From assembly GCA_963745835.1 (NCBI GenBank), contig CAVUZH010000022.1, positions 192,001 through 256,000 of the forward strand: a DNA stretch of 64,000 nucleotides. Reading direction: 5' to 3'. A program made the translations under genes and the position numbers. The DNA is from an uncultured delta proteobacterium. Lineage in GTDB: Bacteria > Desulfobacterota > Binatia > UBA9968. How positions within the stretch are numbered: position 1 is the stretch's first letter; each line of letters begins with the position of its first letter. Shown here in pieces: positions 1 through 64,000 of this stretch. The notes beneath the pieces are model-generated. The model was not told the origin of the DNA. It saw nothing but the letters and a program-made list of their open reading frames with translations, and did no database searches.

Positions 1-175
1 GCCTTTGTCTGTTTTTGGAGGAAAAAATTCAACTGAGAGTGTTAACCCGGGCTGGGCATAAAGGTCAGCTAATTTCACTAAGGAATATTCCTGATGAATA
101 CCGTAGCCGGATTAACTACTAATAACACAAGGTTATAAGAGATCACAACCGGGATGGCGAGACGGAGGGAGAGTT

Positions 176-583
176 TCAGGAGCCGGTTGCCTTGCGGCGC
201 GCGTCGATGGGATCGCACCCGGAACCGCCCTGACCTGTAATTAGAGGCCGAAGATCTTCTGTATGTTTTAACCACGCCTCTTTGATGTTCTCGGCAACCT
301 CATACAACTCCAGGGTCTCTTTTAAAATCTGCTTGCGCCGAGCGAAGTGACCTCCCATGATTGGGTGCCGGGCATGCGCCCGGTCCAACGGCCGTCCCTG
401 GTATTCTACACTGGCTCCTAGGAAACCGGCCGCAAGTTGGTATTCCATCTCCTTAATGCGGTCTTTGTCGGCTTTGCGAAAGAAAAACCCGATCATCCGG
501 TCGGCAAAAACCCGGTCGATGAATGTGTCAATAATTTTTCTGAGTTTGAGCTCGCCGCCAAGCTGGTCGAAGAGATTCTCCAT
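176..583 (-). CDS. Group 1 truncated hemoglobin (2/2 globin)
   Basis: LFDQLGGE...IIDTFIDRVFAD.MIGFFF, FLGASVEYQGRPLDRAH (proximal His) pattern of trHbN-like globins; last gene of the suf run. Confidence 0.85.
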   Translation of the reverse strand: MENLFDQLGGELKLRKIIDTFIDRVFADRMIGFFFRKADKDRIKEMEYQLAAGFLGASVEYQGRPLDRAHARHPIMGGHFARRKQILKETLELYEVAENIKEAWLKHTEDLRPLITGQGGSGCDPIDARRKATGS

Positions 584-621
584 AGATCGATTTTGATTAT
601 ACAGCCGCGGCTGCCGGGCGC

Positions 622-942
622 CTACATCATCCCAAGCTGAAGCCGTGCCGCCTCAGACATTTTGCTCGGATCCCACGGCGGATCCCAGACCAAGTCAATT
701 TTGACGTCACTCACCCCAGAAACAGCCTTGACCTTCTCTTCAATTTCGGCTGGCATAGATTGGGCGGCCGGACAGTGAGGCGAAGTCAGAGTCATGGTGA
801 TTGTTACCGCGCCACCCTCTTCAACGTTGACGTTGTAAATTAGCCCCAACTCATAAATATTAACAGGAATCTCGGGGTCGAAACAGGTTCTTAGTGCCTC
901 CAAGACTTGGGCTTCAATAACCAGTTCGTTGATACTTTCCAT
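622..942 (-). CDS. DUF59/MIP18 family Fe-S cluster assembly protein
   Basis: DPEIPVNIYELGLIY, TLTSPHCP, LVWDPPW motifs. Confidence 0.92.
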   Translation of the reverse strand: MESINELVIEAQVLEALRTCFDPEIPVNIYELGLIYNVNVEEGGAVTITMTLTSPHCPAAQSMPAEIEEKVKAVSGVSDVKIDLVWDPPWDPSKMSEAARLQLGMM

Positions 943-973
943 AGTTCACTCCAAAATATGCTACGACAGCTAC

Positions 974-1528
974 TTATTCCATTCCCAATTGCAGCTTCGC
1001 GGCTGCAGAGATACGGCTTTGGCTCCAGGGCGGATCCCAGACTAACTCGACGTCGGCTTCCCGTACGCCTGGAACGGCGAGCAACTTGGCCGCGATATCT
1101 CGCTTCAAAACCTCTCCCATCCCACATCCGCGAGCAGTCAGCGTAAATTTAACGCTGGCCCGATAAGCGTTTTCTATGGGGGTCACCGAGCAGTCATAGA
1201 TCAGCCCTAGCTCGACGATATTGACGGGGATCTCGGGGTCAAAGCAAGATCTTAACTGTTCCCAGACGCGGCTCTCGACTGCTTCGATATCATTCGCCAA
1301 ATAGTCCTGGCCAGATTCTCCATCCAGTACCGACTCCAGGCCGATAGCATCGGCGTCTTTTCCCTCGAGACGAACCGTATAACCCCGGTCGGTCATTACC
1401 GTATAACTGCCGCCTAAAGACTGAGTCAGCCATACGGTGCTACCGGAGACCAACTTCAACTTTTCTCCGCTTGGAACCATCAGCACATCACAATCGCGCT
1501 TGACGGTAATGGGTTTTTCAGGTTGCAT
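974..1528 (-). CDS. sufT: Fe-S cluster assembly protein SufT (long form)
   Basis: N-terminal TQSLGGSYTV domain plus DUF59 domain (DPEIPVNIVELGLIY, TLTARGCGMG, VWDPPW). Confidence 0.88.
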   Translation of the reverse strand: MQPEKPITVKRDCDVLMVPSGEKLKLVSGSTVWLTQSLGGSYTVMTDRGYTVRLEGKDADAIGLESVLDGESGQDYLANDIEAVESRVWEQLRSCFDPEIPVNIVELGLIYDCSVTPIENAYRASVKFTLTARGCGMGEVLKRDIAAKLLAVPGVREADVELVWDPPWSQSRISAAAKLQLGME

Positions 1529-1555
1529 GCCATCTCCCTCCTGCGCCGTGCAGCA

Positions 1556-2011
1556 TCACTCTGTTGAAGCAACCTTGTCGCTTCCCTTCAATGCCGCATT
1601 CATAGTATGCCAAGCCAAACTGGCGCATTTCACTCGCGCCGGGAATTTGCATACTCCCGACAATATCTTTAGTTTACCAAGGCGTTCGAGATCGCTTTCC
1701 TCCGCACCCGCCTCACCCGTAAGCATCTTGTGGACAGTGTCAAACACTCTTTCCGCTTCAGCCTCCGACTTGCCCTTCAGCTCGGTAGTCATCATTGAAG
1801 CGGATGCCTTGGAGATGGCGCACCCGGATCCCTTGAAGCTGATGTCCCGAATCACTCCGTCTGCCAAGTTAACAAAGACCGTCACGTGGTCGCCGCACAG
1901 AGGGTTGTAGCCTTCGGATCGGCGATTGGCATCCACTATCTCACGGAAGTTACGTGGACTTTTGTTGTGATCCAAGATCACTTCTTGGTAAAGCTCATCC
2001 AATTCTGACAT
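1556..2011 (-). CDS. sufU: SUF system NifU-family protein SufU
   Basis: ELYQEVILDH, NPLCGD, GSGCAISKASAS, RVKCASLAWH. Confidence 0.95.
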   Translation of the reverse strand: MSELDELYQEVILDHNKSPRNFREIVDANRRSEGYNPLCGDHVTVFVNLADGVIRDISFKGSGCAISKASASMMTTELKGKSEAEAERVFDTVHKMLTGEAGAEESDLERLGKLKILSGVCKFPARVKCASLAWHTMNAALKGSDKVASTE

Positions 2012-3273
2012 TAACTAAATACCTTCAACACTCGATGAATTCCTCGCACCAGCGCGTCCACGTCGTCACGATTGTTGTAGAAAGCAAAGGATGCGCGTGC
2101 CGTTGCCGGCACGCCGAATCGCTGCATCACCGGCATGGCGCAATGATGTCCAGCTCGTATGGCGACTCCTTCTTGGTCGAGAATGGTGCCGACGTCATGG
2201 GCGTGGATATGATCGGAAACAAATGACAGAACGCCGGCTTTGTCCTTGGCTGAACCGATTATCCTGATTGATTCGATCTCCGACAGCGCATTCGTTGCGT
2301 ATGCGAGCAGGTCGCTTTCGTGCGCGCAAACCTCATCCCAGTTAAGGCCATTCAAATAGTCGATCGCCGCTCCCAATCCTATACCGCCTGCGATGTTGGG
2401 CGTCCCGGCTTCAAACTTATAGGGTAGCACATTGTAGTGAGTCTTCTCGAAAGTCACCAAGCTGATCATATCCCCGCCACCCTGATAAGGCGGCATAGCG
2501 TCTAACAGCTCGGCCTTTCCATAAAGCACTCCGACGCCGGTAGGTCCGAAAAGCTTATGGCCCGAAAAAGCGTAAAAATCGCAGCCGATATCCTGAACAT
2601 CCACTTTGAAATGTGGCACCGCTTGCGCGCCATCCAATAACACTGGGACGGCTCGCTCATGCGCCAGCCGAACGGCTTCTTTCACAGGCACGATGCTCCC
2701 CAGAGCATTCGATACATGTGTGAGCGAGACCAGTTTAGTGTTCTCGTTTAATAGACGGCGATATTCATCGAGAACAAACTCGCCATCATGATTGATCGGG
2801 ACGACACGTAGGCGCGCACCGATTTGGCCGCATAGGATTTGCCAGGGAACGATATTGGAATGATGCTCCATGGCTGAGATGACGATTTCATCGCCAGCTT
2901 TTAGAAAGCTTCTTCCGTAGCTTTGCGCCACCAGATTGATCGCTTCCGTGGTCCCTCGCACGAAAATAATCTCGTTCCCGCCTTCAGCGTTGATAAACTG
3001 ACGGATCTTTTCTCGCGCCGCCTCATAATTTGCGGTTGCGCGCTCGCTAAGATAATGCACGCCACGATGAATGTTGGAGTTTTCCGACTTGTAGTAACGA
3101 TTCAGGGCGTCGATGACGACCTGCGGCTTCTGACTGGTAGCGCCGTTATCGAGATAAACCAACGGCTTGCCATGAACCCGCTCTTTGAGGATCGGAAAAT
3201 CTCGTCGAATCTTATCGACGTTGAAACTCTCAGTGCCCGACTGCGGCGATCGTTTTTCCCGAGCAGCTTTCAT
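2011..3273 (-). CDS. sufS: Cysteine desulfurase SufS
   Basis: VYLDNGATSQKP, FSGHKLFGPTG (PLP Lys), RAGHHCA; start moved to ATG 3273, just after the sufD stop. Confidence 0.95.
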   Translation of the reverse strand: MKAAREKRSPQSGTESFNVDKIRRDFPILKERVHGKPLVYLDNGATSQKPQVVIDALNRYYKSENSNIHRGVHYLSERATANYEAAREKIRQFINAEGGNEIIFVRGTTEAINLVAQSYGRSFLKAGDEIVISAMEHHSNIVPWQILCGQIGARLRVVPINHDGEFVLDEYRRLLNENTKLVSLTHVSNALGSIVPVKEAVRLAHERAVPVLLDGAQAVPHFKVDVQDIGCDFYAFSGHKLFGPTGVGVLYGKAELLDAMPPYQGGGDMISLVTFEKTHYNVLPYKFEAGTPNIAGGIGLGAAIDYLNGLNWDEVCAHESDLLAYATNALSEIESIRIIGSAKDKAGVLSFVSDHIHAHDVGTILDQEGVAIRAGHHCAMPVMQRFGVPATARASFAFYNNRDDVDALVRGIHRVLKVFS

Positions 3274-3277
3274 GTTC

Positions 3278-4597
3278 TTAGCTTTGGCTCCGTTTAAACT
3301 TTGTAAGCATGTAATCATCCAGCCGTGCCCGAAGCGGTGCGATGCGCACTCGCCCGACGAGATCACTGGCAAACGCGTAGCTCAGAAGACTCTGGGCCTC
3401 GGCTCTATCCAAGCCGCGGGACCTGAGATAAAAAAGCGCATCTTTGTCGAGTTGTCCAATTGTAGAGCCGTGGCTGCACTTCACATCATCGGCGTGGATT
3501 TCCAACTGCGGCTTGGTGTTTACTACCGCATGTTCAGAGAGTAGCAAGTTCTTATTGGTCTGCCGAGCGTCCGTTTTCTGAGCGTCTTTATGCACGAGAA
3601 TCTTGCCGTTGAACACCGCGTGGGCGGCACCGCTGAGAATCCCTTTATATAGTTCCTGGCTAGTTGCACGCGGCTTGGCATGTTCAATTTCGGTGTGATT
3701 GTCGACATGCTGATTGTCAGCGGGCAGGTAAAGACCGTTCAACACACATTCAGATCCTTCCCCGTCAAGCAGCACATGGATATCGTTGCGGATGAGTGCA
3801 CCGTTGAGAGTCACGGAATGGGCCGTAAAGCTGCAATCGCGGCCGACATTCGCCTCCAGAGCGGCGATGAGATAACCGGAGCTCGATTCATTCTGCAGAC
3901 GGTAATGATCGATGACCGACCCGGCTCCACCAACAACCTCCGTGACGACATTAGTTAGAGTCGGCTGCTCGCCCAGACCGATGTAGGCTTCGACGATACG
4001 CGCTTGGCTTCCCGCTTCGAAAACAATCAAATTCCGCGGGTGCGACATGACCGGATTGCTGCTTCCGAACGAACAGAAAACCAGATAGATCGGTTCGTTC
4101 AGCGCAAGGTCTTTTGGAATCGATATGACCGCGCCCTCTGCGGCAAACGCCGTATTCAAAGCAACGAAAGGCTGCTCGCGAGACACCGAGTTTTCGGTTA
4201 AATGAGGCCTGAGAGTTGAATCATTGGCTGACAATATTGCCGCAAGATTTTTTACCTGCACCCCTGTCGGCAGCTCGCGGATGGATGAAAATTGCGGGCA
4301 AAAGACCCCATTTACGAAGACAATTCGATTGTACGCCGGGTCGGTGAAGGACGGGCCATAGAGATCTTCCGTCCGCAACAGTTTGGCTTCTCCGTTAGCT
4401 GCCGCGAAATTAGTCGAGACGATGGGCTCGACGCTGGTATAGCGCCAGTCTTCATGACGTGTGGTCGGAAGTCCCAATTGAACGAAGCTGTCAATCGCTG
4501 TTCGTCGTAAGTCCTTCAACCATTCGGGCGTTGTCGCGGATTTCTGTTGAAACCGCTCGAAAGCAGAAAGGAATTGCTGGGTGCGGGAATTGACCAT
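3278..4597 (-). CDS. sufD: Fe-S cluster assembly protein SufD
   Basis: GLPTTRHEDWRYT N-terminus; KPQLEIHADDVKCSHGSTIG and LFYLRSRG. Confidence 0.92.
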   Translation of the reverse strand: MVNSRTQQFLSAFERFQQKSATTPEWLKDLRRTAIDSFVQLGLPTTRHEDWRYTSVEPIVSTNFAAANGEAKLLRTEDLYGPSFTDPAYNRIVFVNGVFCPQFSSIRELPTGVQVKNLAAILSANDSTLRPHLTENSVSREQPFVALNTAFAAEGAVISIPKDLALNEPIYLVFCSFGSSNPVMSHPRNLIVFEAGSQARIVEAYIGLGEQPTLTNVVTEVVGGAGSVIDHYRLQNESSSGYLIAALEANVGRDCSFTAHSVTLNGALIRNDIHVLLDGEGSECVLNGLYLPADNQHVDNHTEIEHAKPRATSQELYKGILSGAAHAVFNGKILVHKDAQKTDARQTNKNLLLSEHAVVNTKPQLEIHADDVKCSHGSTIGQLDKDALFYLRSRGLDRAEAQSLLSYAFASDLVGRVRIAPLRARLDDYMLTKFKRSQS

Positions 4598-4617
4598 TAC
4601 TTGACTTCTCGAACCGT

Positions 4618-5376
4618 TTATTGCGCAGCCGCCGCTTCGGCCTTGATCCAGTCGTAGCCTTTAACTTCAAGCTCAAGCGCTAGTTCCTTAGTGCCGGATT
4701 TAACGATTCTTCCGTCATGGAGAACGTGAATATAATCTGGCACGATGTAGTTCAACAAACGTTGATAATGCGTGATCACGATCATCGCACGGTCCTTTTT
4801 TCGCAACGCATTGACCCCACCGGCGACGATCCTCAGCGCGTCGATGTCGAGTCCGGAATCGGTTTCATCGAGAATTGCCAGCTTTGGGTCCAGTACGGCC
4901 ATTTGCACAATCTCATTGCGCTTTTTCTCACCGCCGGAGAATCCTTCATTCAGAGGCCGATTAAGCAGAGCTTGATCCATCTCGACCAATTTCATTTTTT
5001 CTTTGATTAACGAAAGAAACTCCATGGCATCCAATTCATCTAGCCCTTGATGCTTGCGTACGGCATTCAAAGCAGCTTTAAGAAAATAAGTGGTGCTGAC
5101 TCCAGGAATCTCTACGGGGTATTGAAAGGCCAGAAAAATTCCCTCGCGCGCTCTCTCCTCTGGGCTCATCTCCAACAGATTTTTGCCGTTGTAAAGAATC
5201 TCACCATCCGTGACTTGATAGTTTTCCCGCCCCGACAGCACGTGAGCCAGCGTGCTCTTGCCTGAGCCATTCGGTCCCATAATTCCGTGCACTTCCCCGG
5301 CGCCGACGGTCAGATTGATTCCGCGGAGAATTTCCTGCTCGCCAACCGTGGCCCTGAGATTCTTAATTTCCAACAT
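4618..5376 (-). CDS. sufC: Fe-S cluster assembly ATPase SufC
   Basis: GPNGSGKST, FQYPVEIPGV, FSGGEKKRNE, LDETDSGLDIDAL. Confidence 0.97.
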   Translation of the reverse strand: MLEIKNLRATVGEQEILRGINLTVGAGEVHGIMGPNGSGKSTLAHVLSGRENYQVTDGEILYNGKNLLEMSPEERAREGIFLAFQYPVEIPGVSTTYFLKAALNAVRKHQGLDELDAMEFLSLIKEKMKLVEMDQALLNRPLNEGFSGGEKKRNEIVQMAVLDPKLAILDETDSGLDIDALRIVAGGVNALRKKDRAMIVITHYQRLLNYIVPDYIHVLHDGRIVKSGTKELALELEVKGYDWIKAEAAAAQ

Positions 5377-5397
5377 TGAATTCCTTCCAAGCCCAAA

Positions 5398-5889
5398 TCA
5401 GCCAACTCTCTGGATGGCTGCTTTTTCCAAGCGCTCCTTGAGGCCGTGCCTATCGGCGATCTCGCGAATCGAAACTCCGCCAAGAAACTTAGCCAGTATC
5501 GCCTGGGCTTCTTGCCAAATTGATTTTTGCGAGCACACCGAACAATACGAGCAGTAATCAGCCCCCTTTTCCAAGCATTCCATCAGCACTAAGGGTCGCT
5601 CAACGACTTCGTAGACATTTTTGATGCTGATTGTGTTCGGCGCTTTCGCCAGCGTGAAGCCGCCCTTGGATCCGATGTGCGAAGAGACCAGTCCCCCAGC
5701 GACGAGATCCTTCATGATCTTTGAAAGATAGAACGACGGAATATCCTGGCTCTTTTCGATATCTGCCCGGCTGACGATCTTGCCGGAAGGCTGCCCCGCT
5801 AGATAGGCGAGGGCGCGAACCGCGTAATCCACGCGTCGTCCGACGTTCATCAACGAACTGCGTTCGCTCCTCGCCCTGGGTTTCTTCAT
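5398..5889 (-). CDS. Rrf2-family transcriptional regulator (IscR-like, Cys-rich)
   Basis: DYAVRAL, YLSKIMKDL, GSKGGFTLA, ECLEKGADYCSYCSVC; alternative start near 5850. Confidence 0.92.
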   Translation of the reverse strand: MKKPRARSERSSLMNVGRRVDYAVRALAYLAGQPSGKIVSRADIEKSQDIPSFYLSKIMKDLVAGGLVSSHIGSKGGFTLAKAPNTISIKNVYEVVERPLVLMECLEKGADYCSYCSVCSQKSIWQEAQAILAKFLGGVSIREIADRHGLKERLEKAAIQRVG

Positions 5890-5899
5890 GTGCTATCTG

Positions 5900-5929
5900 A
5901 ATATAGACTCCTTAGGTCTTTTATGTCAA
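5900..5929 (-). promoter_or_regulatory. Sigma70-type promoter of the Rrf2-suf operon with overlapping palindromic operator
   Basis: Minus strand TTGACA-N18-TATATT; imperfect palindrome ATAAAAGAC-N7-GTCTATAT spans the spacer and -10. Confidence 0.6.
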
Positions 5930-6013
5930 GGTAGCGCACTCGTTGATTTATACAGTGAGTGACACGCTTCCGCGCGCCCCACCTCTATGCTATGAGATTT
6001 CAATTAGGAACCT

Positions 6014-6547
6014 ATGTCGATCCTTAAAGTTGCGCGCCTCGGCCATCCGGTTTTGCGTAAAGTAGCCGAACCGCTTTCGGAAAAAGAACTCCGGTCCGAT
6101 GTCACTCGTCAGTTTATCAGTGATATGATCGAAACCATGAAGGAATACGACGGCGTCGGTCTGGCCGCCGATCAGGTTCATGTCTCGAAACAGATCGCCG
6201 TCCTTGAAGTCGCCGACAACCCGCGTTACCCCGGAAAACCTCTGGTGCCGTTGACCGTCCTGATCAATCCCATCATCACACCGCTCACGGAAGAGTTTGA
6301 AGACGATTGGGAAGGTTGTCTCAGCATTCCCGATATGCGAGGTAAAGTGCCGCGCTACAAATCCATCAGAGTCCAAGCCTTGGACCCTAACGGCGCGCCC
6401 TTGGATTTTGTCGCCAGCGGGTTTCATGCCCGCGTGGTTCAGCATGAGTGGGATCACCTGAACGGTAAAGTTTACCTCGACCGCATGCCGGACTTGTCGA
6501 CCCTCAGTTTTATCACCGAGTTTGCCCGCTACTGGCTTGGTAAATAG
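6014..6547 (+). CDS. def: Peptide deformylase
   Basis: GVGLAADQ, EGCLS, QHEWDHLNG motifs. Confidence 0.96.
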   Translation: MSILKVARLGHPVLRKVAEPLSEKELRSDVTRQFISDMIETMKEYDGVGLAADQVHVSKQIAVLEVADNPRYPGKPLVPLTVLINPIITPLTEEFEDDWEGCLSIPDMRGKVPRYKSIRVQALDPNGAPLDFVASGFHARVVQHEWDHLNGKVYLDRMPDLSTLSFITEFARYWLGK

Positions 6548-6603
6548 CTACGGCTGGAACTCGATTGATTGTCTTTGAAAAAGTGAAAGGATAGAGTCGC
6601 GCC

Positions 6604-7896
6604 ATGAATTTTCCACACCTACAGGAGTCTCTTGATCGGGTCATGTCGATGGTCAACCCGCTCATTGGAGACATACTCGATCGCGCGCTCTCCGGCGCGG
6701 ACATTTCTGCCGAAGAAGCAACTCGGCTGTTTGAGGCGGACGGCGCCGACCTTCCGGCTATGATCTTGGCAGCCAATCATCTGCGCGCTGAAACAGTCGG
6801 CGATGTCGTCACCTATGTGATTAATCGCAATATCAACTTCACTAACGTGTGCGTCAAAGCATGCGGTTTCTGCGCCTTTAGCCGCGGTCATTTAGCCGAA
6901 GAGGGCTATTTCCTGCCGGTCGAAGAAATCATTCGACGCGGCCAGGAAGCGAGAGAATTGGGCGCTACGGAAATCTGTGTGCAGGCTGGTTTAGCGCCCG
7001 GAATCGATGGCTGGCACTATATAAAGCTGTGTCGCGCGCTAAAAGAGGCTTTGCCCGATATCCATATTCACGGGTTTTCTCCGGAAGAGGTGTTGTACGG
7101 ATCGACTCTTTCGGGTCTCTCCATTCGCGACTATTTGACGGCCTTGAAAGATGCGGGAGTGGGAAGCCTGCCCGGCACCTCCGCGGAAATTTTGGTTGAC
7201 GAAGTTCGCCAGCAAATATCTCCCGGGCGAATCACGACTGCGCAATGGGTTGAGCTCATTCAGGCCGCTCACGAACTGGGAATCCCAACTACCTCGACGA
7301 TCATGTATGGGCATTTGGAAACAGCCCAACATAAGGCCGCGCACCTCGTCATCCTCCGCGATATCCAAAAACAAACCGGGGGGATTACCGAATTCGTGCC
7401 GCTGAGCTTTGTTTATGAGGAGGCGCCGATCTCTCGCCGGAACAAGATCGCCGGCCTTCGTACTGGCGCCACTGGCTCCGAAGTCATGAAAATGTACGCG
7501 GTATCTCGATTGATGCTGAATAAGTGGATACCCAACCTACAAGTCTCTTGGGTCAAAGAAGGCCCAAAGCTATCGCAGATTGCTTTGCTGGCAGGGGCTA
7601 ATGATTTCGGCGGCACCCTGATCAACGAAAGCATTTCTACCGCCGCCGGCGCGAGCTACGGGCAACTGATGAAGCCCTCACAGTTCCGGGATTTGATCCG
7701 CCAAATGGGGCGCATACCCGCTGAACGGTCGACGACCTATAAGGACATCAGGGTATTTGAGACAGAGAATGGTTCTGTCGATCTGCTCGATCAAGTGAAC
7801 GACCCGTCAGAACGGTTCGGCTCCTATCGAAACCTGATTGCTTTAAAACACTTTCGCTTCAAAGAGTTCTATAGCGAACAAAAAAACAAGCATTGA
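6604..7896 (+). CDS. cofH: FO synthase subunit CofH (radical SAM)
   Basis: NRNINFTNVCVKACGFCAF; NLQVSWVK; GANDFGGTLINESISTAAGA, closer to CofH than MqnC/MqnE. Confidence 0.82.
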   Translation: MNFPHLQESLDRVMSMVNPLIGDILDRALSGADISAEEATRLFEADGADLPAMILAANHLRAETVGDVVTYVINRNINFTNVCVKACGFCAFSRGHLAEEGYFLPVEEIIRRGQEARELGATEICVQAGLAPGIDGWHYIKLCRALKEALPDIHIHGFSPEEVLYGSTLSGLSIRDYLTALKDAGVGSLPGTSAEILVDEVRQQISPGRITTAQWVELIQAAHELGIPTTSTIMYGHLETAQHKAAHLVILRDIQKQTGGITEFVPLSFVYEEAPISRRNKIAGLRTGATGSEVMKMYAVSRLMLNKWIPNLQVSWVKEGPKLSQIALLAGANDFGGTLINESISTAAGASYGQLMKPSQFRDLIRQMGRIPAERSTTYKDIRVFETENGSVDLLDQVNDPSERFGSYRNLIALKHFRFKEFYSEQKNKH

Positions 7897-7940
7897 ACAT
7901 TTGATCGCAAATCCAACATTTTCTAAAAGCCGCCGCTGGT

Positions 7941-8585
7941 ATGCAAGGTAACCCTGCGAGTTTCGACGCAATCGGAAACCGTCTAGGTTTCAGCATCGCT
8001 GAAAGCAATAGTCAACGTTTGCAACTAATCTGGCGCGGCCCAAGATTTCCCGCTTATCTCTGTTTGAGTCTTGCCATCCTCTTGTTGTTCATTTCCGTGC
8101 CGATCGTTGGGGCCATTCGCCTGCGTGGTTTCGTCGGTCCGGCAGCGTCGCTGTGGTATTTCCCGGTCATGAACATGATTCTTTTCGGCATCGCTTGCTA
8201 CTTGCTGACATTGAAGAGAACCATCTTGTTCGATCATCACGGGCAGAAAATAATTCTGACGAACCAGAGCCTGTTCAATCGATCATTGCTGTCGGCCAGC
8301 TATTCCGAAATTGAACGAATTAATCTCGGCGTCGATCAGGTGTACAACGGCTTCGCCGTAGCTGGATCCTCAGCGGCGCAACGGTTCCCCGTTCCGTCGC
8401 TGCGCTTGTTCCTGGTTAACGGTGACAGCGTACTGTTGGACCGTGGCAGCCGCGCAAGATTGAGAGAACTCGGGATGCAAATCGGCGAGCGATTGGAGAA
8501 GCCTTTGCAGATCGATGCACGATTAGAACTCGAGAAAACCGGGGCAGTGAAATCTCACGAGGAAGCCGAACGCGCAAGAATCTGA
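7941..8585 (+). CDS. Hypothetical membrane protein (2 TM)
   Basis: 214 aa ORF with two hydrophobic segments. Confidence 0.65.
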   Translation: MQGNPASFDAIGNRLGFSIAESNSQRLQLIWRGPRFPAYLCLSLAILLLFISVPIVGAIRLRGFVGPAASLWYFPVMNMILFGIACYLLTLKRTILFDHHGQKIILTNQSLFNRSLLSASYSEIERINLGVDQVYNGFAVAGSSAAQRFPVPSLRLFLVNGDSVLLDRGSRARLRELGMQIGERLEKPLQIDARLELEKTGAVKSHEEAERARI

Positions 8586-9184
8586 TGTAATTGCCCGACC
8601 GCTTTTTTTACGCCATCCATCATAAGCTGCTCTGCGCTCAACCATCGAAAACCGCGCTGGCTGATATCACCCAAGCCAAAGATGTTTTCGCTTAGAGGCT
8701 TCTGGGTTTCATCGAATTGCGCCGACCAGATCACGTCGCCGCGCTGAACGTCGATAAGATCCAGGACGAAGGCTACCGACGCGGGGCTCTTAACTCCCCA
8801 ATCATCGCCGACACGCTCCCGAAATCGTTGTACCCTTCCGACCATAACGGCATCGGCAAAAACCATCTCGCCGATTTGTCGAAGACGCGCTGCATCCGTA
8901 GTTGACGGCTTCATTTGCTCGACCTGCTTAACCTCGCTTTCAGCGACAATCTGCCAGTTGGGCAAGGAGGCCATTGCCGAGTAGAGCTGTTTGGCGAGCA
9001 TTTCAGGAGGATTGTTCTGTTGCGATTGCGCCTGTTCCGGCGCACCGGACGTTTCAGGTGGAAGCACAGCGATACGTCTGATCCGACGCGATTCTAAATC
9101 GAGGGAGCGCTTACTTTGCAGGTTTCCAGATCCGAAACTGCAGCCGGAGAGAAGTGTAAGAGCAATTGCAATAATCTTGAGCAT
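8555..9184 (-). CDS. Putative lipoprotein
   Basis: Signal peptide with lipobox LSGC; follows aspS. Confidence 0.75.
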   Translation of the reverse strand: MLKIIAIALTLLSGCSFGSGNLQSKRSLDLESRRIRRIAVLPPETSGAPEQAQSQQNNPPEMLAKQLYSAMASLPNWQIVAESEVKQVEQMKPSTTDAARLRQIGEMVFADAVMVGRVQRFRERVGDDWGVKSPASVAFVLDLIDVQRGDVIWSAQFDETQKPLSENIFGLGDISQRGFRWLSAEQLMMDGVKKAVGQLHQILARSASS

Positions 9185-9234
9185 GGTGATTCGTTACCTT
9201 CGATGTCAATATTGAACAATCATTTGGATCGGCA

Positions 9235-11037
9235 TTATTCCGCCGTCTTGGTTCGAATACCCAGTTCGCGAAGTTGCCTGGCGTCAACTGTAGAAGGCGC
9301 TTCCGTCAGCAAACAGACTGCCCGTTGACTCTTCGGGAAGGCAATGACATCCCGAAGAGATTGCGCGCCGCTTAGAAGCATTGCTAAACGGTCGATTCCA
9401 AATGCGATGCCGCCGTGAGGCGGGGCGCCGAAGCTCAAGGCTTCCAGGAAGAATCCGAATTTGGCTTGAGCCTCTTCCTCACCAATTCCCATTAGGCCAA
9501 GTACTTTTCTTTGCAACTCCAGCTGATGGATACGAATGCTGCCGCCTCCGATCTCAGTGCCGTTCAACGCAAGATCATAGGCTTTTGAGCGTACTTTAGC
9601 GGGTTCATTATCGAGCAGATGGAGATCTTCATCGAGCGGCGCAGTAAACGGATGATGCAAGGCAACGTAACGCTGTTCATCGGCGTCATATTCCATTAAC
9701 GGGAAGTCCAGTACCCAGACCAGCGCGTATTCGTTTTGCCCAATCAGGCCAAACTTTTCACCTAGGTGTAAGCGCAGATTGCCGAGGGCATCGCAGACGG
9801 TTCGTGCCGTGTCGGCGGAAAACAAAATAATATCACCCACCTGAGCCTCGGCAATTCTCTCGATCTCTTTTTGTTCTGTTTCCGTTAGAAACTTGGCAAT
9901 CGGAGATTGCCAGCCTTCATCAGTGATTCTCGTCCATGCGATGCCCTTTGCGCCGAACGTCGCGACAAAAGGCGTCATGTCATCCAGGTCTTTGCGCGAC
10001 AGCTCTACGCCCTTCGGAATTCGAATTCCTTTGACAACACCGCCTTTGGCAATCGCCGCGGCAAACACTTTGAATTGCGAACCGCGGAGCACATCAGTAA
10101 AGTCTCGCAGCTCAAGACCAAAGCGCATATCCGGTTTGTCGGAGCCGAAGCGGCTCATCGCTTCGTCCCATGTGAGACGCTGAAAGGGTCGCATGATGTC
10201 GATGCCTTTCAATTCTCGGAAAAGCAAAACGATCATCCCCTCCACGATGCCAATCACGTCATCGGCCTGGGTAAAAGACATTTCCATGTCAAGCTGAGTA
10301 AACTCAGGCTGCCGGTCAGCCCGGAGATCTTCGTCCCGGAAACACTTGACGATTTGAAAATAGCGATCGAGTCCGCCGACCATCAGGATCTGCTTGAATA
10401 GCTGCGGCGATTGGGGCAGCGCGTAAAACTTACCTTTGTAGATACGGCTTGGCACCAGATAGTCCCGCGCTCCTTCCGGAGTGCTCTTGGTTAACACTGG
10501 AGTCTCGACATCAATGAAACCGTGCACATCCAGATAGTCACGTATCAACTTGGTCATACGGTAGCGTAGCAGCAGGTGAGCTAAACTGCGTGGCCGTCGT
10601 AAGTCGAGATACCGGTACTTCAACCGGGTATTCTCGTTGGCATCGGTTTCGTCATCGATCAAAAAAGGCGGCACCTGTGAGGCGTTGAGCAGCCGCAATT
10701 CTTTGCCGGCCAGCTCGACTTCACCGGTCGCCAGATCAGGATTAAGAGTCTCCGCCGGGCGCCTCGAGAGCACACCGCGCACGGCAATCACGTCTTCGGA
10801 GCGCAGCTGTTTGGCTTTTTCATGGGCAATGGCATCGACTTCCGGGTTGAAAACGATCTGTGTGATACCGCTTCGATCCCGTAAATCGACGAAGATTAGC
10901 CCGCCGTGATCCCGTCGTGTGTGCACCCAGCCGGTCAGGATCAAGTCGCGTCCAACGTTTTCCGCGCGCGGCTCACCGCAATAGCAGCTGCGCTTCCAAT
11001 CGCCAAGCTGATCGCCAAAAACTCTCTCAATTGCCAT
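9235..11037 (-). CDS. aspS: Aspartate--tRNA ligase (probably non-discriminating)
   Basis: [41 protein letters not shown]; His in RRDHGG is typical of ND-AspRS. Confidence 0.97.
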
Positions 11038-12303
11038 TTAGCTAGCCTTCCTCGACAGCAACGCTCCCTCAACATCATTCAAACTTATCTCACTTTGCTC
11101 CCTGCTGGCCATATCGCGGAGCAAAGCTACTCCTCTATCAAGCTCATTGTCGCCGACGATGAGAACCGCCGACGCGTTGAGCTTATCCGCCCGTCGCATT
11201 TGACTCTTGAGGCTTCTAACCTCACCCTCAATTTCGATGGATAATCCTTTCTGGCGCAGCCGGTGCACCACAGGAAAAGCCCAATCGCGAGCATTCTCGC
11301 CTACCCAGACTGTGTAAACTACCGGACCGACGGGAGCCGAACTTCTTTTCGAATGCAGTAACATGGTCAAACGCTCGATCCCCATTGCAAAGCCAACCCC
11401 CGGAATCGCCGGACCGCCGAGTTCCTGGACCAACCCATCGTAGCGGCCTCCGGCTGCAATGGCGCTCTGCGAGCCCAATTGATTGCTTGTCCACTCGAAA
11501 GTAGTCCGGCAATAATAATCCAGGCCGCGCACCATGCGCGGGTTCAAATCGTAATGCACAGCAGACTGCCGCAGCAGCCGCTGAACGATCTCGAAATGTT
11601 GACGGCAGGGATCGCACAACGATTCAAGAATTGAGGGAGCATTCTTGGTCTGCTCAATACAGCCGGGCTCCTTGCAGTCCAATACCCGAAGCGGATTGCG
11701 CTCCATCCGGCGCCGGCAGTTGGCGCAGAGCGCTTGCTCATGCTCCCTCAGAAACGCCAACAGCAGCTGTCGGTATTTCGGACGGCAATCGGAGCAGCCC
11801 AGCGAATTGAGCTGCAACGCGGCGCTTTCAATGCCTGTGGCGGAGAAGAAGTCGTTCAGAAGCAATAGTACTTCGGCATCAATAAAAGGATCGCCTCGAC
11901 CCAATACTTCCGCGCCGACCTGATGGAATTGACGCATTCGACCTTTTTGCGGTCGCTCGCGGCGAAACATCGGTCCGAGATAATAAAGTTTCTGCACCGG
12001 CTCCGTCTTGAACAACTCCGATTCCACATAGGCTCGCACCACGCCTGCTGTGCCCTCCGGGCGTAATGTCAAAAGCGAACTTTTTGCGTCTTGATCGGGG
12101 AACGTATACATCTCTTTTTCCACGATATCGGTCGTTTCGCCGAGTGACCGACTAAACAGTTCGGTTTTTTCCACAATCGGAATTCGGATTTCGGCAAAGT
12201 TATACGCCGCAAAGATTTTGCGAGCGGCGCTTTCGACCCGCTGCCAGATTTCAACTTCACCTGGCAGAATATCGGAGAAACCTTTGATTGCCGTGACTTT
12301 CAT
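11038..12303 (-). CDS. hisS: Histidine--tRNA ligase
   Basis: LRPEGTA, FRRERPQKGRMRQFHQ, RGLDYY, GGRYDGL. Confidence 0.97.
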   Translation of the reverse strand: MKVTAIKGFSDILPGEVEIWQRVESAARKIFAAYNFAEIRIPIVEKTELFSRSLGETTDIVEKEMYTFPDQDAKSSLLTLRPEGTAGVVRAYVESELFKTEPVQKLYYLGPMFRRERPQKGRMRQFHQVGAEVLGRGDPFIDAEVLLLLNDFFSATGIESAALQLNSLGCSDCRPKYRQLLLAFLREHEQALCANCRRRMERNPLRVLDCKEPGCIEQTKNAPSILESLCDPCRQHFEIVQRLLRQSAVHYDLNPRMVRGLDYYCRTTFEWTSNQLGSQSAIAAGGRYDGLVQELGGPAIPGVGFAMGIERLTMLLHSKRSSAPVGPVVYTVWVGENARDWAFPVVHRLRQKGLSIEIEGEVRSLKSQMRRADKLNASAVLIVGDNELDRGVALLRDMASREQSEISLNDVEGALLSRKAS

Positions 12304-12527
12304 TGAGCTTGCTTAATCCTTTTCAATATCGAGCACCTGATCGGCGCAAGAAAGATTCCAGAGTCCACGGCTCGCAAAGTTAGCGCGCAGAGCTGCAGAC
12401 GATGCACTGTGCCGGTTTCAGCAATGTAAGAGCAATGTGGATGGATGCCAAAACGCGGTTACTAAAAAATTATCCAGGACAAGCAAAACTAACCGTGAGA
12501 CCCGACCTGTTGCCATCCCAGCCTGCA

Positions 12528-13256
12528 TTATCCCTGCGCCTTGTACCGATAAGCACGACTACGGCGCGTGCTGCCGTGAAGTTCGGCAAATAAAAACCCT
12601 CGAAAGATCATGAAATAACTGAGACATAGACCCATGCCGACTGCGATGATAAAAATTTGCACCACGTGGGGTAGTTCCGTCGTGATAGCGCTCAAGATGT
12701 TAAGGATCAAATATCCGGTTATGGTCAGAACGATGTTGGGCAAAAGCCACTCTAGCCAATTTTCGACGATGAAGTTATAACTATCGCTAATGAGCCCAAG
12801 TCCGGAAGAACGGGTCTGATAAATAAGCTCAGGAGCCGGGTTCAATAAAATATAGACGGCAAATTGAATCAAGGCGAAGATCAGGCCGCCATTCGGCGTC
12901 GGTGCCAGAGCCATCGCCAAAACTCGCATTGGAATCCATAATATAAAGACGATTCCAAGTAATACCCACAGATAAACCGTAAAGCCGTTGACGAAGTCCT
13001 TGAGATCGGTGCGACGGTTCTCGACGATGTTCTTGATCAAATATAGCCCCGAGCTAATACACGCCTGAGTCGCCAACCCCAGAATCAAACCGGAGATGAT
13101 GCCTAATGGTGCAACCACTAACGCTACGATCGACAGCAATACCGCGTAAACCCACGGGGCAAAACTCACAACCCAGTTCTTGAGCAGACTTTCCCAGGAG
13201 CGGCGCAAGGCCGTCGCGTAAAGCCATAGAGTCGCTTGAACCGTACTCATTGACAT
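12528..13256 (-). CDS. Hypothetical integral membrane protein
   Basis: 242 aa, about six hydrophobic segments. Confidence 0.75.
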   Translation of the reverse strand: MSMSTVQATLWLYATALRRSWESLLKNWVVSFAPWVYAVLLSIVALVVAPLGIISGLILGLATQACISSGLYLIKNIVENRRTDLKDFVNGFTVYLWVLLGIVFILWIPMRVLAMALAPTPNGGLIFALIQFAVYILLNPAPELIYQTRSSGLGLISDSYNFIVENWLEWLLPNIVLTITGYLILNILSAITTELPHVVQIFIIAVGMGLCLSYFMIFRGFLFAELHGSTRRSRAYRYKAQG

Positions 13257-14519
13257 TCTTATAACAGAAAAAAGTTCTGCCGTGCAGCAAACTGCTTTAT
13301 CGAGATCACCCGCATGTTGATTTACCCCAGTTGGTTTATTTCTAAGCCGGCGCTAAACAAGGCGCGTCTTCTGAGCGAGAAGCTAGAGAGTGAATAGATT
13401 ATACTACTTCAGCTTACCTGTAGTCATTTCCTAGCAACCAGAGCAGCCTGTTCCTACAGCCGTACAGAATTGAGCTCTTACGATAGCTGCCAAACCCACA
13501 ATATTCCCGTTTTCTGATCCGACAATCAATATACCCATGCGTCGTAATGCAATATTTTCAACTCTTTAGCCAATAGTCGGCAGATCTGATCAACGATGGC
13601 TAATTTTTTGCACGCGAGCTTCCATCACTGCCCGCAGGCGTTTCATTGAGCTTGATAACTGCTGAGAAGGAGAACTCCGGATGTATTGGATGAAACCTAG
13701 AAGGTATTCTTCAAGGCAGGTCTCAATCTTTCTTCAGGTGCCGGCGAAATCTGCGGTATGACGAAATTTCTCGACCTGAAATCTGTTCAATAGTTCGAAG
13801 ATCGGTTCGCTACAGCTAAATGATTTACATAGTCACTTACCACGAAACGCGATATCACAGCCAAATGGCCAAGCGGCTGATCTTAGTCGAATCGAATCCG
13901 GGTTTGGAACTCGAACGTGTCACCCGCCTGGTTAAAATACTAACGGATGGCAACTTCGCGGCGGCGAGTGTGGAAATCGCCGGACAGAGAGAGTTGGACA
14001 CGAAACATGCGAGGCATCCCGCCATCCGTTTTTACAAGTTGGATTAGCTTTCAGCATCGCCGACTAGGCGATCCTAGATCCAATTAGAAATGTTTTACTG
14101 GTTCTTTGCTGGACCACCTTCCCCCAGATACGACAGCACGAACCTAAGAGAACGTTCAAAAATTCATTCATCATAATCTAAGCTCTCCGGCCGTCCTATC
14201 CGTTTCTCTTATCTACGGAGTCAATCGACTCCACCGTTGGAACGAGCTCTCTTTTTTCGCACGCTGACCTCCACCCTGCGGTGTATTCATTGGTGAAATT
14301 TAATGCTAGTTTATTGGCACACGAAAACATGAGCGCTAATGGCATACAACCACGGCCACAGGTGGTTTGCCTTTCGGAATGCCGATGCTAGTTCTATCCT
14401 CAAAAGGGCGCGGCGGAGTTCGCCAATGTTCCCGCTGTTATCCCGATCTTTGCGTAACTATAATTTAGCTTCAATATAGCTTCCTCTGCGGTAATAAAAC
14501 TGGAAGGCGATCAGCACAC

Positions 14520-15119
14520 ATGCTTACAAGGATTAAACTAACATTTTTTGTTTCATTACTTGCGCTGCTGTTTTGTGGAGCTCTGCCAGTACAGGCTGGA
14601 GCCCCCACTGAAGAGATACGTACAGCTATCGACAAAGGCGTTCAGATCCTGAAATCCGCCAAACTCGACAGTAGTAAGGATCGAGCTAAAGTCATCAACC
14701 AATTGCGCGAGATCGTTTACCCCCGATTTGATTTCGAGGAGATGGCCAAGCGATCTCTAGGTTCTCACTGGCGGCGACTTAGCCCTCAACAGCAAAAAGA
14801 ATTCGTGACTGCATTCACGGACCTTTTGGAGACGACCTATGCGGACAAGATCGACTTGTACGAGGGGCAACAGGTCGAGTATGTCGGTGAGACCATCGAC
14901 AAGAACTATGCGGAGGTGAACACAAGAGTAATCGGCAAGAACCGGGAGAACTATTCGGTGGATTACCGACTCCACGAAATGGGCGGCAAGTGGAGGATAT
15001 ATGATGTTGTCGCGGAGAACATCAGCCTGGTAAACAATTATCGGTCTCAATTTAATCGCGTTGTGGTCAACTCATCGGTTGAAGAGCTCATAAAAAGGAT
15101 CAAGCAAAAATCCAATTAG
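14520..15119 (+). CDS. MlaC/Ttg2D-family periplasmic lipid-binding protein
   Basis: Signal peptide; FDFEEMAKRSLG..W, WRIYDVVAENISLVNNYRSQF. Confidence 0.9.
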   Translation: MLTRIKLTFFVSLLALLFCGALPVQAGAPTEEIRTAIDKGVQILKSAKLDSSKDRAKVINQLREIVYPRFDFEEMAKRSLGSHWRRLSPQQQKEFVTAFTDLLETTYADKIDLYEGQQVEYVGETIDKNYAEVNTRVIGKNRENYSVDYRLHEMGGKWRIYDVVAENISLVNNYRSQFNRVVVNSSVEELIKRIKQKSN

Positions 15120-16354
15120 CCAAATCCAGCTCACGGCCTTAGTTTCATCTACTATGTGCCGCTGTTTTTCGTGCTGAGTTCAGAACGGTCAGCTTTGACG
15201 CTTCCATATCATGATTATTGTTTCTGGTCCCTGCTATCGCGAATCGAGTATTTGACTTCGTTCGCAACGAACTTTGAGCTAGCCTTAGATCTAAGTTCTA
15301 AAACCTCTGTTTCTATTATTCAGGAGAATGAAGGGCCCGAACTCTTCTGAGCCGGGCCGTTTGTTTTTGCCTTTTCAATTCGGGAAGTCTTTTGGCGACC
15401 CTGTCACGATCCCATTCCCGGCGGTCGCAGTCGCGACGGTCCGAGTCACGATCGCGCTCACGCCTGTCGGAATCGCGATCACGTTCAACCCATCGTCTCG
15501 GTCGGGGCCGCTATCACGATCATTGATGGGATCGCTGCGGCTGTTTGCCGCTATGTCGTCCATTCACGCGCGAGGCTGAATACATAAAGCGACCAAAGCA
15601 CTAGCGGACGATGGTCCGATCGAGGATGGCAAGAACCCGGGAAACGGTGCATACAAGCCTAACCGCGATTTTTAGATACTTTGAATCTGCGCGAGTGAAA
15701 CATCCGAATAGCTTTGCCATCTCTGTTCGCTGTGCAGTACGGGCAGGCCTAACGAGCCATGTGGATAACTGTCAATGGCTAGCTTAGGGAGGTATTGTCC
15801 AATCATGCCAAAGATTGCCAAAGATGGTAGAAATGGCGTTTGCGTGCGCACTCCTCAATGATCTACTGCGATCGTAAGCTACTGAAATGGTAGCGTTTTT
15901 GATGCCCACTACAGAGGCAATTCGCTCGGCAGCGGTCCTGAACGACGTGTCCCTGCGGGGGACCCTCAGTTATCAACAAAGTTATCCACTGCTTCTGTGA
16001 ACATCGGATTGTTACCACTCGTCCTATCCGGCACTCTGTTTGACTATGCCGCCACACAACCGGTACCGGCCCTTCGATTGGGAGTTTCGCTAGTACAAAC
16101 AGGCTACTCGTTGTGAGACCAGGCGGACGGGTCGAGCCTCACGCAGAGTGATCATACAGTCAGAGTCCAGAGCGGCCTGCGTCGGATCGAATGGCAATTT
16201 TCCACGCGCGCGCCAAAAAGCTTCAACGCTATGGATTTAATCCTAAGCGGATGAAGTAGCTACCCGAGTTGTCAGATTGCTCCAGACAGGCTAGGCCTGA
16301 AGTGGTCATCTGACTAGTTCAAAGCGTTCACCCGTGCTCTTCAAATATTTACCT

Positions 16355-17091
16355 ATGAGTCTTTGGCGACTTCGGAGCCTCATCTGGATCGTGCTACCAC
16401 TGCTCTTAAGCTGCGCGGCGTCGACGCCCATTGCGGCATGGCGGAATATGATGCACTCAGGTGAAGCTCGATTAAAGACAGTTTTCCGAACGGCACGCCT
16501 GAACTCGATTGGTTGCCGTATCCAATTTCAATCAGGACAATTTGCGAGGCACGATCGATGACACATCACCCGAAGGCGAGCCTGGGGTCGGTGTGTTGGA
16601 TAACAAAAATGCTGGCGGCTTCGCTGCACTCTCTTACGCCTCGACAAACTCGTTATCGACTTCTATCTAGAAACGTGGATTTACGCTCAGGTCACTCGTG
16701 GCGAGAAGGGTCCACTCAATGGCATCGCTTTTCATATCGATACCGTCTCTGGTAACTTCTATCGCCTGGCTACTCAGTTTATGGGAGCGGAACCGGCGCT
16801 GTCACTAGCTTACGTGGGCAAGGAAACCAATCACTTTCCAGAGTATCTTAAGCGCTGGAGAGGAGAAGAGATCCCCGGCGGAGCACCGCAAAGCAGCGGA
16901 TGGCAAAAAATCGCTATCGCAGTATACGACAGCAAAGCTGAACTCTATTGGAATGGAACGAACCTGCCCGGCGGGCCTTTTCCCATAGATCGGGTGCAAT
17001 CGGGTTACACCGGCGTCTATGCGAATTTCGTTGGCACTCTCGGTCACGCCGAACAAAAATAGATGGCCTGCGTGTGTGGCCGCGGAACTAA
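16355..17091 (+). pseudogene. Frameshifted putative lipoprotein (beta-rich), split over several ORFs
   Basis: Lipobox LLSC in 16334 ORF; consecutive + strand ORF pieces to 17091; may be sequencing error. Confidence 0.45.
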
Positions 17092-17230
17092 CTAGTTCGC
17101 AGAATCGTTCTGTTACTTTCGGTTAGCAATTCGGCATCTTCGATTCGCGCCACACGCATAAACCATACCGGTTTGCTTTTTCCGTTTCCTGTATCGATCA
17201 GCAGAATTTAAACCTGTGTCCGCTTCCTGT

Positions 17231-18241
17231 TTACCGAAGAAAAATTTTCTGAAACTCCTTCTTCTTTTCGGCGTAAGCCTTGGTGTCGAACTTATCCATC
17301 GGGATGAACTGAATTTTGTCGGCGTCGGGTAGCGGTGGATAGATGCCTTTACGGTTAACGAACTCGCCCAGCTTGGCCATGATTTTCATGCTTTCGTCAT
17401 CCAAAAAATAGTCGATGAACAATTTTCCCGCGTTGGGACGAGGCGCCTTGTTATTGAGCGCAATGTAATTGCCGTCGCCGAGCATTTTCGGCAGTCTTAC
17501 ATAGTCTAAGGGGGCGCCGGTCTGGCCAAAGACATAGGTGTAATGGACCAGAGTAATGGCGATCGGAATCTCGCCGGTGGCGGCACGCTCGACCGGGGGC
17601 AACAGAGATTCCACAAGAGTGGGTTTGGTCGCCGCCAGATCGCGAATATACTTTTCGGCTTTCTCTTTGCCCATGAGCTTGTGCAGGCTCGCCAGCCACT
17701 GCGTCGTGGTTGTGTGTTGCGTGGGATCAGGCATGACCAATTTACCTTTATATTGGGGCTTGACGAGATCCTCTAAAGAAGCTGGAGCGTCTCCGGGTCT
17801 GATCACGTTCTTGTTGTAGACGATGCCGATAAGTAGATTGCGATAGCTCGGACCCAAATTGGGATCGATCAACTCTTTGGGATAAGCGGCCGCCGCCGGC
17901 GAGTCATACTTGGCAAAGACGCCCTCGCGCTGCATGATCAGCATCGGATCGGCAATGGTGACAACTACGTCGGCTAATGGCCTCCCGGCGCGGTGCTCGT
18001 TGAGCGCTCGATCCATGACTTTCGTCGAAGACGCGCGCCAAAATTCCATTTCGATACCGGTCTTGTTCTTAAAAGCGTTCCCCACACTCTCGGCGATACT
18101 CGTCTCCATTGAGCTGTAGACCACGACCTTACCGCCCTCTTTTTTTGCCTCCGCAATGAGCTTGGAATCCTGAGCGAAAGCCGATTGTCCCGAGATCAAC
18201 CAAATAGAGATGAAGATGGCGCCACCAAATCTCTTTCTCAT
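17231..18241 (-). CDS. Extracellular solute-binding protein (AfuA/Fe3+-type family)
   Basis: Signal peptide; EAKKEGGKVVVYSS, APRPNAGKLFIDY. Confidence 0.88.
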   Translation of the reverse strand: MRKRFGGAIFISIWLISGQSAFAQDSKLIAEAKKEGGKVVVYSSMETSIAESVGNAFKNKTGIEMEFWRASSTKVMDRALNEHRAGRPLADVVVTIADPMLIMQREGVFAKYDSPAAAAYPKELIDPNLGPSYRNLLIGIVYNKNVIRPGDAPASLEDLVKPQYKGKLVMPDPTQHTTTTQWLASLHKLMGKEKAEKYIRDLAATKPTLVESLLPPVERAATGEIPIAITLVHYTYVFGQTGAPLDYVRLPKMLGDGNYIALNNKAPRPNAGKLFIDYFLDDESMKIMAKLGEFVNRKGIYPPLPDADKIQFIPMDKFDTKAYAEKKKEFQKIFLR

Positions 18242-18287
18242 TTTCTCCTCCTAAATGGCGACAAAGCTGCGAGAAGCTAGAACTAAT

Positions 18288-19433
18288 TTATATGTTATAA
18301 AATCGCGCCGCATTTTCGCCTAAGATGGCGCTCTTCTCCTCGGCGCTTATGATTTCCAACGCTTTGGTACTGGGAACACGTTCCCACTCGGTATCGCTGT
18401 GCGGATAGTCACTGGCATACATGAAAGTTTTGGCGCCTAGCCGATCAATCAGGTATCTCAAGTCTTCATGCTCATCGTAGCCAGTGAGAAAGCGGCCCGA
18501 CTTGATGTATTCCATCGGATCTCTCGTGGTTTCCGGAAGAAGATAGGGTGATTCGCCCCAGCCCTTCTCCAGGTGATGTCCGGCGCTAACTCGTTTTGCG
18601 TCGGAGACGTGCTTGTTCACCCATCTTGCCCAGTAGTGCAGCCAGGTGCCGTCAATCTCCAAGAAGGCGCAGCGAAGTTTGGGAAACTCAGCCATGATTC
18701 CCATCTGCGTCAAGGACATGAGAGCCACCATCATCGAGAACGGCATACATGTGATATGGGTCGAAAAGAAATCGGTGAAACAATCCGCCCACGGCGTATA
18801 GTGCATCCCAGTCACCGCGTGAAATCCAATGGGACAATCCAGATCGTTTGCGGCCTTGAAGAACGGATGGAACTCCGGCGAATGAAGCGGGCGGTCGCCA
18901 ACCATGCCGGGAATGGTCGCGGCCACCAAACCTAGATCTTTCACCGCTCGACGCATCTCCTCGACGGCGGCGGGCGGATCTTGTATCGGCACCAGCGCAA
19001 TGCCCTTGAGCTTATCGGGCGCTTGCCTGCACCGCTCGGCGACATAGTTGTTATGCGCGCGGCAAATCGCCGCGGCCAAACCCTTGTCCTCCACGTCCGA
19101 GACAAAGGCGAAAGCCGTGGGATAAACTACCTGAATATCGACACCCAAGAGCCCTAGGTCTTTGACACGACCGGCGACATCGTCGAGCGAACTGTCCTTC
19201 ATATGCATCTGTTTGTGCCGGGGCGACAAGTACAAGAAGCCGCCGGCGCCGACGCCTTTGGACAGGGGTATTCGCGGCACGAACTTTCCCTCCACGGCCC
19301 AACGTCCCTCTTCCATAGAATGACCTTGGATTTTGACTACGCGCGGCCGCTTTCCCCAATATTCCTTCTCGATGTATTCTTCGAATAAGTAGTGCGGCTC
19401 ATGGAAATGCCCATCCGAATCGATGACGCGCAT
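18288..19433 (-). CDS. Amidohydrolase family protein (Amidohydro_2)
   Basis: VIDSDGH, VYPT, ASDYPHSD, ILGENAARFY. Confidence 0.88.
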   Translation of the reverse strand: MRVIDSDGHFHEPHYLFEEYIEKEYWGKRPRVVKIQGHSMEEGRWAVEGKFVPRIPLSKGVGAGGFLYLSPRHKQMHMKDSSLDDVAGRVKDLGLLGVDIQVVYPTAFAFVSDVEDKGLAAAICRAHNNYVAERCRQAPDKLKGIALVPIQDPPAAVEEMRRAVKDLGLVAATIPGMVGDRPLHSPEFHPFFKAANDLDCPIGFHAVTGMHYTPWADCFTDFFSTHITCMPFSMMVALMSLTQMGIMAEFPKLRCAFLEIDGTWLHYWARWVNKHVSDAKRVSAGHHLEKGWGESPYLLPETTRDPMEYIKSGRFLTGYDEHEDLRYLIDRLGAKTFMYASDYPHSDTEWERVPSTKALEIISAEEKSAILGENAARFYNI

Positions 19434-19513
19434 AAGAGTTCTCCCGTTCTGCAAAAATTATCTCGTTAATCGACAGATTCTATAATCCAAACCCTCTACT
19501 GCGGCGGCCGAAT

Positions 19514-20536
19514 TTAAAAAAGAATGGTCTTCAGCTTTGCTAAGATGCCGACGTCCAACTTGAAGATCCCGTCCACCGTGGTTTTCATCTCCTCGGCTGT
19601 CACGGGCGCCAATCCGAGCTTCGCCTTCTCTGCTTCGGCGATGAATTCTTTATCCTTAACAGTCTCCTGCAAGGCTTTTTGCAGAATCTGCGCGCGGTCG
19701 CCAGGCGTGCCCGGAGGCAGGGCGAGAGTTTTGGTGATCTTGCTCGGATAATGGATGCCCACTTCAATCAGCTGTTTCGCTTCCGGCGTCTTCGCCAGAT
19801 CGATGGCCAACGGCACGCGCGGCAGATCCGGAAATGGTTTGGGTACGGTCTGCAGCACGATCAGCACCGTGCCTGACTCGATCGCGTTCTGCCACGCCCC
19901 ACGCATGGTGTCCCAGCCCCAGGTCGTGCCGTCGATCTCACCGCTCTCGGCAGCGAGCCGCATCTCCGCTGTGCCCTTGAATCCGGAGATAATTTGGATC
20001 GGCAGATTCAGCGCGGCCTTGATGACTTTGATTACGTTGTCGGTGCCGAACGCGCCCGGCCCGGTGGTGCCCATCTTCACCGGCGTCTTGGCCGCGATCC
20101 ATTGTTCCATATTGTTGATGCCGCTTGCTTTGGTTAAGGCGATAGCGCTCTCGTCTCGCGCCACCGCGCCGACAAAAACAAACTTGCGGGCGTCGAACTC
20201 GATACCAGGTTGACCCATGACTTGATTGAAGGCGAAGCCGCCGCTGAAGTGACCGAACGTCAAACCATCCGGCTTGGCAACTTTAAAAATATGATTGGCG
20301 GCGAGCAGGCTTCCAGCGCCGGTCATGTTCTCCACGACAATGGTCGGATTGCCGGGGATATACTTGGGCATGTGCCGTGAAAGCATCCGCGCCAGAGCAT
20401 CGTAACCGCCGCCGGGCGAGAACCCGACGATGATGCGGATGGTTTTCCCCTCATAGAAGTTATTCTGGGCCGATGCAGCCCCGGTAAAAAAGAATATGCA
20501 GACAATCAATGCTGTGCTGGTTATCAGCTTTTTCAT
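19514..20536 (-). CDS. Bug/TctC tripartite tricarboxylate transporter substrate-binding protein
   Basis: IIVGFSPGGGYD, VENMTGAGS, KPDGLT. Confidence 0.9.
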   Translation of the reverse strand: MKKLITSTALIVCIFFFTGAASAQNNFYEGKTIRIIVGFSPGGGYDALARMLSRHMPKYIPGNPTIVVENMTGAGSLLAANHIFKVAKPDGLTFGHFSGGFAFNQVMGQPGIEFDARKFVFVGAVARDESAIALTKASGINNMEQWIAAKTPVKMGTTGPGAFGTDNVIKVIKAALNLPIQIISGFKGTAEMRLAAESGEIDGTTWGWDTMRGAWQNAIESGTVLIVLQTVPKPFPDLPRVPLAIDLAKTPEAKQLIEVGIHYPSKITKTLALPPGTPGDRAQILQKALQETVKDKEFIAEAEKAKLGLAPVTAEEMKTTVDGIFKLDVGILAKLKTILF

Positions 20537-20624
20537 TAACCGGCCCTCCCGCCAATCTTGACGTGCAAAGCTAATGGAGATGCCGGTAAAACGTCAAGCG
20601 GAAAACTTCGAATGAATCCTAAAG

Positions 20625-21950
20625 TTGACGACTGCTCCGGCAACAGCTACATTGCCACCACATTCCATCACTCGTCTTCCATTCCCGGTGACAATAGACT
20701 CAGAAACAAACGGCGCCAACGACCCCGCGGCGCCCATCCGACCCTGGTCGTCTCTCCTGATTCGGGACTATCGTCTGATTTTCATCACAATCCTGTGTAC
20801 CAACACTTCGATGCACATGCGCAACGTGGCGAGCCTGTACCAGGTCTATCAATTGTCAGGATCCTCGGTGCAGCTTGGTTTGGCGGGATTTTTTCAGGCC
20901 GTTCCGTTTATTTTCTTCGGGCTATTCGGCGGCGTGCTTGCCGACACTTACAATCGCAAGAAACTGATCCTATTCACCGCCGCAATCAACTTGCTGCCGG
21001 GTTTGGCCCTCGGGCTGTTGACCATCAGCGGCGTGGTCCAGGTTTGGCACATCAATGCTCTTAATGTCGTCACCTCATCGCTACAGGTGCTCGGCGGTCC
21101 GTCGCGCCAGGCGATCATCCCTAGCCTGGTGCCGCAATCCTATCTTCTAAACGCAGTGACTTTGTCGACCCTGATGATGCAGGGAACGCAGCTCACCGCG
21201 CCGGTGTTTGCCGGGTTCCTGATCGATTTCTTCGGCTTGGATGCTTCCTATATCGCTGATGCTTTGTTGCTGGTGCCGGCGATTTGTTGTGTTTTGCTGG
21301 TACGCAGTTCAGGGCAACCACAAGGCGCGCGGCGACAAGTAAGCTGGCGCAGCCTGATTGAGGGTTTTGAGTTCCTCTACCATACACGCATCATCCTGTC
21401 GCTGTTTCTCTTGGACTTCTTCGCCGTGCTGTTCGGTTTTTATCGTCCGATACTGCCGATATTCGCCGATGATGTCTTTCAAGTCGGCGCGCGAGGACTC
21501 GGCGCCCTCTATGCCGCGCCCGCAATCGGAGCTCTTATCGGCTCCGGCATGTTGCTGGCTATCGGGGACATAAAGCGTAAAGGAGCGCTGTCGATTGCCG
21601 CGACATTGCTCTTCGCCTTGAGCTTGGGTTTTTTGGGATTGTCGAGATGGTTTTGGCTAGGTTTGATAGCGGTCGGTGTTTTGGGATTGGCTGACGCCAT
21701 CAGCGTGACCATGCGCCGCACGGTCGTGCAGATACTCGCGCCTGACGATATGCGCGGCCGCGCCACCAGTTTTCTGACAGTCTTTGCCCAAACCACCAAC
21801 GCCCTTGGAGCGGTCATTGCCGGCGCCGGAGCGGCGCTGCTTGGCGCGCCCAACGCCGCGCTGGTGGGCTGCATACTTTGCACGCTAACCGTTCTGGCTG
21901 TTTGCTGGGCGATTCCGCAACTGTGGTGGTATCGCTCGGACGCGCCTTGA
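20625..21950 (+). CDS. MFS transporter (EntS/MFS_3-like)
   Basis: About 12 TM; GGVLADTYNRKK, PDDMRGR. Confidence 0.9.
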   Translation: MTTAPATATLPPHSITRLPFPVTIDSETNGANDPAAPIRPWSSLLIRDYRLIFITILCTNTSMHMRNVASLYQVYQLSGSSVQLGLAGFFQAVPFIFFGLFGGVLADTYNRKKLILFTAAINLLPGLALGLLTISGVVQVWHINALNVVTSSLQVLGGPSRQAIIPSLVPQSYLLNAVTLSTLMMQGTQLTAPVFAGFLIDFFGLDASYIADALLLVPAICCVLLVRSSGQPQGARRQVSWRSLIEGFEFLYHTRIILSLFLLDFFAVLFGFYRPILPIFADDVFQVGARGLGALYAAPAIGALIGSGMLLAIGDIKRKGALSIAATLLFALSLGFLGLSRWFWLGLIAVGVLGLADAISVTMRRTVVQILAPDDMRGRATSFLTVFAQTTNALGAVIAGAGAALLGAPNAALVGCILCTLTVLAVCWAIPQLWWYRSDAP

Positions 21951-21957
21951 GGAGGAT

Positions 21958-21988
21958 GGTTCAAACGTTCAAATGTTCAAGGTTGAAC
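21958..21988. repeat. Short GTTCAA/TTGAAC tandem repeat (related copies 25517-25549, 32840-32898)
   Basis: GGTTCAAACGTTCAAATGTTCAAGGTTGAAC in intergenic DNA. Confidence 0.6.
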
Positions 21989-22042
21989 TTGATCAGTTTT
22001 GAACAAAATACGTTTCTCTTCAGCCGGTAGAAACTCAGATAT

Positions 22043-22486
22043 TTAGTTCGCCCCGACTATTTCCTCATAAGTCGGCGCCGGCATGCCATGCTTCCAAGTC
22101 GGATCACACAGCTCCAACATATTGCCGCTCGGATCGAGGAAGTATAATTCGCGACCGGTGAAATGACCTTTCTCCCGGTACACGATCGGCTCAGCGATCT
22201 TCACGCCATTTTCGTGAAACACCCGGCATCCTCTTTCCCACATTTCCGGACTTACCATAAATGCGTGATGAAGCCGATTGTCTTGTTGCGGAGTTCGGAC
22301 GGTTGCGTCGTTGCGGACGCAGAGAAGAATGTTGTGATCGCCGGCTTTAAAGCAGGACATCCCCGAGCCGCCCAAACGTCCCTTGGGTTCCAACCCAAGA
22401 AGCTCGCCATAAAATTTCTCGGCCTCCTCCAGATTGTTTACCGGAATCGACCAGTGGACCACACCGTCAACTTTCAATTCAGCCAT
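22043..22486 (-). CDS. VOC/glyoxalase family protein
   Basis: HWSIPVNNLEEAEKFY, HHAF, YFLDPSGNMLE. Confidence 0.9.
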   Translation of the reverse strand: MAELKVDGVVHWSIPVNNLEEAEKFYGELLGLEPKGRLGGSGMSCFKAGDHNILLCVRNDATVRTPQQDNRLHHAFMVSPEMWERGCRVFHENGVKIAEPIVYREKGHFTGRELYFLDPSGNMLELCDPTWKHGMPAPTYEEIVGAN

Positions 22487-22549
22487 AAGCACCTCCCGAC
22501 AATCAATTGAGCAATAGAATCACAACGAACTGAGATTTTGCAAGTACGG

Positions 22550-23842
22550 TTAACTTTTCTCGAGCAGCACGACTGTTTCCACTTGCTCGGTTTGCGGGAA
22601 CATATCAAAGGGCTGGAGCCGCCGTATGCGATAATGTTGACCCACCAATTTGTGGAGGTCGCGCGCCAGGCTGTTCGGGTTGCATGATACGTAGATTAAC
22701 TTAGGAGCATTCACGGCCATGGTCGCTTCCATCGCCGCCGGCTGAACACCCTTGCGCGGCGGGTTGAGCACGACCAGATCGATTTCATCAAGAGTTTTTT
22801 TTGCTTCGGCCAGTTTTTCTGCCACATCACCCTCAAAAAAACGGCAATTCGATATGCCATTTCTGCGCGCATTCTGTTTGGCCGTGTCGATCGCCAGCGC
22901 GTTGTCATCGATTCCCCAAACCAGACGGGCATCGCCGGCCAAATAGAGCGAGATCGGTCCGACGCCGCAATAGAGATCGAGCACTGTCTCGATGCTCTTT
23001 AACTCTGCCATTTCGACTACCATGTCGTAGAGTCGTTTCGCCGTGGATGGATTGGCTTGTGAAAATACTCCGGCGGGAAATCCAAGAGTCAATGGGCCAA
23101 CCTGCTCGAGCAAGGTGTCGCGACCGGAGATGGTCCGGTAGTGATCTCCCCAGATCACGTTACCGCGCTCTTGGTTAACGTTCTGGATCACGCCATTGAT
23201 GAAAGAAAATTTACGACTCAACGACCGAGACAGTGCGCCTCCTTGAGGAAAATCGCGGTGGCGCGTCACCAAGGTAACGCTCAACTCGCGCTGGCCAAAG
23301 CTGTAGCGGAAGTCGAGATAGCGCAATTGTCCGCTGTCGTCTCTTTCGTCATAAGGCTCGATGCCCAGCTCCAGAATCTTCTTCTTTAGATATTGAAGTA
23401 CCTGATTGACGGGCCGGGGATGTACCGGGCACGATGAGATATCAATCACCCGATGGCTACCCGGCACATAAAGCCCCGTCGCGATTTCGCCACGGCTGCT
23501 GCGCACGACTAGTTTTATGCGCGCCCGATAACCCAGCCGGTGCGGCGCCGCCATCACCGATGACACTTCGGTATGAGCAAGCGACGGGTAGTTCGCCAGC
23601 GCGCCGGTCACGATATCGCGTTTCCTAAGCAGCTGCTCCGGATAAGGAACATGACTAAAAGGACAGCCGATGCAGTTTGGATAATGCGGGCACGAAGACT
23701 CGTACGGCCGATCCGCCGGCGCCAGCCGCTCGCGCGACTGCACCGGTTTGAATCGGGAATCGCGCTGTCTCTTGAATGATTCCCTATGGCTCTCTGATCG
23801 CCGGTTCCTTAGCGATGAGTCGCTGTTGAATTTATTTTTCAC
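22550..23842 (-). CDS. rlmD: 23S rRNA (uracil-C5)-methyltransferase RlmD family
   Basis: CPHYPNCIGC Fe-S motif, FSQAN, DLYCGVG, NPPRKG, YVSCNP, DMFPQT. Confidence 0.9.
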   Translation of the reverse strand: MKNKFNSDSSLRNRRSESHRESFKRQRDSRFKPVQSRERLAPADRPYESSCPHYPNCIGCPFSHVPYPEQLLRKRDIVTGALANYPSLAHTEVSSVMAAPHRLGYRARIKLVVRSSRGEIATGLYVPGSHRVIDISSCPVHPRPVNQVLQYLKKKILELGIEPYDERDDSGQLRYLDFRYSFGQRELSVTLVTRHRDFPQGGALSRSLSRKFSFINGVIQNVNQERGNVIWGDHYRTISGRDTLLEQVGPLTLGFPAGVFSQANPSTAKRLYDMVVEMAELKSIETVLDLYCGVGPISLYLAGDARLVWGIDDNALAIDTAKQNARRNGISNCRFFEGDVAEKLAEAKKTLDEIDLVVLNPPRKGVQPAAMEATMAVNAPKLIYVSCNPNSLARDLHKLVGQHYRIRRLQPFDMFPQTEQVETVVLLEKS

Positions 23843-23897
23843 TGATCAACGATACCGGCCAGCCTGATCCAAATCAATTGCGAAATCTCTTCTTTAC

Positions 23898-24021
23898 CAG
23901 GCTGCTGAAAAGGCCTCATATGCTTCGTTGCGCTTCGCCCGCCTCGCTTCAACGTACTGAAGCGTACGCCTCAGCTCGTCGAATTTTCGCGCCTCGCATC
24001 TGAGGCCTTTTGAGCAACCTG
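23898..24021. mobile_element. ~125 bp MITE-like palindromic repeat, copy 1
   Basis: Terminal inverted repeats CAGGCTGCTGAAAA...TTTTGAGCAACCTG; near reverse complement of 36057-36180; extra TIR-like end to 24045. Confidence 0.8.
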
Positions 24022-24107
24022 CAAACAAGGTTTTCAGACAGCCTGCGAGGTGATAGATTTGCCTGGCATCGTCGTCTCCGCTGCGACAATCATCTCGCTA
24101 GGAAAAT

Positions 24108-24989
24108 ATGGTAGAACCAGTTCCAGATTTGTTCCGTGTAACCTTGCTCGGGACCGGAGCGCCGCCGCCGCTCTTAGGCCGCTTCGGGCCGAGCACCTTG
24201 ATCGAAGCCGGAGATCAAAAATTTATCTTCGATGCCGGGCGCGGCGCCATGCAGCGGCTGCACCAACTCGGCATCCCGTTTGCCGATATCACCGGTTTGT
24301 TGCTCACACACCATCATTCCGATCACGTGGTAGGTTTTGTCGATCTCTGGCTGACCGGCTGGATCGGCCGGCCCTGGGGAAACCGACAAACCCCTCTTCG
24401 GGTTTGGGGTCCTCGAGGGACAAACCAGATGATGGAACATTTACCGTTGGCCTTCGCGGTAGATCTGCGCGTGCGCAGCAGAAGCTATCCCATGGCCGGC
24501 GCCAAACTCGAATCAGAGGAGATCGAAGAAGGAGTTGTTTATTCGCAGAACGGCATCACCATAAGTGCATTCGAAGTCGATCATGGCGGCGAAGAGTTGC
24601 CCGCCTTCGGATACCGGATCGATTATCGAGGATGTTCCGCCGTGCTGTCGGGAGACACGACTTTCAATGAAAATCTAATCGACCATGCGCAGGGCGCCGA
24701 TCTGGTGGTTCACGAAGTCACTGCCGTTAGCGGCACTGCCGCCGAGAGTGCCGCGCAACTAAAACGGATCGGCAGCAATCATACCACCCCGGAGCAAGCC
24801 GGTGAGGTTTTCGCTCGGATCAAACCGAAGCTCGCGGTCTACAACCATCTCTTGCTCTTCGGCGGCGCCACGGCCGACGATTTGATCCCGGCCACCCGCA
24901 AGCAGTATTCCGGCCCGCTGCTCGTGGGAGAAGACTTGATGCGATTCGATGTCGGCGAAAATATCGAACCGCGGCAGTTTCGCAATTGA
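24108..24989 (+). CDS. MBL-fold metallo-hydrolase (RNase Z/AtsA-like)
   Basis: LLGTG, FDAGRG, THHHSDH, SGDT, HTTPEQA. Confidence 0.9.
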   Translation: MVEPVPDLFRVTLLGTGAPPPLLGRFGPSTLIEAGDQKFIFDAGRGAMQRLHQLGIPFADITGLLLTHHHSDHVVGFVDLWLTGWIGRPWGNRQTPLRVWGPRGTNQMMEHLPLAFAVDLRVRSRSYPMAGAKLESEEIEEGVVYSQNGITISAFEVDHGGEELPAFGYRIDYRGCSAVLSGDTTFNENLIDHAQGADLVVHEVTAVSGTAAESAAQLKRIGSNHTTPEQAGEVFARIKPKLAVYNHLLLFGGATADDLIPATRKQYSGPLLVGEDLMRFDVGENIEPRQFRN

Positions 24990-25002
24990 GAAGTATCGTC
25001 CC

Positions 25003-25422
25003 CTACTCGCCGATAATTTTCACCAGCACCCGTTTGCGACGTTTGCCGTCGAACTCGCCATAGAAGATCTGCTCCCACGGACCGAAATCCAAACGGCCGT
25101 CGGTGATGGCGACGACCACCTCCCGGCCCATCACCTGCCGCTTGATGTGCGCGTCGGCATTGTCCTCGCCGGTATCGTTATGACGGTACTGTTTGAGCGG
25201 TTCGTGTGGCGCCAATTTTTCCAGCCAAACACCATAGTCCTGGTGCAGGCCTGATTCGTCATCGTTGATGAACACCGAAGCGGTGATATGCATGGCGTTC
25301 ACCAGGACCAAGCCGTCGTCGACACCGCTTTCTCGAATGCATTCCTGCACCTGCCCCGTGATATTAACGAACGCGACCCGGGTCGGCGTATTAAACCACA
25401 GTTCCTTACGGTAGCTCCTCAT
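25003..25422 (-). CDS. yjbQ: YjbQ family (secondary thiamine-phosphate synthase)
   Basis: [38 protein letters not shown]; RBS AGGAG before 25422. Confidence 0.9.
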
Positions 25423-25573
25423 GTGCTCACTCCTAAAACAGTCATTTGATCTATCCTGTAAGAATCTATACAAACTATAAGAGTATGCGTACACCCACCG
25501 GCAACTGCGTGGTTGTCGTTGAACGTTTGAACCGTTGAACTGTTGAACCATTTCACCGGAGGTTAGAGGTTAG

Positions 25574-27035
25574 ATGAGCGAGATTCGATTTATCGACACA
25601 ACCGTGCGTGACGGCAACCAAAGTCTCTGGGCCCTCAACATGCGAGTTGGCGCGATGCTACCGATCGCCGAGCAGATGGACCAGGCCGGCTTCGAATCGA
25701 TGGAGTTCTTCTTGAGCGTCATGTTCAAGAAGTATGTGCGCGAGCTCAAGGAGAACCCATGGGAGTGGGTTCGCGAAGGCACCAAGCGCATCAAGAAAAC
25801 TCGCTTGCGCTATCACGGAGGGATGCACAGCGCTTTCGAGAAAACCCCTCACTGCATTCTCAAGCTGCTGATTGAACGGCTAGTCTCCTATGGCCTTACC
25901 GTAACTCGAACGTCGAACTCCTGGAACGACTTCGCCGACTTCAAAGAAGAAATAGCCGATTTGAAAAAAACCGGCATGGATACTGTCGCCAATCTCATCT
26001 ACTCGGTCTCGCCTCGTCACACCGACGAATACTACGCCCGGAAAGCCAAAGAAGCGGCAGCAAGCAATCCATGGCGAATCTGCTTCAAGGACGTCGGCGG
26101 CTTACTCACGCCAGAGCGAGCGCGGACTCTGATTCCCGTCGTGCTTAAGAGCGCGGGAAAGATCCCGGTGGAATTCCACGCCCATTGCAACAGCGGCCAG
26201 GCGCCGTTGTGCTATCTCGAAGGGGTCAAACTCGGCATGAGAATTCTTCATACCGCCGTGCCGCCGTTGGCCAACGGTTCGTCGCAGCCATCGATCTTCA
26301 ACATCGCGCACAACCTGCGCGCTCTCGGCTATACTCCGATGGTGGATTTGAAACCGCTTGAAGCTGTTGAAAAACATTTCACCGCCGTGGCCAGAAAATC
26401 CGGCTTGCCGATCGGCAAACCGGTCGAGTACGACCAGTCACAATATCTGCATCAAGTCCCCGGAGGCATGATCTCCAACATGCGCCACCAGCTCAAGATC
26501 GTCGGCATGGAGCACAAGATGGAGGCCGCGCTCGACGAAGCCGCTCACGTTCGAAAAGATTTCGGCTATCCGATCATGGTGACGCCGCTGTCGCAGTACG
26601 TCGGCACGCAAGCCGCGATCAACGTGCTTCTCGGAGAGCGTTACAAAGAGGTGCCTGATCAGGTGATTCAGTATGCGCTGGGCTTTTGGGGCAAAGAAGC
26701 GGTCGAGGTCATGGACCCCGATGTTAGAGATAAAATTTTAAGCCGCCCACGCGCCAAAGAATGGACCCATTGGGAACAACCCGAACCGACCCTGAATGAA
26801 GTCAGGCAGAAGCTAGGCGTTCATCTCTCCGATGAAGAGTTGATCTTGCGCTTTTTCGCCGGCGACGACTACGTCAATGCGCTGCCGGACGGCGGCAAGC
26901 CGCGTCGAGTATCTGAACGGAGATCTGCCTTTGGTAAAGCTGATCGAACAGCTCAGCCAGCGCGAGGGTTCGAATCAAATCTTTATCAAGCGACCCGGCT
27001 TCTCGGTCAGGATGGAGAAAAGAAGCGCGGTCTGA
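25574..27035 (+). CDS. Pyruvate carboxylase subunit B / oxaloacetate decarboxylase alpha-like carboxyltransferase, no biotinyl domain
   Basis: DTTVRDGNQSL, CFKDVGG, HAHC, HQVPGGMISN, GYPIMVTPLSQ; probable frameshift near 26905 with the natural stop at 27035. Confidence 0.8.
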
Positions 27036-27191
27036 ATTTTCGTGTTCGTGCTCGCGTGTTCGTGTTCGTTCGGAGTTCTCGATCACTTTTGCCACCGACA
27101 GAATCACGCAAATCCCCGCCTCGCGTCTGAGATCCTGTGAACAGGCTGCAATCAAAATTCAGCAACTTGCTAGATCTTTCGATGATGGCTC

Positions 27192-27319
27192 GGCATGCTG
27201 GTCAAAACGTTCAGATGCAAGGCGCGCGACGTCCGACGAGCGCAGGCGTACTCGAGTTGTACGCCGGAGCGGAGTCGGACGAGCGGAACGCAGCAGCTGG
27301 ACGTTTTCACCAGCATGCC
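27192..27319. mobile_element. MITE-like palindromic repeat, copy 2 (diverged)
   Basis: GGCATGCTGGTCAAAA...TTTTCACCAGCATGCC; shared internal GCAAGGCGCGCGA and GGCGTAC..GTACG. Confidence 0.7.
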
Positions 27320-27960
27320 TAAGGATCGTCGCCGTCCACAGTCCCCACTTCGCAAAGATGGCTGGTATCTCCCCATGTCTGCAGGAACCAGTCGCCCTCT
27401 CGGTAACTGAACACGTTCAATCCCGCATTGGTGAATTCAAACCGGCGCGGCGCATCGAACGGAATTGAAAAGGTGTGGCGGAAGAGGCCGCTCAGCACCC
27501 CTCCATGGGTGACAACCACAACTGTCTCACCCGGATGCTTCCGGCCAAGTTCTGTGAGGTAAGCCACATTGCGCGCGACCTGCTGCCGCACGCTTTCACC
27601 GCCGGGAATCACATAATCCGGACCCACGGAACGGTGCAGCCGATGTTCTTCCGGATACCTCGCTCTGATCTCGTCGCCGTTAAGTCCCTGGAAGATTCCC
27701 AGGTTCCGCTCGCGTAGGCGAGCATCGGTCACAATCTCATGACCGGTCAAAGCGGCGATTATTTGCGCGGTGCGCAGAGCGCGTCCCAGATCACTGCTGT
27801 AAAGTCGCGTAAAATGTTCGCGCCCCAATCGAATAGCCAAAGCATTCGCCTGAGCAATGCCTCTTTCCGTCAGATCGCTGTCGAGATGGCCCTGCCGTAC
27901 GCCGCGATAGTTCCACTGCGTCTGTCCGTGCCGCACAACGATAAATTGAGTTCGCGTCAT
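27319..27960 (-). CDS. Histidine phosphatase (phosphoglycerate mutase) family
   Basis: RHGQT, SSDLGRA, LRER, THGG. Confidence 0.92.
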   Translation of the reverse strand: MTRTQFIVVRHGQTQWNYRGVRQGHLDSDLTERGIAQANALAIRLGREHFTRLYSSDLGRALRTAQIIAALTGHEIVTDARLRERNLGIFQGLNGDEIRARYPEEHRLHRSVGPDYVIPGGESVRQQVARNVAYLTELGRKHPGETVVVVTHGGVLSGLFRHTFSIPFDAPRRFEFTNAGLNVFSYREGDWFLQTWGDTSHLCEVGTVDGDDP

Positions 27961-28124
27961 GGATTGTAAACCTCGCCGACAATGCTTACTCGCACAGCGC
28001 CGGTGCAGATGTCAAATCTTAGCTCCGGAGTTTTTGCGTGGCCAACGAGCACATCAGACAACGATTGCATTTGCCAAGTCACTGTCGTAATTGGACTGCA
28101 GACACTCGGGAAGGAAATCCGTTC

Positions 28125-28937
28125 ATGCCTCTCATCAAACGCCACGAGGTTGAAATCTATTTCGAGACTCATGGTCAGGGCGCGCCGATGATGTTTTTTA
28201 GCGAAACCGCCTGCGCCGGCGATGTTTGGAATATTTTCCAGGTGCCGGAGTTTTGCCGCGATCACAAGGTGATCACTCACGATTATCGGGGCACAGGCCG
28301 CTCGACTAAACCAACCGTCCAATATTCCACGGAAGACTTCGTCGAGGACGCCGTGGCGATTCTCGACCACCTGGACGCGGGACCGGCAATCGTTTGCGGC
28401 CATTCGATGGGCGGAAGAATTATTCAACTATTGGCACTAAAATACCCTGCCAGGGTCAAGAACATGATCATCGCGTCGAGCGGCGCCGGTCATCCGGGAA
28501 TGGCCAAGGGAATCCCTTTCCAGTTATGCAAGGAAATGGTCGAGCTCGGCTATGAACGTTATGTGCGAGATCATACTCTCGAAGTCGGCTGGACCCCGGC
28601 CTACCTCAAACAGAATCGCGATAAGGTCGACCGCTTTCTTAAGGTTCGTCTGGCTAATCTTCCACCGCTGGAAAGTTATTTACGCCACGTCATCGCAAGG
28701 CAGGAACATGACACCACCGATCGTCTCAAAGACATTAAACCACCAACCCTGGTCATGGTCGGTTCCGATGACCATGTGTCGTCAACCGGAAGATCGCATC
28801 GCAAGGATGCGGATATTCTGGCGCGCGGCATTCCCAATGCCACGTTCGTAGAAATTCCGGGTGAAGCGCACAACTATTTTTTCACCAATCCGGATGCGGC
28901 TCACAGAGCAATTCGGAGCTTTTTGGCGGCAAGTTGA
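28125..28937 (+). CDS. Alpha/beta fold hydrolase
   Basis: DYRGTGRS, GHSMGG nucleophile elbow. Confidence 0.9.
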   Translation: MPLIKRHEVEIYFETHGQGAPMMFFSETACAGDVWNIFQVPEFCRDHKVITHDYRGTGRSTKPTVQYSTEDFVEDAVAILDHLDAGPAIVCGHSMGGRIIQLLALKYPARVKNMIIASSGAGHPGMAKGIPFQLCKEMVELGYERYVRDHTLEVGWTPAYLKQNRDKVDRFLKVRLANLPPLESYLRHVIARQEHDTTDRLKDIKPPTLVMVGSDDHVSSTGRSHRKDADILARGIPNATFVEIPGEAHNYFFTNPDAAHRAIRSFLAAS

Positions 28938-29046
28938 GCAATCCAGTTTGACAACAAAAATGTGGAACTAACGTTTCGAATTCAGGATGATTGACAAACA
29001 CCTTCCGCTAACTTAGATGGACGATAGTATCGCAAGGAGGTCCAGT

Positions 29047-29862
29047 ATGTTCGCAAAAATCCGCCATCTAGCGATGTACACTCACGATCACGCCGCGGTG
29101 ACCCATTTCTACCAAACGATTTTTGGCATGAAACGGATGACCAGCGGCACTGTCGATGAAACAGGCAAGCAAAATACCAACCGCGGTCACATCAGCGACG
29201 GCGTCATCGGCATGGCCATTCTGCCGCGATACGCCGGGATACAGTCGGGCATGGACCATTATGGATTCGAAGTCACCGATATCAAGGATTTCGTTCGCCG
29301 GATGGAACAATACTATCCGGACGTAAAGATCGCCAAAGGATTGGAATATGTGCCGTTTGCCGGATTGCGCAGCTACGATCCCGCCGGCACCCAGTTCGAC
29401 ATTGCCCAAGCGCATATAGGCAATGTCCGAGAAGGCTACAACGAAAGCGGCTGGGATCAATCGCGCTGGATCAATCACATATCGATTCGCGCTGATAATC
29501 CGATGGCAGTGGCGGAGTTCTATGAAAAGGTCTTTGAACTAAGAGAAGCAGAGACTTATCGCGACGACGGGTCTATCTGCATGACCGACGGAAAAGTTAA
29601 ACTCTTGCTTCGACCTCGCGACAACGGCCTTTACCGCGGCCTGCGGGAAGGTCTCGACCATGTCGGATTCAAAGTGGAAAGTCTCAAAGCTGCGGCCGAT
29701 GATCTCGATGCGCTGACCGCTTCTTCGCCGGAGGCAGCGCCACGAAAACTCACTGTAGGCCTGCATGGCCAACTGATCGAAAATGATTTCCGCAAATGTT
29801 GCCTCGGCCAACACTTCATATCGGATCCCGATGGTGTGCTGATCGATATGTCAGAGAATTGA
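29047..29862 (+). CDS. Two-domain VOC family protein
   Basis: KIRHLA, DHYGFEV, DPAG / INHISI, DHVGFKV, DPDG; RBS AGGAGG. Confidence 0.82.
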   Translation: MFAKIRHLAMYTHDHAAVTHFYQTIFGMKRMTSGTVDETGKQNTNRGHISDGVIGMAILPRYAGIQSGMDHYGFEVTDIKDFVRRMEQYYPDVKIAKGLEYVPFAGLRSYDPAGTQFDIAQAHIGNVREGYNESGWDQSRWINHISIRADNPMAVAEFYEKVFELREAETYRDDGSICMTDGKVKLLLRPRDNGLYRGLREGLDHVGFKVESLKAAADDLDALTASSPEAAPRKLTVGLHGQLIENDFRKCCLGQHFISDPDGVLIDMSEN

Positions 29863-29882
29863 GATGCTCTGCGACTCAGCAC

Positions 29883-30008
29883 CGCAGGCTGCTCAAAAGA
29901 TCTCATAGGCAAGGCGCGCGAAGATCGACGCGCGGAGGCGTACTCCCAGTACGTCGGAGCGAGAAGACTGAGCGCAACGCAGCATATGAATCTTTTCAGC
30001 AGCCTGCG
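29883..30008. mobile_element. MITE-like palindromic repeat, copy 3
   Basis: CGCAGGCTGCTCAAAA...TTTTCAGCAGCCTGCG between convergent genes. Confidence 0.8.
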
Positions 30009-30009
30009 A

Positions 30010-30690
30010 TCAGTTCAAGGTGCGAGGTGTTATATCCGAATCCGGATCCGCTTGGCCGCCGCCGAGTCGAAGCAGATTGATCAGCGTATTTTCCCTATCC
30101 TTCAGAGTTTGCGCTTCCAGTAACGCTTGTTTCTCCGACGGATGAAACGGCAACGACACTGACAAAAGATTCACCAGTTCCAGATCCGAGAAGCGCTGCG
30201 CCTGCTCCGGTTTGACCTGCATGCCGTGAGCTTGCCCGTATAACGTCAGCGCCTGCAGTATCGCGTCGCGCTCGCACTTCCAACCCTCCGGCAGGGTGGC
30301 ATCGGGAAATTCGCTATAGATGGCTTTGACACGCCGATACCCGCGTCGCAGTTCGAGCTCCTCTTCAAATCTAAAGCGGTTGACACCCTTGAGTTGAATA
30401 AAGAAGCGGCCGTCAGCAGATTTCTCGTATTTCTCGATATAGCCGGCGCAACCGATCTTGTATAGATCCGGTGATTCCTTTTCGGCGTCCGGCCGCGGCT
30501 GATTATCCGGTTGCGGCACGAACGGTTGAATCATGCCGAACACCTTGTCTCCATCCAGAGCATCTTCCACCATGTTGCGGTAACGCGGCTCAAAGATGTG
30601 CAACGGCAACACCGTTCCGGGCAAAACCAAAACTCCCGTCAATGGAAAGATCGGCAGTATTTCCGGCACCGGAATATTTGGAATTTTCAT
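30010..30690 (-). CDS. Lon protease N-terminal substrate-binding domain protein
   Basis: LPIFPL, LPLHIFEPRYRNM, EKQALLE. Confidence 0.9.
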   Translation of the reverse strand: MKIPNIPVPEILPIFPLTGVLVLPGTVLPLHIFEPRYRNMVEDALDGDKVFGMIQPFVPQPDNQPRPDAEKESPDLYKIGCAGYIEKYEKSADGRFFIQLKGVNRFRFEEELELRRGYRRVKAIYSEFPDATLPEGWKCERDAILQALTLYGQAHGMQVKPEQAQRFSDLELVNLLSVSLPFHPSEKQALLEAQTLKDRENTLINLLRLGGGQADPDSDITPRTLN

Positions 30691-30861
30691 TGCCACAGAA
30701 TCTGTCTCAACACCTGTCTGTTTATAGGTTATGGCGCGAGAACGGTCAAGGCGGATGACAACTGGCAGCGCCATTGACAATCCGGGAAGAATCGGCCCTT
30801 GCAATACAGTGCTCGGCTATTCTAGCTTGTCAAAAGTTTACCTGCAGCCTATAGGAATACC

Positions 30862-31293
30862 ATGGTTGAATTTGCGCCGATGGATATCTCGACCGCGACA
30901 GACTTTTTGGCCCGGCATCATTGGGGCGTGTTGACGACCCGAAGAAAGGAAGGCTCGTTGCAGATGTCGCCGGTTACCGTTGGCATCGATCCTGCCGGAT
31001 GCGCCATCATCAGCAGCCGGGAAACCGCATACAAGGTCAACAATCTGCGGCGTGATCCACGCGCCGCGGTGTGTGTCTTCACCAACGAGTTCCACGGCGA
31101 AGGCTGGGTGCAAATCAACGGCAACGCTGAAATCTTATCACTGCCGCAAGCGATGGAGACATTGGTGTACTTAGAACGCCAAGCCAAAGGCGAAAACCGG
31201 GACTGGCCGTCGTTCCACCAACGGATGGCGCGCGAGAAACGGGTCATCATTCGCATCCGCATCGACGACGTGGGACCGAAGCGGCGCGGATAG
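30862..31293 (+). CDS. PPOX-class probable F420-dependent oxidoreductase
   Basis: VLTTRRKEGSLQMSPV, SSRETAYKVNNLRRDPR, Rv1155-like. Confidence 0.82.
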   Translation: MVEFAPMDISTATDFLARHHWGVLTTRRKEGSLQMSPVTVGIDPAGCAIISSRETAYKVNNLRRDPRAAVCVFTNEFHGEGWVQINGNAEILSLPQAMETLVYLERQAKGENRDWPSFHQRMAREKRVIIRIRIDDVGPKRRG

Positions 31294-31302
31294 ATAGGCC
31301 CG

Positions 31303-31958
31303 GTGTTTCCATTGAAACAATCGAGAATCGAGAAATCATTGCCGTCACATTTATGGACCCTGCTCTGCTGCATGCCTGCTCTTGATCGTTGCGCTGGTCA
31401 GCCGGCGCACGGCGTCGCGGCGCAGCAGGAGAGCGACTTTCGCCGGCCAGTTATTAGTGGCCACGCCGGAGATGAAAGATCCACGGTTTGTCCGAATCGG
31501 TTATTTACATCGTGAACATGATCATGAAGGCACAATGGGTCTTGTCATTAATCGGCCGTTGGCGCAGGCGCCTGTCGAAGAAGTGATTGCAGGTTCCGGC
31601 ATCCACGAAAAAGGCGGTACGAGAGAAATCACCATTCACTATGGCGGGCCTGTGAGCCCGCGCCAAGGTTTCGTGCTTGCATAGCGACGACTTCGTGCTT
31701 GAAAACTCGAAAAAAGTTAAAGATGGCATCGCAATGACTTCGGACGCGAGAATCGATTAGCGAGATATTTCATCGGCAAAGGGCCCGCGCCAGTTCTTAT
31801 TGATCGATCGGCTATGCCGGCTGGGCATCCGGCCAGCTAGAGGAAGAGCATCAGGATAAAGCCTGGTTTTTTATTCCCGCCGACAAGGAGATTATTTTCT
31901 CAAGCAAGCGGAGAAAAAGTGGCAACGCGCGATGGACAAGCGGCAAGTGCCGCTTTGA
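31303..31958 (+). pseudogene. YqgE/AlgH family protein, multiply frameshifted
   Basis: GQLLVATPEMKDPRF, GTMGLVINRP, HYGGPV, GYAGW..GQLE across frames. Confidence 0.75.
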
Positions 31959-32004
31959 ATTAACCCATTCAGTAGATTCGAAATTGCGTAGAACCGGAGA
32001 TGTC

Positions 32005-32427
32005 ATGAAACTTGACCTGACCAACGCATCAGTTATCGTCGATGCCGCGCTAGAGAATGCGCGGAAGTCCAAGATTAGACCGCTCTGCGTTGCGGTTCTC
32101 GACGACGGCGGCAACTTAAAAGCTCTCAAGCGTGATGACGGCGCCAGCATTTTGCGACCGCAGATCGCGATCAGCAAAGCCTGGGGCGCTATCGGCATGG
32201 GAGAATCGAGCCGTCACCTGGGCAATCGGCTGAAAGAGCTTCCGGCTTTTCTCAACGCGCTATCAGCGATGACTGGCGGCAAGGTCGTTCCGGTTGCGGG
32301 CGGCGTATTGATCATGGACGGTGAAGTGATTCTCGGCGCCGCCGGCGCCAGCGGCGCGACCGCCGATGAAGACGAGGCTTGTGTCATTACCGGCATTCAA
32401 GCAGCCGGCCTTCAATTCAAAGTTTGA
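32005..32427 (+). CDS. GlcG/HbpS family heme-binding protein
   Basis: VAVLDDGG, RDDGA, IAISKAW, GGVLI, GASGATADED. Confidence 0.88.
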   Translation: MKLDLTNASVIVDAALENARKSKIRPLCVAVLDDGGNLKALKRDDGASILRPQIAISKAWGAIGMGESSRHLGNRLKELPAFLNALSAMTGGKVVPVAGGVLIMDGEVILGAAGASGATADEDEACVITGIQAAGLQFKV

Positions 32428-32459
32428 GGCGCAGCTAATTTATTTTACAGGAGCACATA

Positions 32460-32810
32460 ATGAAGATCGTCAGGCTGTATACGGGTAACGATCAGAAGTC
32501 GCATTTCGAAGAAATCGAGCTCAACTTTGGCGGCAATCAACCGATGCTGACGACCGAATCTCGAGCCGCAACCAGCGCGATCTTTCGCTCCGCGCCCGCC
32601 GGGCTTTTTCTCGATCGCCACCCGGCGCCGCGGCGCCAATTCCTGGTGACACTATCCGGCTCATGGGAGATCGAAGCCAGCAATGGCGTCAAGCGGGTCT
32701 TCAAGACCGGTGATGTCATGCTCGCCGATGACACCACCGGCGAGGGGCATACGTCCCGCGTGCTCGGCTCCGAGCCGCATGTTTTTATGACTGTGCCACT
32801 GGCGGACTAA
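32460..32810 (+). CDS. Cupin-like hypothetical protein
   Basis: LYTGNDQKSHFE, HPAPRRQF, DDTTGEGH. Confidence 0.8.
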   Translation: MKIVRLYTGNDQKSHFEEIELNFGGNQPMLTTESRAATSAIFRSAPAGLFLDRHPAPRRQFLVTLSGSWEIEASNGVKRVFKTGDVMLADDTTGEGHTSRVLGSEPHVFMTVPLAD

Positions 32811-32934
32811 ACGGCGCACCAACTATAATCATTGACTGACGTTGAACGTTGAACAAGAAACTTGGGTCCAACGGTTCAACCGTTCGAGGTTCAACGTTAG
32901 ATCTCAATGGAGTAGAATTTCTTCGAGGTAAATC

Positions 32935-33867
32935 ATGATCCGAATCGCCGTACCTGATTTAGTATCGAACTCTTATTTCCCGGCCATTGCCGCTGTCGAG
33001 TTGGGCTTTTTCAAATCTGAAGGTCTCGATGCCAGCATCGATTTGTTGTTCCCGGTGCCGAAAACTTTCGCAGCATTGCGTGACGGGCAGCTCGATTTTG
33101 TCGTCGGCTCGGCGCATGCCACGCTACTGGCCTTTCCAGATTGGAACGGCGCGAAATTACTGGCCGCGATCGCCCAGCATACCTACTGGTTTCTGGTGAT
33201 TCGCAAGGATCTCAATCCGCGGCGCGGTGATTTGAGTATCGTCAAAGGGCTGCGCATCGGCGCCGCGCCGGGCGTCGACTTGAGTTTGCAACGAATGCTG
33301 GTTGAAGCCGGCATCGATCCAGCAAAAAACAATGTGCAAATCATGCCGATTCCGGGCGCCGCCGGACCCAACGTTTCTTTCGGCCTCTCGGCGGCAAAGG
33401 CCCTTGAAGACGGCAAGCTCGACGGATTCTGGGCCAACGGCATGGGATGCGAAGTCGCCTTACGGCGCGGTGTCGGAACGATGGTTATCGATGTGCGTCG
33501 CGGTGACGGCCCTCCTCCGGCGCGTCACTATACGTTTCCGGCATTGGTGACCACCGAAAAAAGAATCCAACAGGAACCCGAAACCGCGACCGCGGCGATC
33601 CGCGCCATCATCAAGGCGCACAAAGCGCTCAAACAAGACATCAGTTTGGCTACTGAGGTCGGCAAAAAACGCTTCCCTCCTGCGGAAGCCGAACTCATCG
33701 CCGAGTTGATCCGGCGCGATCTTCCCTACTACGATCCGGCCATCACGGAAGAAAAAATAGCCAGCATGAATCGCTTCGCTACCGACATCGGACTGCTGTC
33801 AGCTCCGGTGACTTACGACAAAGTGGTCGCGATCGAGTTCAGCCATCTGTGGAAAGAAGCGGTTTAA
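32935..33867 (+). CDS. NMT1/SsuA/THI5-type ABC substrate-binding protein
   Basis: AVELGFFKSEGLD, ALRDGQLDF, GLRIGAAP. Confidence 0.85.
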   Translation: MIRIAVPDLVSNSYFPAIAAVELGFFKSEGLDASIDLLFPVPKTFAALRDGQLDFVVGSAHATLLAFPDWNGAKLLAAIAQHTYWFLVIRKDLNPRRGDLSIVKGLRIGAAPGVDLSLQRMLVEAGIDPAKNNVQIMPIPGAAGPNVSFGLSAAKALEDGKLDGFWANGMGCEVALRRGVGTMVIDVRRGDGPPPARHYTFPALVTTEKRIQQEPETATAAIRAIIKAHKALKQDISLATEVGKKRFPPAEAELIAELIRRDLPYYDPAITEEKIASMNRFATDIGLLSAPVTYDKVVAIEFSHLWKEAV

Positions 33868-34181
33868 TCAGGCAAGTGCCACATCGATACTACAGCCAGC
33901 GCACCAATCCCCCGAGATGCGTTTCTCACTGAACCCAGGGTACGGCTTTCTGATCGGACGAATTCCTTCAGCTCGATGTTCAGCTTTCATCCTCTGATGC
34001 CGCCGCCATGATACTCGACCGAGCTTTTCTATTTATTACGAAGCACGCTAACGACACGGAATTCGGATAAACGAGTCACGAAGGCAAGCGGATTAAACAT
34101 ATTTTGTCTTCCTTCATCCGGTTCGTGGCGAGATCGTCCGCATACACAAAAAGCCCTATGTATTCGCCAATCTATGCGACG

Positions 34182-34209
34182 GGAACTTTTTCCTAAACCG
34201 ACCGTCTAA
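34182..34209 (+). promoter_or_regulatory. SigmaE-type ECF promoter
   Basis: GGAACTT-N16-TCTAA directly upstream of the ECF sigma gene. Confidence 0.75.
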
Positions 34210-34223
34210 TAAACAACAGGTCC

Positions 34224-34802
34224 ATGCTCGCTGAGGAAATAGGTGACGCGGAATGCGTCAAGCGCGTTCAACGGGGCGACACTCAATCCTTCGAGATTTT
34301 GGTGCGGCGACACCAAAACACGACTTTCAACCTGATTTATCGGTTTTTAGGAGACTATGATGAAGCGACCGAGACGGCCCAAGAAGTATTCCTCTCGGCG
34401 TACAAATCGATTCAGCAGTTTCGCGGCGACGCCAACTTTGCCACTTGGCTCTATCGGATCGCTTTTAACCATGCCAGCAGCCGCCGCAAAAGCTTGAACA
34501 GCAAACTACAGCGACAGGTTGCGCTGGGGGACGACCTGGTGCTGGTCGACTGCGGCGCAGATCCTGAGACCAGTGCGGAACGGAAGGAAATCCAGCAATG
34601 CGTGCAACAAGCGCTGAACAGTCTGGATGGTGACGACGCGCAAATCATTCTGCTCCGGGATCTACAAGACGTTTCCTATGAGGACATCGCCGAGACGCTT
34701 GATGTTCCCGTCGGCACTGTAAAATCGCGACTGCACCGCGCGCGACAAGCGTTGAGAACCAGACTTGCGCCCTACTTTACTCGCGATCGGAAAGTATCAT
34801 GA
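34224..34802 (+). CDS. ECF RNA polymerase sigma factor (RpoE-like)
   Basis: AQEVFLSAYKSI..FRGDANFATWLYRIAFN; SYEDIAETLDVPVGTVKSRLHRAR. Confidence 0.95.
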   Translation: MLAEEIGDAECVKRVQRGDTQSFEILVRRHQNTTFNLIYRFLGDYDEATETAQEVFLSAYKSIQQFRGDANFATWLYRIAFNHASSRRKSLNSKLQRQVALGDDLVLVDCGADPETSAERKEIQQCVQQALNSLDGDDAQIILLRDLQDVSYEDIAETLDVPVGTVKSRLHRARQALRTRLAPYFTRDRKVS

Positions 34803-36022
34803 ACTGCGTAGAGGCACAGAAACACTTTGCGGATTTGTTGGATCACAGCCGCGATGAACGGCTGCGCAAAGTAAACGATCATCTTGCCGCCTGTGCTCGG
34901 TGCAGGCAAGAGTTGGCCGCAGTTGCTGCATGCCAACAACTCGTTTCGGCTTTGCCGCCGGTCGAGCCGCCGGCAGGCTTCACAACCCGGGTCATGGCAG
35001 AAGTTCGTGACACGGCCCATCGGCCCAACCTATGGCAGCGTTTATTTTCAACACTGCAAGTTAAGCTTCCGCTGCAGGCCACGGCTGTGGTTCTGATCGG
35101 TGTCCTGGCGGTTTTCATTTATCACAAAGAGTCCGGCCAGCGGCAATCGACAAATACCGATCCGCCTACGAGTAGTCTTCAAAAACAGGCGGAAGCAGAC
35201 AAATTGCCGCCGACCGTCGGCCGAGCGCGTGCGCTTAAACCCGATGCGGAAAACCCGGAGGAGGCAGGAGCGCAGAAGCAGAAGGTGAAACGTTTACCGC
35301 GAACAGAACAGCCTCGATCGCCTGCCGAACCAGCAGAACGGAGCATCAGTGGCGGCATCCAGCCTGGCGCTCCGGCGGCTGGTCTTGCCGATGGGCCGGG
35401 CCGCTCTCCCGCTCCTCCCAAGTTAGAAAAACAATCTTCAGCAGCAGGCAATGCTGCATCCTCTCGCCGAGAACAGCTTTCGCCTTCCGACGCGCATGCG
35501 CCACCGTCGGCGACAGCAGTTCCGCAGCTCGACAAGGATACCGACTATAAGGACACTGCCGCCGCCGGAGAGCCCTCATCGTCTGCCGCGCCGGCGGAGA
35601 AGCGAGCTTCCAGTTCCTTAGATGCTCTTAAATCCGGCAGAACCGTGTTAGCGTTCCCGGCCGGCCATGAATTGACGCTCCGTCTGAAAGGGCCGGCCCG
35701 GGGTGACGAAACCGCAGCAGCGCCATTGGAATTGGAACGTCCTCAGACACAGCCGCGACCTTCGCCGGTAGAGGGAGAATTCAAAGAACTCGATCAGGCG
35801 CAGCAGCGCGCCATCGCAACCGATCAGCCACAAACTATCTGGGTTACTATCCGGGCCAGCCAATATGAGGGATTCAAGAAAGAACTTGCAGGTTTGGGTA
35901 ATATCGAGAGCGAATTGCCGGCGCCGGCTCACAATAACGAGGTAAAGCCGGCGGATCAACTTCGCATCAAGCTGACAATTCTCCCGCCGAACTATTCAGC
36001 GCAGCCTCCTTCAACCCGCTAG
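34799..36022 (+). CDS. Zinc-binding (zf-HC2) anti-sigma factor with TM and long Pro/Ala-rich periplasmic part
   Basis: HLAACARC motif, one TM, ATGA overlap with sigma gene. Confidence 0.85.
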   Translation: MNCVEAQKHFADLLDHSRDERLRKVNDHLAACARCRQELAAVAACQQLVSALPPVEPPAGFTTRVMAEVRDTAHRPNLWQRLFSTLQVKLPLQATAVVLIGVLAVFIYHKESGQRQSTNTDPPTSSLQKQAEADKLPPTVGRARALKPDAENPEEAGAQKQKVKRLPRTEQPRSPAEPAERSISGGIQPGAPAAGLADGPGRSPAPPKLEKQSSAAGNAASSRREQLSPSDAHAPPSATAVPQLDKDTDYKDTAAAGEPSSSAAPAEKRASSSLDALKSGRTVLAFPAGHELTLRLKGPARGDETAAAPLELERPQTQPRPSPVEGEFKELDQAQQRAIATDQPQTIWVTIRASQYEGFKKELAGLGNIESELPAPAHNNEVKPADQLRIKLTILPPNYSAQPPSTR

Positions 36023-36056
36023 AAATCTCCCGCAGTTTGCTGCGAAAGTTTGATTA

Positions 36057-36180
36057 CAGGCTGCTCAAAAAGACTCAAAGGCAAGGCGCGCGAAGTTCGA
36101 TGAGCTGAGGCGTACGCTTCAGTACGTTGAAGCGAGTCGGGCGAGCACAACGAAGCATATGAGGCTTTTTCAGCAGCCTG
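36057..36180. mobile_element. MITE-like palindromic repeat, copy 4
   Basis: CAGGCTGCTCAAAAA...TTTTTCAGCAGCCTG. Confidence 0.8.
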
Positions 36181-36255
36181 CTCGGAACATTTTCTTCCGT
36201 GCGAAGTCTAATCGAAGAAATTGCAACTCGGAAAACACCGCCTCAGGAGGAAACA

Positions 36256-37707
36256 ATGAGATTACGCCGCAGAAGCGCTTTAGAGTTTTTGGCGCTCGCT
36301 TTGATTATGATTCTTGCGCCGGGAGCGGAGTGGCGCACATTTGCCTATGCAGCCGATCCTGCCGGCGCTGCGGTCGCGACCAGCCTCGCCGATCAGGAAG
36401 CACTTTCGATTACCATCTACAATAGCAATCTCGGTTTGGTAAAAGACACCAGACGTCTAACCTTGCCAAGCGGCGTCACGCAGCTAAAGTTCGGTGAAGT
36501 AGCGGCGAAAATCATGCCGCAGACCGTGCATATCAAGTCGCTGAGCGATCCCAGGCAATTGCAGATTCTCGAACAGAACTACGAGTATGATCTGCTGACT
36601 CCGCAGAAGCTGCTCGAGAAATTCGTCGGCAAAGAGATCACGATTCTCAAAGACAACGTGGAAGTTCCCATCACGATTCTCAGCGTGAATCAGGGTATCG
36701 TTTACAAATTGGGCGGACGCATTTTTACGGGGCAGCCGCACAATCTGATCTTCCCCAACATTCCCAACAACCTCATCTCTCATCCAACCCTGGTTTGGTT
36801 ATTGGAAAACCGCGGGACAGCGCCGCATGAGCTGGAGGCAACCTATCTCACTCAAGGCATCAGTTGGCGGGCCGATTACGTCGCCGTTCTCGACAGTAAG
36901 GATAAGCTCCTGGACCTTTCCGGTTGGGTGACTTTGGACAATCAAAGCGGCGCGAACTATCAAAACGCCCGCCTCAAACTCGTCGCCGGCGACGTCAATC
37001 GGGTCATCGAACGGCGCGGCGCTGCAGACGCCGTACGAGCATTGTCGGAACTATCGGCAAAGCCCGCCGTCGCTCCGTTTAGCGAGGAGTCGTTCTTTGA
37101 ATATCACCTTTATAGCCTGCAGAGAGCCACGACCATCAAGGAGAACCAGACAAAACAGGTGAGCCTCTTATCAGCGGATCGCGTACCAATCACCAAACAG
37201 TATGTGTATCGCGGCTCACAGCAATATTTTCGGTCCAGATTTGGCACGCCGGTCTCGGACCAAAAGATTGGGGTTTATGTCGATATCGGCAACAAGAAAG
37301 AAAACAATTTAGGCATGCCCCTGCCCAGAGGGATCGTGCGGGTTTACAAAGCCGACAGCGATGGCAGCCTGCAATTCATCGGCGAAGACCGCATCGATCA
37401 CACGCCAAAGGACGAAACGATCAAGATCAAGATGGGCGACGCCTTCGACGTCGTCGGCCAGCGCAAGCAGACCGACTGGCGCAAGCTCGCCGACAATCTT
37501 TATGAAGCCGCATTCGAGATCAGCGTGCGTAATCACAAGGAGGAAGCCGTTACCGTGAACGTCATCGAACCGATGCTGGCGGATTGGGAAATTCTGAGCA
37601 ACTCTCATGCTCACAAAAAAACTGACGCTCACACGGCTCAGTTCGATCTGCCCGTGGCGAAAAACGGTGAGACCAAACTGCAGTATCGAGTCCGATATAA
37701 GTTTTAG
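36256..37707 (+). CDS. DUF4139 domain secreted protein
   Basis: LSITIYNSNLGLVKD, LEQNYEYDL, YLTQGISWRADY, FEYHLY, GEDRIDHTP; RBS AGGAGG. Confidence 0.88.
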   Translation: MRLRRRSALEFLALALIMILAPGAEWRTFAYAADPAGAAVATSLADQEALSITIYNSNLGLVKDTRRLTLPSGVTQLKFGEVAAKIMPQTVHIKSLSDPRQLQILEQNYEYDLLTPQKLLEKFVGKEITILKDNVEVPITILSVNQGIVYKLGGRIFTGQPHNLIFPNIPNNLISHPTLVWLLENRGTAPHELEATYLTQGISWRADYVAVLDSKDKLLDLSGWVTLDNQSGANYQNARLKLVAGDVNRVIERRGAADAVRALSELSAKPAVAPFSEESFFEYHLYSLQRATTIKENQTKQVSLLSADRVPITKQYVYRGSQQYFRSRFGTPVSDQKIGVYVDIGNKKENNLGMPLPRGIVRVYKADSDGSLQFIGEDRIDHTPKDETIKIKMGDAFDVVGQRKQTDWRKLADNLYEAAFEISVRNHKEEAVTVNVIEPMLADWEILSNSHAHKKTDAHTAQFDLPVAKNGETKLQYRVRYKF

Positions 37708-37827
37708 CAGGCTACTGAAAATGCTCCATCTACTTCCTGCTACTTTGTCCGCTCGCTCAACGTACTCACAACGACGAGCGTACGTTCTTCGCCCGCGTTT
37801 GTATCGCCATTTTTTTGAGCAGCCTGC
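37707..37827. mobile_element. MITE-like palindromic repeat, copy 5 (degenerate)
   Basis: GCAGGCTACTGAAAA...TTTTTGAGCAGCCTGC. Confidence 0.7.
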
Positions 37828-37932
37828 AGGAAGAGGGTTTTCAGCAGAGTGTCAGTGTGCTGTCTGAGTTCGCTACTTAGTAAGCCTTCTGCCGGCAAGC
37901 TGGTGATAGATAACAGGAGCCGGAATCCCCTT

Positions 37933-37960
37933 GTAGTGGGCCGGTTTGAACCGGCCTTAC
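37933..37960. repeat. GTAG-type REP-like palindrome
   Basis: GTAG-TG-GGCCGGTT-TG-AACCGGCC-TTAC. Confidence 0.55.
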
Positions 37961-38559
37961 GGATGCGTCCTTTCCGAGCGCATCACGGCGCGAAGCACAT
38001 CACCGACCCGACGGCTGAAGAATTGTGATTGACAGTTGTTCTAGGACGGTGCGATAAGGCGATAGCGACACGATTGGCCTGACGCTCCTCGGGCCGGCAA
38101 GATTCTAGACATACTCAGGTCCGATCGGTTCTATACATTTTCACCGTCATCTCCAAAATGCCGGGTCCTCTGAGCGGTGCTTGCGATGCACCCCTCCCCT
38201 AGGTGACAAAAGAAAGCGAATCAAATTTGCTCTCCTCAGTAGTCAAAAAGATACATCGAGTCTGCCTCTCGACATACGAACATTGCGCGAACCATGAGAT
38301 TTCTCCGGCAGTTCAGATGCCGACCGTCTTTAATGACGGTCGTGAGCGCTGGCCTCGCGATTGCTGAAGGAATCTCTAGGTTAAGTATTCCGTATGTGAT
38401 TCGCTCAACACCAAACCGTCAACAAATTCATTGTGAGGTGACTTATTAGCGGCCGACAAGCTTGATCGAGGTGCTCTCGCAGGCCGCAACTAACAAGAAG
38501 CAAAACATTCCGGCTGACGCTGTTCAGGCTGCAACTCTTAACTCTCCCATTTCCATTTG

Positions 38560-38592
38560 GGCCCGATTGGTTTCTAACCGGTCGGGCCTTTT
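38560..38592 (+). terminator. Intrinsic terminator-like hairpin upstream of the binding-protein array
   Basis: GGCCCGATTGGTT-TCT-AACCGGTCGGGCC followed by TTTT. Confidence 0.65.
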
Positions 38593-38667
38593 AATTGAGC
38601 TCTATTGGACGTCTGTTGAGACGAGCAGAAAAACAAATTTAATGATCGGCTGAATCAGGCGCACAAG

Positions 38668-39660
38668 ATGATCACGAAAATAATCAGTCGCCAGTGGTCA
38701 GCAGTCAGTTTTGCTGTTGGCGTTTTGCTGTTTCCGCTTTGCGTATCCGCTCAAAGCCAGCAAACAACGAAGCTCTACCGTATAGGATATCTAACTGGTG
38801 GCTCCCTTTCTTTTGAGGGGGCGCTCGGCCAGGGGCTGCGCGATCTTGGATACGTCGAAGGAAAAAACATCATCATTGAGCGACGCTCTGCAGACGGAAA
38901 GCTCGATCGACTAGCTACTCTCGCGGAGGAGTTAGTGCGTCTGAAGGTAGACGTCATCGTCACAGCTGGCTTGGGGACAACCGGTCCCGCACATGCAGCA
39001 ACGAAGACGATTCCTATTGTCATGACGCAGGATCAGGACCCGGTTAGTAACGGGTTTGTCGCTAGTTTGGCGCGGCCAGGCGGAAACATCACGGGGTTGT
39101 CCACTCTTGCCCCCGAGATAAGCGGAAAACGACTTGAGCTTCTGAAAGAAGTCCTCCCTAAGCTCTCGCGGGTTACCGTCCTGGGGACATCAACGAGCCC
39201 GAGCACGGCACAAGCTTTAAAGGAAACCGAACTCGCCGCAGCCGCATTTGCAGTCAATCTTCACTACCTCGATGTACGGACTTCGAAGGATGTCGGAATG
39301 GCCTTTGGAGCCGCAGCGAAAGAGCGTGCTGACGCAGTCCTAGTACTTGGGGGTCCAGTGCTCGCTTCTCAGCGATCACAGTTTCCCGATCTCGCAGTAA
39401 ACAGCCGGCTCCCGGCAATATACTGGAGGTCGGATATTGTGGAAGACGGCGGACTTATGAGCTACGGCGTGAACTTGCCCGACTTAAACCGCCGCGCCGC
39501 GACGTATGTTCACAAGATTCTCACAGGGGCGAAGCCAGGCGATTTGCCCGTGGAGCGGCCGAATAAATTCGAGCTAGTCATCAATCTGAAAGCGGCGAAG
39601 CAGATTGGTCTGGCGATTCCGCCCAACGTGCTGGCGCGAGCGGACAGGGTGATCCGGTGA
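38668..39660 (+). CDS. ABC_sub_bind (PF04392-like) substrate-binding protein, array copy 1
   Basis: Signal peptide, [45 protein letters not shown]. Confidence 0.9.
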   Translation: MITKIISRQWSAVSFAVGVLLFPLCVSAQSQQTTKLYRIGYLTGGSLSFEGALGQGLRDLGYVEGKNIIIERRSADGKLDRLATLAEELVRLKVDVIVTAGLGTTGPAHAATKTIPIVMTQDQDPVSNGFVASLARPGGNITGLSTLAPEISGKRLELLKEVLPKLSRVTVLGTSTSPSTAQALKETELAAAAFAVNLHYLDVRTSKDVGMAFGAAAKERADAVLVLGGPVLASQRSQFPDLAVNSRLPAIYWRSDIVEDGGLMSYGVNLPDLNRRAATYVHKILTGAKPGDLPVERPNKFELVINLKAAKQIGLAIPPNVLARADRVIR

Positions 39661-39718
39661 CAGCGGTCAGAGATCAGAAGTCAGACAACAGAGATCGGAA
39701 AACCCAGGACGAACAGCA

Positions 39719-40711
39719 ATGACTGAAAAAATCATTCTTCTTGCTCTATGCTCCCTTCTCCTTGCTCCATGCGCTGCCGTCGATGCGCAGCGGCCGACGA
39801 AAGTCCCGCGGATAGGGTACCTATCGAATAGCGATCCAGCTCAGGAGTCCGCCCGTTCCGAGGCCATTCGGCTGGCTCTGCGCGAGGTTGGCTACATAGA
39901 AGGACAGAACATCGCCACTGAATACCGATATGCGGAGGGAAAACCCGATCGATATCCTGAGCTTGCGGCCGAGCTGGTGGCCCTCAAGGTTGATATCATC
40001 GTGGTACCCGGAGGGGACATACAGATCAGGGCGGCCAAGGATGTGACCAAAACGATTCCCATTGTTATGGTGGGGCAAGGGCTCGATCCTGTTGAGGCAG
40101 GCCTCGTTGAAAGCCTCGCCCGTCCCGGCGGCAACGTTACCGGTGTTACAAACCTTGGCACAGATCTAGGCGGGAAGCGCCTGGAGTTGCTCAAAGAAGC
40201 CGTTCCCAAACTTTCCCGCGTCGCGGCTATTTACGCTCGCACCATTCCCCGCAGTGTACTCGAAGCGAGAGAGGTTCTCCCAGTCGCAGCGCGTGCGCTG
40301 TGGTTGACTGTTCGGTCTTGGGAAGTACGAGCTGTGGACGATTTCGACAGGGTATTCGCTGAGATCAGTAAGTGGCGTCCCGACGGACTCTACGTGCTTG
40401 GCGGCGGCGCGCTAATGCGTGCTAACGAAAAAAGGATGATCGGCTTTGCATTAAAGAGCCGGTTACCGTCTGTGTACACGACGCCAGCCGTAAATGCCGG
40501 TGGACTCATGTACTACGGGGCGGACTTCGCGGACAGCTACCGGCGCGTAGCCACCTACGTGGATAGAATCATCAAGGGCGCAAAGCCCGCGGATCTTCCC
40601 ATCGAGCAGCCGACGAAGTTTGAGTTGGTGATCAATCTGAACACGGCAAAGCAGATCGGCCTGACAATTCCGCCGAACGTGCTGGCGCGAGCGGACAAGG
40701 TGATCCGGTGA
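39719..40711 (+). CDS. ABC_sub_bind substrate-binding protein, copy 2
   Basis: Same conserved blocks. Confidence 0.9.
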   Translation: MTEKIILLALCSLLLAPCAAVDAQRPTKVPRIGYLSNSDPAQESARSEAIRLALREVGYIEGQNIATEYRYAEGKPDRYPELAAELVALKVDIIVVPGGDIQIRAAKDVTKTIPIVMVGQGLDPVEAGLVESLARPGGNVTGVTNLGTDLGGKRLELLKEAVPKLSRVAAIYARTIPRSVLEAREVLPVAARALWLTVRSWEVRAVDDFDRVFAEISKWRPDGLYVLGGGALMRANEKRMIGFALKSRLPSVYTTPAVNAGGLMYYGADFADSYRRVATYVDRIIKGAKPADLPIEQPTKFELVINLNTAKQIGLTIPPNVLARADKVIR

Positions 40712-41739
40712 AGCGATTTTGGATTTGTCAGATTTTGGATTTTGGATTGGACGACTCCAGGAGTCAGAAAATTTTCGTCTTACTCTTGCGCGCATTGCTC
40801 TTTGCGCTTTGCTCGTCCGCCGAGGCGCAGCAGCAGGCAAAGATACCTAAGATTGGCTGGCTCGGAGTCCGTCCCGCTGCGTCAGACCCGGGCGCGAGTT
40901 ATTCGGTCGAGAGTTCCGTGAACTCGGCTATGTTGAAGGCAAGAACATAATATTCGAGTATCGATCCGCTGACGATAAGCTCGAACGGCTCCCCGCCCTG
41001 GCTGATGAATTGGTCCGTCTCAAAGTTGACGTGCTCCTCGCGTCCGTGGACGCCTGCTGCCGCTAGCCGCCAAGAACGCTACCACGTACGATCCCCATCG
41101 TTTTTTAACGGCGGCTGATCCTGTTGCGCTGGGCTGGTTGATAGCCTGGCGCGGCCTGGGGGGAACATCACAGGGTTCACCAGCATTGCGCCGGTGTTAG
41201 CTGGCAAACGACTTGAGTTACTCAAGGAAACCATTCCCAAACTCTCCCGCGTTGCGGTGCTGTGGGATCCGCAGAATCCAGGCTCTGCGCAACAATGGAA
41301 AGAAAGCCAACTGCCGGCACGAGAACTGGGTTTGCAACTTCATTCCATGGAGGTAAGCAGCGCCGACGAATTCGAGAGCGCGTTCAAAGAGGCGATTAAG
41401 GCGCGTAGCGCCGCTCTCGCCGTGATGGCGAGCCCGTTTGTCTATTCTAATCAAAAACAGATCATGGACCTGGCGACAAAAATCGATTGCCGGCGATATA
41501 CCCTCGGGAAGATTTTGTCGACAGCGGCGGCTTGATGTCCTACGGAGCCGACCGGAGCCGAATCCTTCAGGCGCGCCGCGTTGATGGTCGACAAGATTTT
41601 GAAAGGTGCCAAGCCCGCCGATCTTCCCGTGGAGCAGCCGACGAAGTTCGAGTTCGTCATCAATCTGAAAGCGGCGAAGCAGATCGGTCTGACGATTCCG
41701 CCGAACGTGCTGGCGCGGGCGGATAGGGTGATCAAGTGA
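40708..41739 (+). pseudogene. ABC_sub_bind protein, copy 3, frameshifted
   Basis: Family blocks spread over ORFs 40708, 41194, 41487 and other frames. Confidence 0.8.
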
Positions 41740-41777
41740 AGCTTAGGGTCACGATTTCAGACAAGGAAGCCAGACAA

Positions 41778-42821
41778 GTGATCGAAATATTTGGATCCGT
41801 TCTTCGCCTCTCAATCGACAATCTGAAATTTAAAATCGAAAATCTAAAATGGCTGTTTTCGGAATTGCTTTTATGATCGTGGCGTATGTGGGCCTAGCTC
41901 AGGCGCAGCAGCCAGCGAAAGTCCCGCCGGATAGGATACCTATCTAATACCTCCCCTTCCGTTGCTGCAGCTCCGCGTCGAGGCTTTCCGTCAGGGTCTG
42001 CGCGAGCTTGGATACGTAGAGGGGAAAAACATTGTCATTGAGTGTCGATACTGCGGAGGGAAAACTCGATCGCCTGCCCGCGCTCGTGGCTGAGCTGGTG
42101 CGTCTCAAGGTAGACGTCATCGTCACCGGTGGTCCGACAGCAACCCGTGCTGCCAAGGAAGCGACGACAACGATTCCCATTGTCATGGCGCAGGATGGCG
42201 ATCCTGTTGCAGCGGATTCGTCGCCAGCCTGGCGCGGCCTGGCGGGAACATTACTGGGCTGTCAACTCTTGCCCCGGAGATAAGCGGAAAACGACTGGAG
42301 CTTTTGAAGGAGATCGTTCCCAGGCTCTCCCGCGTGGCCGTCCTCGGGACTTCGACCGATCCGGGCAACGCACAAATTTTAAAAGAGATGAACTGGCCGC
42401 AGGCGCGTTGCGAGTGCAGCTTCAATACCTGGACGTGCTAAGTTCCAAGGATATTGAGACTGCCTTCCGAGCCGCAAGCAAGGCGCGTGCTGACGCAGTC
42501 CTCGTGCTGGCGGGTCCTGTGCTCAATTCTCAGCGAACACAGGTTGTAGAGCTCGCGGTAAAGAGCCGGCTTCCGGCGATATACAGCTAGCCAGAATTTG
42601 TGGAAGCTGGCGGGCTTATGACCTACGGCGTGAACATGAGCGACTTGGCGCGGCGCGCCGCCACCTATGTGGATAAGATTCTGAAAGGCGCCAAGCCCGC
42701 CGATCTTCCGGTGGAGCAGCCGACGAAGTTCGAGCTAGTGATCAATCTCAAAGCAGCCAAGCAGATCGGCTTGACGATTCCGCCGAATGTGCTGGCGCGG
42801 GCGGATAGGGTGATCAAGTGA
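41778..42821 (+). pseudogene. ABC_sub_bind protein, copy 4, frameshifted with in-frame TAG at 42588
   Basis: Family blocks in ORFs 42032, 42129, 42600. Confidence 0.8.
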
Positions 42822-42872
42822 CAGAGGTCAGAGAGTCAGAGGTCAGAGATCGAGAAAGCACGACGTATAGCA

Positions 42873-43863
42873 ATGACCAAGAAAATCGATTACTCCTAGG
42901 TCTATGCTCCCTGTTCTCTTGCTCCATGCACGGCAGCCGACGCACAGCAGACAGGCAAAGTCTTCCGCATAGGTTTCCTGGATCGAAGCAATGCTTCGGG
43001 CAGCGCGCTCGTCATCGATGCGTTCCGGCAAGAGATAAGCAAGCTTGGCTGGATTGAGGGAAAGAATGTCACCATCGAGTACCGGTTTGCCGAAGGAAAA
43101 ACTGACCGGCTACCTGAACTTGCGGCGGAGCTGGTTCGCTTGAAGGTGGATCTAATTGTGGTCTCAGGGAGGGCCCGGGATTGGCGGCTAAGAAAGCTAC
43201 CACTAACATTCCAATTGTGATGATGAGCTTTCCGGACCCGTAGCTGCGGGTATGGTTGCCAGTCTGGCGCGGCCGGGAGGCAATGTCACCGGGCTCTCAA
43301 GTTTAAGTCCCGAGCTAAACACTAAAAGATTAGAGATACTTAGGGATGCAGTCCCCAAGCTTTCCCGAGTTGGACTTCTGCGGCAAGTGGGAAGCCCCGA
43401 ATCAGCAGACCTCCCATTGAAAGAGCTCAGGGCTGCGGTTCCGATACTGAACCTGAAATTAGAGGAGATCGAAACTGAACCTAATGCCAAAGGATTAGAT
43501 AGCGCCTTTCAAACCGCAAAGCAGAAGCAAGTCAATGCGATTATGCAGGGCGGTGGTCGAGGCTTTTTCGGCGAAAGAAAGCGAATCGTCGAGTTTGCCG
43601 GCAAATACCGGTTCCCGGCTATTTACAATCAGAAGGAGTTTGTCGATGCGGGCGGTCTCATGTCCTATGGGGAGGACTACAATCACCTCTACCGAATCGC
43701 GGCCGTTTACGTCGACAAGATCTTGAAAGGTGCCAAACCCGCTGATTTGCCGGTGCAGCAGGCAACGAAGTTCGAATTCATCATAAATCTCAAGGCAGCA
43801 AAACAGATTGGTCTGACGATTCCGAACCGTGTGCTGGAGCGGGCGAATCAAGTGATTCAATAA
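42873..43863 (+). pseudogene. ABC_sub_bind protein, copy 5, frameshifted 5' part
   Basis: Intact 43252-43863 half plus shifted N-terminal blocks. Confidence 0.8.
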
Positions 43864-43892
43864 GCGCGAGGTGGTGAGGCTTAAGGCGTGAG

Positions 43893-44889
43893 ATGAGAAA
43901 AGTGAATCGGGAAATCTTGACGGTAACGCTTCTCGCCATATTCTTTGGGCTTTCCTTACCCGCCTCTGCGCAGCCAAAAAAAGTTCCGCGGATTGGTTAT
44001 CTATCATCGATTGATTCAACTAGTGAGTCCACCCGTTCCGAGACGATTCGGGGGGCGCTCAATGAGCTTGGCTATGTCGAAGGACAGAACATCGCGATCG
44101 AGTACCGATATTCGGAGGGGAATACCGATCGGGCTTCCGAGCTTGCGGCCGAGCTAGTGCGTCTCAAGACCGATATCATCATCGTAGCGGGAGGAATCAT
44201 ATGGATCAGGGCCGCCAAGAATGCCACCAACACGATTCCTATCGTCATGGTGGGCGCTGGAAACGACCCTGTCGAGGCAGGCTTAATTGAAAGCCTCGCC
44301 CGTCCAGGTGGCAACATTACCGGCCTGACAAATCTTTCCGGCAGATTAGGCGGCAAGCGGCTTGAGCTGCTAAAAGAAGCCGTTCCCAAAGTTGCCCGTG
44401 TCGCGATTCTCTATGATCCAGCCACCCCAGCCAATAGAGGCGAGTTGAAAGAAGTTCAGACCGTTGCGCCGGCGCTCAAGTTGACTGTTCAGCCTTGGGA
44501 GCTAGGAGACGTGGACGGCTTTGACAAGGTATTCGCTGGACTAAACAAGGAGCGCCCCGATGGACTCCACGTGCTTGGGAGCCCGTTACTTAACAATAAC
44601 CAAAAACGAATCGCGGACTTTGCGTTGAAGAACCGATTACCCTCGATGTACCAGAACAGAGAAGCTGTAGATGCCGGCGGGCTCATGTCGTACAGCGCGG
44701 ACCTTGCGGACAGCAACCGGCGCGTCGCCACCTACGTGGACAGAATCCTGAAGGGATGCCAAGCCCGCCGATTTACCCGTCGAACAGCCGACAAAGTTCG
44801 AGCTGGTGATCAATTTAAAAACGGCAAATCAGATCAGCGTCACCATTCCCCAGAAAGTCCTGGCGCGAGCGGACAGGGTGATCAAGTAA
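43893..44889 (+). CDS. ABC_sub_bind protein, copy 6 (frameshift near 44755)
   Basis: Conserved tail [21 protein letters not shown]...[10 protein letters not shown] continues in another frame to 44889. Confidence 0.85.
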
Positions 44890-44919
44890 AACAGTGACCA
44901 GCAGTAAGAGCAGAAAAAA

Positions 44920-45900
44920 TTGATGAATAGAAAAATCGTTTGCCTTGCACAATTTGCTTTGCTCTTTGCGCTGTGCTCGGCAGAGGCGCAGCAGCAGGCA
45001 AGAGTTCCTAAGATTGGGCTTCTCAGAGCCCGTCTCGCCGCTTCAGGCACCTCGCTTGACGGATTGCTGCGAGAGCTTCGCGTATTAGGTTACATAGGAG
45101 GCAAGAACGTAATTATCGAGTCCCGATCAGCCGAGGGTAAGCTTGACTAGCTCCGCGCCCTAGCCGATGAGCTGGTCCGTCTCAGAGTAGACGTTCTTGT
45201 GACAGCCTCTTCAGTGGAAGCCGTGGCCGCCAAGAACGCTACCACGATCATTCCCATCGTCTGTTTAAACCTGGGTGATGCTGTTGGATATCGGCTAGTT
45301 GATAGCCTAGCGCGTCCCGGCGGGAACATCACGGGATTCACTGGCATTTCGGGGGAATTATCGGGCAAACGGCTGGAGTTGCTGAAGGAGACCGTGCCCA
45401 AACTCTTCCGTGTTGCGGTGCTGTGGAACCCGCTAAACCTAGGCTCTACTCAAGAATGGAAAGAAGGCCAATTGCTGGCTCGAGACCTGAGTTTGCAGCT
45501 GAGTTCAATGGAAGTAAGCAGCGCAGACAAATTCGAGGCGAGTTTCAAAGAAGCGACGAAGGCCGGTAGTGGCGCTATCGTCGTGACGCGGAGCACGCTC
45601 AACAATTCTTATCAAAAATTGATTGCGGACCTCGCGAGGAAAAATCGACTCCCAACGACAACGAGTCGTAATGATTTTATCGAGAGCGGCGGTTTGATGT
45701 CCTACGGCGCCGACCAAGCCGAGCCCTACAGGCGCACCGCAGCGATGGTCGACAAAATCCTGAAAGGCGCGAAGCCTGCAGATCTGCCTGTCGAGCAGCC
45801 AACGAAATTTGAGCTTGTGATCAATCTGAAGACGGCGAAGCAGATTGGACTGACGATTCCGCCAAGCGTGCTGGCCCGAGCGAACAAAGTGATTCAATGA
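44920..45900 (+). pseudogene. ABC_sub_bind protein, copy 7, single in-frame TAG at 45148
   Basis: EGKLD*LRALADELV; both parts are in the same frame. Confidence 0.82.
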
Positions 45901-45948
45901 CAGTGAAATAAGAATGATCTTTGACAGCACAACGCAGGTGAAATTCGT

Positions 45949-46929
45949 ATGAAGAAAATTCTTTCTTTCGCTCTAAGCACGATGCTCATCGGTGTTAGTC
46001 TTCCTGCCTATGCGCAGCAGCAGGAGAAACTTTATCGTATAGGATTTTTGTCAGGAGGTTTTTCCGGGCCTTCGTCTAATGTAGAAGCATTTCGACAAGG
46101 GCTCCGCGATCTGAATTACGTTGAGGGTAACAACATTGTCATCGACTATCGATATGCCGAAGGGCAGACCGGCAGTCGATATCCTGCGCTTCTTGCAGAC
46201 CTCATCCGACTCAGAGCCGACATCATCGTTGCCGATGGCAGCGGCCCGGCTCGGGCTGCCAAAAAAGCAACAAGCACGATTCCCGTTGTTATGACGACTA
46301 GCACCGATCCTGTTGGGCAGGGCCTCGTTGACAGTCTTGCGCGACCCGGCGGAAACGTTACGGGCCTAACAAGCGTGAGCGAGGAGTTGGGCGGAAAACT
46401 TCTGGAGTTGACTAAGGAGATTGTCCCGAAGCTGACTCGCGTCGCGATCGTATTCCCAGACGGTCTAGCGGGTCAACTCTTCGTTAAACAGACAGAGGGA
46501 CCAGCACGCACGCTGGGAATACGCCTAATACCCTTAACTGTTCGCCAACCTGACGATTACGAGAACGTTTTTCGAGCCGCGGCGAAGGAACGCGTTGAGG
46601 CGATTATCAGCCGGCTCGGTCCCTCTCCTTTGTCTGCTCACCGCGGACAGTTTATGGCATTAGCCACGAAGAGGCGTCTACCAGTGGTTTCTCAAGGAAC
46701 GGACGATGCAGAGGCCGGCGCTCTTTTATCCTACGGACGGGATGTCTTTGCCCAGTACCGTCGCGTCGCCATATTTGTGGACAAGATTTTGAAAGGCGCA
46801 AAGCCCGCTGAGTTGCCTGTTGAAGCTCCGACGAAGTTCGAGCTGGTTATCAATTTGAAAGCGGCCAAGCAGATCGGCCTGATTATTCCACCCCACGTGC
46901 TGGCGCGCGCTGATAAGGTAATCAAGTGA
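45949..46929 (+). CDS. ABC_sub_bind protein, copy 8
   Basis: Intact 326 aa, family blocks. Confidence 0.9.
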   Translation: MKKILSFALSTMLIGVSLPAYAQQQEKLYRIGFLSGGFSGPSSNVEAFRQGLRDLNYVEGNNIVIDYRYAEGQTGSRYPALLADLIRLRADIIVADGSGPARAAKKATSTIPVVMTTSTDPVGQGLVDSLARPGGNVTGLTSVSEELGGKLLELTKEIVPKLTRVAIVFPDGLAGQLFVKQTEGPARTLGIRLIPLTVRQPDDYENVFRAAAKERVEAIISRLGPSPLSAHRGQFMALATKRRLPVVSQGTDDAEAGALLSYGRDVFAQYRRVAIFVDKILKGAKPAELPVEAPTKFELVINLKAAKQIGLIIPPHVLARADKVIK

Positions 46930-47921
46930 GAAGGCCATCAGGCATGAGGGCTGTTCTTCTGCTGGTCAGCTTTATCTTCCCGAGTATCCATTTTGCCCAA
47001 GCCCAGCAGCCCGCGAAAGTCCCCCGAATAGGATTCCTAACCGGCGCCGCCCTTTCCACTCAGCTGGCTCGTGTGGAAGCATTCCGGGAGGGTCTACGCG
47101 AGCTTGGGTATGTGGAGGACAAAAACATTGTCATTGACTGGCGATCGTATGAGGGAGAACGCGATCGTCAGGGAGCGCTCCTGAGGGAGCTGGTGGATCT
47201 CAAAGTAGACGTCATCGTTGCCGTCGGTGTAGGCGATATACGCGCCGCCAAGGAGGCAACGACCACAATTCCTATTGTGATGTTAGTCGGTGGTGATCCT
47301 GTTGCAAGCGGGTTAGTTTCCAGCCTTGCGCGACCAGGTGGAAATATAACCGGATTGGCAACCCTTCGCCCGGAGTTAACCGGCAAACGACTCGAGCTTA
47401 TGAAAGAAATCGTGCCTAAGCTCTCGCGTGTTGCAATCTTTGCCAGTTCAGAGAGCCAGGACTACTCCCATGTTCTAAAAGAACTCGATCTCAGCGCAGA
47501 GGCGTTCGCCGTAAAGCTTCAAGTTGTTAATGTCCGCAGTGCCAAAGATATCGAGCCAGCATTCCGAAACGCAGTCAAAGGGCGAGCTGACGGCATCATT
47601 TTCCGAGTGCCGGGACCGCAGGCCAGTTTTCAGCGACCGCAGATTGCAGCACTCGCCGTTAAAAGTGGATTGCCAGTGATATACGAAGGCGCAGAATTTG
47701 TCGAAGCCGGGGGACTCATGAGCTACGGCGTGAGCATTAACGACCTAGCTCGTCGGGCAGCCACGTACGTTGACAAGATTCTCAAGGGCGCCAAGCCCGC
47801 CGATCTCCCGATCCAGCAGCCAACAAAGTTCGAGCTGGTGATCAATCTTAAGACGGCCAAGCAGATCGGATTGACGATCCCGCCGAACGTGCTGGCACGA
47901 GCGGACAAGGTAATCAAATGA
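46926..47921 (+). CDS. ABC_sub_bind protein, copy 9
   Basis: Intact; GTGA overlap with copy 8. Confidence 0.9.
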   Translation: MRRPSGMRAVLLLVSFIFPSIHFAQAQQPAKVPRIGFLTGAALSTQLARVEAFREGLRELGYVEDKNIVIDWRSYEGERDRQGALLRELVDLKVDVIVAVGVGDIRAAKEATTTIPIVMLVGGDPVASGLVSSLARPGGNITGLATLRPELTGKRLELMKEIVPKLSRVAIFASSESQDYSHVLKELDLSAEAFAVKLQVVNVRSAKDIEPAFRNAVKGRADGIIFRVPGPQASFQRPQIAALAVKSGLPVIYEGAEFVEAGGLMSYGVSINDLARRAATYVDKILKGAKPADLPIQQPTKFELVINLKTAKQIGLTIPPNVLARADKVIK

Positions 47922-48988
47922 TTTCGAATTTCGGAATGAGGACACGAACGATAAAAGGAATTTTGACCGGGTCGCGCTCCCGCATCAATCTAAAATCCGC
48001 ATTCCGCAATCGTAAATGCGCGATCATACTATGCTCCCTGCTTGGTGCTCCGTGCTCTGCAGCCGATGCACAGCAGCAGGCAAAGCTACCTAAGATCGGC
48101 TGGCTCGGAGCGGGTCCTGCTTCGGTGCCAGGCGGCGCAAGCGAGTTATTCCTGCAACAGCTGCGTGGACTCGGCTATGTCGACGGCAAGAATGTAGCTA
48201 TCGAGTATCGGTACGCTACTAACAAGCTTGACCGGCTCCCCGACCTGGCGGATGAACTGGTTCGTGTGAAAGTCGATCTACTCGTCGCAGGCGGGGCGAA
48301 CGCCGCCCTAGCCGCCAAAAACGCAACCAAAACGATCCCTATTGTTTTCTATAATGTGGCTTCTGATCCCGTTACGCTGGGGCTGGTTGGCGGTCTGGCA
48401 CGACCGGGAGCAAACATCACCGGGTTCACTACTATCTCTGGAGTGTTGGTCGGTAAACGGTTGGAGATACTCACGCAAACGGTTCCCAACCTCGACCGCG
48501 TTGCAGTCCTGTGGGATGCACAGAATTCAGGTTCTGCGCAACAATGGAAAGAAAGCCAACTCGCTGCGCGGGAATTAGGTCTGCGGCTTCATTCTATGAA
48601 AATCAGCAGCGCCGATAAACTCGAGAGCGCGTTCCAAGCGGCGGCGAGTGCAAGCAGCGATGCGCTCACGGTCACGCAAACTCCATTGATCACTTCACGA
48701 CGAAAACACGTCGTGGACCTGGCGGCAAAAAGTCGACTGCCGGCAATGTATCATCAGGGCGATTTTGTGGAGAGCGGTGGTTTGATGTCATATGGGACTG
48801 ATCAGACAGAACCGTACAGACGTGCCGCGTTGATGGTCGACAAAATCCTCAAAGGCGCCAAGCCCGCTGATCTCCCGGTGGAGCAACCCACGAAGTTCGA
48901 GCTGATCATCAATCTGAAAACCGCGAAGCAAATCGGCGTGACCATTCCGCCGAATGTGCTGGCGCGAGCGGACCGGGTAATTAAATGA
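47918..48988 (+). CDS. ABC_sub_bind protein, copy 10
   Basis: Intact; ATGA overlap with copy 9. Confidence 0.9.
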   Translation: MISNFGMRTRTIKGILTGSRSRINLKSAFRNRKCAIILCSLLGAPCSAADAQQQAKLPKIGWLGAGPASVPGGASELFLQQLRGLGYVDGKNVAIEYRYATNKLDRLPDLADELVRVKVDLLVAGGANAALAAKNATKTIPIVFYNVASDPVTLGLVGGLARPGANITGFTTISGVLVGKRLEILTQTVPNLDRVAVLWDAQNSGSAQQWKESQLAARELGLRLHSMKISSADKLESAFQAAASASSDALTVTQTPLITSRRKHVVDLAAKSRLPAMYHQGDFVESGGLMSYGTDQTEPYRRAALMVDKILKGAKPADLPVEQPTKFELIINLKTAKQIGVTIPPNVLARADRVIK

Positions 48989-49033
48989 ATTTTGGATTTT
49001 CGAGTTGCGGATTTCCGATTGAGGACGAAGACA

Positions 49034-50080
49034 ATGAGAACATCATTGGGTGCGATGGCTTAAATTTTTCTCCCGACAATCCAAAAATCCAAAATCGAAA
49101 ATCTACAATGGCTGGGGCTTTCTGTCATCGCTTTCGTGCTTGCACTGTGTGGGGCTGTGGCTCATGCCCAGCAGCCGCTAAAGATACCGAAGATTGGTTT
49201 TCTTGGATCCGGTCCCAGTTCCCGACCGTGGCACGAATCGTTCAAGCGAGAGTTCCGGAAACTTGGTTATGTCGACGGCAAGAACGTAACCTTTATCAAT
49301 CGATTCGCCGATACCAAGTACGACCGGCTCCCCGTCCTGGCTGATGAGCTGGTGCGTCTCAAGGTCGACGTGATCATCACGCCCGGGTCCAATGACACCG
49401 GCGCCGCCAAGAACGCCACGAAAACAATCCCCATCGTTTTTCTCGGGGCAGGCTCCGATCCTGTTGTGCTTGGGCTGGTTGACAGCCTAGCGCGACCTGG
49501 AGGCAACCTTACAGGGGTCAGCAGTATAGCCTCTGAGTTGGCTGGCAAAAGACTGGAGTTGCTCAAGGAAACCGTTCCCAAGGTTAATCGGGTCGCGGTG
49601 CTGTGGAATCCGCAGAATGCGGGCTCTACGCAAGTATGGAAAGAAAGCCAACCCGCGGCAAAGGAGCTGGATCTGCAACTTCATTCCATCGCGGTAAACA
49701 GCGCCGATCAATTAGATAGCGAGTTCAAAGGGGCAGTTAAAGCGCGTAGCGGCGCTCTCGTCGTGACCGCAGGTGCGTTGCTCACTACTAATCAAGTACA
49801 AATCATCAACCTTGCCACAAAATATCGGTTGCCGGCTATCGGCGCTGGAAGAGAATTCGTAGCCAACGGCGGGTTGATGTCCTACGGATCTGACGGTATC
49901 GAACGATACCAGCGCGCGGCGCTGATGGTCGAAAAGATTTTGAAAGGCGCTAAGCCCGCCGATCTTCCGGTGGAGCAGCCCACGAAGTTCGAGCTCGTGA
50001 TCAATTTAAAGACCGCCAAGACTCTTGGCCTGATGATTCCGCAAAACGTGTTGGCACGGACGGATAGGGTCATCAAATAA
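49034..50080 (+). CDS. ABC_sub_bind protein, copy 11 (5' leader frameshifted, start uncertain)
   Basis: Open 49136-50080; leader resembles DNxKSKIENL.W of copy 12 with an extra A. Confidence 0.85.
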
Positions 50081-50131
50081 TTTCGATTTCAGTTTGGCGA
50101 TTTTCGATTAGGAGAGACAAATGAGCAAAGC

Positions 50132-51172
50132 ATGCGGGTTCTGATTTTGGAATCCGACAATCTAAAATCCAAAATCGAAAATCCAAAATGGCTGGGGCTT
50201 TGGGTGTTCATTTTGGTGCTTGTGGTGAGTGGGGCTGTGGCCCAGGCGCAGCAGTCAAAGAAAATCCCTCGGATAGGGTATCTATCGACGCTCGATCAAG
50301 CTCGTGACTCCGGACGTTTCCAAGCAATTCGACTGGGTCTCCGCGAGCTTGGCTACATAGAAGGACAGAACATCACCATCGAGTATCGATATGCGGAGGG
50401 GAAGCAAGATCGGCTTCCAGAGCTCGTGAACGAGCTGGTGCGTCTCAAGGTTGATATCGTCGTGGTAGCAGGAGGAATCATGGGGATCAGGGCGGCCAAG
50501 AATGCGACCAAGACAATTCCTATCGTTATGGGAGGCAGTGGGATCGACCCTGTCGCGGGAGGCCTAGTTGAAAGCCTTGCCCGTCCCGGCGGCAACGTTA
50601 CCGGCATTACGAACCTTACCAGAGAACTAGGCGGTAAGCGGCTGGAGTTGCTCAAAGAAGCCGTTCCCACAGTTGTTCGTATCGCGGTTCTCCACGAGTC
50701 GGCCAATCCGGGCAGTTTACGCGAGCTGAAAGACGTTCTCCCGGTAGCGGCGCGGGCGCTGGGGTTGACGGTTCGGTCTTGGGAGATACAAGGCAGTGAC
50801 GGTTTCGAGAAGATATTCGCTGCGCTCAGTAAGGATCGCCCGGATGGACTCTACGTGACCACGAGCCCGCTAATGACGGCTAACCTGAAACGGACCGTCG
50901 GCTTTGCGTTAAAGAGCCGGTTACCATCCGTAGGCAGCAATATACAGTATGTAGAGGCCGGTGGGCTCATGTCGTACGACGCGGACCCCGCGGACAGCTA
51001 CCGGCGCGTGGCCTGGTACCTGGACAAAATCCTCAAGGGCGCCAAGCCCGCCGACCTCCCGGTCGAACAGCCGTCGAAGTTCGAGCTTGTCATGAATCTC
51101 AAGACGGCCAAGCAGATCGGTCTGGCAATCCCGCCGAATGTGCTGGCGCGGGCGGATAAGGTCATTAAATAG
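50132..51172 (+). CDS. ABC_sub_bind protein, copy 12
   Basis: Intact 346 aa. Confidence 0.9.
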   Translation: MRVLILESDNLKSKIENPKWLGLWVFILVLVVSGAVAQAQQSKKIPRIGYLSTLDQARDSGRFQAIRLGLRELGYIEGQNITIEYRYAEGKQDRLPELVNELVRLKVDIVVVAGGIMGIRAAKNATKTIPIVMGGSGIDPVAGGLVESLARPGGNVTGITNLTRELGGKRLELLKEAVPTVVRIAVLHESANPGSLRELKDVLPVAARALGLTVRSWEIQGSDGFEKIFAALSKDRPDGLYVTTSPLMTANLKRTVGFALKSRLPSVGSNIQYVEAGGLMSYDADPADSYRRVAWYLDKILKGAKPADLPVEQPSKFELVMNLKTAKQIGLAIPPNVLARADKVIK

Positions 51173-51217
51173 CTCGGAGCAAGGAGCAGGGAGCTACAAA
51201 GACATGTGTGGAAACTC

Positions 51218-52207
51218 ATGAGAGGAAACTTCTACGGTCTTGCGCTTTGCGCCATGCTCTTTGCGTTTGGCCCTGGCGCGGAAGCGCAGCAGCCAACGAA
51301 AGTCCCGCGGATAGGATATCTATTGCCGGGCAACCCCGCTAGTGAGTCCACTGTTTTCGAGGCAACTCGACTGGCTCTACGCGAGCTTGGCTACATAGAA
51401 GGACAGAACATTGCCACGGAGTACCGATATGCGGAGGGGAAGCGCGATCGATTTCCTGAGCTTGCGGCCGAGCTAGTGCGTCTCAAGGTTGATGTCCTCG
51501 TGGTGGCAGGAGGGAACACACCGGTCCGGGCGGTCAAGAATGCGACCAAAACGATTCCGATCGTTATGGCGGGCGGATCCGATCCCGTCGAGGCAGGGCT
51601 GGTCGAAAGCCTCGCCCGTCCCGGCGCCAACGTCACCGGCCTTACAAACCTTGCGAGAGAACTGGGGGGGAAGCGGTTGGAGCTGCTCAAAGAAGCCGTT
51701 CCCAAACTTGCCCGTGTCGCGGTTCTCTACGATGCGGTCAATCCTTCCCATGTACGCGAGGTGAAAGAGGTTCTCCCAATGACAGCGGGTGCGCTGAAGT
51801 TGACTATTCAGCCTTGGGAGGTGCCAGACGTAGACGGTTTCGAGCGAGCATTCGCTACGTTTAAAAAGGAGCGCCCCGACGGACTGTACGTGCTCTCAGG
51901 CACACGAGTGTGGGCTATCTATAAACGGATTGCGGGCTTCGCGTTAAAGAGTCGGTTACCATCGATATACAACAACACAGAAGCTGTAGATGCTGGCGGG
52001 CTCATGTTTTATGGGGCGGACGTCGTGGACAGCTACCGTCGGGTCGCTCTCTACGTTGATAGAATTCTCAAGGGCGCTAAGCCGGCCGACCTGCCCGTGG
52101 AGCAACCGACGAAGTTCGAGCTGATCATCAATCTGAAAACCGCGAAGCAAATCGGTTTGATAATTCCGCAGTCCGTGCTCGCGCGAGCGGACAAGGTCAT
52201 TAAATAG
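51218..52207 (+). CDS. ABC_sub_bind protein, copy 13
   Basis: Intact. Confidence 0.9.
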   Translation: MRGNFYGLALCAMLFAFGPGAEAQQPTKVPRIGYLLPGNPASESTVFEATRLALRELGYIEGQNIATEYRYAEGKRDRFPELAAELVRLKVDVLVVAGGNTPVRAVKNATKTIPIVMAGGSDPVEAGLVESLARPGANVTGLTNLARELGGKRLELLKEAVPKLARVAVLYDAVNPSHVREVKEVLPMTAGALKLTIQPWEVPDVDGFERAFATFKKERPDGLYVLSGTRVWAIYKRIAGFALKSRLPSIYNNTEAVDAGGLMFYGADVVDSYRRVALYVDRILKGAKPADLPVEQPTKFELIINLKTAKQIGLIIPQSVLARADKVIK

Positions 52208-52252
52208 CTCGGAGCAAGGAGCAGCGAGCTACAAAGACATGTGTGGAAACTC

Positions 52253-53230
52253 ATGAGAAGAATCTTCTACGGTCTTGCGCTTTGCGCCATGCTCTGTGCG
52301 CTTAGCTTTCCAGTTGAGGCGCAGCAGCCGAAGAAAGTGCCGCGGATCGGATTTGTCTCCGCTGGCAATCTAGATCGACCCGGAACTCGGGTCGAGGCAT
52401 TCCGTCAGGCGCTTAATGAGATTGGTTATACGGAGGGGAAAAACATTCTGGTTGAGTATCGCCACATTAGCGGCCGAACCGATCAAATCCCACGGCTCGT
52501 TACCGAACTTGTGCAACAGAAAGTTGATGTGCTTGTCGTTAGAGCCCAACCATCGATCCGCGCGGCCAAGCAGGCCACCAAGACGATCCCCATTGTTATG
52601 GTGACAACTCAGGATCCAGTGGCGGCCGGATTCATCAACAGCTTGGCTAAGCCCGGTGGAAATATTACGGGGGTAACCACGCTCCAGCGAGAGCTAAGTG
52701 GAAAACGGCTGGAATTGTTAAAGGAGGTGCTCCCGGGAATATCGCGTGTCGCTGCTCTTATGAATGCGACCTCTATCAATGACTTCAAAATGTATGAGGC
52801 GCCTGCGCGCCATCTAAAGATACAGCTTCAATCGGTCGGGGTGCGTGGCCCTAATCCGGATCTAGAGGACGCATTCCAAGCTGCAGGAAGAGCGCGCGCT
52901 GGCGCGATCATCACGATTAGCAATGCTGTGCTTAATCCCCAGGCGGAGAAGATTGCCGAGCTTGCCATAAAGAACCGGCTGCCTTCCGTAAGTGAGCAAA
53001 GCGATTACGTCGAAGCCGGTGGTCTGATGTCGTATTCAGCGGACGAAGCTGCGAGTTACAAACGCGCTGCCATCTATGTGGACAAGATCCTGAAGGGAGC
53101 CAAGCCAGCCGATCTACCCGTTGAGCAGGCGACCGAGTTTGAGTTGGTAATCAATCTGAATACGGCAAAGCAGATTGGTCTGACGATTCCGCCCAACGTG
53201 CTGGCACGGGCGGACCGGGTGATCAAATAG
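52253..53230 (+). CDS. ABC_sub_bind protein, copy 14
   Basis: Intact; leader nearly identical to copy 13. Confidence 0.9.
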   Translation: MRRIFYGLALCAMLCALSFPVEAQQPKKVPRIGFVSAGNLDRPGTRVEAFRQALNEIGYTEGKNILVEYRHISGRTDQIPRLVTELVQQKVDVLVVRAQPSIRAAKQATKTIPIVMVTTQDPVAAGFINSLAKPGGNITGVTTLQRELSGKRLELLKEVLPGISRVAALMNATSINDFKMYEAPARHLKIQLQSVGVRGPNPDLEDAFQAAGRARAGAIITISNAVLNPQAEKIAELAIKNRLPSVSEQSDYVEAGGLMSYSADEAASYKRAAIYVDKILKGAKPADLPVEQATEFELVINLNTAKQIGLTIPPNVLARADRVIK

Positions 53231-53273
53231 AAGGGAGCAAGGAGCAGGGAGCGGCAAGCACACGTGAAGAAAC

Positions 53274-54269
53274 ATGATAACAAAATTCTTTTGTCTTACC
53301 CTTAGCACTTTGCTCTTTGCACTTAGCTGTCCGGTCGAGGCGCAGCAGTCGAAGAAAATCCCTCGGATAGGTTATCTATCGCCGCTCGATCAAAGTCGCG
53401 AGTCCACCCGTGCCGGGGTAATTCGCCACGCGCTGCGCGAGCTTGGCTACATAGAAGGACAGAACATCGCCATCGAGTACCGATATGCAGAGGGGAAGCG
53501 TGATCGGTTCCCTGAACTCGCGGCCGAGTTGGTGCGTCTTAAAGTTGATGTCATCGTGGCAGCAGGAGGAGAGCCGTTGATCCGGTCTGCCAAGAATGCG
53601 ACCAAGACGATTCCCATTGTGATGACGGGCTCCGGGCCAGATCCTGTCGAGGCGGGCCTTATTGAAAACCTTGCCCGTCCAGGCGGCAACGTCACTGGGC
53701 TTACCTATCTTTCCACTGAATTAGGCGGTAAGCGGCTGGAGCTGCTCAAAGAAGCGTTAGCCAAATTGACTCATGTCGCGGTTCTCTACGATCCGGCCAC
53801 TCCGGGCACTGCACGCGAGGTCAAAGAAGACCTCCCAGTTGCAGCGCGCGCGCTGGGTTTGACGGTTCGCTCTTGGGAGGTACGAGACGCGGTCGGTTTG
53901 GAGAAAGTATTTGCTGCGCTAACCAAGGAGCGTCCGGATGGACTCTATGTGCCGCTCACGGGAGCACTAATGCGTGCTAACGGAAAACGGATTGCGGGAT
54001 TTGCGTTAAAGAGCCGGTTACCGTCCCTGTACGGCGACAAAGAAGGTGTGAACGCCGGTGGGCTCATGTACTATGGCGCGGACCTCGCGGACAGCTACCG
54101 GCGCGTCGCCACCTACGTGGACAAAATTTTAAAGGGCGCAAAGCCTGCCGATCTGCCGGTGGAGCAGCCCACAAAGTTCGAGTTGGTGATCAATCTCAAA
54201 ACGGCGAAGCAGATCGGCCTGACGATTCCGCCGAGCGTGCTGGCGAGAGCGGACAAGGTGATTAGATGA
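53274..54269 (+). CDS. ABC_sub_bind protein, copy 15
   Basis: Intact 331 aa. Confidence 0.9.
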   Translation: MITKFFCLTLSTLLFALSCPVEAQQSKKIPRIGYLSPLDQSRESTRAGVIRHALRELGYIEGQNIAIEYRYAEGKRDRFPELAAELVRLKVDVIVAAGGEPLIRSAKNATKTIPIVMTGSGPDPVEAGLIENLARPGGNVTGLTYLSTELGGKRLELLKEALAKLTHVAVLYDPATPGTAREVKEDLPVAARALGLTVRSWEVRDAVGLEKVFAALTKERPDGLYVPLTGALMRANGKRIAGFALKSRLPSLYGDKEGVNAGGLMYYGADLADSYRRVATYVDKILKGAKPADLPVEQPTKFELVINLKTAKQIGLTIPPSVLARADKVIR

Positions 54270-54301
54270 AAGGCGAGTCGAATAGCTTGATGGCTTCAGC
54301 T

Positions 54302-54760
54302 TCAAAGAAAGTCGGAAAGGACCAGAACTTGAACCGCGTCGAGCCTTTTCACTCGCTTATCGTTGGTCAAAAACAATGTGGCTTCCTCCTGAATAGCAGC
54401 GGCGAGTTGCAGAGCGTCGGGCAGGCGGATCGTGTAGCGTGCCCGAATGAGCGCCGCCGTTTCCGCCAGCTTCTCGTCAATCGGCGCCATGGAAAGCGAA
54501 GAGAAAGACTTGAGCGTGAATTTGATTTCGTCGGCGAGAGCAAAGTTTTTGTCGGCGAAGGGTTTTGTCAGAATCTCGGCCAATGTCACCGACGAGGTAA
54601 CGGCGCGCAGAGCATTATTTTCCAGCAAGGTAAATACCGGATCGAGGAGATCGGCGTAGGGAGCAATATCCTCGATATAATAAATGAACGGCGCGGTATC
54701 GAGGCCGATGATCTTGTGCTTTTCGACGGCGCGGCGAAGCTTAAGCGCGTTGCCATTCAT
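54302..54760 (-). CDS. vapC: PIN-domain VapC toxin
   Basis: IGLDTAPFIY, SSVTLAE, IRLPDALQLAAA, FLTND acidic PIN motifs. Confidence 0.88.
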   Translation of the reverse strand: MNGNALKLRRAVEKHKIIGLDTAPFIYYIEDIAPYADLLDPVFTLLENNALRAVTSSVTLAEILTKPFADKNFALADEIKFTLKSFSSLSMAPIDEKLAETAALIRARYTIRLPDALQLAAAIQEEATLFLTNDKRVKRLDAVQVLVLSDFL

Positions 54761-54989
54761 CGCGCAGCTTCTCGATATAGGCGTCGATCTTGGCTCGACT
54801 GCCCCAGGTCCCTTTGCCGAGACCGCGCAGGCGAGCCGTCGGGCTCTTGGGTTTAGGCCGGAGGACGATTTTGTCGCCTTCGACGACAGCGGCCAACCAA
54901 TCACCGGGCTTTAGTCCCAAGCTCTTACGGATCGCTTTGGAGATAACGATTTGTGACTTTTGATTGAGTTTTAGTACCGATTCCATCAT
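54741..54989 (-). CDS. AbrB/MazE/SpoVT-family antitoxin
   Basis: KSQIVISKAIRKSLGLKPGD..VEGDKIVLRP; overlaps the PIN gene start. Confidence 0.88.
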   Translation of the reverse strand: MMESVLKLNQKSQIVISKAIRKSLGLKPGDWLAAVVEGDKIVLRPKPKSPTARLRGLGKGTWGSRAKIDAYIEKLRDEWQRA

Positions 54990-55062
54990 GGTACTCCAAA
55001 AACCATACTTAGGGTAAATTTAACAGGCTTGGGTTACACCGTCAATCGAGCATTGTGATCAG

Positions 55063-56116
55063 ATGACAGCAGTCAGCGGTCAGCTATCAGCGGTCAGCAG
55101 GTTACCGGAGACAAAACCCGTAACGAAATCTATTCTTGTCTGGCTCCTGGCAACTATCTTTCTGCCGACTGCTCTTGTCGTCGAGGCGCAGCAGCCGAAG
55201 AAGGTCTTCCGGATAGGGTATCTATCGTCGTTCGATCCAGCTAGTCGACTCCCATGGCACCGAGGCAATTCGGTTGGCTCTGCGCGAGCGTGGCTACATC
55301 GAAGGACAGAACATCGTCTTCGAATACCGATATGCGGAGGGGAAGCTCGATCGGTTCCCTGAACTTGTGGCCGAGTTGGTGCGCCTCAAGGTTGATATCA
55401 TCGTGATAGCAGGAGGCAACGGGACGGTGCGGGCCGCCAAGAACGCGACCCAGACGATTCCCATCGTTATGGCGGGGATTCCAGCCGATCCTGTCGAGGC
55501 AGGTCTTGTTGAAAGCCTTGGCCGTCCCGGGGGAAACGTCACCGGGCCTACCTATCTTTCTACTGAATTAGGCGGTAAGCGGCTAGAACTGCTCAAAGAA
55601 GCGTTAGCCAAATTAACTCATGTCGCGGTTCTCTACGATCCCGCCACTCCGGGCACTGCACGCGAGGTCAAAGAAGACCTCCCAGTTGCAGCGCGCGCGT
55701 TGGGTTTGACGGTTCGGTCTTGGGAGGTACGAGACGCGGTCGGTTTGGAGAAGGTATTCGCTGCGCTAAGCAAGGAGCGTCCCGACGGAATCTATGTGCC
55801 TCTCACGGGCGCGCTGATGCGCGCCAACGGAAAACGGATCGCCGATTTTGCATTAAAGAGCCGGCTGCCGTCCCTCTACGGCGATAAAGAGGGTGTGAAT
55901 GCCGGTGGGCTCATCTACTATGGGGCCGACCTCGTGGACAGCTACCGGCGCATGGCCACCTACGTAGACAGAATTTTGAAGGGAGCTAAGGCCGCCGATC
56001 TGCCCGTCGAGCAGCCGACGAAGTTCGAGTTGGTGATCAATTTCAAGACGGCGAAGCAGCTCGGCCTCACTATTCCCCCTCAGTTACTGGCGCGCGCGGA
56101 CAAGGTCCTTAAATGA
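55063..56116 (+). CDS. ABC_sub_bind protein, copy 16 (frameshift near 55250)
   Basis: ORFs 55063 and 55274 join; C-terminal part nearly identical to copy 15. Confidence 0.85.
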
Positions 56117-57198
56117 TTTTCATTTTAAATTGCCGATTTTCGATTGAGGAAATAAAGCGCATGAGCAAAAGCTTTTCGCTTTTCGTTCTGCAATCTTGCT
56201 CTGACAATTTAAAACCGAAAATCCCAAATTTAAAATGCTATGGGATCGTTGTCATGGTTGTCACTTTCGTAATGTGTGGACCTGTGGCTCAGGCGCAGCA
56301 GCGCGGAAAAATGTCGCGGATCGGGATCCTGTTTTATGGCTCTCGGGATCAACCGCACCTACAATCCTTTCAGCAAGGACTATTTGATCTTGGGTATATC
56401 GAACGGAAAAACATTGCTTTTGAATACCGCTATGCGGAGGGAAACCCTGATCGTCTTGCCGCTCTCGCAGACGATTTGGTCCGGATCCCAGTCGATGTCA
56501 TCGTAACCACAACCGACCAGGGTGCCCGGGCGGCGGCCCAAGCAACGCGGACTATCCCCATCGTGTTGACAACGGGCGATCCGCTGGGCTCAGGCCTGGC
56601 TGCGACCTTGGCCAAACCCGGCGGCAATGTCACGGGGCTGACTGTGCTGTTAGCGGATTTGAGCGGGAAGCGGTTGGAGCTGCTCAAAGAGACTATTCCT
56701 GGCATTACTCGTATAGCCGTGCTGTGGAGCGCTGACAGCGCTGGTATTAGTGCTTTCAAGGAGACACAAGCGGCGGCATTGGGGTTTTCATTGCAGCTTA
56801 ACGCCTTTGAGGTCGATAGAGTCGGACAAATTGACAGGGTATTTTCAGAGATGCCGAAGGCGCGCACGCAAGCGCTGGTCGTGGTATTGAGTCCTTTAAT
56901 GACCCTCAATTCAAAGAGGATCGTAGATCTCGCGGTAAAAAATCGATTGCCTGCCATGTATGCCACCCGGCAATTTGTCGAGGAAGGTGGACTTATGGCG
57001 TACGGACCGAGTATTGGCGACTTGTATCGGCGCGCCGCTACTTATGTGGATAAAGTCTTAAAAGGTGCTGACCCGGCGGAACTCCCAGTAGAGCAGCCGA
57101 GGAAGTTTGAGTTCTTCATCAATATAAAGGCGTCAAAGCAGATCGGGCTGACGATTCCGCCCAATGTGCTGGCGCGAGCAGACAGGGTCATCAAGTAA
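56113..57198 (+). CDS. ABC_sub_bind protein, copy 17
   Basis: Intact; ATGA overlap; alternative start 56161. Confidence 0.9.
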   Translation: MIFILNCRFSIEEIKRMSKSFSLFVLQSCSDNLKPKIPNLKCYGIVVMVVTFVMCGPVAQAQQRGKMSRIGILFYGSRDQPHLQSFQQGLFDLGYIERKNIAFEYRYAEGNPDRLAALADDLVRIPVDVIVTTTDQGARAAAQATRTIPIVLTTGDPLGSGLAATLAKPGGNVTGLTVLLADLSGKRLELLKETIPGITRIAVLWSADSAGISAFKETQAAALGFSLQLNAFEVDRVGQIDRVFSEMPKARTQALVVVLSPLMTLNSKRIVDLAVKNRLPAMYATRQFVEEGGLMAYGPSIGDLYRRAATYVDKVLKGADPAELPVEQPRKFEFFINIKASKQIGLTIPPNVLARADRVIK

Positions 57199-57625
57199 CC
57201 ATCACAGAACCTAAAGCTTGCCGGCTTGCGACCCTGAGCAGCATGAACGCAGTCTCCTTGAACCTGAGGCCCGACTACCGGCTGAGGAACAGCTAAGACT
57301 GAAGCTGCGGCGACTCATCCAATCAAAAGACATCGTAGAGTTGGCGGGGCCAGCATTGACATTGTTGACAACATGGTTACGTTCAGACCTCCCCGAGAGT
57401 TACGACAACCATCTTTCGCTGATTGAGTCCATTTTCCACATCAGGTGCGAGGCACCAGCGACGAAATCATCGAGTTAGGCTCACCGATAGATCTTACCAT
57501 TCAGACGACGCATGCCCGGTGTTTGCGTTTAGTGCTTTATCTCTTATCGGCCACTAGGTAACGCGATTTTTACAGGAATAAGAGGAGTCCGGTCTTAGAC
57601 GCTATTGGAGGAACAAGAAGGTTCT

Positions 57626-57895
57626 ATGAAAAAGCTACTTATTCTGGCGGCTCTGCTCGTTTTGTTGCCGATTATCAGCGATGCGGCTGAGGTTCGCGGA
57701 GATAACCGAAAGGACGTAGCGCCTAGCCCAATCGTTGAACCCAAAGAGCGGAGAAATACAAGCATAACCTACGAGTCGATTCAACCAGACGCTATCCCTA
57801 ACAATATTGGACTACTCGGCCCGTCAAGGCAGGAAATTCACGATTTCCTTTATCCGACGCTCAACGATGGGAAAGTTGTAATACCAACCAACTAG
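57626..57895 (+). CDS. Small secreted hypothetical protein
   Basis: MKKLLILAALLVLLPIISDA signal peptide. Confidence 0.55.
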   Translation: MKKLLILAALLVLLPIISDAAEVRGDNRKDVAPSPIVEPKERRNTSITYESIQPDAIPNNIGLLGPSRQEIHDFLYPTLNDGKVVIPTN

Positions 57896-58283
57896 AATGG
57901 CGCGCAGGCCCGGGGAATCGCCACTAGGCCCAAATGACAAGACGCCAGTTTCAGATGAGGGCATGTACTTACGTTACCAAAAAAAAGGTAGCCGAAAATA
58001 TAACCCGTGGGTTCTACGTACTGAATGTTTTCTTATCAGGTAAAAAGGTTGTTGTTTAGTTCAGTATTGGACAGCAATCCCTCTACGGGAGATGCAAGGG
58101 TGAGCAAATCGACCCAAACGTCATACGGAAGTAGCGCTTTTCGACGTACGTTAGAGACAAAAAAGGGTCGCCCTTGAGGGCCTTCGTACCGCCAGGAGAG
58201 GTGGTTTTAAAGACCCCACCAAGGGAGGGAGGCCCCAACAGCCTAAGCGGCCACCCGAAGAATTTTGCGGTGGAAAAAACATC

Positions 58284-58490
58284 ATGATGATTGTGCTAGG
58301 TTACTTCCTTATTGCAGCAGGAGCCGTCATCGCAGCATCAGCGATCATCGGGTTTTTTCTTACTAACTTGCTGATTCTGTTGCTTCAGACGATTGATCGT
58401 TCTATCAGACTTTGCAGAGGTGCGGTCCCTGCGTTTTCTGCGCCCCATCGGCTTCTGAGAAAACTCCGTAGTTTAGAAAATCTGGCGTAA
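58284..58490 (+). CDS. Small hydrophobic membrane peptide
   Basis: 68 aa; long hydrophobic N-terminus, basic C-terminus. Confidence 0.45.
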   Translation: MMIVLGYFLIAAGAVIAASAIIGFFLTNLLILLLQTIDRSIRLCRGAVPAFSAPHRLLRKLRSLENLA

Positions 58491-58577
58491 GCGCTGCTTT
58501 AACAATCATGCCCAATTCGAGCAGCTAAGGGTGTCGCGAATAGCGGCCGGACTCTTCTCGGCGGCCGAATTAGGTGC

Positions 58578-58631
58578 GGTCTGACAATTCCGCCCAACGT
58601 TCTGGCGCGAGCGGACAGAGTGATCAAGTGA
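58578..58631 (+). repeat. Orphan 54-bp copy of the conserved binding-protein 3' tail
   Basis: Encodes [17 protein letters not shown] with no gene body upstream. Confidence 0.85.
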
Positions 58632-58757
58632 GAAGAGCCAATACTAGAAAGCCGAATTTAGGCCTCGCGCACCAAGTGAAACCATTTTCGTTTTAGTTTC
58701 GCTTTTCGATTCAAGGCTCCTGGCTGGTCAATGCATCGAGATTCTCAAAGGAAACAC

Positions 58758-59729
58758 ATGCGTAAAAATATCATCCTGACGCTGCTGCCCATTTTGATCC
58801 TTGCCTCAGTGCAATTCAGCCACGCTCAGCAAACAAAGAAAGCAACGATAGGAATTCTGACTCTCGCGTCCGACGACCCGTTAGTGAAGGTGCTTCGCGA
58901 AGGGCTGCGGGACCTCGGCTATGTCGAGGGACAGAACATCGTCTTCGAGCATCGCTATGTAGACGGGAAGGTCGAGCGCCTTTCCGATCTTGCCGCGGAG
59001 CTGGTGCGCATGAAGGTCGATGTGATCGTGGCGAGGTCCACGCCGGTCGTCCAGGCGGTCAAGAAGACGACGACCACGATCCCGGTCGTCATATCGGTTC
59101 CGGACTCGGTCGGCTCCGGATTCGTCGCCAGCCTGGCCCGACCCGGAGGAAATATTACTGGGACGTCCTCCATCATGCCGGAGCTGGCAGGCAAGCGGTT
59201 GGAGCTGCTCAGAGAAATTTTTCCAAAGCTTTCCCGGGTTGCCTTCCTGGCGCATGGAGGTGATTCGTCGCATCCCCAGTTTATCAAGGAGCTCCAGGAC
59301 GCGGCCGAGAGCGCCCGGCTTCAGGTTCAGCCCGTCGTGGTCAAGGGTCCCGAGGAGTTCCAAAGCGCTTTCGATTCCATGGAGCGAGAGCGGGCTGGCG
59401 CTGTGATCGTTCAGCCGCTTTTTGCCGGCGTTCTTGGAGTAGCGGGGCCGATCGCGGAGCTTGCGATGAAGAATCGTTTGCCGACAATCTCGGACGGACT
59501 TCGCTTTGCGGACGCGGGAGGCCTGATCTATTACGGGCCGGATCAGCTCGCATTGTGGCGGCGCATCCCTATCTATGTCGACAAGATTTTGAAAGGCGCG
59601 AAGCCGGAGGAACTGCCGGTCGTGCAGCCGTCCAAGTTCGAGCTGATGATCAATTTGAAAACGGCCAAGCAGATCGGTGTTACCATTCCGCCGAATGTGT
59701 TGGCGCGTGCGGACAAAGTGATCAAGTGA
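58758..59729 (+). CDS. ABC_sub_bind protein, copy 18
   Basis: Intact, family blocks. Confidence 0.9.
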   Translation: MRKNIILTLLPILILASVQFSHAQQTKKATIGILTLASDDPLVKVLREGLRDLGYVEGQNIVFEHRYVDGKVERLSDLAAELVRMKVDVIVARSTPVVQAVKKTTTTIPVVISVPDSVGSGFVASLARPGGNITGTSSIMPELAGKRLELLREIFPKLSRVAFLAHGGDSSHPQFIKELQDAAESARLQVQPVVVKGPEEFQSAFDSMERERAGAVIVQPLFAGVLGVAGPIAELAMKNRLPTISDGLRFADAGGLIYYGPDQLALWRRIPIYVDKILKGAKPEELPVVQPSKFELMINLKTAKQIGVTIPPNVLARADKVIK

Positions 59730-59942
59730 CAGGGCACTGCGCATTAAAGCTGTTCTTCTCTAAATTAATTTTATTAGGCGATCTCCTTTTTGGCGTTTCG
59801 CAGCAGTCGGCGAAGTATCACGAGTGGCTGGCTCTCACGCACGTATACTACTTCAGCCAGTGTCGGTTTTCATTTCTGCATAGAAGAATACTTACTATCG
59901 GACGCTGAATCTATTATTTCAGCAAACAAACGGCGGTCTACC

Positions 59943-60365
59943 ATGCAGGCTCAAGAAAAACCGTCACTATACGATCGACTTGGAGGTGTCTATAACATTG
60001 CTACCGTGGTGGATGATTTAATCGACAGAGTCATCGTTGGTGGGAGATTAAATGCTAATCCTCGGGTCGATGAAGCGCACCATCGAGTTTCACCGGCGGG
60101 CTTCAAGTACTTTGTGATCGAAATGGTTTGCTGGGCAGCTGGCGGTCCGCAAATATTCCGGCCGTTCCATGGGTGATTCACATCGCCATCTCATGATCAC
60201 CGAAGAAGAGTGGGAAGCCTTCATGGACGACTTTCAGCAGACATTGAATAAATTTGAAGTGCCGCAGCAGGAACAAGAAGACTTGAAAGCGATGTCGAAA
60301 GTACAAAGGAAGCCATCGTGGTACGACCGTTTCAGGAAGGAGCAGCGGCAAAAAATGATCAGTAA
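59943..60365 (+). pseudogene. Group 1 truncated hemoglobin, frameshifted
   Basis: SLYDRLGG..IATVVDD, CWAAGGPQ, MGDSHRHLMITEEEWEAF in successive frames. Confidence 0.78.
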
Positions 60366-60624
60366 CATAGATCCGGAGCAAACGCTTCAGCAGAACATGT
60401 ATTCCTGTTTCATAGTTGTTGCTCTACCCGCTTTGCTCCGTTGATGGCGACGATCGGCCGAAGCGTGATCATCCCGCTAACTTTGGATTTCTTCGTTGAC
60501 GCTATCAACCACCTGAAGTAAAACTCATCTCAGCCGGGGGGGACCTATTTTCCGCAGCGCACCCCGATTCTATCATCCATGTAGCTTCTTCTCCCCAATC
60601 GATATTGCCGTTTGATTTTTACTT

Positions 60625-63600
60625 ATGCCAACCACGACTAAAAAGGGCTCTAAGAGCACTAAGGAGAAACCGCGACGTGTTGTAGTAAAAGCCTCGCCGA
60701 ATAAACAAGCCCAGGCGGTCACCGAACTACGCCAGGAACTCGCCGAATCTTTGCAGCGGGAGAACGCCACCGCAAGCGAGAATGTACGGCTGGTCAAAGA
60801 ATTACAAGAACGCAGCCGTGACCTCACCGAAGCTCTGGAGCAGCAAACCGCAACCGGCGAGGTGCTACGGGTCATCGCTACCTCACCTACCGAGCTTCAA
60901 CCGGTCCTAGACACGCTGATCGCGAACGCGGTGAAGCTATCCGGCGCGACCAAGGGTCACATTCGACAGTACGAAGGGGACTCTCTCGTAGTGGTCGCGC
61001 ATTTTGGCGAGAGCGCCGAAGAGATTGAGCGATATCACAGCATGCCTGTTCCGGTAGTCCCCGGAGGACGGGCCGCCGCGCGATGGTGGAGAAGAAACCA
61101 GTCCATGTTCTTGACGTTCAAACCGAGGCAAATGTTTCTCAGGTGGCTCGTCAGACCGGGGAGCGGACCAGGTTAGTTGTGCCGCTGCTGCGCGAAGACG
61201 CGGCGATCGGAGTTATCACGATTTGGCGCGATCTTGTTGAGCCCTTTACCGAACGACAAATCGAGCTGGTAAAGACCTTTGCCGACCAGGCGGTGATCGC
61301 CATAGAGAATGTCCGTCTGTTTCAAGAACTTTCTGAATCGTTGGAGCGGCAAACAGCGACGAGTGAAATCCTCGGTGTGATCGCCAGCTCGCCGACGGAT
61401 ATTCAGCCTGTGCTAAATGCCGTGGCGGAAAATGCTGCCAAACTCTGTGATGCGACCGACGCAATTATTTGGCGTGTGAATGGGTCTGAACTCAGACGAG
61501 CGGCCAAACACGGCGCGTTCTCTTCAGGAGCAATTGGAGAAGCATGGCCGTTGAGTCGAGGTCGCGGCTGGGTTCCTGCGCGAGCCGTGCTCGATCGCGA
61601 GACCATTCATATCCATGATCTCCTTGCAGAGGTTGAGACTGAATTCCCCGAATCCAAGAGAACACAAGAAAGCACCGGTGCACGAACCGTACTTGTTACA
61701 CCCTTGCTTAGAGAAGGTGTATCGATAGGCGCTATTTTCATCCGCCGATCTGAAGTTCGTCCATTCTCGGAGAAGCAAGTCGCGCTTCTGAAAACCTTCG
61801 CCGATCAGGCCGTCATCGCAATCGAGAATGTACGCTTGTTCAAGGAGACTCGGGAGCGCAACGCGGAACTGCGAGAGGCTCTGGAGCATCAGACCGCAAC
61901 GGCCGAGGTGCTCGGCATCATCAGCCGCTCGCCTACAGACGTGCAGCCGGTGCTCGACGCGATCGTCGAGAGCGCAGCACGGGTTTGTGGGATCGATGAT
62001 GTGCTGCTGCGACTCAGCGAGGGCGACACTATGGTTTCGCGGGCTCATTTTGGTTCCATACCGATTAGCCGCGTCGAGATCAGTATAGATGAGCCACAGA
62101 ATCGCTGGATGCGAGAGCATGGTACGCTCCACATTCCCGACGCTCCACGCGCAGAACGATTTTCCAATGTTGGGTATCGTCGGCAGTTTCGCGCACCTTC
62201 TTGTCAGTTCCCCTTCGACAGCAGGGGGAACTCATTGGAATACTGAACGCGCGTCGTACGGAGGTGCGCCCGTTCACCCGGCACAGATCTAAACTCCTTG
62301 AGACCTTTGCTGATCAGGCCGTGATCGCGATCGAGAACGTGCGGCTATTCCAAGAACTCAAGGAAGCATTGGAACAGCAGACGGCGACGAGCGAAATCCT
62401 GGGCGTGATCGCTAGCTCGCCGACGATATTCAACTCGAAGCCCGCAATCGCGACCTCACCGAAGCCTTAGAGCAGCAGACCGCAACGAGCGAGGTATTGC
62501 GAGTGATTGCCGGTTCCCCGGCGGAACTACAGTCGGTGCTCGACGCCGTCACCGAGAGCGCAGTACGGCTCGCGAGCGCCACGCGAGGTCACATACGTCA
62601 ATACGATGGTGAGTTTCTTCGCCTGGTGGCTTCCTACGGGGAGTCACCCGAACAACTGGCTGTATTCCAGGCTCCCGTCCGCCCTCGTGCCGAGAGCAGG
62701 TCTGGTCGTGCGTTCCTCGAGCGAAGGCCGATCCATGATCTGGATGCCCAAGTTGAACGTCACCCGATGGCGGCTCAGACCGGGGCTCGAACGACCCTGG
62801 CGGTGCCGCTCTTGCGCGAAGATACCCCGATCGGAGTCTTTACGATTTGGCGCGACCTTGTTCAGCCGTTTACTGACCGGCAAATCGAACTGGTGAAGAC
62901 TTTCGCCGATCAAGCAGTCGTCGCCATCGAAAATGTGCGGCTGTTCCAAGAATTGCAGCAGCGCAATCGCGACCTCACCGAGGCTCTGGAGCAACAAACA
63001 GCAACGAGCGAAATTCTGGCCGTGATTGCTAGTTCGCCGACCGACATCCAGCCGGTGCTTGATACCGTGATTGCAAATGCGGTGACACTTGCAGGTGCGA
63101 AGCATGGTCACATCCGTCAGCTCGACGGCGAGTTCCTGCGTTTGGTCGCCCACTATAACGAGAGCCCGGAGTACATAGCCCACTTACAAGCCAATCCTGT
63201 GCGTGTTGCACAGAGTCTGGCAGGCCGTGCTTTTCTTGAGGGAAAACCAGTCCAGCACCTTGCGGGCACGGAGGAACCAGGTCCCAGCTAGCGCGTGGTC
63301 GGGGCTGGGAGATCGAACCCTGCTGGCCGTACCACTGCTGAAAAAGGGAACCCCCATCGGAAACATCCTGATTTGGCGCGATGTTGTTGAGCCATTCACT
63401 GAACGGCAGATCGAGTTGGTTAAGACCTTCGCCGACCAAGCGGTCATTGCGATCGAAAACGTGCGGCTGTTCCAAGAGCTCGAGGAGCGCAACGCCGAAT
63501 TGCGCGAAGCCCTGGAGCATCAGACGGCAACGGCCGAGGTGCTCGGCATCATCAGCCGCTCGCCTACGGACGTCCAGCCGGTCCTCGACGCTATCGTCGA

Positions 63601-64000
63601 GAGTGCCGCGCGGGTTTGTGGGATCGATGACGTGGTGCTGCGACTCCAGGAGCATAACAATTTGGTTTCGCGGGCCCATTTTGGTTCCATACCCCTACAC
63701 GCACCGCGTCGAAATCAGTATTGATGAGCCACATTATCGCTGGGTGCGCGAGCATGGCACGCTCCATGTTCCCGACGTTCGCGCGCGCAGAATGATTTTC
63801 CAACGTTCGGTGCCGTCGGAGGCTTCCGTACCTTCTTGGCCGCTCCCCTTCGTCAGCAGGGGCAACTCATTGGAACGCTGAACGCACGTCGCATCGAGGT
63901 GCGCCCCTTCACCCCGGCGCAGATCAAACTTCTCGAAACCTTCGCCGATCAGGCGGTCATCGCAATCGAGAACGTACGGCTGTTCCAAGAACTAAAGGAG
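60625..64000 (+). CDS. Tandem multi-GAF-domain sensor protein (frameshifted, incomplete at window end)
   Basis: At least six repeats of [26 protein letters not shown]...[30 protein letters not shown]. Confidence 0.88.

Follow-up and report, generated by a model that had tools for sequence, protein, structure and literature searches.

Orphan expansions of periplasmic binding proteins are best described for the TTT (TctC/Bug, PF03401) proteins of Rhodoplanes, Bordetella and Cupriavidus (Rosa et al. 2018, PMC5994714). By that account, tens to hundreds of paralogues stand beside very few cognate membrane components; the genes form tandem arrays, the largest reported there having nine members, some adjoin histidine kinases, and the expansions arose mainly by duplication within lineages of soil bacteria. 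The same source gives, for Bug/TctC in Bordetella and Rhodoplanes, a model in which many receptors share few permeases. In the ABC-type family PF04392 (ABC_sub_bind), the proteins with ligands named in PMC10443332 serve ABC importers as receptors for Trp, Tyr and Phe. Docking of binding proteins from other families onto dCache-type sensor domains is established (PMC8050422); in the pairs LuxP-LuxQ, HptA-HptS, ChvE-VirA and CBP-ChiS, as described there, the gene of one binding protein lies directly upstream of one dCache kinase gene on the same strand. Across the 13 binding-protein families covered by that review, neither PF04392 nor ABC_sub_bind is mentioned in the main text. Integron arrays, including chromosomal superintegrons, are long arrays of co-oriented short genes with a conserved sequence at each unit boundary, toxin-antitoxin (TA) modules inside the array and a content that varies between close relatives.

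The 64-kb stretch of DNA analyzed here (the window) contains a tandem array of 18 paralogous genes and one remnant for secreted PF04392-type solute-binding proteins, all on the plus strand (Table 1). This agrees with the first-pass annotation of 18 co-oriented PF04392-like paralogues. Units were counted by tblastn and with a DNA profile of the last 153 nt, and all 14 long ORFs of the array that were submitted to Pfam passed the PF04392 cut-off (E 4e-32 to 1.8e-54). As assembled, 12 units are open and six are broken. Each of the 12 open units starts with a hydrophobic leader ending in A-Q, followed by a conserved RIG motif; A18 and Q19 are nearly invariant across 56 aligned copies of the family. 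Whole-unit DNA identity within the array is 65-70% for most units and reaches a maximum of 85% (units 15/16). The stop-start overlaps reported at many junctions are indeed frequent, with ATGA or GTGA ending 11 of the 18 tails, but "most" would overstate the case: an ORF from the overlapping start codon continues into the next unit at only five of 17 junctions (units 2 to 3, 4 to 5, 8 to 9, 9 to 10 and 16 to 17).

Table 1. Features of the array and its flanks in the window. Units are PF04392-type genes; E-values in unit rows refer to PF04392.
Feature	Position	Strand	Remarks
ECF sigma factor	34224-34802	+	Upstream flank, Pfam
DUF2275-like membrane protein	34799-36022	+	Upstream flank, Pfam
DUF4139 protein	36199-37707	+	Upstream flank, Pfam
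Unit 1	38668-39660	+	Open, 330 aa; E 1.1e-50
Unit 2	39719-40711	+	Open, 330 aa; E 2.9e-38
Unit 3	40708-41739	+	Frameshifted as assembled (three tblastn pieces, different frames); GTGA overlap with unit 2
Unit 4	41852-42821	+	Frameshifted as assembled; tblastn and ORF list
Unit 5	42818-43863	+	Broken
Unit 6	43893-44889	+	Frameshift near 44757 puts tail out of frame
Unit 7	44920-45900	+	In-frame stop at 45148-45150
Unit 8	45949-46929	+	Open, 326 aa; E 9.6e-49
Unit 9	46926-47921	+	Open, 331 aa; GTGA overlap with unit 8; E 1.8e-54
Unit 10	47918-48988	+	Open, 356 aa; ATGA overlap with unit 9; E 1.1e-53
Heptad-repeat palindrome (B-type leader), units 10/11	48989-49109	+	Inverted repeat I1, 33-nt arms; fold -34.1 kcal/mol, z -1.9
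Unit 11	49136-50080	+	Open, 314 aa; G006 orthologue, omega 0.14
B-type leader, units 11/12	50081-50180	+	1 of 154 aligned bases differs from G006 copy
Unit 12	50132-51172	+	Open, 346 aa; Pfam
Unit 13	51206-52207	+	Open, 333 aa; G006 orthologue, omega 0.20
Unit 14	52241-53230	+	Open, 329 aa; G006 colinearity stops ~47 nt before its stop
Unit 15	53274-54269	+	Open, 331 aa; 85% nt identity with unit 16
TA pair, inserted	54302-54989	-	PIN toxin 54302-54904; AbrB/MazE-type antitoxin 54741-54989
Unit 16	55063-56116	+	N-terminal frameshift as assembled
Unit 17	56113-57198	+	Open, 361 aa; ATGA overlap; B-type leader 56121-56237 within 5′ end
Second insert	57199-58576	.	No family assigned; starts directly after unit 17 stop
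Solo 3′ tail remnant	58577-58631	+	Final 55 nt of a unit; E 1.1e-10 over nhmmer profile positions 99-153
Unit 18	58731-59729	+	Open, 332 aa; Pfam
Run of GAF-domain ORFs	60625-64000	+	Continues past window to HisKA-HATPase_c ORF

The window array (on contig C22) is one of six strictly co-oriented arrays in the 7.3-Mb genome, which together with solo genes account for 119 tail matches (103 full, 16 partial); the array on contig C19 has 45 tails. PF04392 is present in all 24 other searched genomes of the taxonomic family, in four of five of a second family and in none of 11 of a third, and 80 loci from unrelated assemblies carry arrays of 4-10 units. These data show in part that the array is a lineage-specific expansion common to the whole taxonomic family, here in an uncultured soil or rhizosphere bacterium whose nearest records bear the labels Deltaproteobacteria or Binatia. 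It thus resembles the TTT expansions, as portrayed in PMC5994714, in paralogue number, scarcity of cognate membrane components, tandem arrangement, neighboring histidine kinases, within-lineage duplication and soil habitat. It differs from them in protein family, in array length, in strict co-orientation with 4-nt overlaps at some junctions, in a junction hotspot within the coding tail, in its many broken units and in a specific, conserved kinase partner candidate. The upstream trio of ECF sigma factor, DUF2275-like and DUF4139 genes also precedes the array on contig C24 and the orthologous array of G006, a genome of the same genus; nucleotide identity to the flank of the window is 72-85% for the paralogous C24 flank and 92% for G006. 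For three orthologous unit pairs with G006, omega is 0.11-0.20, compared with 0.17 for a flanking gene, and by this measure the units are functional.

Such an array could in principle be inflated by mixed-strain assembly or binning, or be a graveyard of functionless, dying duplicates. The genome bin has an estimated contamination of 9.3% and exceeds the 3.9-5.5 Mb of the genus, so the C24 locus, whose flanks nearly duplicate those of C22, may belong to a co-binned relative; moreover, about a third of the units are broken genome-wide (69 near-full ORFs versus 103 full tails). Against this, a divergence of 15-35% between units rules out that they stem from reads of a single gene, whether collapsed or duplicated, and with identities of 85% at most, repeat collapse is an improbable source of misassembly. 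Parts of the array align at 95-100% with contigs from four soil or rhizosphere runs (four studies), and one contig spans unit 15, the TA insert and unit 16. The breaks in the six units may themselves be errors of assembly or strain mixture, given that other public runs have variants that would open four units: two single-base variants in unit 5 (321/348 codons), one base fewer near 44757 in unit 6 (contigs of three runs), C instead of T at 45148 in unit 7 (contigs of two runs) and absence of the base at 55246 in unit 16 (one contig of run X1; 350/351 codons). Together with the arrays in unrelated assemblies and the omega values, this makes an artefact or a graveyard highly improbable, and we regard the array as real rather than as an assembly concatenation.

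The feature that unites the units is their 3′ end. All 18 tails match the tail profile (E 1e-37 to 4e-48), and DNA similarity between units peaks there (78-86% over about 150 nt), which bears out the reported conservation at the DNA level. A 35-residue consensus derived from 189 tails in the 80 loci spans many phyla; a profile of the 56 copies matches the solved structures 3LKV (E 8.5e-55) and 3LFT (E 3.7e-49) over the whole length, and the motif is present in solved Vibrio and Streptococcus proteins. The tail is therefore a universal C-terminal motif of the PF04392 family and not peculiar to this locus, and most of its DNA conservation reflects protein constraint. The synonymous-site check left a modest excess in the tail, but neighboring units (0.49) are barely more alike than tails from different arrays (0.46). 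The last tail codons would hold a Shine-Dalgarno-like AAGGTGATC and, at some junctions, would also contain the start codon of the next unit, a further probable reason for the conservation.

Copy number and order differ sharply between genomes of the same genus, as had been anticipated: the G006 counterpart of the 18-unit window array has about 7.5 units, and colinearity is confined to units 11-14 (90-93% identity). Beside a 96%-identical block in the C19 array, the neighboring units lack any counterpart of ≥80% over 600 nt in the other genome. Colinearity has two well-resolved ends, both within the final 30-47 nt of a tail. Of 15 remnants of a 3′ tail, 11 begin 45-62 nt ahead of the stop and four begin elsewhere in the tail; one deletion in G006 fuses the middle of a unit to a kinase domain. 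Exact in-register matches of ≥20 nt between units lie within the last 200 nt in 28 of 68 cases. The two orthologous breakpoints and the 11 solo tails in the last 30-60 nt support the proposed recombination within the tail, and partly establish that unit junctions fall preferentially there.

On the phylogenetic tree, the window array needs 13 changes for 14 rows, compared with a shuffled mean of 13.0; the nearest kin of a unit generally lie outside its own array, the exception being a local clade of units 2, 6, 12, 13, 15 and 16. The array evolves by birth and death, as these data establish in part: single units and blocks duplicate, units disappear or are replaced quickly compared with point substitution, and some decay. 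Ordinary homologous or microhomology-driven recombination in the longest DNA common to all units would suffice for such turnover, and a dedicated recombinase would form no part of it. We hold this evolutionary account with considerable confidence.

The first-pass annotation had suggested units of tail, leader and variable body that are shuffled by recombination at the tail. In a dedicated cassette system, each unit (last ~50 nt of the tail, leader and body) would be inserted and excised, as in integrons, by a site-specific recombinase that acts within the tail and is encoded elsewhere. The solo-tail starts and the two breakpoints share one 30-nt stretch, a clustering that is sharper than simple homology predicts and leaves room for a specific site. 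TA pairs occur inside two arrays, units beside the 96%-identical DNA have been replaced wholesale, and a palindromic leader element occurs 22 times in the arrays versus eight times outside, the arrays making up 1.9% of the genome. In its long co-oriented array, its variable content between close relatives, its TA modules and its boundary sequence, the locus resembles an integron. However, a profile search found no integron integrase (best 86 bits versus a cut-off of 265), and no recombinase adjoins the three large arrays (C22, C19 and C3); broken phage-type integrase pieces lie near the small C14 cluster only. The boundary sequence is coding, attC hairpins are absent between units, the 4-nt overlaps at five junctions leave no room for an attC-like site, and the units are paralogues of one family rather than unrelated genes. 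Breakpoints also fall mid-gene and at four other tail positions. Eight of 11 solo tails are preceded by heptad repeats with which the tail has the microhomology ATCG in common, and two pairs among these tails are copies of each other, so that independent events are fewer. Identity between units gives no sign of recent copying, and neighbors show no homogenization. Dedicated cassette machinery is accordingly very unlikely.

The inserts had been placed exactly at the tail. This holds for the second one, which is bracketed by the full tail of unit 17 and the solo tail (87-89% identical to other tails), as integration at a duplicated site would give; a 180-nt stretch of it (58261-58444) has copies elsewhere in the genome and genus. 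The TA pair (PF01850, E 2.4e-14, and PF04014, E 2.6e-08, by Pfam; TIGR01439 match) lies in the spacer, beginning 33 nt past the unit 15 stop.

Birth-and-death turnover leaves the function of the products to be explained. The reported lack of a transporter in the 64 kb was confirmed: the 59 scanned ORFs (39 + 20) include no BPD_transp-type permease, and the sole ABC ATPase is SufC-like (4618-5376, in a suf operon). Orphan status holds genome-wide; all six arrays lack a permease within or next to them. The only PF04392-type transporter of the genome, on contig C23, combines a permease and an ATPase with a STAS protein and a double-domain binding protein; homologues of the permease occur in one of 24 other family genomes and in none of seven of the genus. 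TrpX-type tryptophan importer receptors (NF041285; 3LFT, 3LKV) share the Pfam family and align over the full length including the C-terminal tail, but on the TrpX equivalog model the units reach 125-141 bits, far below the cut-off of 390; they number about a hundred versus one, and have no permease or ATPase genes nearby. We infer that they are not subunits of a canonical ABC importer. The main alternative to a sensory role is that they hand diverse solutes to few shared transporters encoded elsewhere, in line with the ligands known for PF04392 and the model for TTT proteins (PMC10443332; PMC5994714); the kinase adjacency would then characterize a side branch of PF04392. The PF02653 permeases, with nine matches at five loci, and the fact that most units do not adjoin a kinase fit such a transport role; it is nevertheless rather unlikely, as 23 of the 24 family genomes with the expansion yielded no permease of the cognate type, and the other permeases lie in Liv-type operons with their own Peripla_BP_6 receptor (e.g. 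C3:1294-1296k).

New here is that a dCache sensor histidine kinase, rather than the permease, co-occurs with the PF04392 family. Its sensor domain has four paralogues in the genome, each starting directly behind a co-oriented PF04392 tail (5-nt overlap to 524 nt), one of them 32 nt after the C19 array. At 24 of 30 examined kinase loci, a set including locus L103 of this genome, a PF04392 gene lies within 800 nt upstream on the same strand; there is none at five, and the contig ends at one. Without three loci from the unpublished G012 and G018, the adjacency is 22 of 27. The kinase mirrors the distribution of PF04392 (23 of 24, three of five and none of 11 genomes in the three families). The order of 2-5 binding-protein genes followed by a kinase recurs at five of the 80 distant loci, and again at four of eight kinase loci in five named genomes, including two Bradyrhizobium.

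The gene order matches that of the known pairs in PMC8050422. Ligand-loaded binding proteins would dock onto a few conserved dCache-HAMP-GAF histidine kinases, and the arrays would form a many-to-few sensory input repertoire. This predicted role, though tentative, is the likeliest. The earlier idea of a receptor repertoire thereby survives as a candidate and gains an unexpected candidate partner. Unlike the one-to-one pairs in that review, 1 to 45 units precede a kinase here, and most units lie in arrays away from one. At least 58 full tails are in arrays or clusters without a dCache kinase directly after the last unit (C22, C3, C24 and C14), two of the four kinase paralogues have in-frame stops as assembled, and about a hundred binding proteins per four kinases is an odd ratio that counts against a sensory reading. 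Taken as a whole, a lineage-specific expansion of orphan binding proteins that are probably sensory co-receptors is an evenly balanced proposition.

The window array itself does not adjoin a dCache kinase; the downstream GAF run with its HisKA-HATPase_c ORF encodes a multi-GAF histidine kinase that is cytoplasmic and, in this assembly, fragmented. Its last unit, unit 18, shares a small clade with the kinase-adjacent unit of the C19 array (FastTree support 91).

The array in the window consists of 18 genes of ~1 kb each (units 1 to 18), all on the forward strand. Each of the 14 long ORFs submitted to Pfam matched PF04392 (ABC_sub_bind) over most of the model length, with E values of 4e-32 to 1.8e-54 and scores of 112–185 bits (gathering cut-off, 25.9 bits). 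The remaining four units were recovered by tblastn with unit 9 as pieces in different frames, and a DNA profile built on the final 153 nt of the unit, here termed the tail, matched 18 tails in full plus a solo 3′ tail at 58577-58631. As assembled, 12 of the 18 units are open; units 3, 4, 5, 6 and 16 carry frameshifts and unit 7 an in-frame stop. ATGA or GTGA ends 11 of the 18 tails, and at five junctions the ORF from the overlapping start codon runs into the next unit. No ABC permease was found among the 59 window ORFs scanned, and the sole ABC ATPase is SufC-like and lies within a suf operon. The first-pass annotation, which had described 18 co-oriented PF04392-like paralogues with stop-start overlaps and no transporter genes in the 64 kb, was thus accurate. 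By inspection only, a hydrophobic leader ending in A-Q precedes RIG in all 12 open units, and A18 and Q19 are nearly invariant across the PF04392 units aligned; the units are probably secreted via an N-terminal signal peptide. Their two-lobed periplasmic binding-protein fold is predicted from sequence homology to 3LKV and 3LFT only.

Rfam families and tRNA genes had no match anywhere in the window, and neither promoter-like sites (15 in the array; 9.5 ± 2.9 expected) nor terminator-like sites (17; 21.2 expected) are enriched. No RNA data set is listed as containing this DNA. A strong terminator-like hairpin of 14 pairs (window 38559-38589) is located 80 nt 5′ of the unit 1 start, in a gap of 960 nt that has no long ORF; in G006, a comparison genome of the same genus, the space between the DUF4139 gene and the first unit is occupied by an aquaporin (MIP) gene. 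A 180-nt stretch with a small hydrophobic ORF (window 58261-58444; ORF, 58284-58490) has copies on contigs C8 and C3 and in four genomes of the genus, at 76–87% identity.

Features of the PF04392 arrays and associated loci (contig names refer to the source genome unless stated)
Feature	Location	Strand	Remark
C22 array (window)	window 38668-59729	+	18 full, 1 partial tail
C19 array	C19		37 full, 8 partial tails
C3 array	C3		21 full, 4 partial tails
C24 array	C24		8 full, 1 partial tail
Two clusters	C14		9 full, 1 partial tail
Solo or other tails			10 full, 1 partial tail
PIN/AbrB-type toxin-antitoxin pair	window 54302-54989	-	insert inside window array
Second insert, 1.4 kb	window 57199-58576		no family assigned; ends at solo tail
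Heptad-repeat palindrome leaders	window 48989-49109, 50081-50180, 56121-56237		imperfect palindromes
Heptad palindrome, partial copies	window 40712-40750, 41815-41850, 47921-48020
Mini-units, C3	1409603-1409693, 1428137-1428228
Mini-units, C19	398114-398180, 400318-400386, 406491-406544, 413413-413467
PF04392 N-terminal fragment fused to HATPase_c end	L001:3568-4689 (G006:C10)	-	breakpoint inside unit body
PF04392-type transporter, C23	L019:2439-7445		661-aa double-PF04392 binding protein, STAS-domain protein, permease, ATPase

The source genome (7.28 Mb in 25 contigs) contains 119 tail matches, of which 103 are full and 16 partial, and every array is strictly co-oriented; 69 of the units have near-full open frames. 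Every one of the 24 other genomes from the taxonomic family has PF04392, with as many as 156 first-look candidates; for a second and a third family of the same order, the tallies are 4 of 5 and 0 of 11 genomes, respectively (the relatives G012 and G018 are counted here). With its 103 full tails, one cognate permease and family-wide carriage, this is a lineage-specific expansion of orphan binding proteins. Outside this genome, the nearest loci belong to records with titles such as Deltaproteobacteria bacterium, Candidatus Binatia and Syntrophobacter sp. SbD2, and co-oriented runs of 4–10 units are common among 80 fetched loci, which also span Alpha- and Betaproteobacteria, Nitrospirota and Rokubacteria-type records. 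To our knowledge, few single-family tandem gene arrays in any bacterium are as long as these (45 tails on C19), which offer a natural system for how tandem families gain and lose members. The ECF sigma, membrane protein and DUF4139 flank of the window array recurs at C24:376300-393557 with 72–85% nucleotide identity, followed by a different 9-tail array and, at the contig end, an IS element (DUF772 transposase); this locus may be a paralogous segment (segmental duplicate) or stem from a co-binned relative. The bin has an estimated contamination of 9.3% and is larger than the genomes of its genus. An S1/P1 nuclease gene lies within the C3 array (L011:6251-7024), and fragments of the same family flank both C14 clusters (L014:8265-8594, L016:18628-18951).

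The worry that the array is an assembly concatenation is countered by the divergence of its units and by independent contigs. The highest identity between any two units is 85% and most pairs share 65–70%, so that neither assembly collapse nor assembly duplication can produce the array. Parts of it were matched at 95–100% by short contigs from four sequencing runs on soil or rhizosphere, made in four studies; one contig, of 1290 nt, reaches from unit 15 across the toxin-antitoxin insert into unit 16. These contigs show single-base differences at 43173, 43236, 44757/8, 45148 and 55246; applied by script, the variants would open units 5, 6, 7 and 16, and these breaks are therefore probably strain-specific or consensus errors rather than old decay. 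Omega was 0.11–0.20 in three orthologous unit pairs with G006 and 0.17 in a flanking gene; the units are under purifying selection. Structural-variant joints seen in the public-run contigs were discarded, the contigs being short and the sides of the joints only 20–35 nt, and stretches of the array that these runs leave uncovered carry no information.

Next we compared the array with its relatives. The orthologous locus of G006 has an upstream flank 92% identical to that of the window and an array of only ~7.5 units, of which the stretch colinear with the window is confined to units 11–14 (90–93%). Colinearity ends on the right ~47 nt before the unit 14 stop, and on the left somewhere in the tail or leader that separates unit 10 from unit 11, where exact placing is impossible. 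A deletion running from mid-unit to the HATPase domain of the downstream kinase has left a fusion ORF in G006 and removed the rest of the array together with the GAF kinase. At the C19 array, identity with G006 is 96% over a block formed by the kinase, the last unit and the final ~30 nt of the tail before it; the C19 units 5′ of this block bear no relation to G006 at 80% over 600 nt. The contigs of three further relatives (G001, G004, G005) stop no more than 155 nt from the kinase-side last unit and yield no further breakpoints. The anticipated differences in copy number and order between related genomes are thus borne out, and we read the comparisons as units that are probably gained, lost and replaced quickly.

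Breakpoints had also been predicted to fall in the tail. This holds for the colinearity ends ~47 and ~30 nt from tail ends and for 11 of the 15 partial tails in the source genome that reach the stop codon, which start 45–62 nt before it; it fails for the other four remnants, which start elsewhere, and for the mid-unit break in G006. Heptad repeats sharing ATCG with the tail precede 8 of the 11 hotspot remnants, of which two pairs are mutually copied, so that independent events are fewer. Of 68 exact in-register matches of at least 20 nt between units, 28 fall in the last 200 nt. We read the preference of junctions for the 3′ tail as a result of the tail being the DNA that units share best, which would account only partly for the sharpness of the hotspot. 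Mini-units, in which the stop of a full unit is separated from the next unit by ~30 nt of heptad repeat and then another copy of the final ~50 nt of a tail, were observed on C3 and C19. Two near-identical pairs of them, with copies 7 and 19 kb apart, point to block duplication inside arrays. In a FastTree phylogeny of 75 rows, the units of single arrays scatter among old subfamilies (13 changes over 14 rows for the window array; shuffled mean 13.0), with the exception of a local clade of units 2, 6, 12, 13, 15 and 16; branch lengths are 0.3–0.8 between paralogues versus 0.02–0.08 between orthologues.

The tail can be followed far beyond this genome: alignments to the solved structures from Vibrio (3LKV) and Streptococcus (3LFT) run through it, and 189 tails from 80 loci of many phyla gave one consensus. 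It is the C-terminus of the whole PF04392 protein family, and most of its conservation at the DNA level is thus protein constraint. Where residues are identical, the codons used agree more often over the final 35 positions than in body columns of equal conservation, and four-fold sites agree at 0.43 in the tail versus 0.31 in the body genome-wide, and at 0.50 versus 0.37 within the window. Synonymous identity of tails is nearly the same for pairs from the same array (0.47) and from different arrays (0.45), and for adjacent (0.49) and non-adjacent (0.46) units; concerted evolution of the tails was rejected on these grounds. In the three of four orthologous pairs used (unit 12 was excluded because its G006 copy is broken), tail dS was 0.23, 0.20 and 0.68 versus 0.14, 0.21 and 0.25 for the body, and thus not lower. 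Of the expected departure in tail synonymous divergence, the excess identity over equally conserved body columns stands, and reduced dS between orthologues and homogenization between neighbours do not. Because the excess is near-equal within and between arrays and tail dS is not below that of the body, it looks like long-term site-specific constraint rather than ongoing homogenization.

The last tail codons, GAC AAG GTG ATC AAR TGA, contain the Shine-Dalgarno-like AAGGTGATC, followed by the overlapping start, and may serve translational coupling into the next unit. RNAalifold gave no conserved RNA structure for 19 tails (-1.64 kcal/mol; one of nine pairs changed on both sides). Under synonymous-codon randomization, the last 18 codons were more stable than controls in 52 of 69 genes versus 30–42 of 69 for five body windows, which is an unexplained hint, since the genes are related.

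Three leaders, the DNA between units, contain an imperfect palindrome built of 7-nt repeats (ATTTTGG/ATTTTCG ... AATCCAA/AATCGAA). Its motif occurs in 22 copies in the arrays, which make up 1.9% of the genome, versus 8 outside, and also at G006 unit junctions and in five related loci; it was not found in the proteobacterial loci. Translated, its right arm forms the Lys-rich start of long signal peptides. Short tandem repeats of period 7 and varying sequence (GATTTTG, CAGAGGT, GGAGCAA, CAGCGGT, TTGCGCT) are present at almost every junction between window 38700 and 55100, in leaders and signal-peptide regions. Leader 11>12 differs from that of G006 at 1 of 154 bases, compared with 7–10% for the genes. 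Phase variation by the 7-nt leader repeats was not supported, as this leader, the sole orthologue compared, shows no change in repeat number.

The proposal of cassette-like shuffling raised the question of a recombinase that accompanies the arrays, and none emerged. The best match in the source genome to the integron integrase IntI (TIGR02249) scored 86 bits against a cut-off of 265, and none of the 14 weak matches lies at a large array. Among 102 non-family ORFs in and around the C3, C14, C19 and C24 arrays, the only recombination genes are broken pieces of phage-type integrase and of IS elements, confined to the vicinity of the small C14 clusters and to the C24 contig end; ORFs in and around the C19, C3 and window arrays include no recombinase gene. 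Five junctions are 4-nt overlaps that, judged from spacing, would leave no room for an attC site, imperfect palindromes occur at three full and about three partial junctions of 17, and all 18 units belong to one family, unlike the unrelated genes of integron cassettes. The window array resembles integron arrays in form only. PIN-type toxin-antitoxin pairs lie inside two arrays, that of the window and that of C19 (L008:8525-9153, corresponding to C19:403525-404153); as has been suggested for superintegrons, such pairs could make arrays more stable by countering deletion between repeats.

The search for cognate permeases led to one locus. The C23 operon, in which the presence of a STAS gene is unusual for an ABC importer, is the only PF04392-type importer in the source genome, and permease or ATPase genes were found beside none of the arrays, in the window or elsewhere in that genome. 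A homologue of the C23 permease was detected in 1 of 24 other genomes of the family and in 0 of 7 of the genus, the latter being 80–97% complete. Units scored 141 and 125 bits against the TrpX equivalog NF041285, for which the cut-off is 390. Because the permease is rare in relatives and the units fall far below the TrpX cut-off, the expansion does not depend on the canonical transporter. That the units deliver solutes to shared importers encoded elsewhere is an explanation we rank below sensory co-reception and consider rather unlikely.

Sensory co-reception, the single most likely function of the units in our tentative judgement, is suggested by a recurrent neighbour. A dCache_1-HAMP-GAF-HisKA-HATPase_c histidine kinase starts 32 nt after the last C19 unit, and on C3 the start of a paralogous kinase shares 4 nt with a solo PF04392 gene. 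The sensor domain occurs in four paralogues in the source genome, two with in-frame stops as assembled, and all four lie downstream of a same-strand PF04392 tail, at spacings from a 5-nt overlap to 524 nt. In 24 of 30 kinase loci examined (including L103 of the source genome), a PF04392 gene lies at most 800 nt upstream on the same strand; five lack it (in one of these, PF04392 lies at 1011 nt) and a contig end truncates the remaining locus. Leaving aside the loci of G012 and G018, the ratio is 22 of 27. The kinase is present in 23 of 24, 3 of 5 and 0 of 11 genomes of the three families, mirroring PF04392. The same gene order was observed in 5 of the 80 distant loci (Binatia, Hyphomicrobiaceae, Burkholderiales, Casimicrobiaceae) and at 4 of 8 kinase loci of five named genomes, three of these loci being in two Bradyrhizobium genomes. 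Kinase orthologues are 76–81% identical, and the adjoining binding proteins only 33–47% identical to that of C19; the kinase is stable while the neighbouring array turns over. The window array has no adjoining dCache kinase, so that the adjacency applies to the family and not to this array; its unit 18 and the kinase-adjacent C19 unit fall into the same four-member clade (support 91).

According to the text of PMC8050422, in which PF04392 does not appear, dCache-like domains are docking partners for binding proteins that belong to other families. Relatives of the second PF04392 lobe from Rhodothermus that consist of a single domain (PDB 5Z6V, 6K1W, 8WGK, 8WXM) are, according to the abstract of PMC10805632, often encoded near chemoreceptor genes, a hint that the fold is used in signalling. 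A broader and more doubtful proposal is an expandable receptor repertoire, in which diversified PF04392 proteins, exchanged as units at the tail hotspot, would all report to a few conserved dCache kinases. One signalling pathway would then gain a large, fast-evolving set of chemical inputs, and PF04392 would be the fourteenth binding-protein family feeding receptors. We know of no other case of many paralogous receptors lined up before one kinase. What a hundred receptors without transporters do is a long-standing puzzle of orphan binding-protein expansions, for which the dCache kinase is a concrete candidate partner: its presence and gene order track PF04392 across at least two bacterial classes, including the culturable Bradyrhizobium.

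The nearest precedent is the orphan TctC/Bug expansion, which comprises 434 genes in Rhodoplanes, has arrays of at most nine and includes some members near kinases, according to the text of PMC5994714. The PF04392 arrays differ from it in family, in their much greater length, in strict co-orientation, and in having a junction hotspot and a specific kinase candidate. The main text of the literature searched contained nothing on PF04392 expansions or on a PF04392–kinase pair. Downstream of the window array, a long succession of GAF-domain ORFs with a HisKA-HATPase_c ORF last (window 60625-64000 and L018:1-3303) has the appearance of a single, very large multi-GAF histidine kinase whose frame is broken in the assembly. 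Further binding-protein genes without adjoining transporter genes belong to SBP_bac_6, TctC, NMT1 and a second TctC (window 17231-18241, 19514-20536 and 32935-33867; L018:6092-7222), and orphan receptors from several families seem to be plentiful in the source genome.

Follow-up and report, generated by a model that had tools for sequence, protein, structure and literature searches.

A VapBC-type toxin–antitoxin cassette in a tandem array of PF04392 genes, with a putative trimmed gene tail at its right border

The cassette between copies 15 and 16 of the array

The window, that is, the whole stretch of 64,000 nucleotides analysed here, carries an array of 18 copies of a PF04392 (ABC_sub_bind) solute-binding-protein gene, a family represented by ~113 paralogs per genome. 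Between copies 15 and 16 lies a small opposite-strand cassette, described in an earlier sequence-only reading as an AbrB and PIN gene pair flanked by a 12-bp direct repeat. The features of the locus are listed below.

53274..54269, plus strand: ABC_sub_bind copy 15, an intact ORF ending ADKVIR* (PF04392, E 7.9e-43)
53723..53922 (= 55570-55769), plus strand: conversion tract of copies 15 and 16, 96-97% identical
54258..54269, plus strand: tail 12-mer of copy 15, GTGATTAGATGA, containing AGGTGAT (complementary to the 16S 3' end) and then ATGA
54270..54301, unstranded: spacer of 32 bp between the copy 15 stop and the PIN stop, which travels with the cassette
54302..54760, minus strand: vapC-like PIN toxin gene, 152 aa (PF01850, E 1.1e-14)
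54741..54989, minus strand: vapB-like AbrB/MazE antitoxin gene (PF04014, E 2.6e-8; TIGR01439, E 7.6e-10)
55017..55045, minus strand: sigma-70-like vapBC promoter-like site (TTGACG, 17 nt, TG-TAAATT)
55046..55054, unstranded: 9 nt from the -35 box to the relic, junction of a lineage-specific 101-bp deletion (pairwise alignment with L065, one 101-bp gap)
55055..55066, plus strand: right 12-mer, GTGATCAGATGA, the end of an ABC gene tail that has lost its 5' part
55063..56116, plus strand: ABC_sub_bind copy 16, in two frames in the assembly (55063-55362 and 55274-56116)
58572..58631, plus strand: second free-standing ABC tail relic (tblastn, residues 313-331; tail word at 58620)

The domain searches bore out the gene pair: the PIN product scored 55.5 bits against PF01850 (cut-off 23.6), and the AbrB product matched both of its models. 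The AbrB gene lies upstream of the PIN gene in the same operon and overlaps its start by 20 nt. Its own start codon is likely the one at 54986, since the homologues begin with MEN or MES. Among 10 homologues of the PIN protein, D21, D115 and D134 were invariant and E62 was nearly so; we take these to be the acidic residues of the active site. A single promoter-like site was found in the interval 54200-55200 (shuffle mean 0.4), and both of its hexamers, including the -35 box at 55040-55045, are kept in relatives. The antitoxin-to-toxin order, the overlapping ORFs, both Pfam domains, the conserved acidic PIN residues and the sigma-70-like promoter directly upstream are all shared with type II VapBC systems, and we describe the locus as a putative module of this kind, with an AbrB-fold antitoxin and a PIN RNase toxin. 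The PIN protein is distant from the solved VapCs (the best match was 7by2, E 0.02 over 55 residues), and it matched no toxin model of NCBIfam.

Both toxin–antitoxin (TA) genes are under purifying selection. Compared with homologues, dN/dS was 0.11-0.17 for the PIN gene and 0.07-0.19 for the AbrB gene, L027 being left out of the latter comparison as the gene is broken there. The values of dS against nine homologues ranged from 0.46 to 1.6, and because divergence from relatives is as high as about 0.5-1.6, the arrival of the TA is judged from these sequences to be old.

Copies 15 and 16 were indeed the closest of the 153 pairs formed by the 18 copies, with a DNA identity of 84% vs 77% for the next pair. 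Their likeness is a mosaic: outside the conversion tract it is 73-90% along the remaining body and only 21-65% towards the 5' ends. Copy 15 also has an 85% identical paralog in a different array (C24:387528-388450), and in the related loci L065 and L074 the two genes flanking the TA are only 63-64% alike. A conversion patch accounts for the closeness of copies 15 and 16; a common origin at insertion does not. Both copies share an exact run of 57 bp (ending at 53852 and 55699), and because of it a deletion between them by homologous recombination, which would remove the TA as proposed earlier, is mechanistically possible. The two frames of copy 16 result from one extra base, a +1 frameshift near 55246 in the assembly, which is absent in contigs of two public runs (one contig of X1 and two of X5).

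The right-hand 12-mer and the tails in relatives

The two 12-mers lie at the cassette borders as first described. They match at 11 of 12 positions, and a repeat search extended the match to 13 of 15 bases. The host 16S 3' end reads ...GGATCACCTCCTTTCT; the right 12-mer retains GTGATC, complementary to the anti-SD sequence, together with the copy 16 ATG at 55063. The earlier assignment of this ATG to copy 16 proved right: it opens the ORF carrying the signal peptide and is the sole start codon upstream of that peptide. Stop–start overlaps of the ATGA/GTGA type that are open into the next copy occur at 24 of 67 family junctions in the genome. The terminal Arg codon common to both 12-mers was considered as a derived character and dropped, as 33 of the 94 family tails of the genome end in VIR*.

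According to the earlier proposal, the TA entered precisely where the stop of copy 15 meets the start of copy 16, the 12 bp of the tail were duplicated, and the cassette was then kept as a stabiliser of the array, as in a superintegron. The position of the 11/12 repeat exactly at the borders, as well as the closeness of the flanking copies with their 57-bp run, favours such an insertion. What stands against it is the right border in relatives, where 69-450 bp of an ABC gene tail are held. The loci L021, L022, L023 and L026 have 69 bp of this tail, G020/L024 has ~450 bp, and the congener G004 has 115 bp (ending VIK*) directly past the promoter edge. In the nearest relatives (L065, L066, L074, L075 and L121, with a PIN 89% identical), 101 bp are followed by GTGATTCGATGA and a leader resembling that of copy 16. 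This 101-bp stretch is a degenerate ABC-gene tail that begins after the same promoter edge, and exactly these 101 bp are missing from the window and from L064 (99%), the gap having been placed by a pairwise alignment with cheap gap extension (the MAFFT placement was poor). The tails of relatives end in the same word, namely GTGATCAGATGA in L026, GTCATCAGATGA in L023 and GTGATTCGATGA in L065. Since relatives keep the tail that the window has lost, the alignments identify the right 12-mer as the last remnant of a 5'-truncated paralog.

The cassette ends were also searched for marks of mobile elements. No terminal inverted repeats were seen, and the 25 longest pairs of a simple repeat search, which is not an attC model, included no attC-type inverted repeat in the vicinity of 54270 and 55054. 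A scan of 15 ORFs flanking the array on either side detected no transposase and no integron integrase with attI. Because the right 12-mer represents the end of a longer relic, there is no target-site duplication of the kind that a transposable element would leave. One part of the earlier proposal that stands is that the TA forms a discrete block with the span first given; the 12-bp repeat as a target duplication with a clean junction does not. We consider this insertion, with the TA retained for stabilisation, improbable.

It could also be supposed that the right 12-mer resembles a gene tail by chance and has no historical link to it. The word class does occur at about chance frequency: 12-mers ending in ATGA were found 21 times, within one mismatch, in the 7.28-Mb genome (14.5 Mb counting both strands). 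With so many occurrences the word itself is not rare; it is the place that is not due to chance. The 12-mer stands where relatives have a recognisable tail ending in the same word, and it supplies the only start codon available to the signal peptide of copy 16. A coincidental match is thus left with a negligible probability.

Tail relics are also present in spacers that are free of TA genes: at C3:1409605-1409649, in L023 and L026, and in the window at 58572-58631, where the relic follows a 1.5-kb stretch of small ORFs that matched no Pfam family and precedes copy 18. For this reason, a relic beside the cassette is not a specific feature of it.

DNA of the TA was found in 5 of 40 relatives. 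TA-less alleles with a single clean GTGATYAGATGA junction, which the insertion proposal had predicted, were looked for among the relatives and the contigs of public runs, and none was found; such an empty site is not expected, because relatives carry the tail at the right border. The orthologous array of G006 (90-92% identical where syntenic; 80% complete) has no copy of this TA, which speaks against that proposal. Its synteny with the window breaks off precisely at the copy 14 tail (53226), with other genes downstream, and it was not accepted as a clean empty site. The DNA downstream of the window locus was not syntenic in five congeners. In G009, one co-ortholog of copies 15 and 16 is followed directly by another copy without the TA; with 81-83% identity it was too distant to count as a TA-less allele. 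The joints 53225>56129 (X5, X7) and 54262>55182 (X11), with 20 matching letters and 88% likeness, were rejected, as they look like other organisms or paralogs. No reliable hybrid from a deletion between copies 15 and 16 appeared in the public runs. Since the cassette was not seen in an excised, circular or empty-site form, we infer its movement from context alone.

Residence in arrays and exchange of neighbours

This VapBC lineage resides in PF04392 arrays. Among 58 close metagenome homologues, the PIN side faces an ABC tail in 32 of 40 evaluable loci; the other eight have an N-terminal ABC fragment (three) or nothing (five). On the AbrB side, the 47 evaluable loci have a tail relic (12), the start of a copy (19) or nothing (16). 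On assembled genome contigs, a tail is faced by 8 of 10 close loci. For 22 distant PIN homologues, an ABC gene was on the PIN side in none of the 14 evaluable loci. No close relatives of the TA were found on plasmids (best 40%), and phages gave no match. The conserved block of the cassette starts at the stop codon of the ABC gene on the left and reaches slightly past the vapBC -35 box; the spacer within it has homologous counterparts in L021-L023 and, interrupted by inserts, in L024 and L026-L029.

The PIN-side genes lie in different paralog clades of the tree. Their monophyly was rejected, as constraining six of them together costs 333.7 lnL (AU p 1.4e-6), in a quick tree with SH-aLRT only and with the AU group chosen after the tree was seen. 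A 2.07-kb stretch comprising the right gene, relic, TA and spacer is 95.6% identical between the loci L065 and L074, and their left genes are different. Over the first ~50 bp of the left tail the identity is still 98-100%; it then falls to ~55%. This step is read as the footprint of a crossover ~50 bp inside the tail between near-identical loci. Because the neighbours switch at this point, the conserved tail is read as a possible handle for recombination.

Cassettes of HicA and Phd-PIN types are present in other arrays of the same genome (G000) and are also bracketed by tail relics. HicA homologues adjoin ABC genes in 6 of 7 relatives and Phd-PIN homologues in 3 of 6. Neither ORF neighbouring the HicA gene on C3 matched Pfam or NCBIfam as a HicB partner. 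The enrichment of TA genes suggested for such arrays was confirmed in this genome: 3 of the 29 toxins counted lie in arrays, which make up 1.39% of the genome (P≈0.008), or 2 of 28 with the window left out (P 0.039). These census counts are lower bounds, because the PF01850 genome scan missed a PIN on C19 that hmmscan finds. The arrays hold one TA in 18, one in 21, one in 41 and none in 10 copies.

The enrichment agrees with a stabilising role of the TA, and such cassettes have been reported to stabilise the superintegron of Vibrio (PMC11551772). Against such a role, a single TA among 18 copies can guard only where a deletion takes in the TA itself, and five of these 18 copies are already frameshifted. 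An array-stabilising function of the TA is a plausible, putative one.

We propose, with a probability of roughly 70%, that the locus is an array-resident VapBC addiction module, the right-hand tail relic of which was trimmed to 12 bp, and that the tail serves as a handle. The left array gene converges on the PIN gene, and the conserved block ends at the -35 box of the module's own promoter. Past this promoter, a second array gene had left its 3' tail, the 5' part being lost, and a further 101-bp deletion in the window genome cut this tail to 12 bp. Their role as ribosome-binding site and start codon for copy 16 would have preserved these 12 bp; in the other direction, deletions past the vapBC promoter would unleash the toxin. 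The tail doubles as the translation-initiation region of the following gene and may offer homology through which host recombination gives the cassette new paralog partners or a new place. The module would persist since its loss would be lethal and, as a by-product, would block deletions spanning it.

A wider version of this proposal covers all three cassette types (VapBC, HicA-type and Phd-PIN). In it, the conserved 3' tail of this massively amplified gene family would be a portable homology arm. The intact tail on one side and the relic on the other would act as an attachment site that needs no recombinase: RecA-type host recombination would loop the cassette out and re-place it behind any of ~100 paralogs, within or between genomes, and addiction would prevent its loss and police array deletions. 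We offer this extension tentatively, as an idea with the odds somewhat against it.

Still less probable, in our view, is a single old landing of the TA in which the cassette never moves and the tail is no handle: the next copy was truncated by deletion, and unequal crossing-over, conversion and deletion then turned over the array as usual. This account fits the presence of the cassette in arrays of several genera at high dS, and also a relic whose length differs by lineage while one end is fixed at the promoter. The end of G006 synteny at a gene tail points the same way, in that tails would be general break points of arrays. The account leaves unexplained why three unrelated TA families have the same tail bracketing.

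If the cassette stayed in place while its neighbours turned over, the resulting pictures would be no different from those left by movement of the cassette. The stationary account otherwise differs from the proposed addiction module only in who moves, and the L065/L074 crossover fits both.

Comparison with known systems and significance

The superintegron of Vibrio cholerae contains 19 TA modules in 179 cassettes, and these modules are said to keep the array stable through post-segregational killing (PMC11551772). The two systems share TA modules scattered in a long array of repeated units at a density of the same order. They differ in that the cassette ends here showed no attC-like structure and the ORFs scanned nearby no integrase, in that the repeated unit here is a host coding gene and not a recombination site, and in that the flanking repeats are gene tails, a substrate for general homologous recombination.

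In Neisseria, minimal mobile elements (Saunders and Snyder 2002, cited after PMC3787668) have variable content between conserved flanks and lack a recombinase of their own, and their exchange is explained by homologous recombination in the flanks. Differing content between conserved flanks is likewise seen in L065 vs L074 and in the window vs G006. In contrast to those elements, the flank here is not a unique conserved gene but a 3' tail common to the ~113 paralogs, which therefore provides many landing places within one genome.

Literature searches found nothing that links TA modules with tandem arrays, paralogs, solute-binding proteins and gene conversion. The papers on PF04392/ABC_sub_bind, judged by title and abstract opening, included none on arrays.

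For annotation, the locus is a warning that short direct repeats flanking small cassettes in arrays may be gene stumps and not insertion scars. If the tail does act as a handle, selfish addiction modules would be able to colonise chromosomal paralog arrays and persist in them without a recombinase of their own. They would exploit a stretch that the host has to keep unchanged, since it encodes the C-terminus of one gene and at the same time forms the ribosome-binding site for the following one. The idea of TA modules freezing arrays, known from superintegrons, would then extend to ordinary tandem gene families, and would offer a testable case of how gene-family expansions in large soil genomes may escape recombinational collapse.

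The toxin–antitoxin pair and its array

The window (G000:C22:192001-256000) carries a plus-strand tandem array (38668-59729) of 18 genes for PF04392 (ABC_sub_bind) solute-binding proteins, numbered here as copies 1-18. This family has about 113 copies in the source genome (G000), whose four large arrays amount to 101,038 bp, or 1.39% of the genome. Copies 3, 4, 5, 6 and 16 occupy more than one reading frame. Copies 3-6 (40780-44897) are split over two or three frames each and are thus frameshifted pseudogenes or assembly errors; fragmented copies were likewise seen in the arrays of contigs C19 (9 of 41) and C3 (8 of 21). In the region 3' of the array (60625-64000), GAF-domain ORFs recur with nearly the same motifs and overlap in different frames; they probably represent a long sensor gene or a series of genes, either disrupted or wrongly assembled.

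The sequence-only reading had placed a PIN/AbrB pair between two 12-mers, GTGATTAGATGA at 54258-54269 and GTGATCAGATGA at 55055-55066, and both its coordinates and its description were correct.

Features at the cassette
53274-54269, plus strand: copy 15, ABC_sub_bind, ending GTGATTAGATGA at 54258-54269
54302-54760, minus strand: PIN gene (PF01850, E 1.1e-14)
54741-54989, minus strand: AbrB/MazE gene (PF04014, E 2.6e-8; TIGR01439, E 7.6e-10)

The two genes overlap by 20 nt and, judged by their sequences, look like a functional VapBC-type toxin–antitoxin (TA) module. In 10 homologues, PIN residues D21, D115 and D134 do not vary and E62 hardly varies. Compared with nine homologues, dN/dS was 0.11-0.17 for PIN and 0.07-0.19 for AbrB (the latter without locus L027, where the antitoxin gene is broken), at dS of 0.46-1.6. 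The only promoter-like site 5' of the module consists of TTGACG at 55045-55040, a 17-nt spacer and TG-TAAATT ending at 55017; shuffled sequence gave a mean of 0.4 such sites, and both hexamers are kept in relatives. The module is single copy in G000 at the DNA level. No close plasmid relatives were found (best match 40%), the phages searched gave no match, and the PIN protein showed only distant kinship to solved VapCs.

Origin of the second 12-mer

The ATG at 55063, inside GTGATCAGATGA, is the only start codon 5' of the signal peptide of copy 16. The corresponding border was compared in the congener G004 and in ten close loci from genome contigs (PIN 71-86% identical), labelled as Candidatus Binatia, uncultured delta proteobacterium or Syntrophobacteraceae MAGs. 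In G004, the promoter edge is as in the window (...GTCAATCGAGAATGC) and is followed by 115 bp of coding tail ending GTGATCAAGTGA and then by the next array gene. Four loci (L021, L022, L023 and L026) have an AbrB-side relic of 69 bp (profile positions 310-332), the last bases of which in L026 are exactly GTGATCAGATGA. Relics were also detected in L028 and, weakly, in L029, where the alignment shows them to be longer and degenerate; L027 has the same by alignment only, and L024 (genome G020) has an ABC fragment of about 450 bp. On the other side, the unpublished genome G018 (L006) has an ABC tail and then the PIN 3' end after 143 bp.

Five metagenome loci (L065, L066, L074, L075 and L121; PIN 89%) have the promoter almost base-for-base as in the window. 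In these loci, ...CGTCAATCGAGCAT is followed by a degenerate tail of 101 bp, by GTGATTCGATGA and then by the leader AAGTAGTCAGTAGTCAGTGGTCAG, which is homologous to the start of copy 16. Pairwise alignment with the window gives a single gap, of 101 bp, and no other difference. Locus L064 (99%) is in the same state as the window. As relatives carry the 101 bp of tail gapped in the window, the second 12-mer is the end of a 5'-truncated paralog, cut back by a lineage-specific deletion, and not a target-site duplication. No terminal inverted repeats were found at the cassette ends, and the 15 neighbouring ORFs scanned included neither an integrase nor a transposase.

The extent of trimming can be related to the signals nearby. 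The family tail, ...AAGGTGATC/T A(A/G)(A/G) TGA, holds AGGTGAT(C), which is complementary to the 16S rRNA end of G000 (...GGATCACCTCCTTTCT), with a few bases between it and the following ATG or GTG, which overlaps the stop codon. At 24 of 67 junctions in G000, the frame from this overlapping start stays open into the next copy. The relic in the window retains GTGATC and the ATG, and the vapBC -35 box is 9 nt from it; in all relatives, the conserved block ends 2-9 nt past this box regardless of relic length. We infer that deletions are tolerated as long as they spare the antitoxin promoter and the region where the next gene starts; the window shows the relic fully trimmed.

Likeness of copies 15 and 16

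Copies 15 and 16 are indeed the closest pair in the array (84% vs 77% for the runner-up among 153 pairs compared). Their likeness is a mosaic: it reaches 96-97% over 53723-53922 / 55570-55769, including a 57-bp exact run, and is 73-90% in the rest of the body and 21-65% at the 5' ends. The high stretch is a patch of gene conversion and does not stem from recent duplication of the whole gene. Copy 15 also has a paralog at 85% identity in another array (C24:387528-388450).

In the assembly, one extra base near 55246 (within 55240-55250) splits copy 16 into two frames; without it, copy 16 would be one 350-codon gene. Since the base is missing from a 1290-bp contig of sequencing run X1 (spanning 54255-55545) and from two contigs of run X5, the frameshift could be a private mutation or an error of the assembly. 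The order tail, TA, 12-mer, copy 16 is confirmed by the X1 contig, although X1 may be the source sample. The leader of copy 16 (55067-55100) consists of repeated CAG(C/T)GGTCAG-like units. A GGTCAGAG run that resembles it comes behind the tail at 42810 (after 42821), and AGTAGTCAGT units occupy the place of this leader in L065.

Changing neighbours and other inserts

The metagenome scan kept 80 loci of 464 relatives found, and 58 of the 80 had a PIN at least 63% identical. On the PIN side (40 of the 58 evaluable, with a flank of 250 nt or more; tails counted within 300 nt), a convergent ABC tail was present in 32/40, an ABC N-terminal fragment in 3/40 and nothing in 5/40. The AbrB side of 47 evaluable loci showed a recognisable relic in 12, the start of a copy in 19, among which short or decayed relics like those of the window and L065 would escape the profile, and nothing in 16. 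Among distant homologues (38-55%, n=22), the PIN side had no ABC gene in any of the 14 evaluable loci.

In a quick maximum-likelihood tree of 43 array genes, from which copies read in pieces were excluded, the PIN-side neighbours were spread over different well-supported clades, each with window copies (for example, L026 with copy 18; L027 and L029 with copies 7, 10 and 11; L022 with copies 1 and 9). A single clade for six PIN-side neighbours, a group chosen after the tree was seen, was 333.7 log-likelihood units worse (AU p 1.4e-6). These comparisons place the TA lineage in ABC gene arrays, with changing partners.

Over 2.07 kb that take in the right gene, relic, TA and spacer, loci L065 and L074 share 95.6% identity. 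It stays at 98-100% into the first ~50 bp of the left tail, then falls to 68-80% and to about 55%, and the left genes are 63% alike. This step would be the footprint of a crossover within the tail. The congener G006 matches the window at 90-92% identity over 27424-37707 and 48775-53226, and the two diverge exactly at the tail of copy 14. In G006, an ABC N-terminal half (~150 residues) runs in frame into a C-terminal GAF/histidine-kinase-like part (L044:1069-2190, contig C10), suggesting a deletion junction where that array ends.

The intra-array gaps above 330 bp in G000 numbered 15, and three held TA genes; the remaining ones held an S1/P1 nuclease, TPR proteins, multicopper-oxidase fragments or nothing recognisable.

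Inserts in the arrays of G000
Window (C22 array): VapBC pair, bracketed by ABC tail pieces
C3:1410872-1411427 (L007, C3 array): HicA toxin gene, bracketed by ABC tail pieces
C19:403441-404185 (L015, C19 array): Phd/YefM-PIN pair, bracketed by ABC tail pieces
C3:1426254-1427024 (L009): S1/P1 nuclease gene, intact (E 2.4e-57), non-TA insert
C24:389390-391754 (L020): multicopper-oxidase fragments in several frames, non-TA insert
Window 57605-57895: small ORF with signal-peptide-like start, gap of copies 17/18
Window 58284-58490: small hydrophobic ORF, same gap
Window 58572-58631: free ABC tail relic within the array

No HicB partner could be assigned to the C3 HicA, and an inverted ABC fragment (profile 251-290) adjoins the Phd/YefM-PIN pair. 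The 1.5-kb gap of copies 17/18 (57199-58730) has small ORFs, for which no Pfam family was found, followed by the relic, a small-cassette-plus-stump pattern without TA.

Genome scans of G000 gave at least 16 PIN (the C19 PIN gene was missed), 4 HicA, 7 ParE/RelE and 2 PemK toxin genes. Three of 29 lie in arrays vs 0.40 expected (Poisson P 0.008), or 2/28 vs 0.31 (P 0.039) without the window's array, which prompted the test. This enrichment is suggestive only, because TA genes form clusters elsewhere as well and the choice of toxin families was in part post hoc. Homologues of the HicA cassette adjoin ABC genes in 6/7 relatives, and those of Phd-PIN in 3/6 (L057, L058 and L062, not L059, L060 and L061; the weak, unmapped match L063 is left out). 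Selection of the TA for stabilising the array, as in superintegrons, had been proposed from the sequence and is plausible, but a single TA among 18 copies guards only deletions spanning it, five of these copies are already broken, and the orthologous array of G006 lacks a copy of this TA.

The cassette idea was half right: the borders coincide with gene tails, but the repeat is the stump of a gene, and the module arrived long ago. A stationary cassette, around which the neighbours turn over, explains most of the same data and differs from a cassette handled by its tail only in who moves. In the tail-handle reading, which is the favoured one, the TA module would persist by addiction, and the conserved tail would be a handle by which general recombination re-partners or moves the cassette. 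This would match minimal mobile elements in mechanism (PMC3787668) and superintegron TA cassettes in consequence (PMC11551772).
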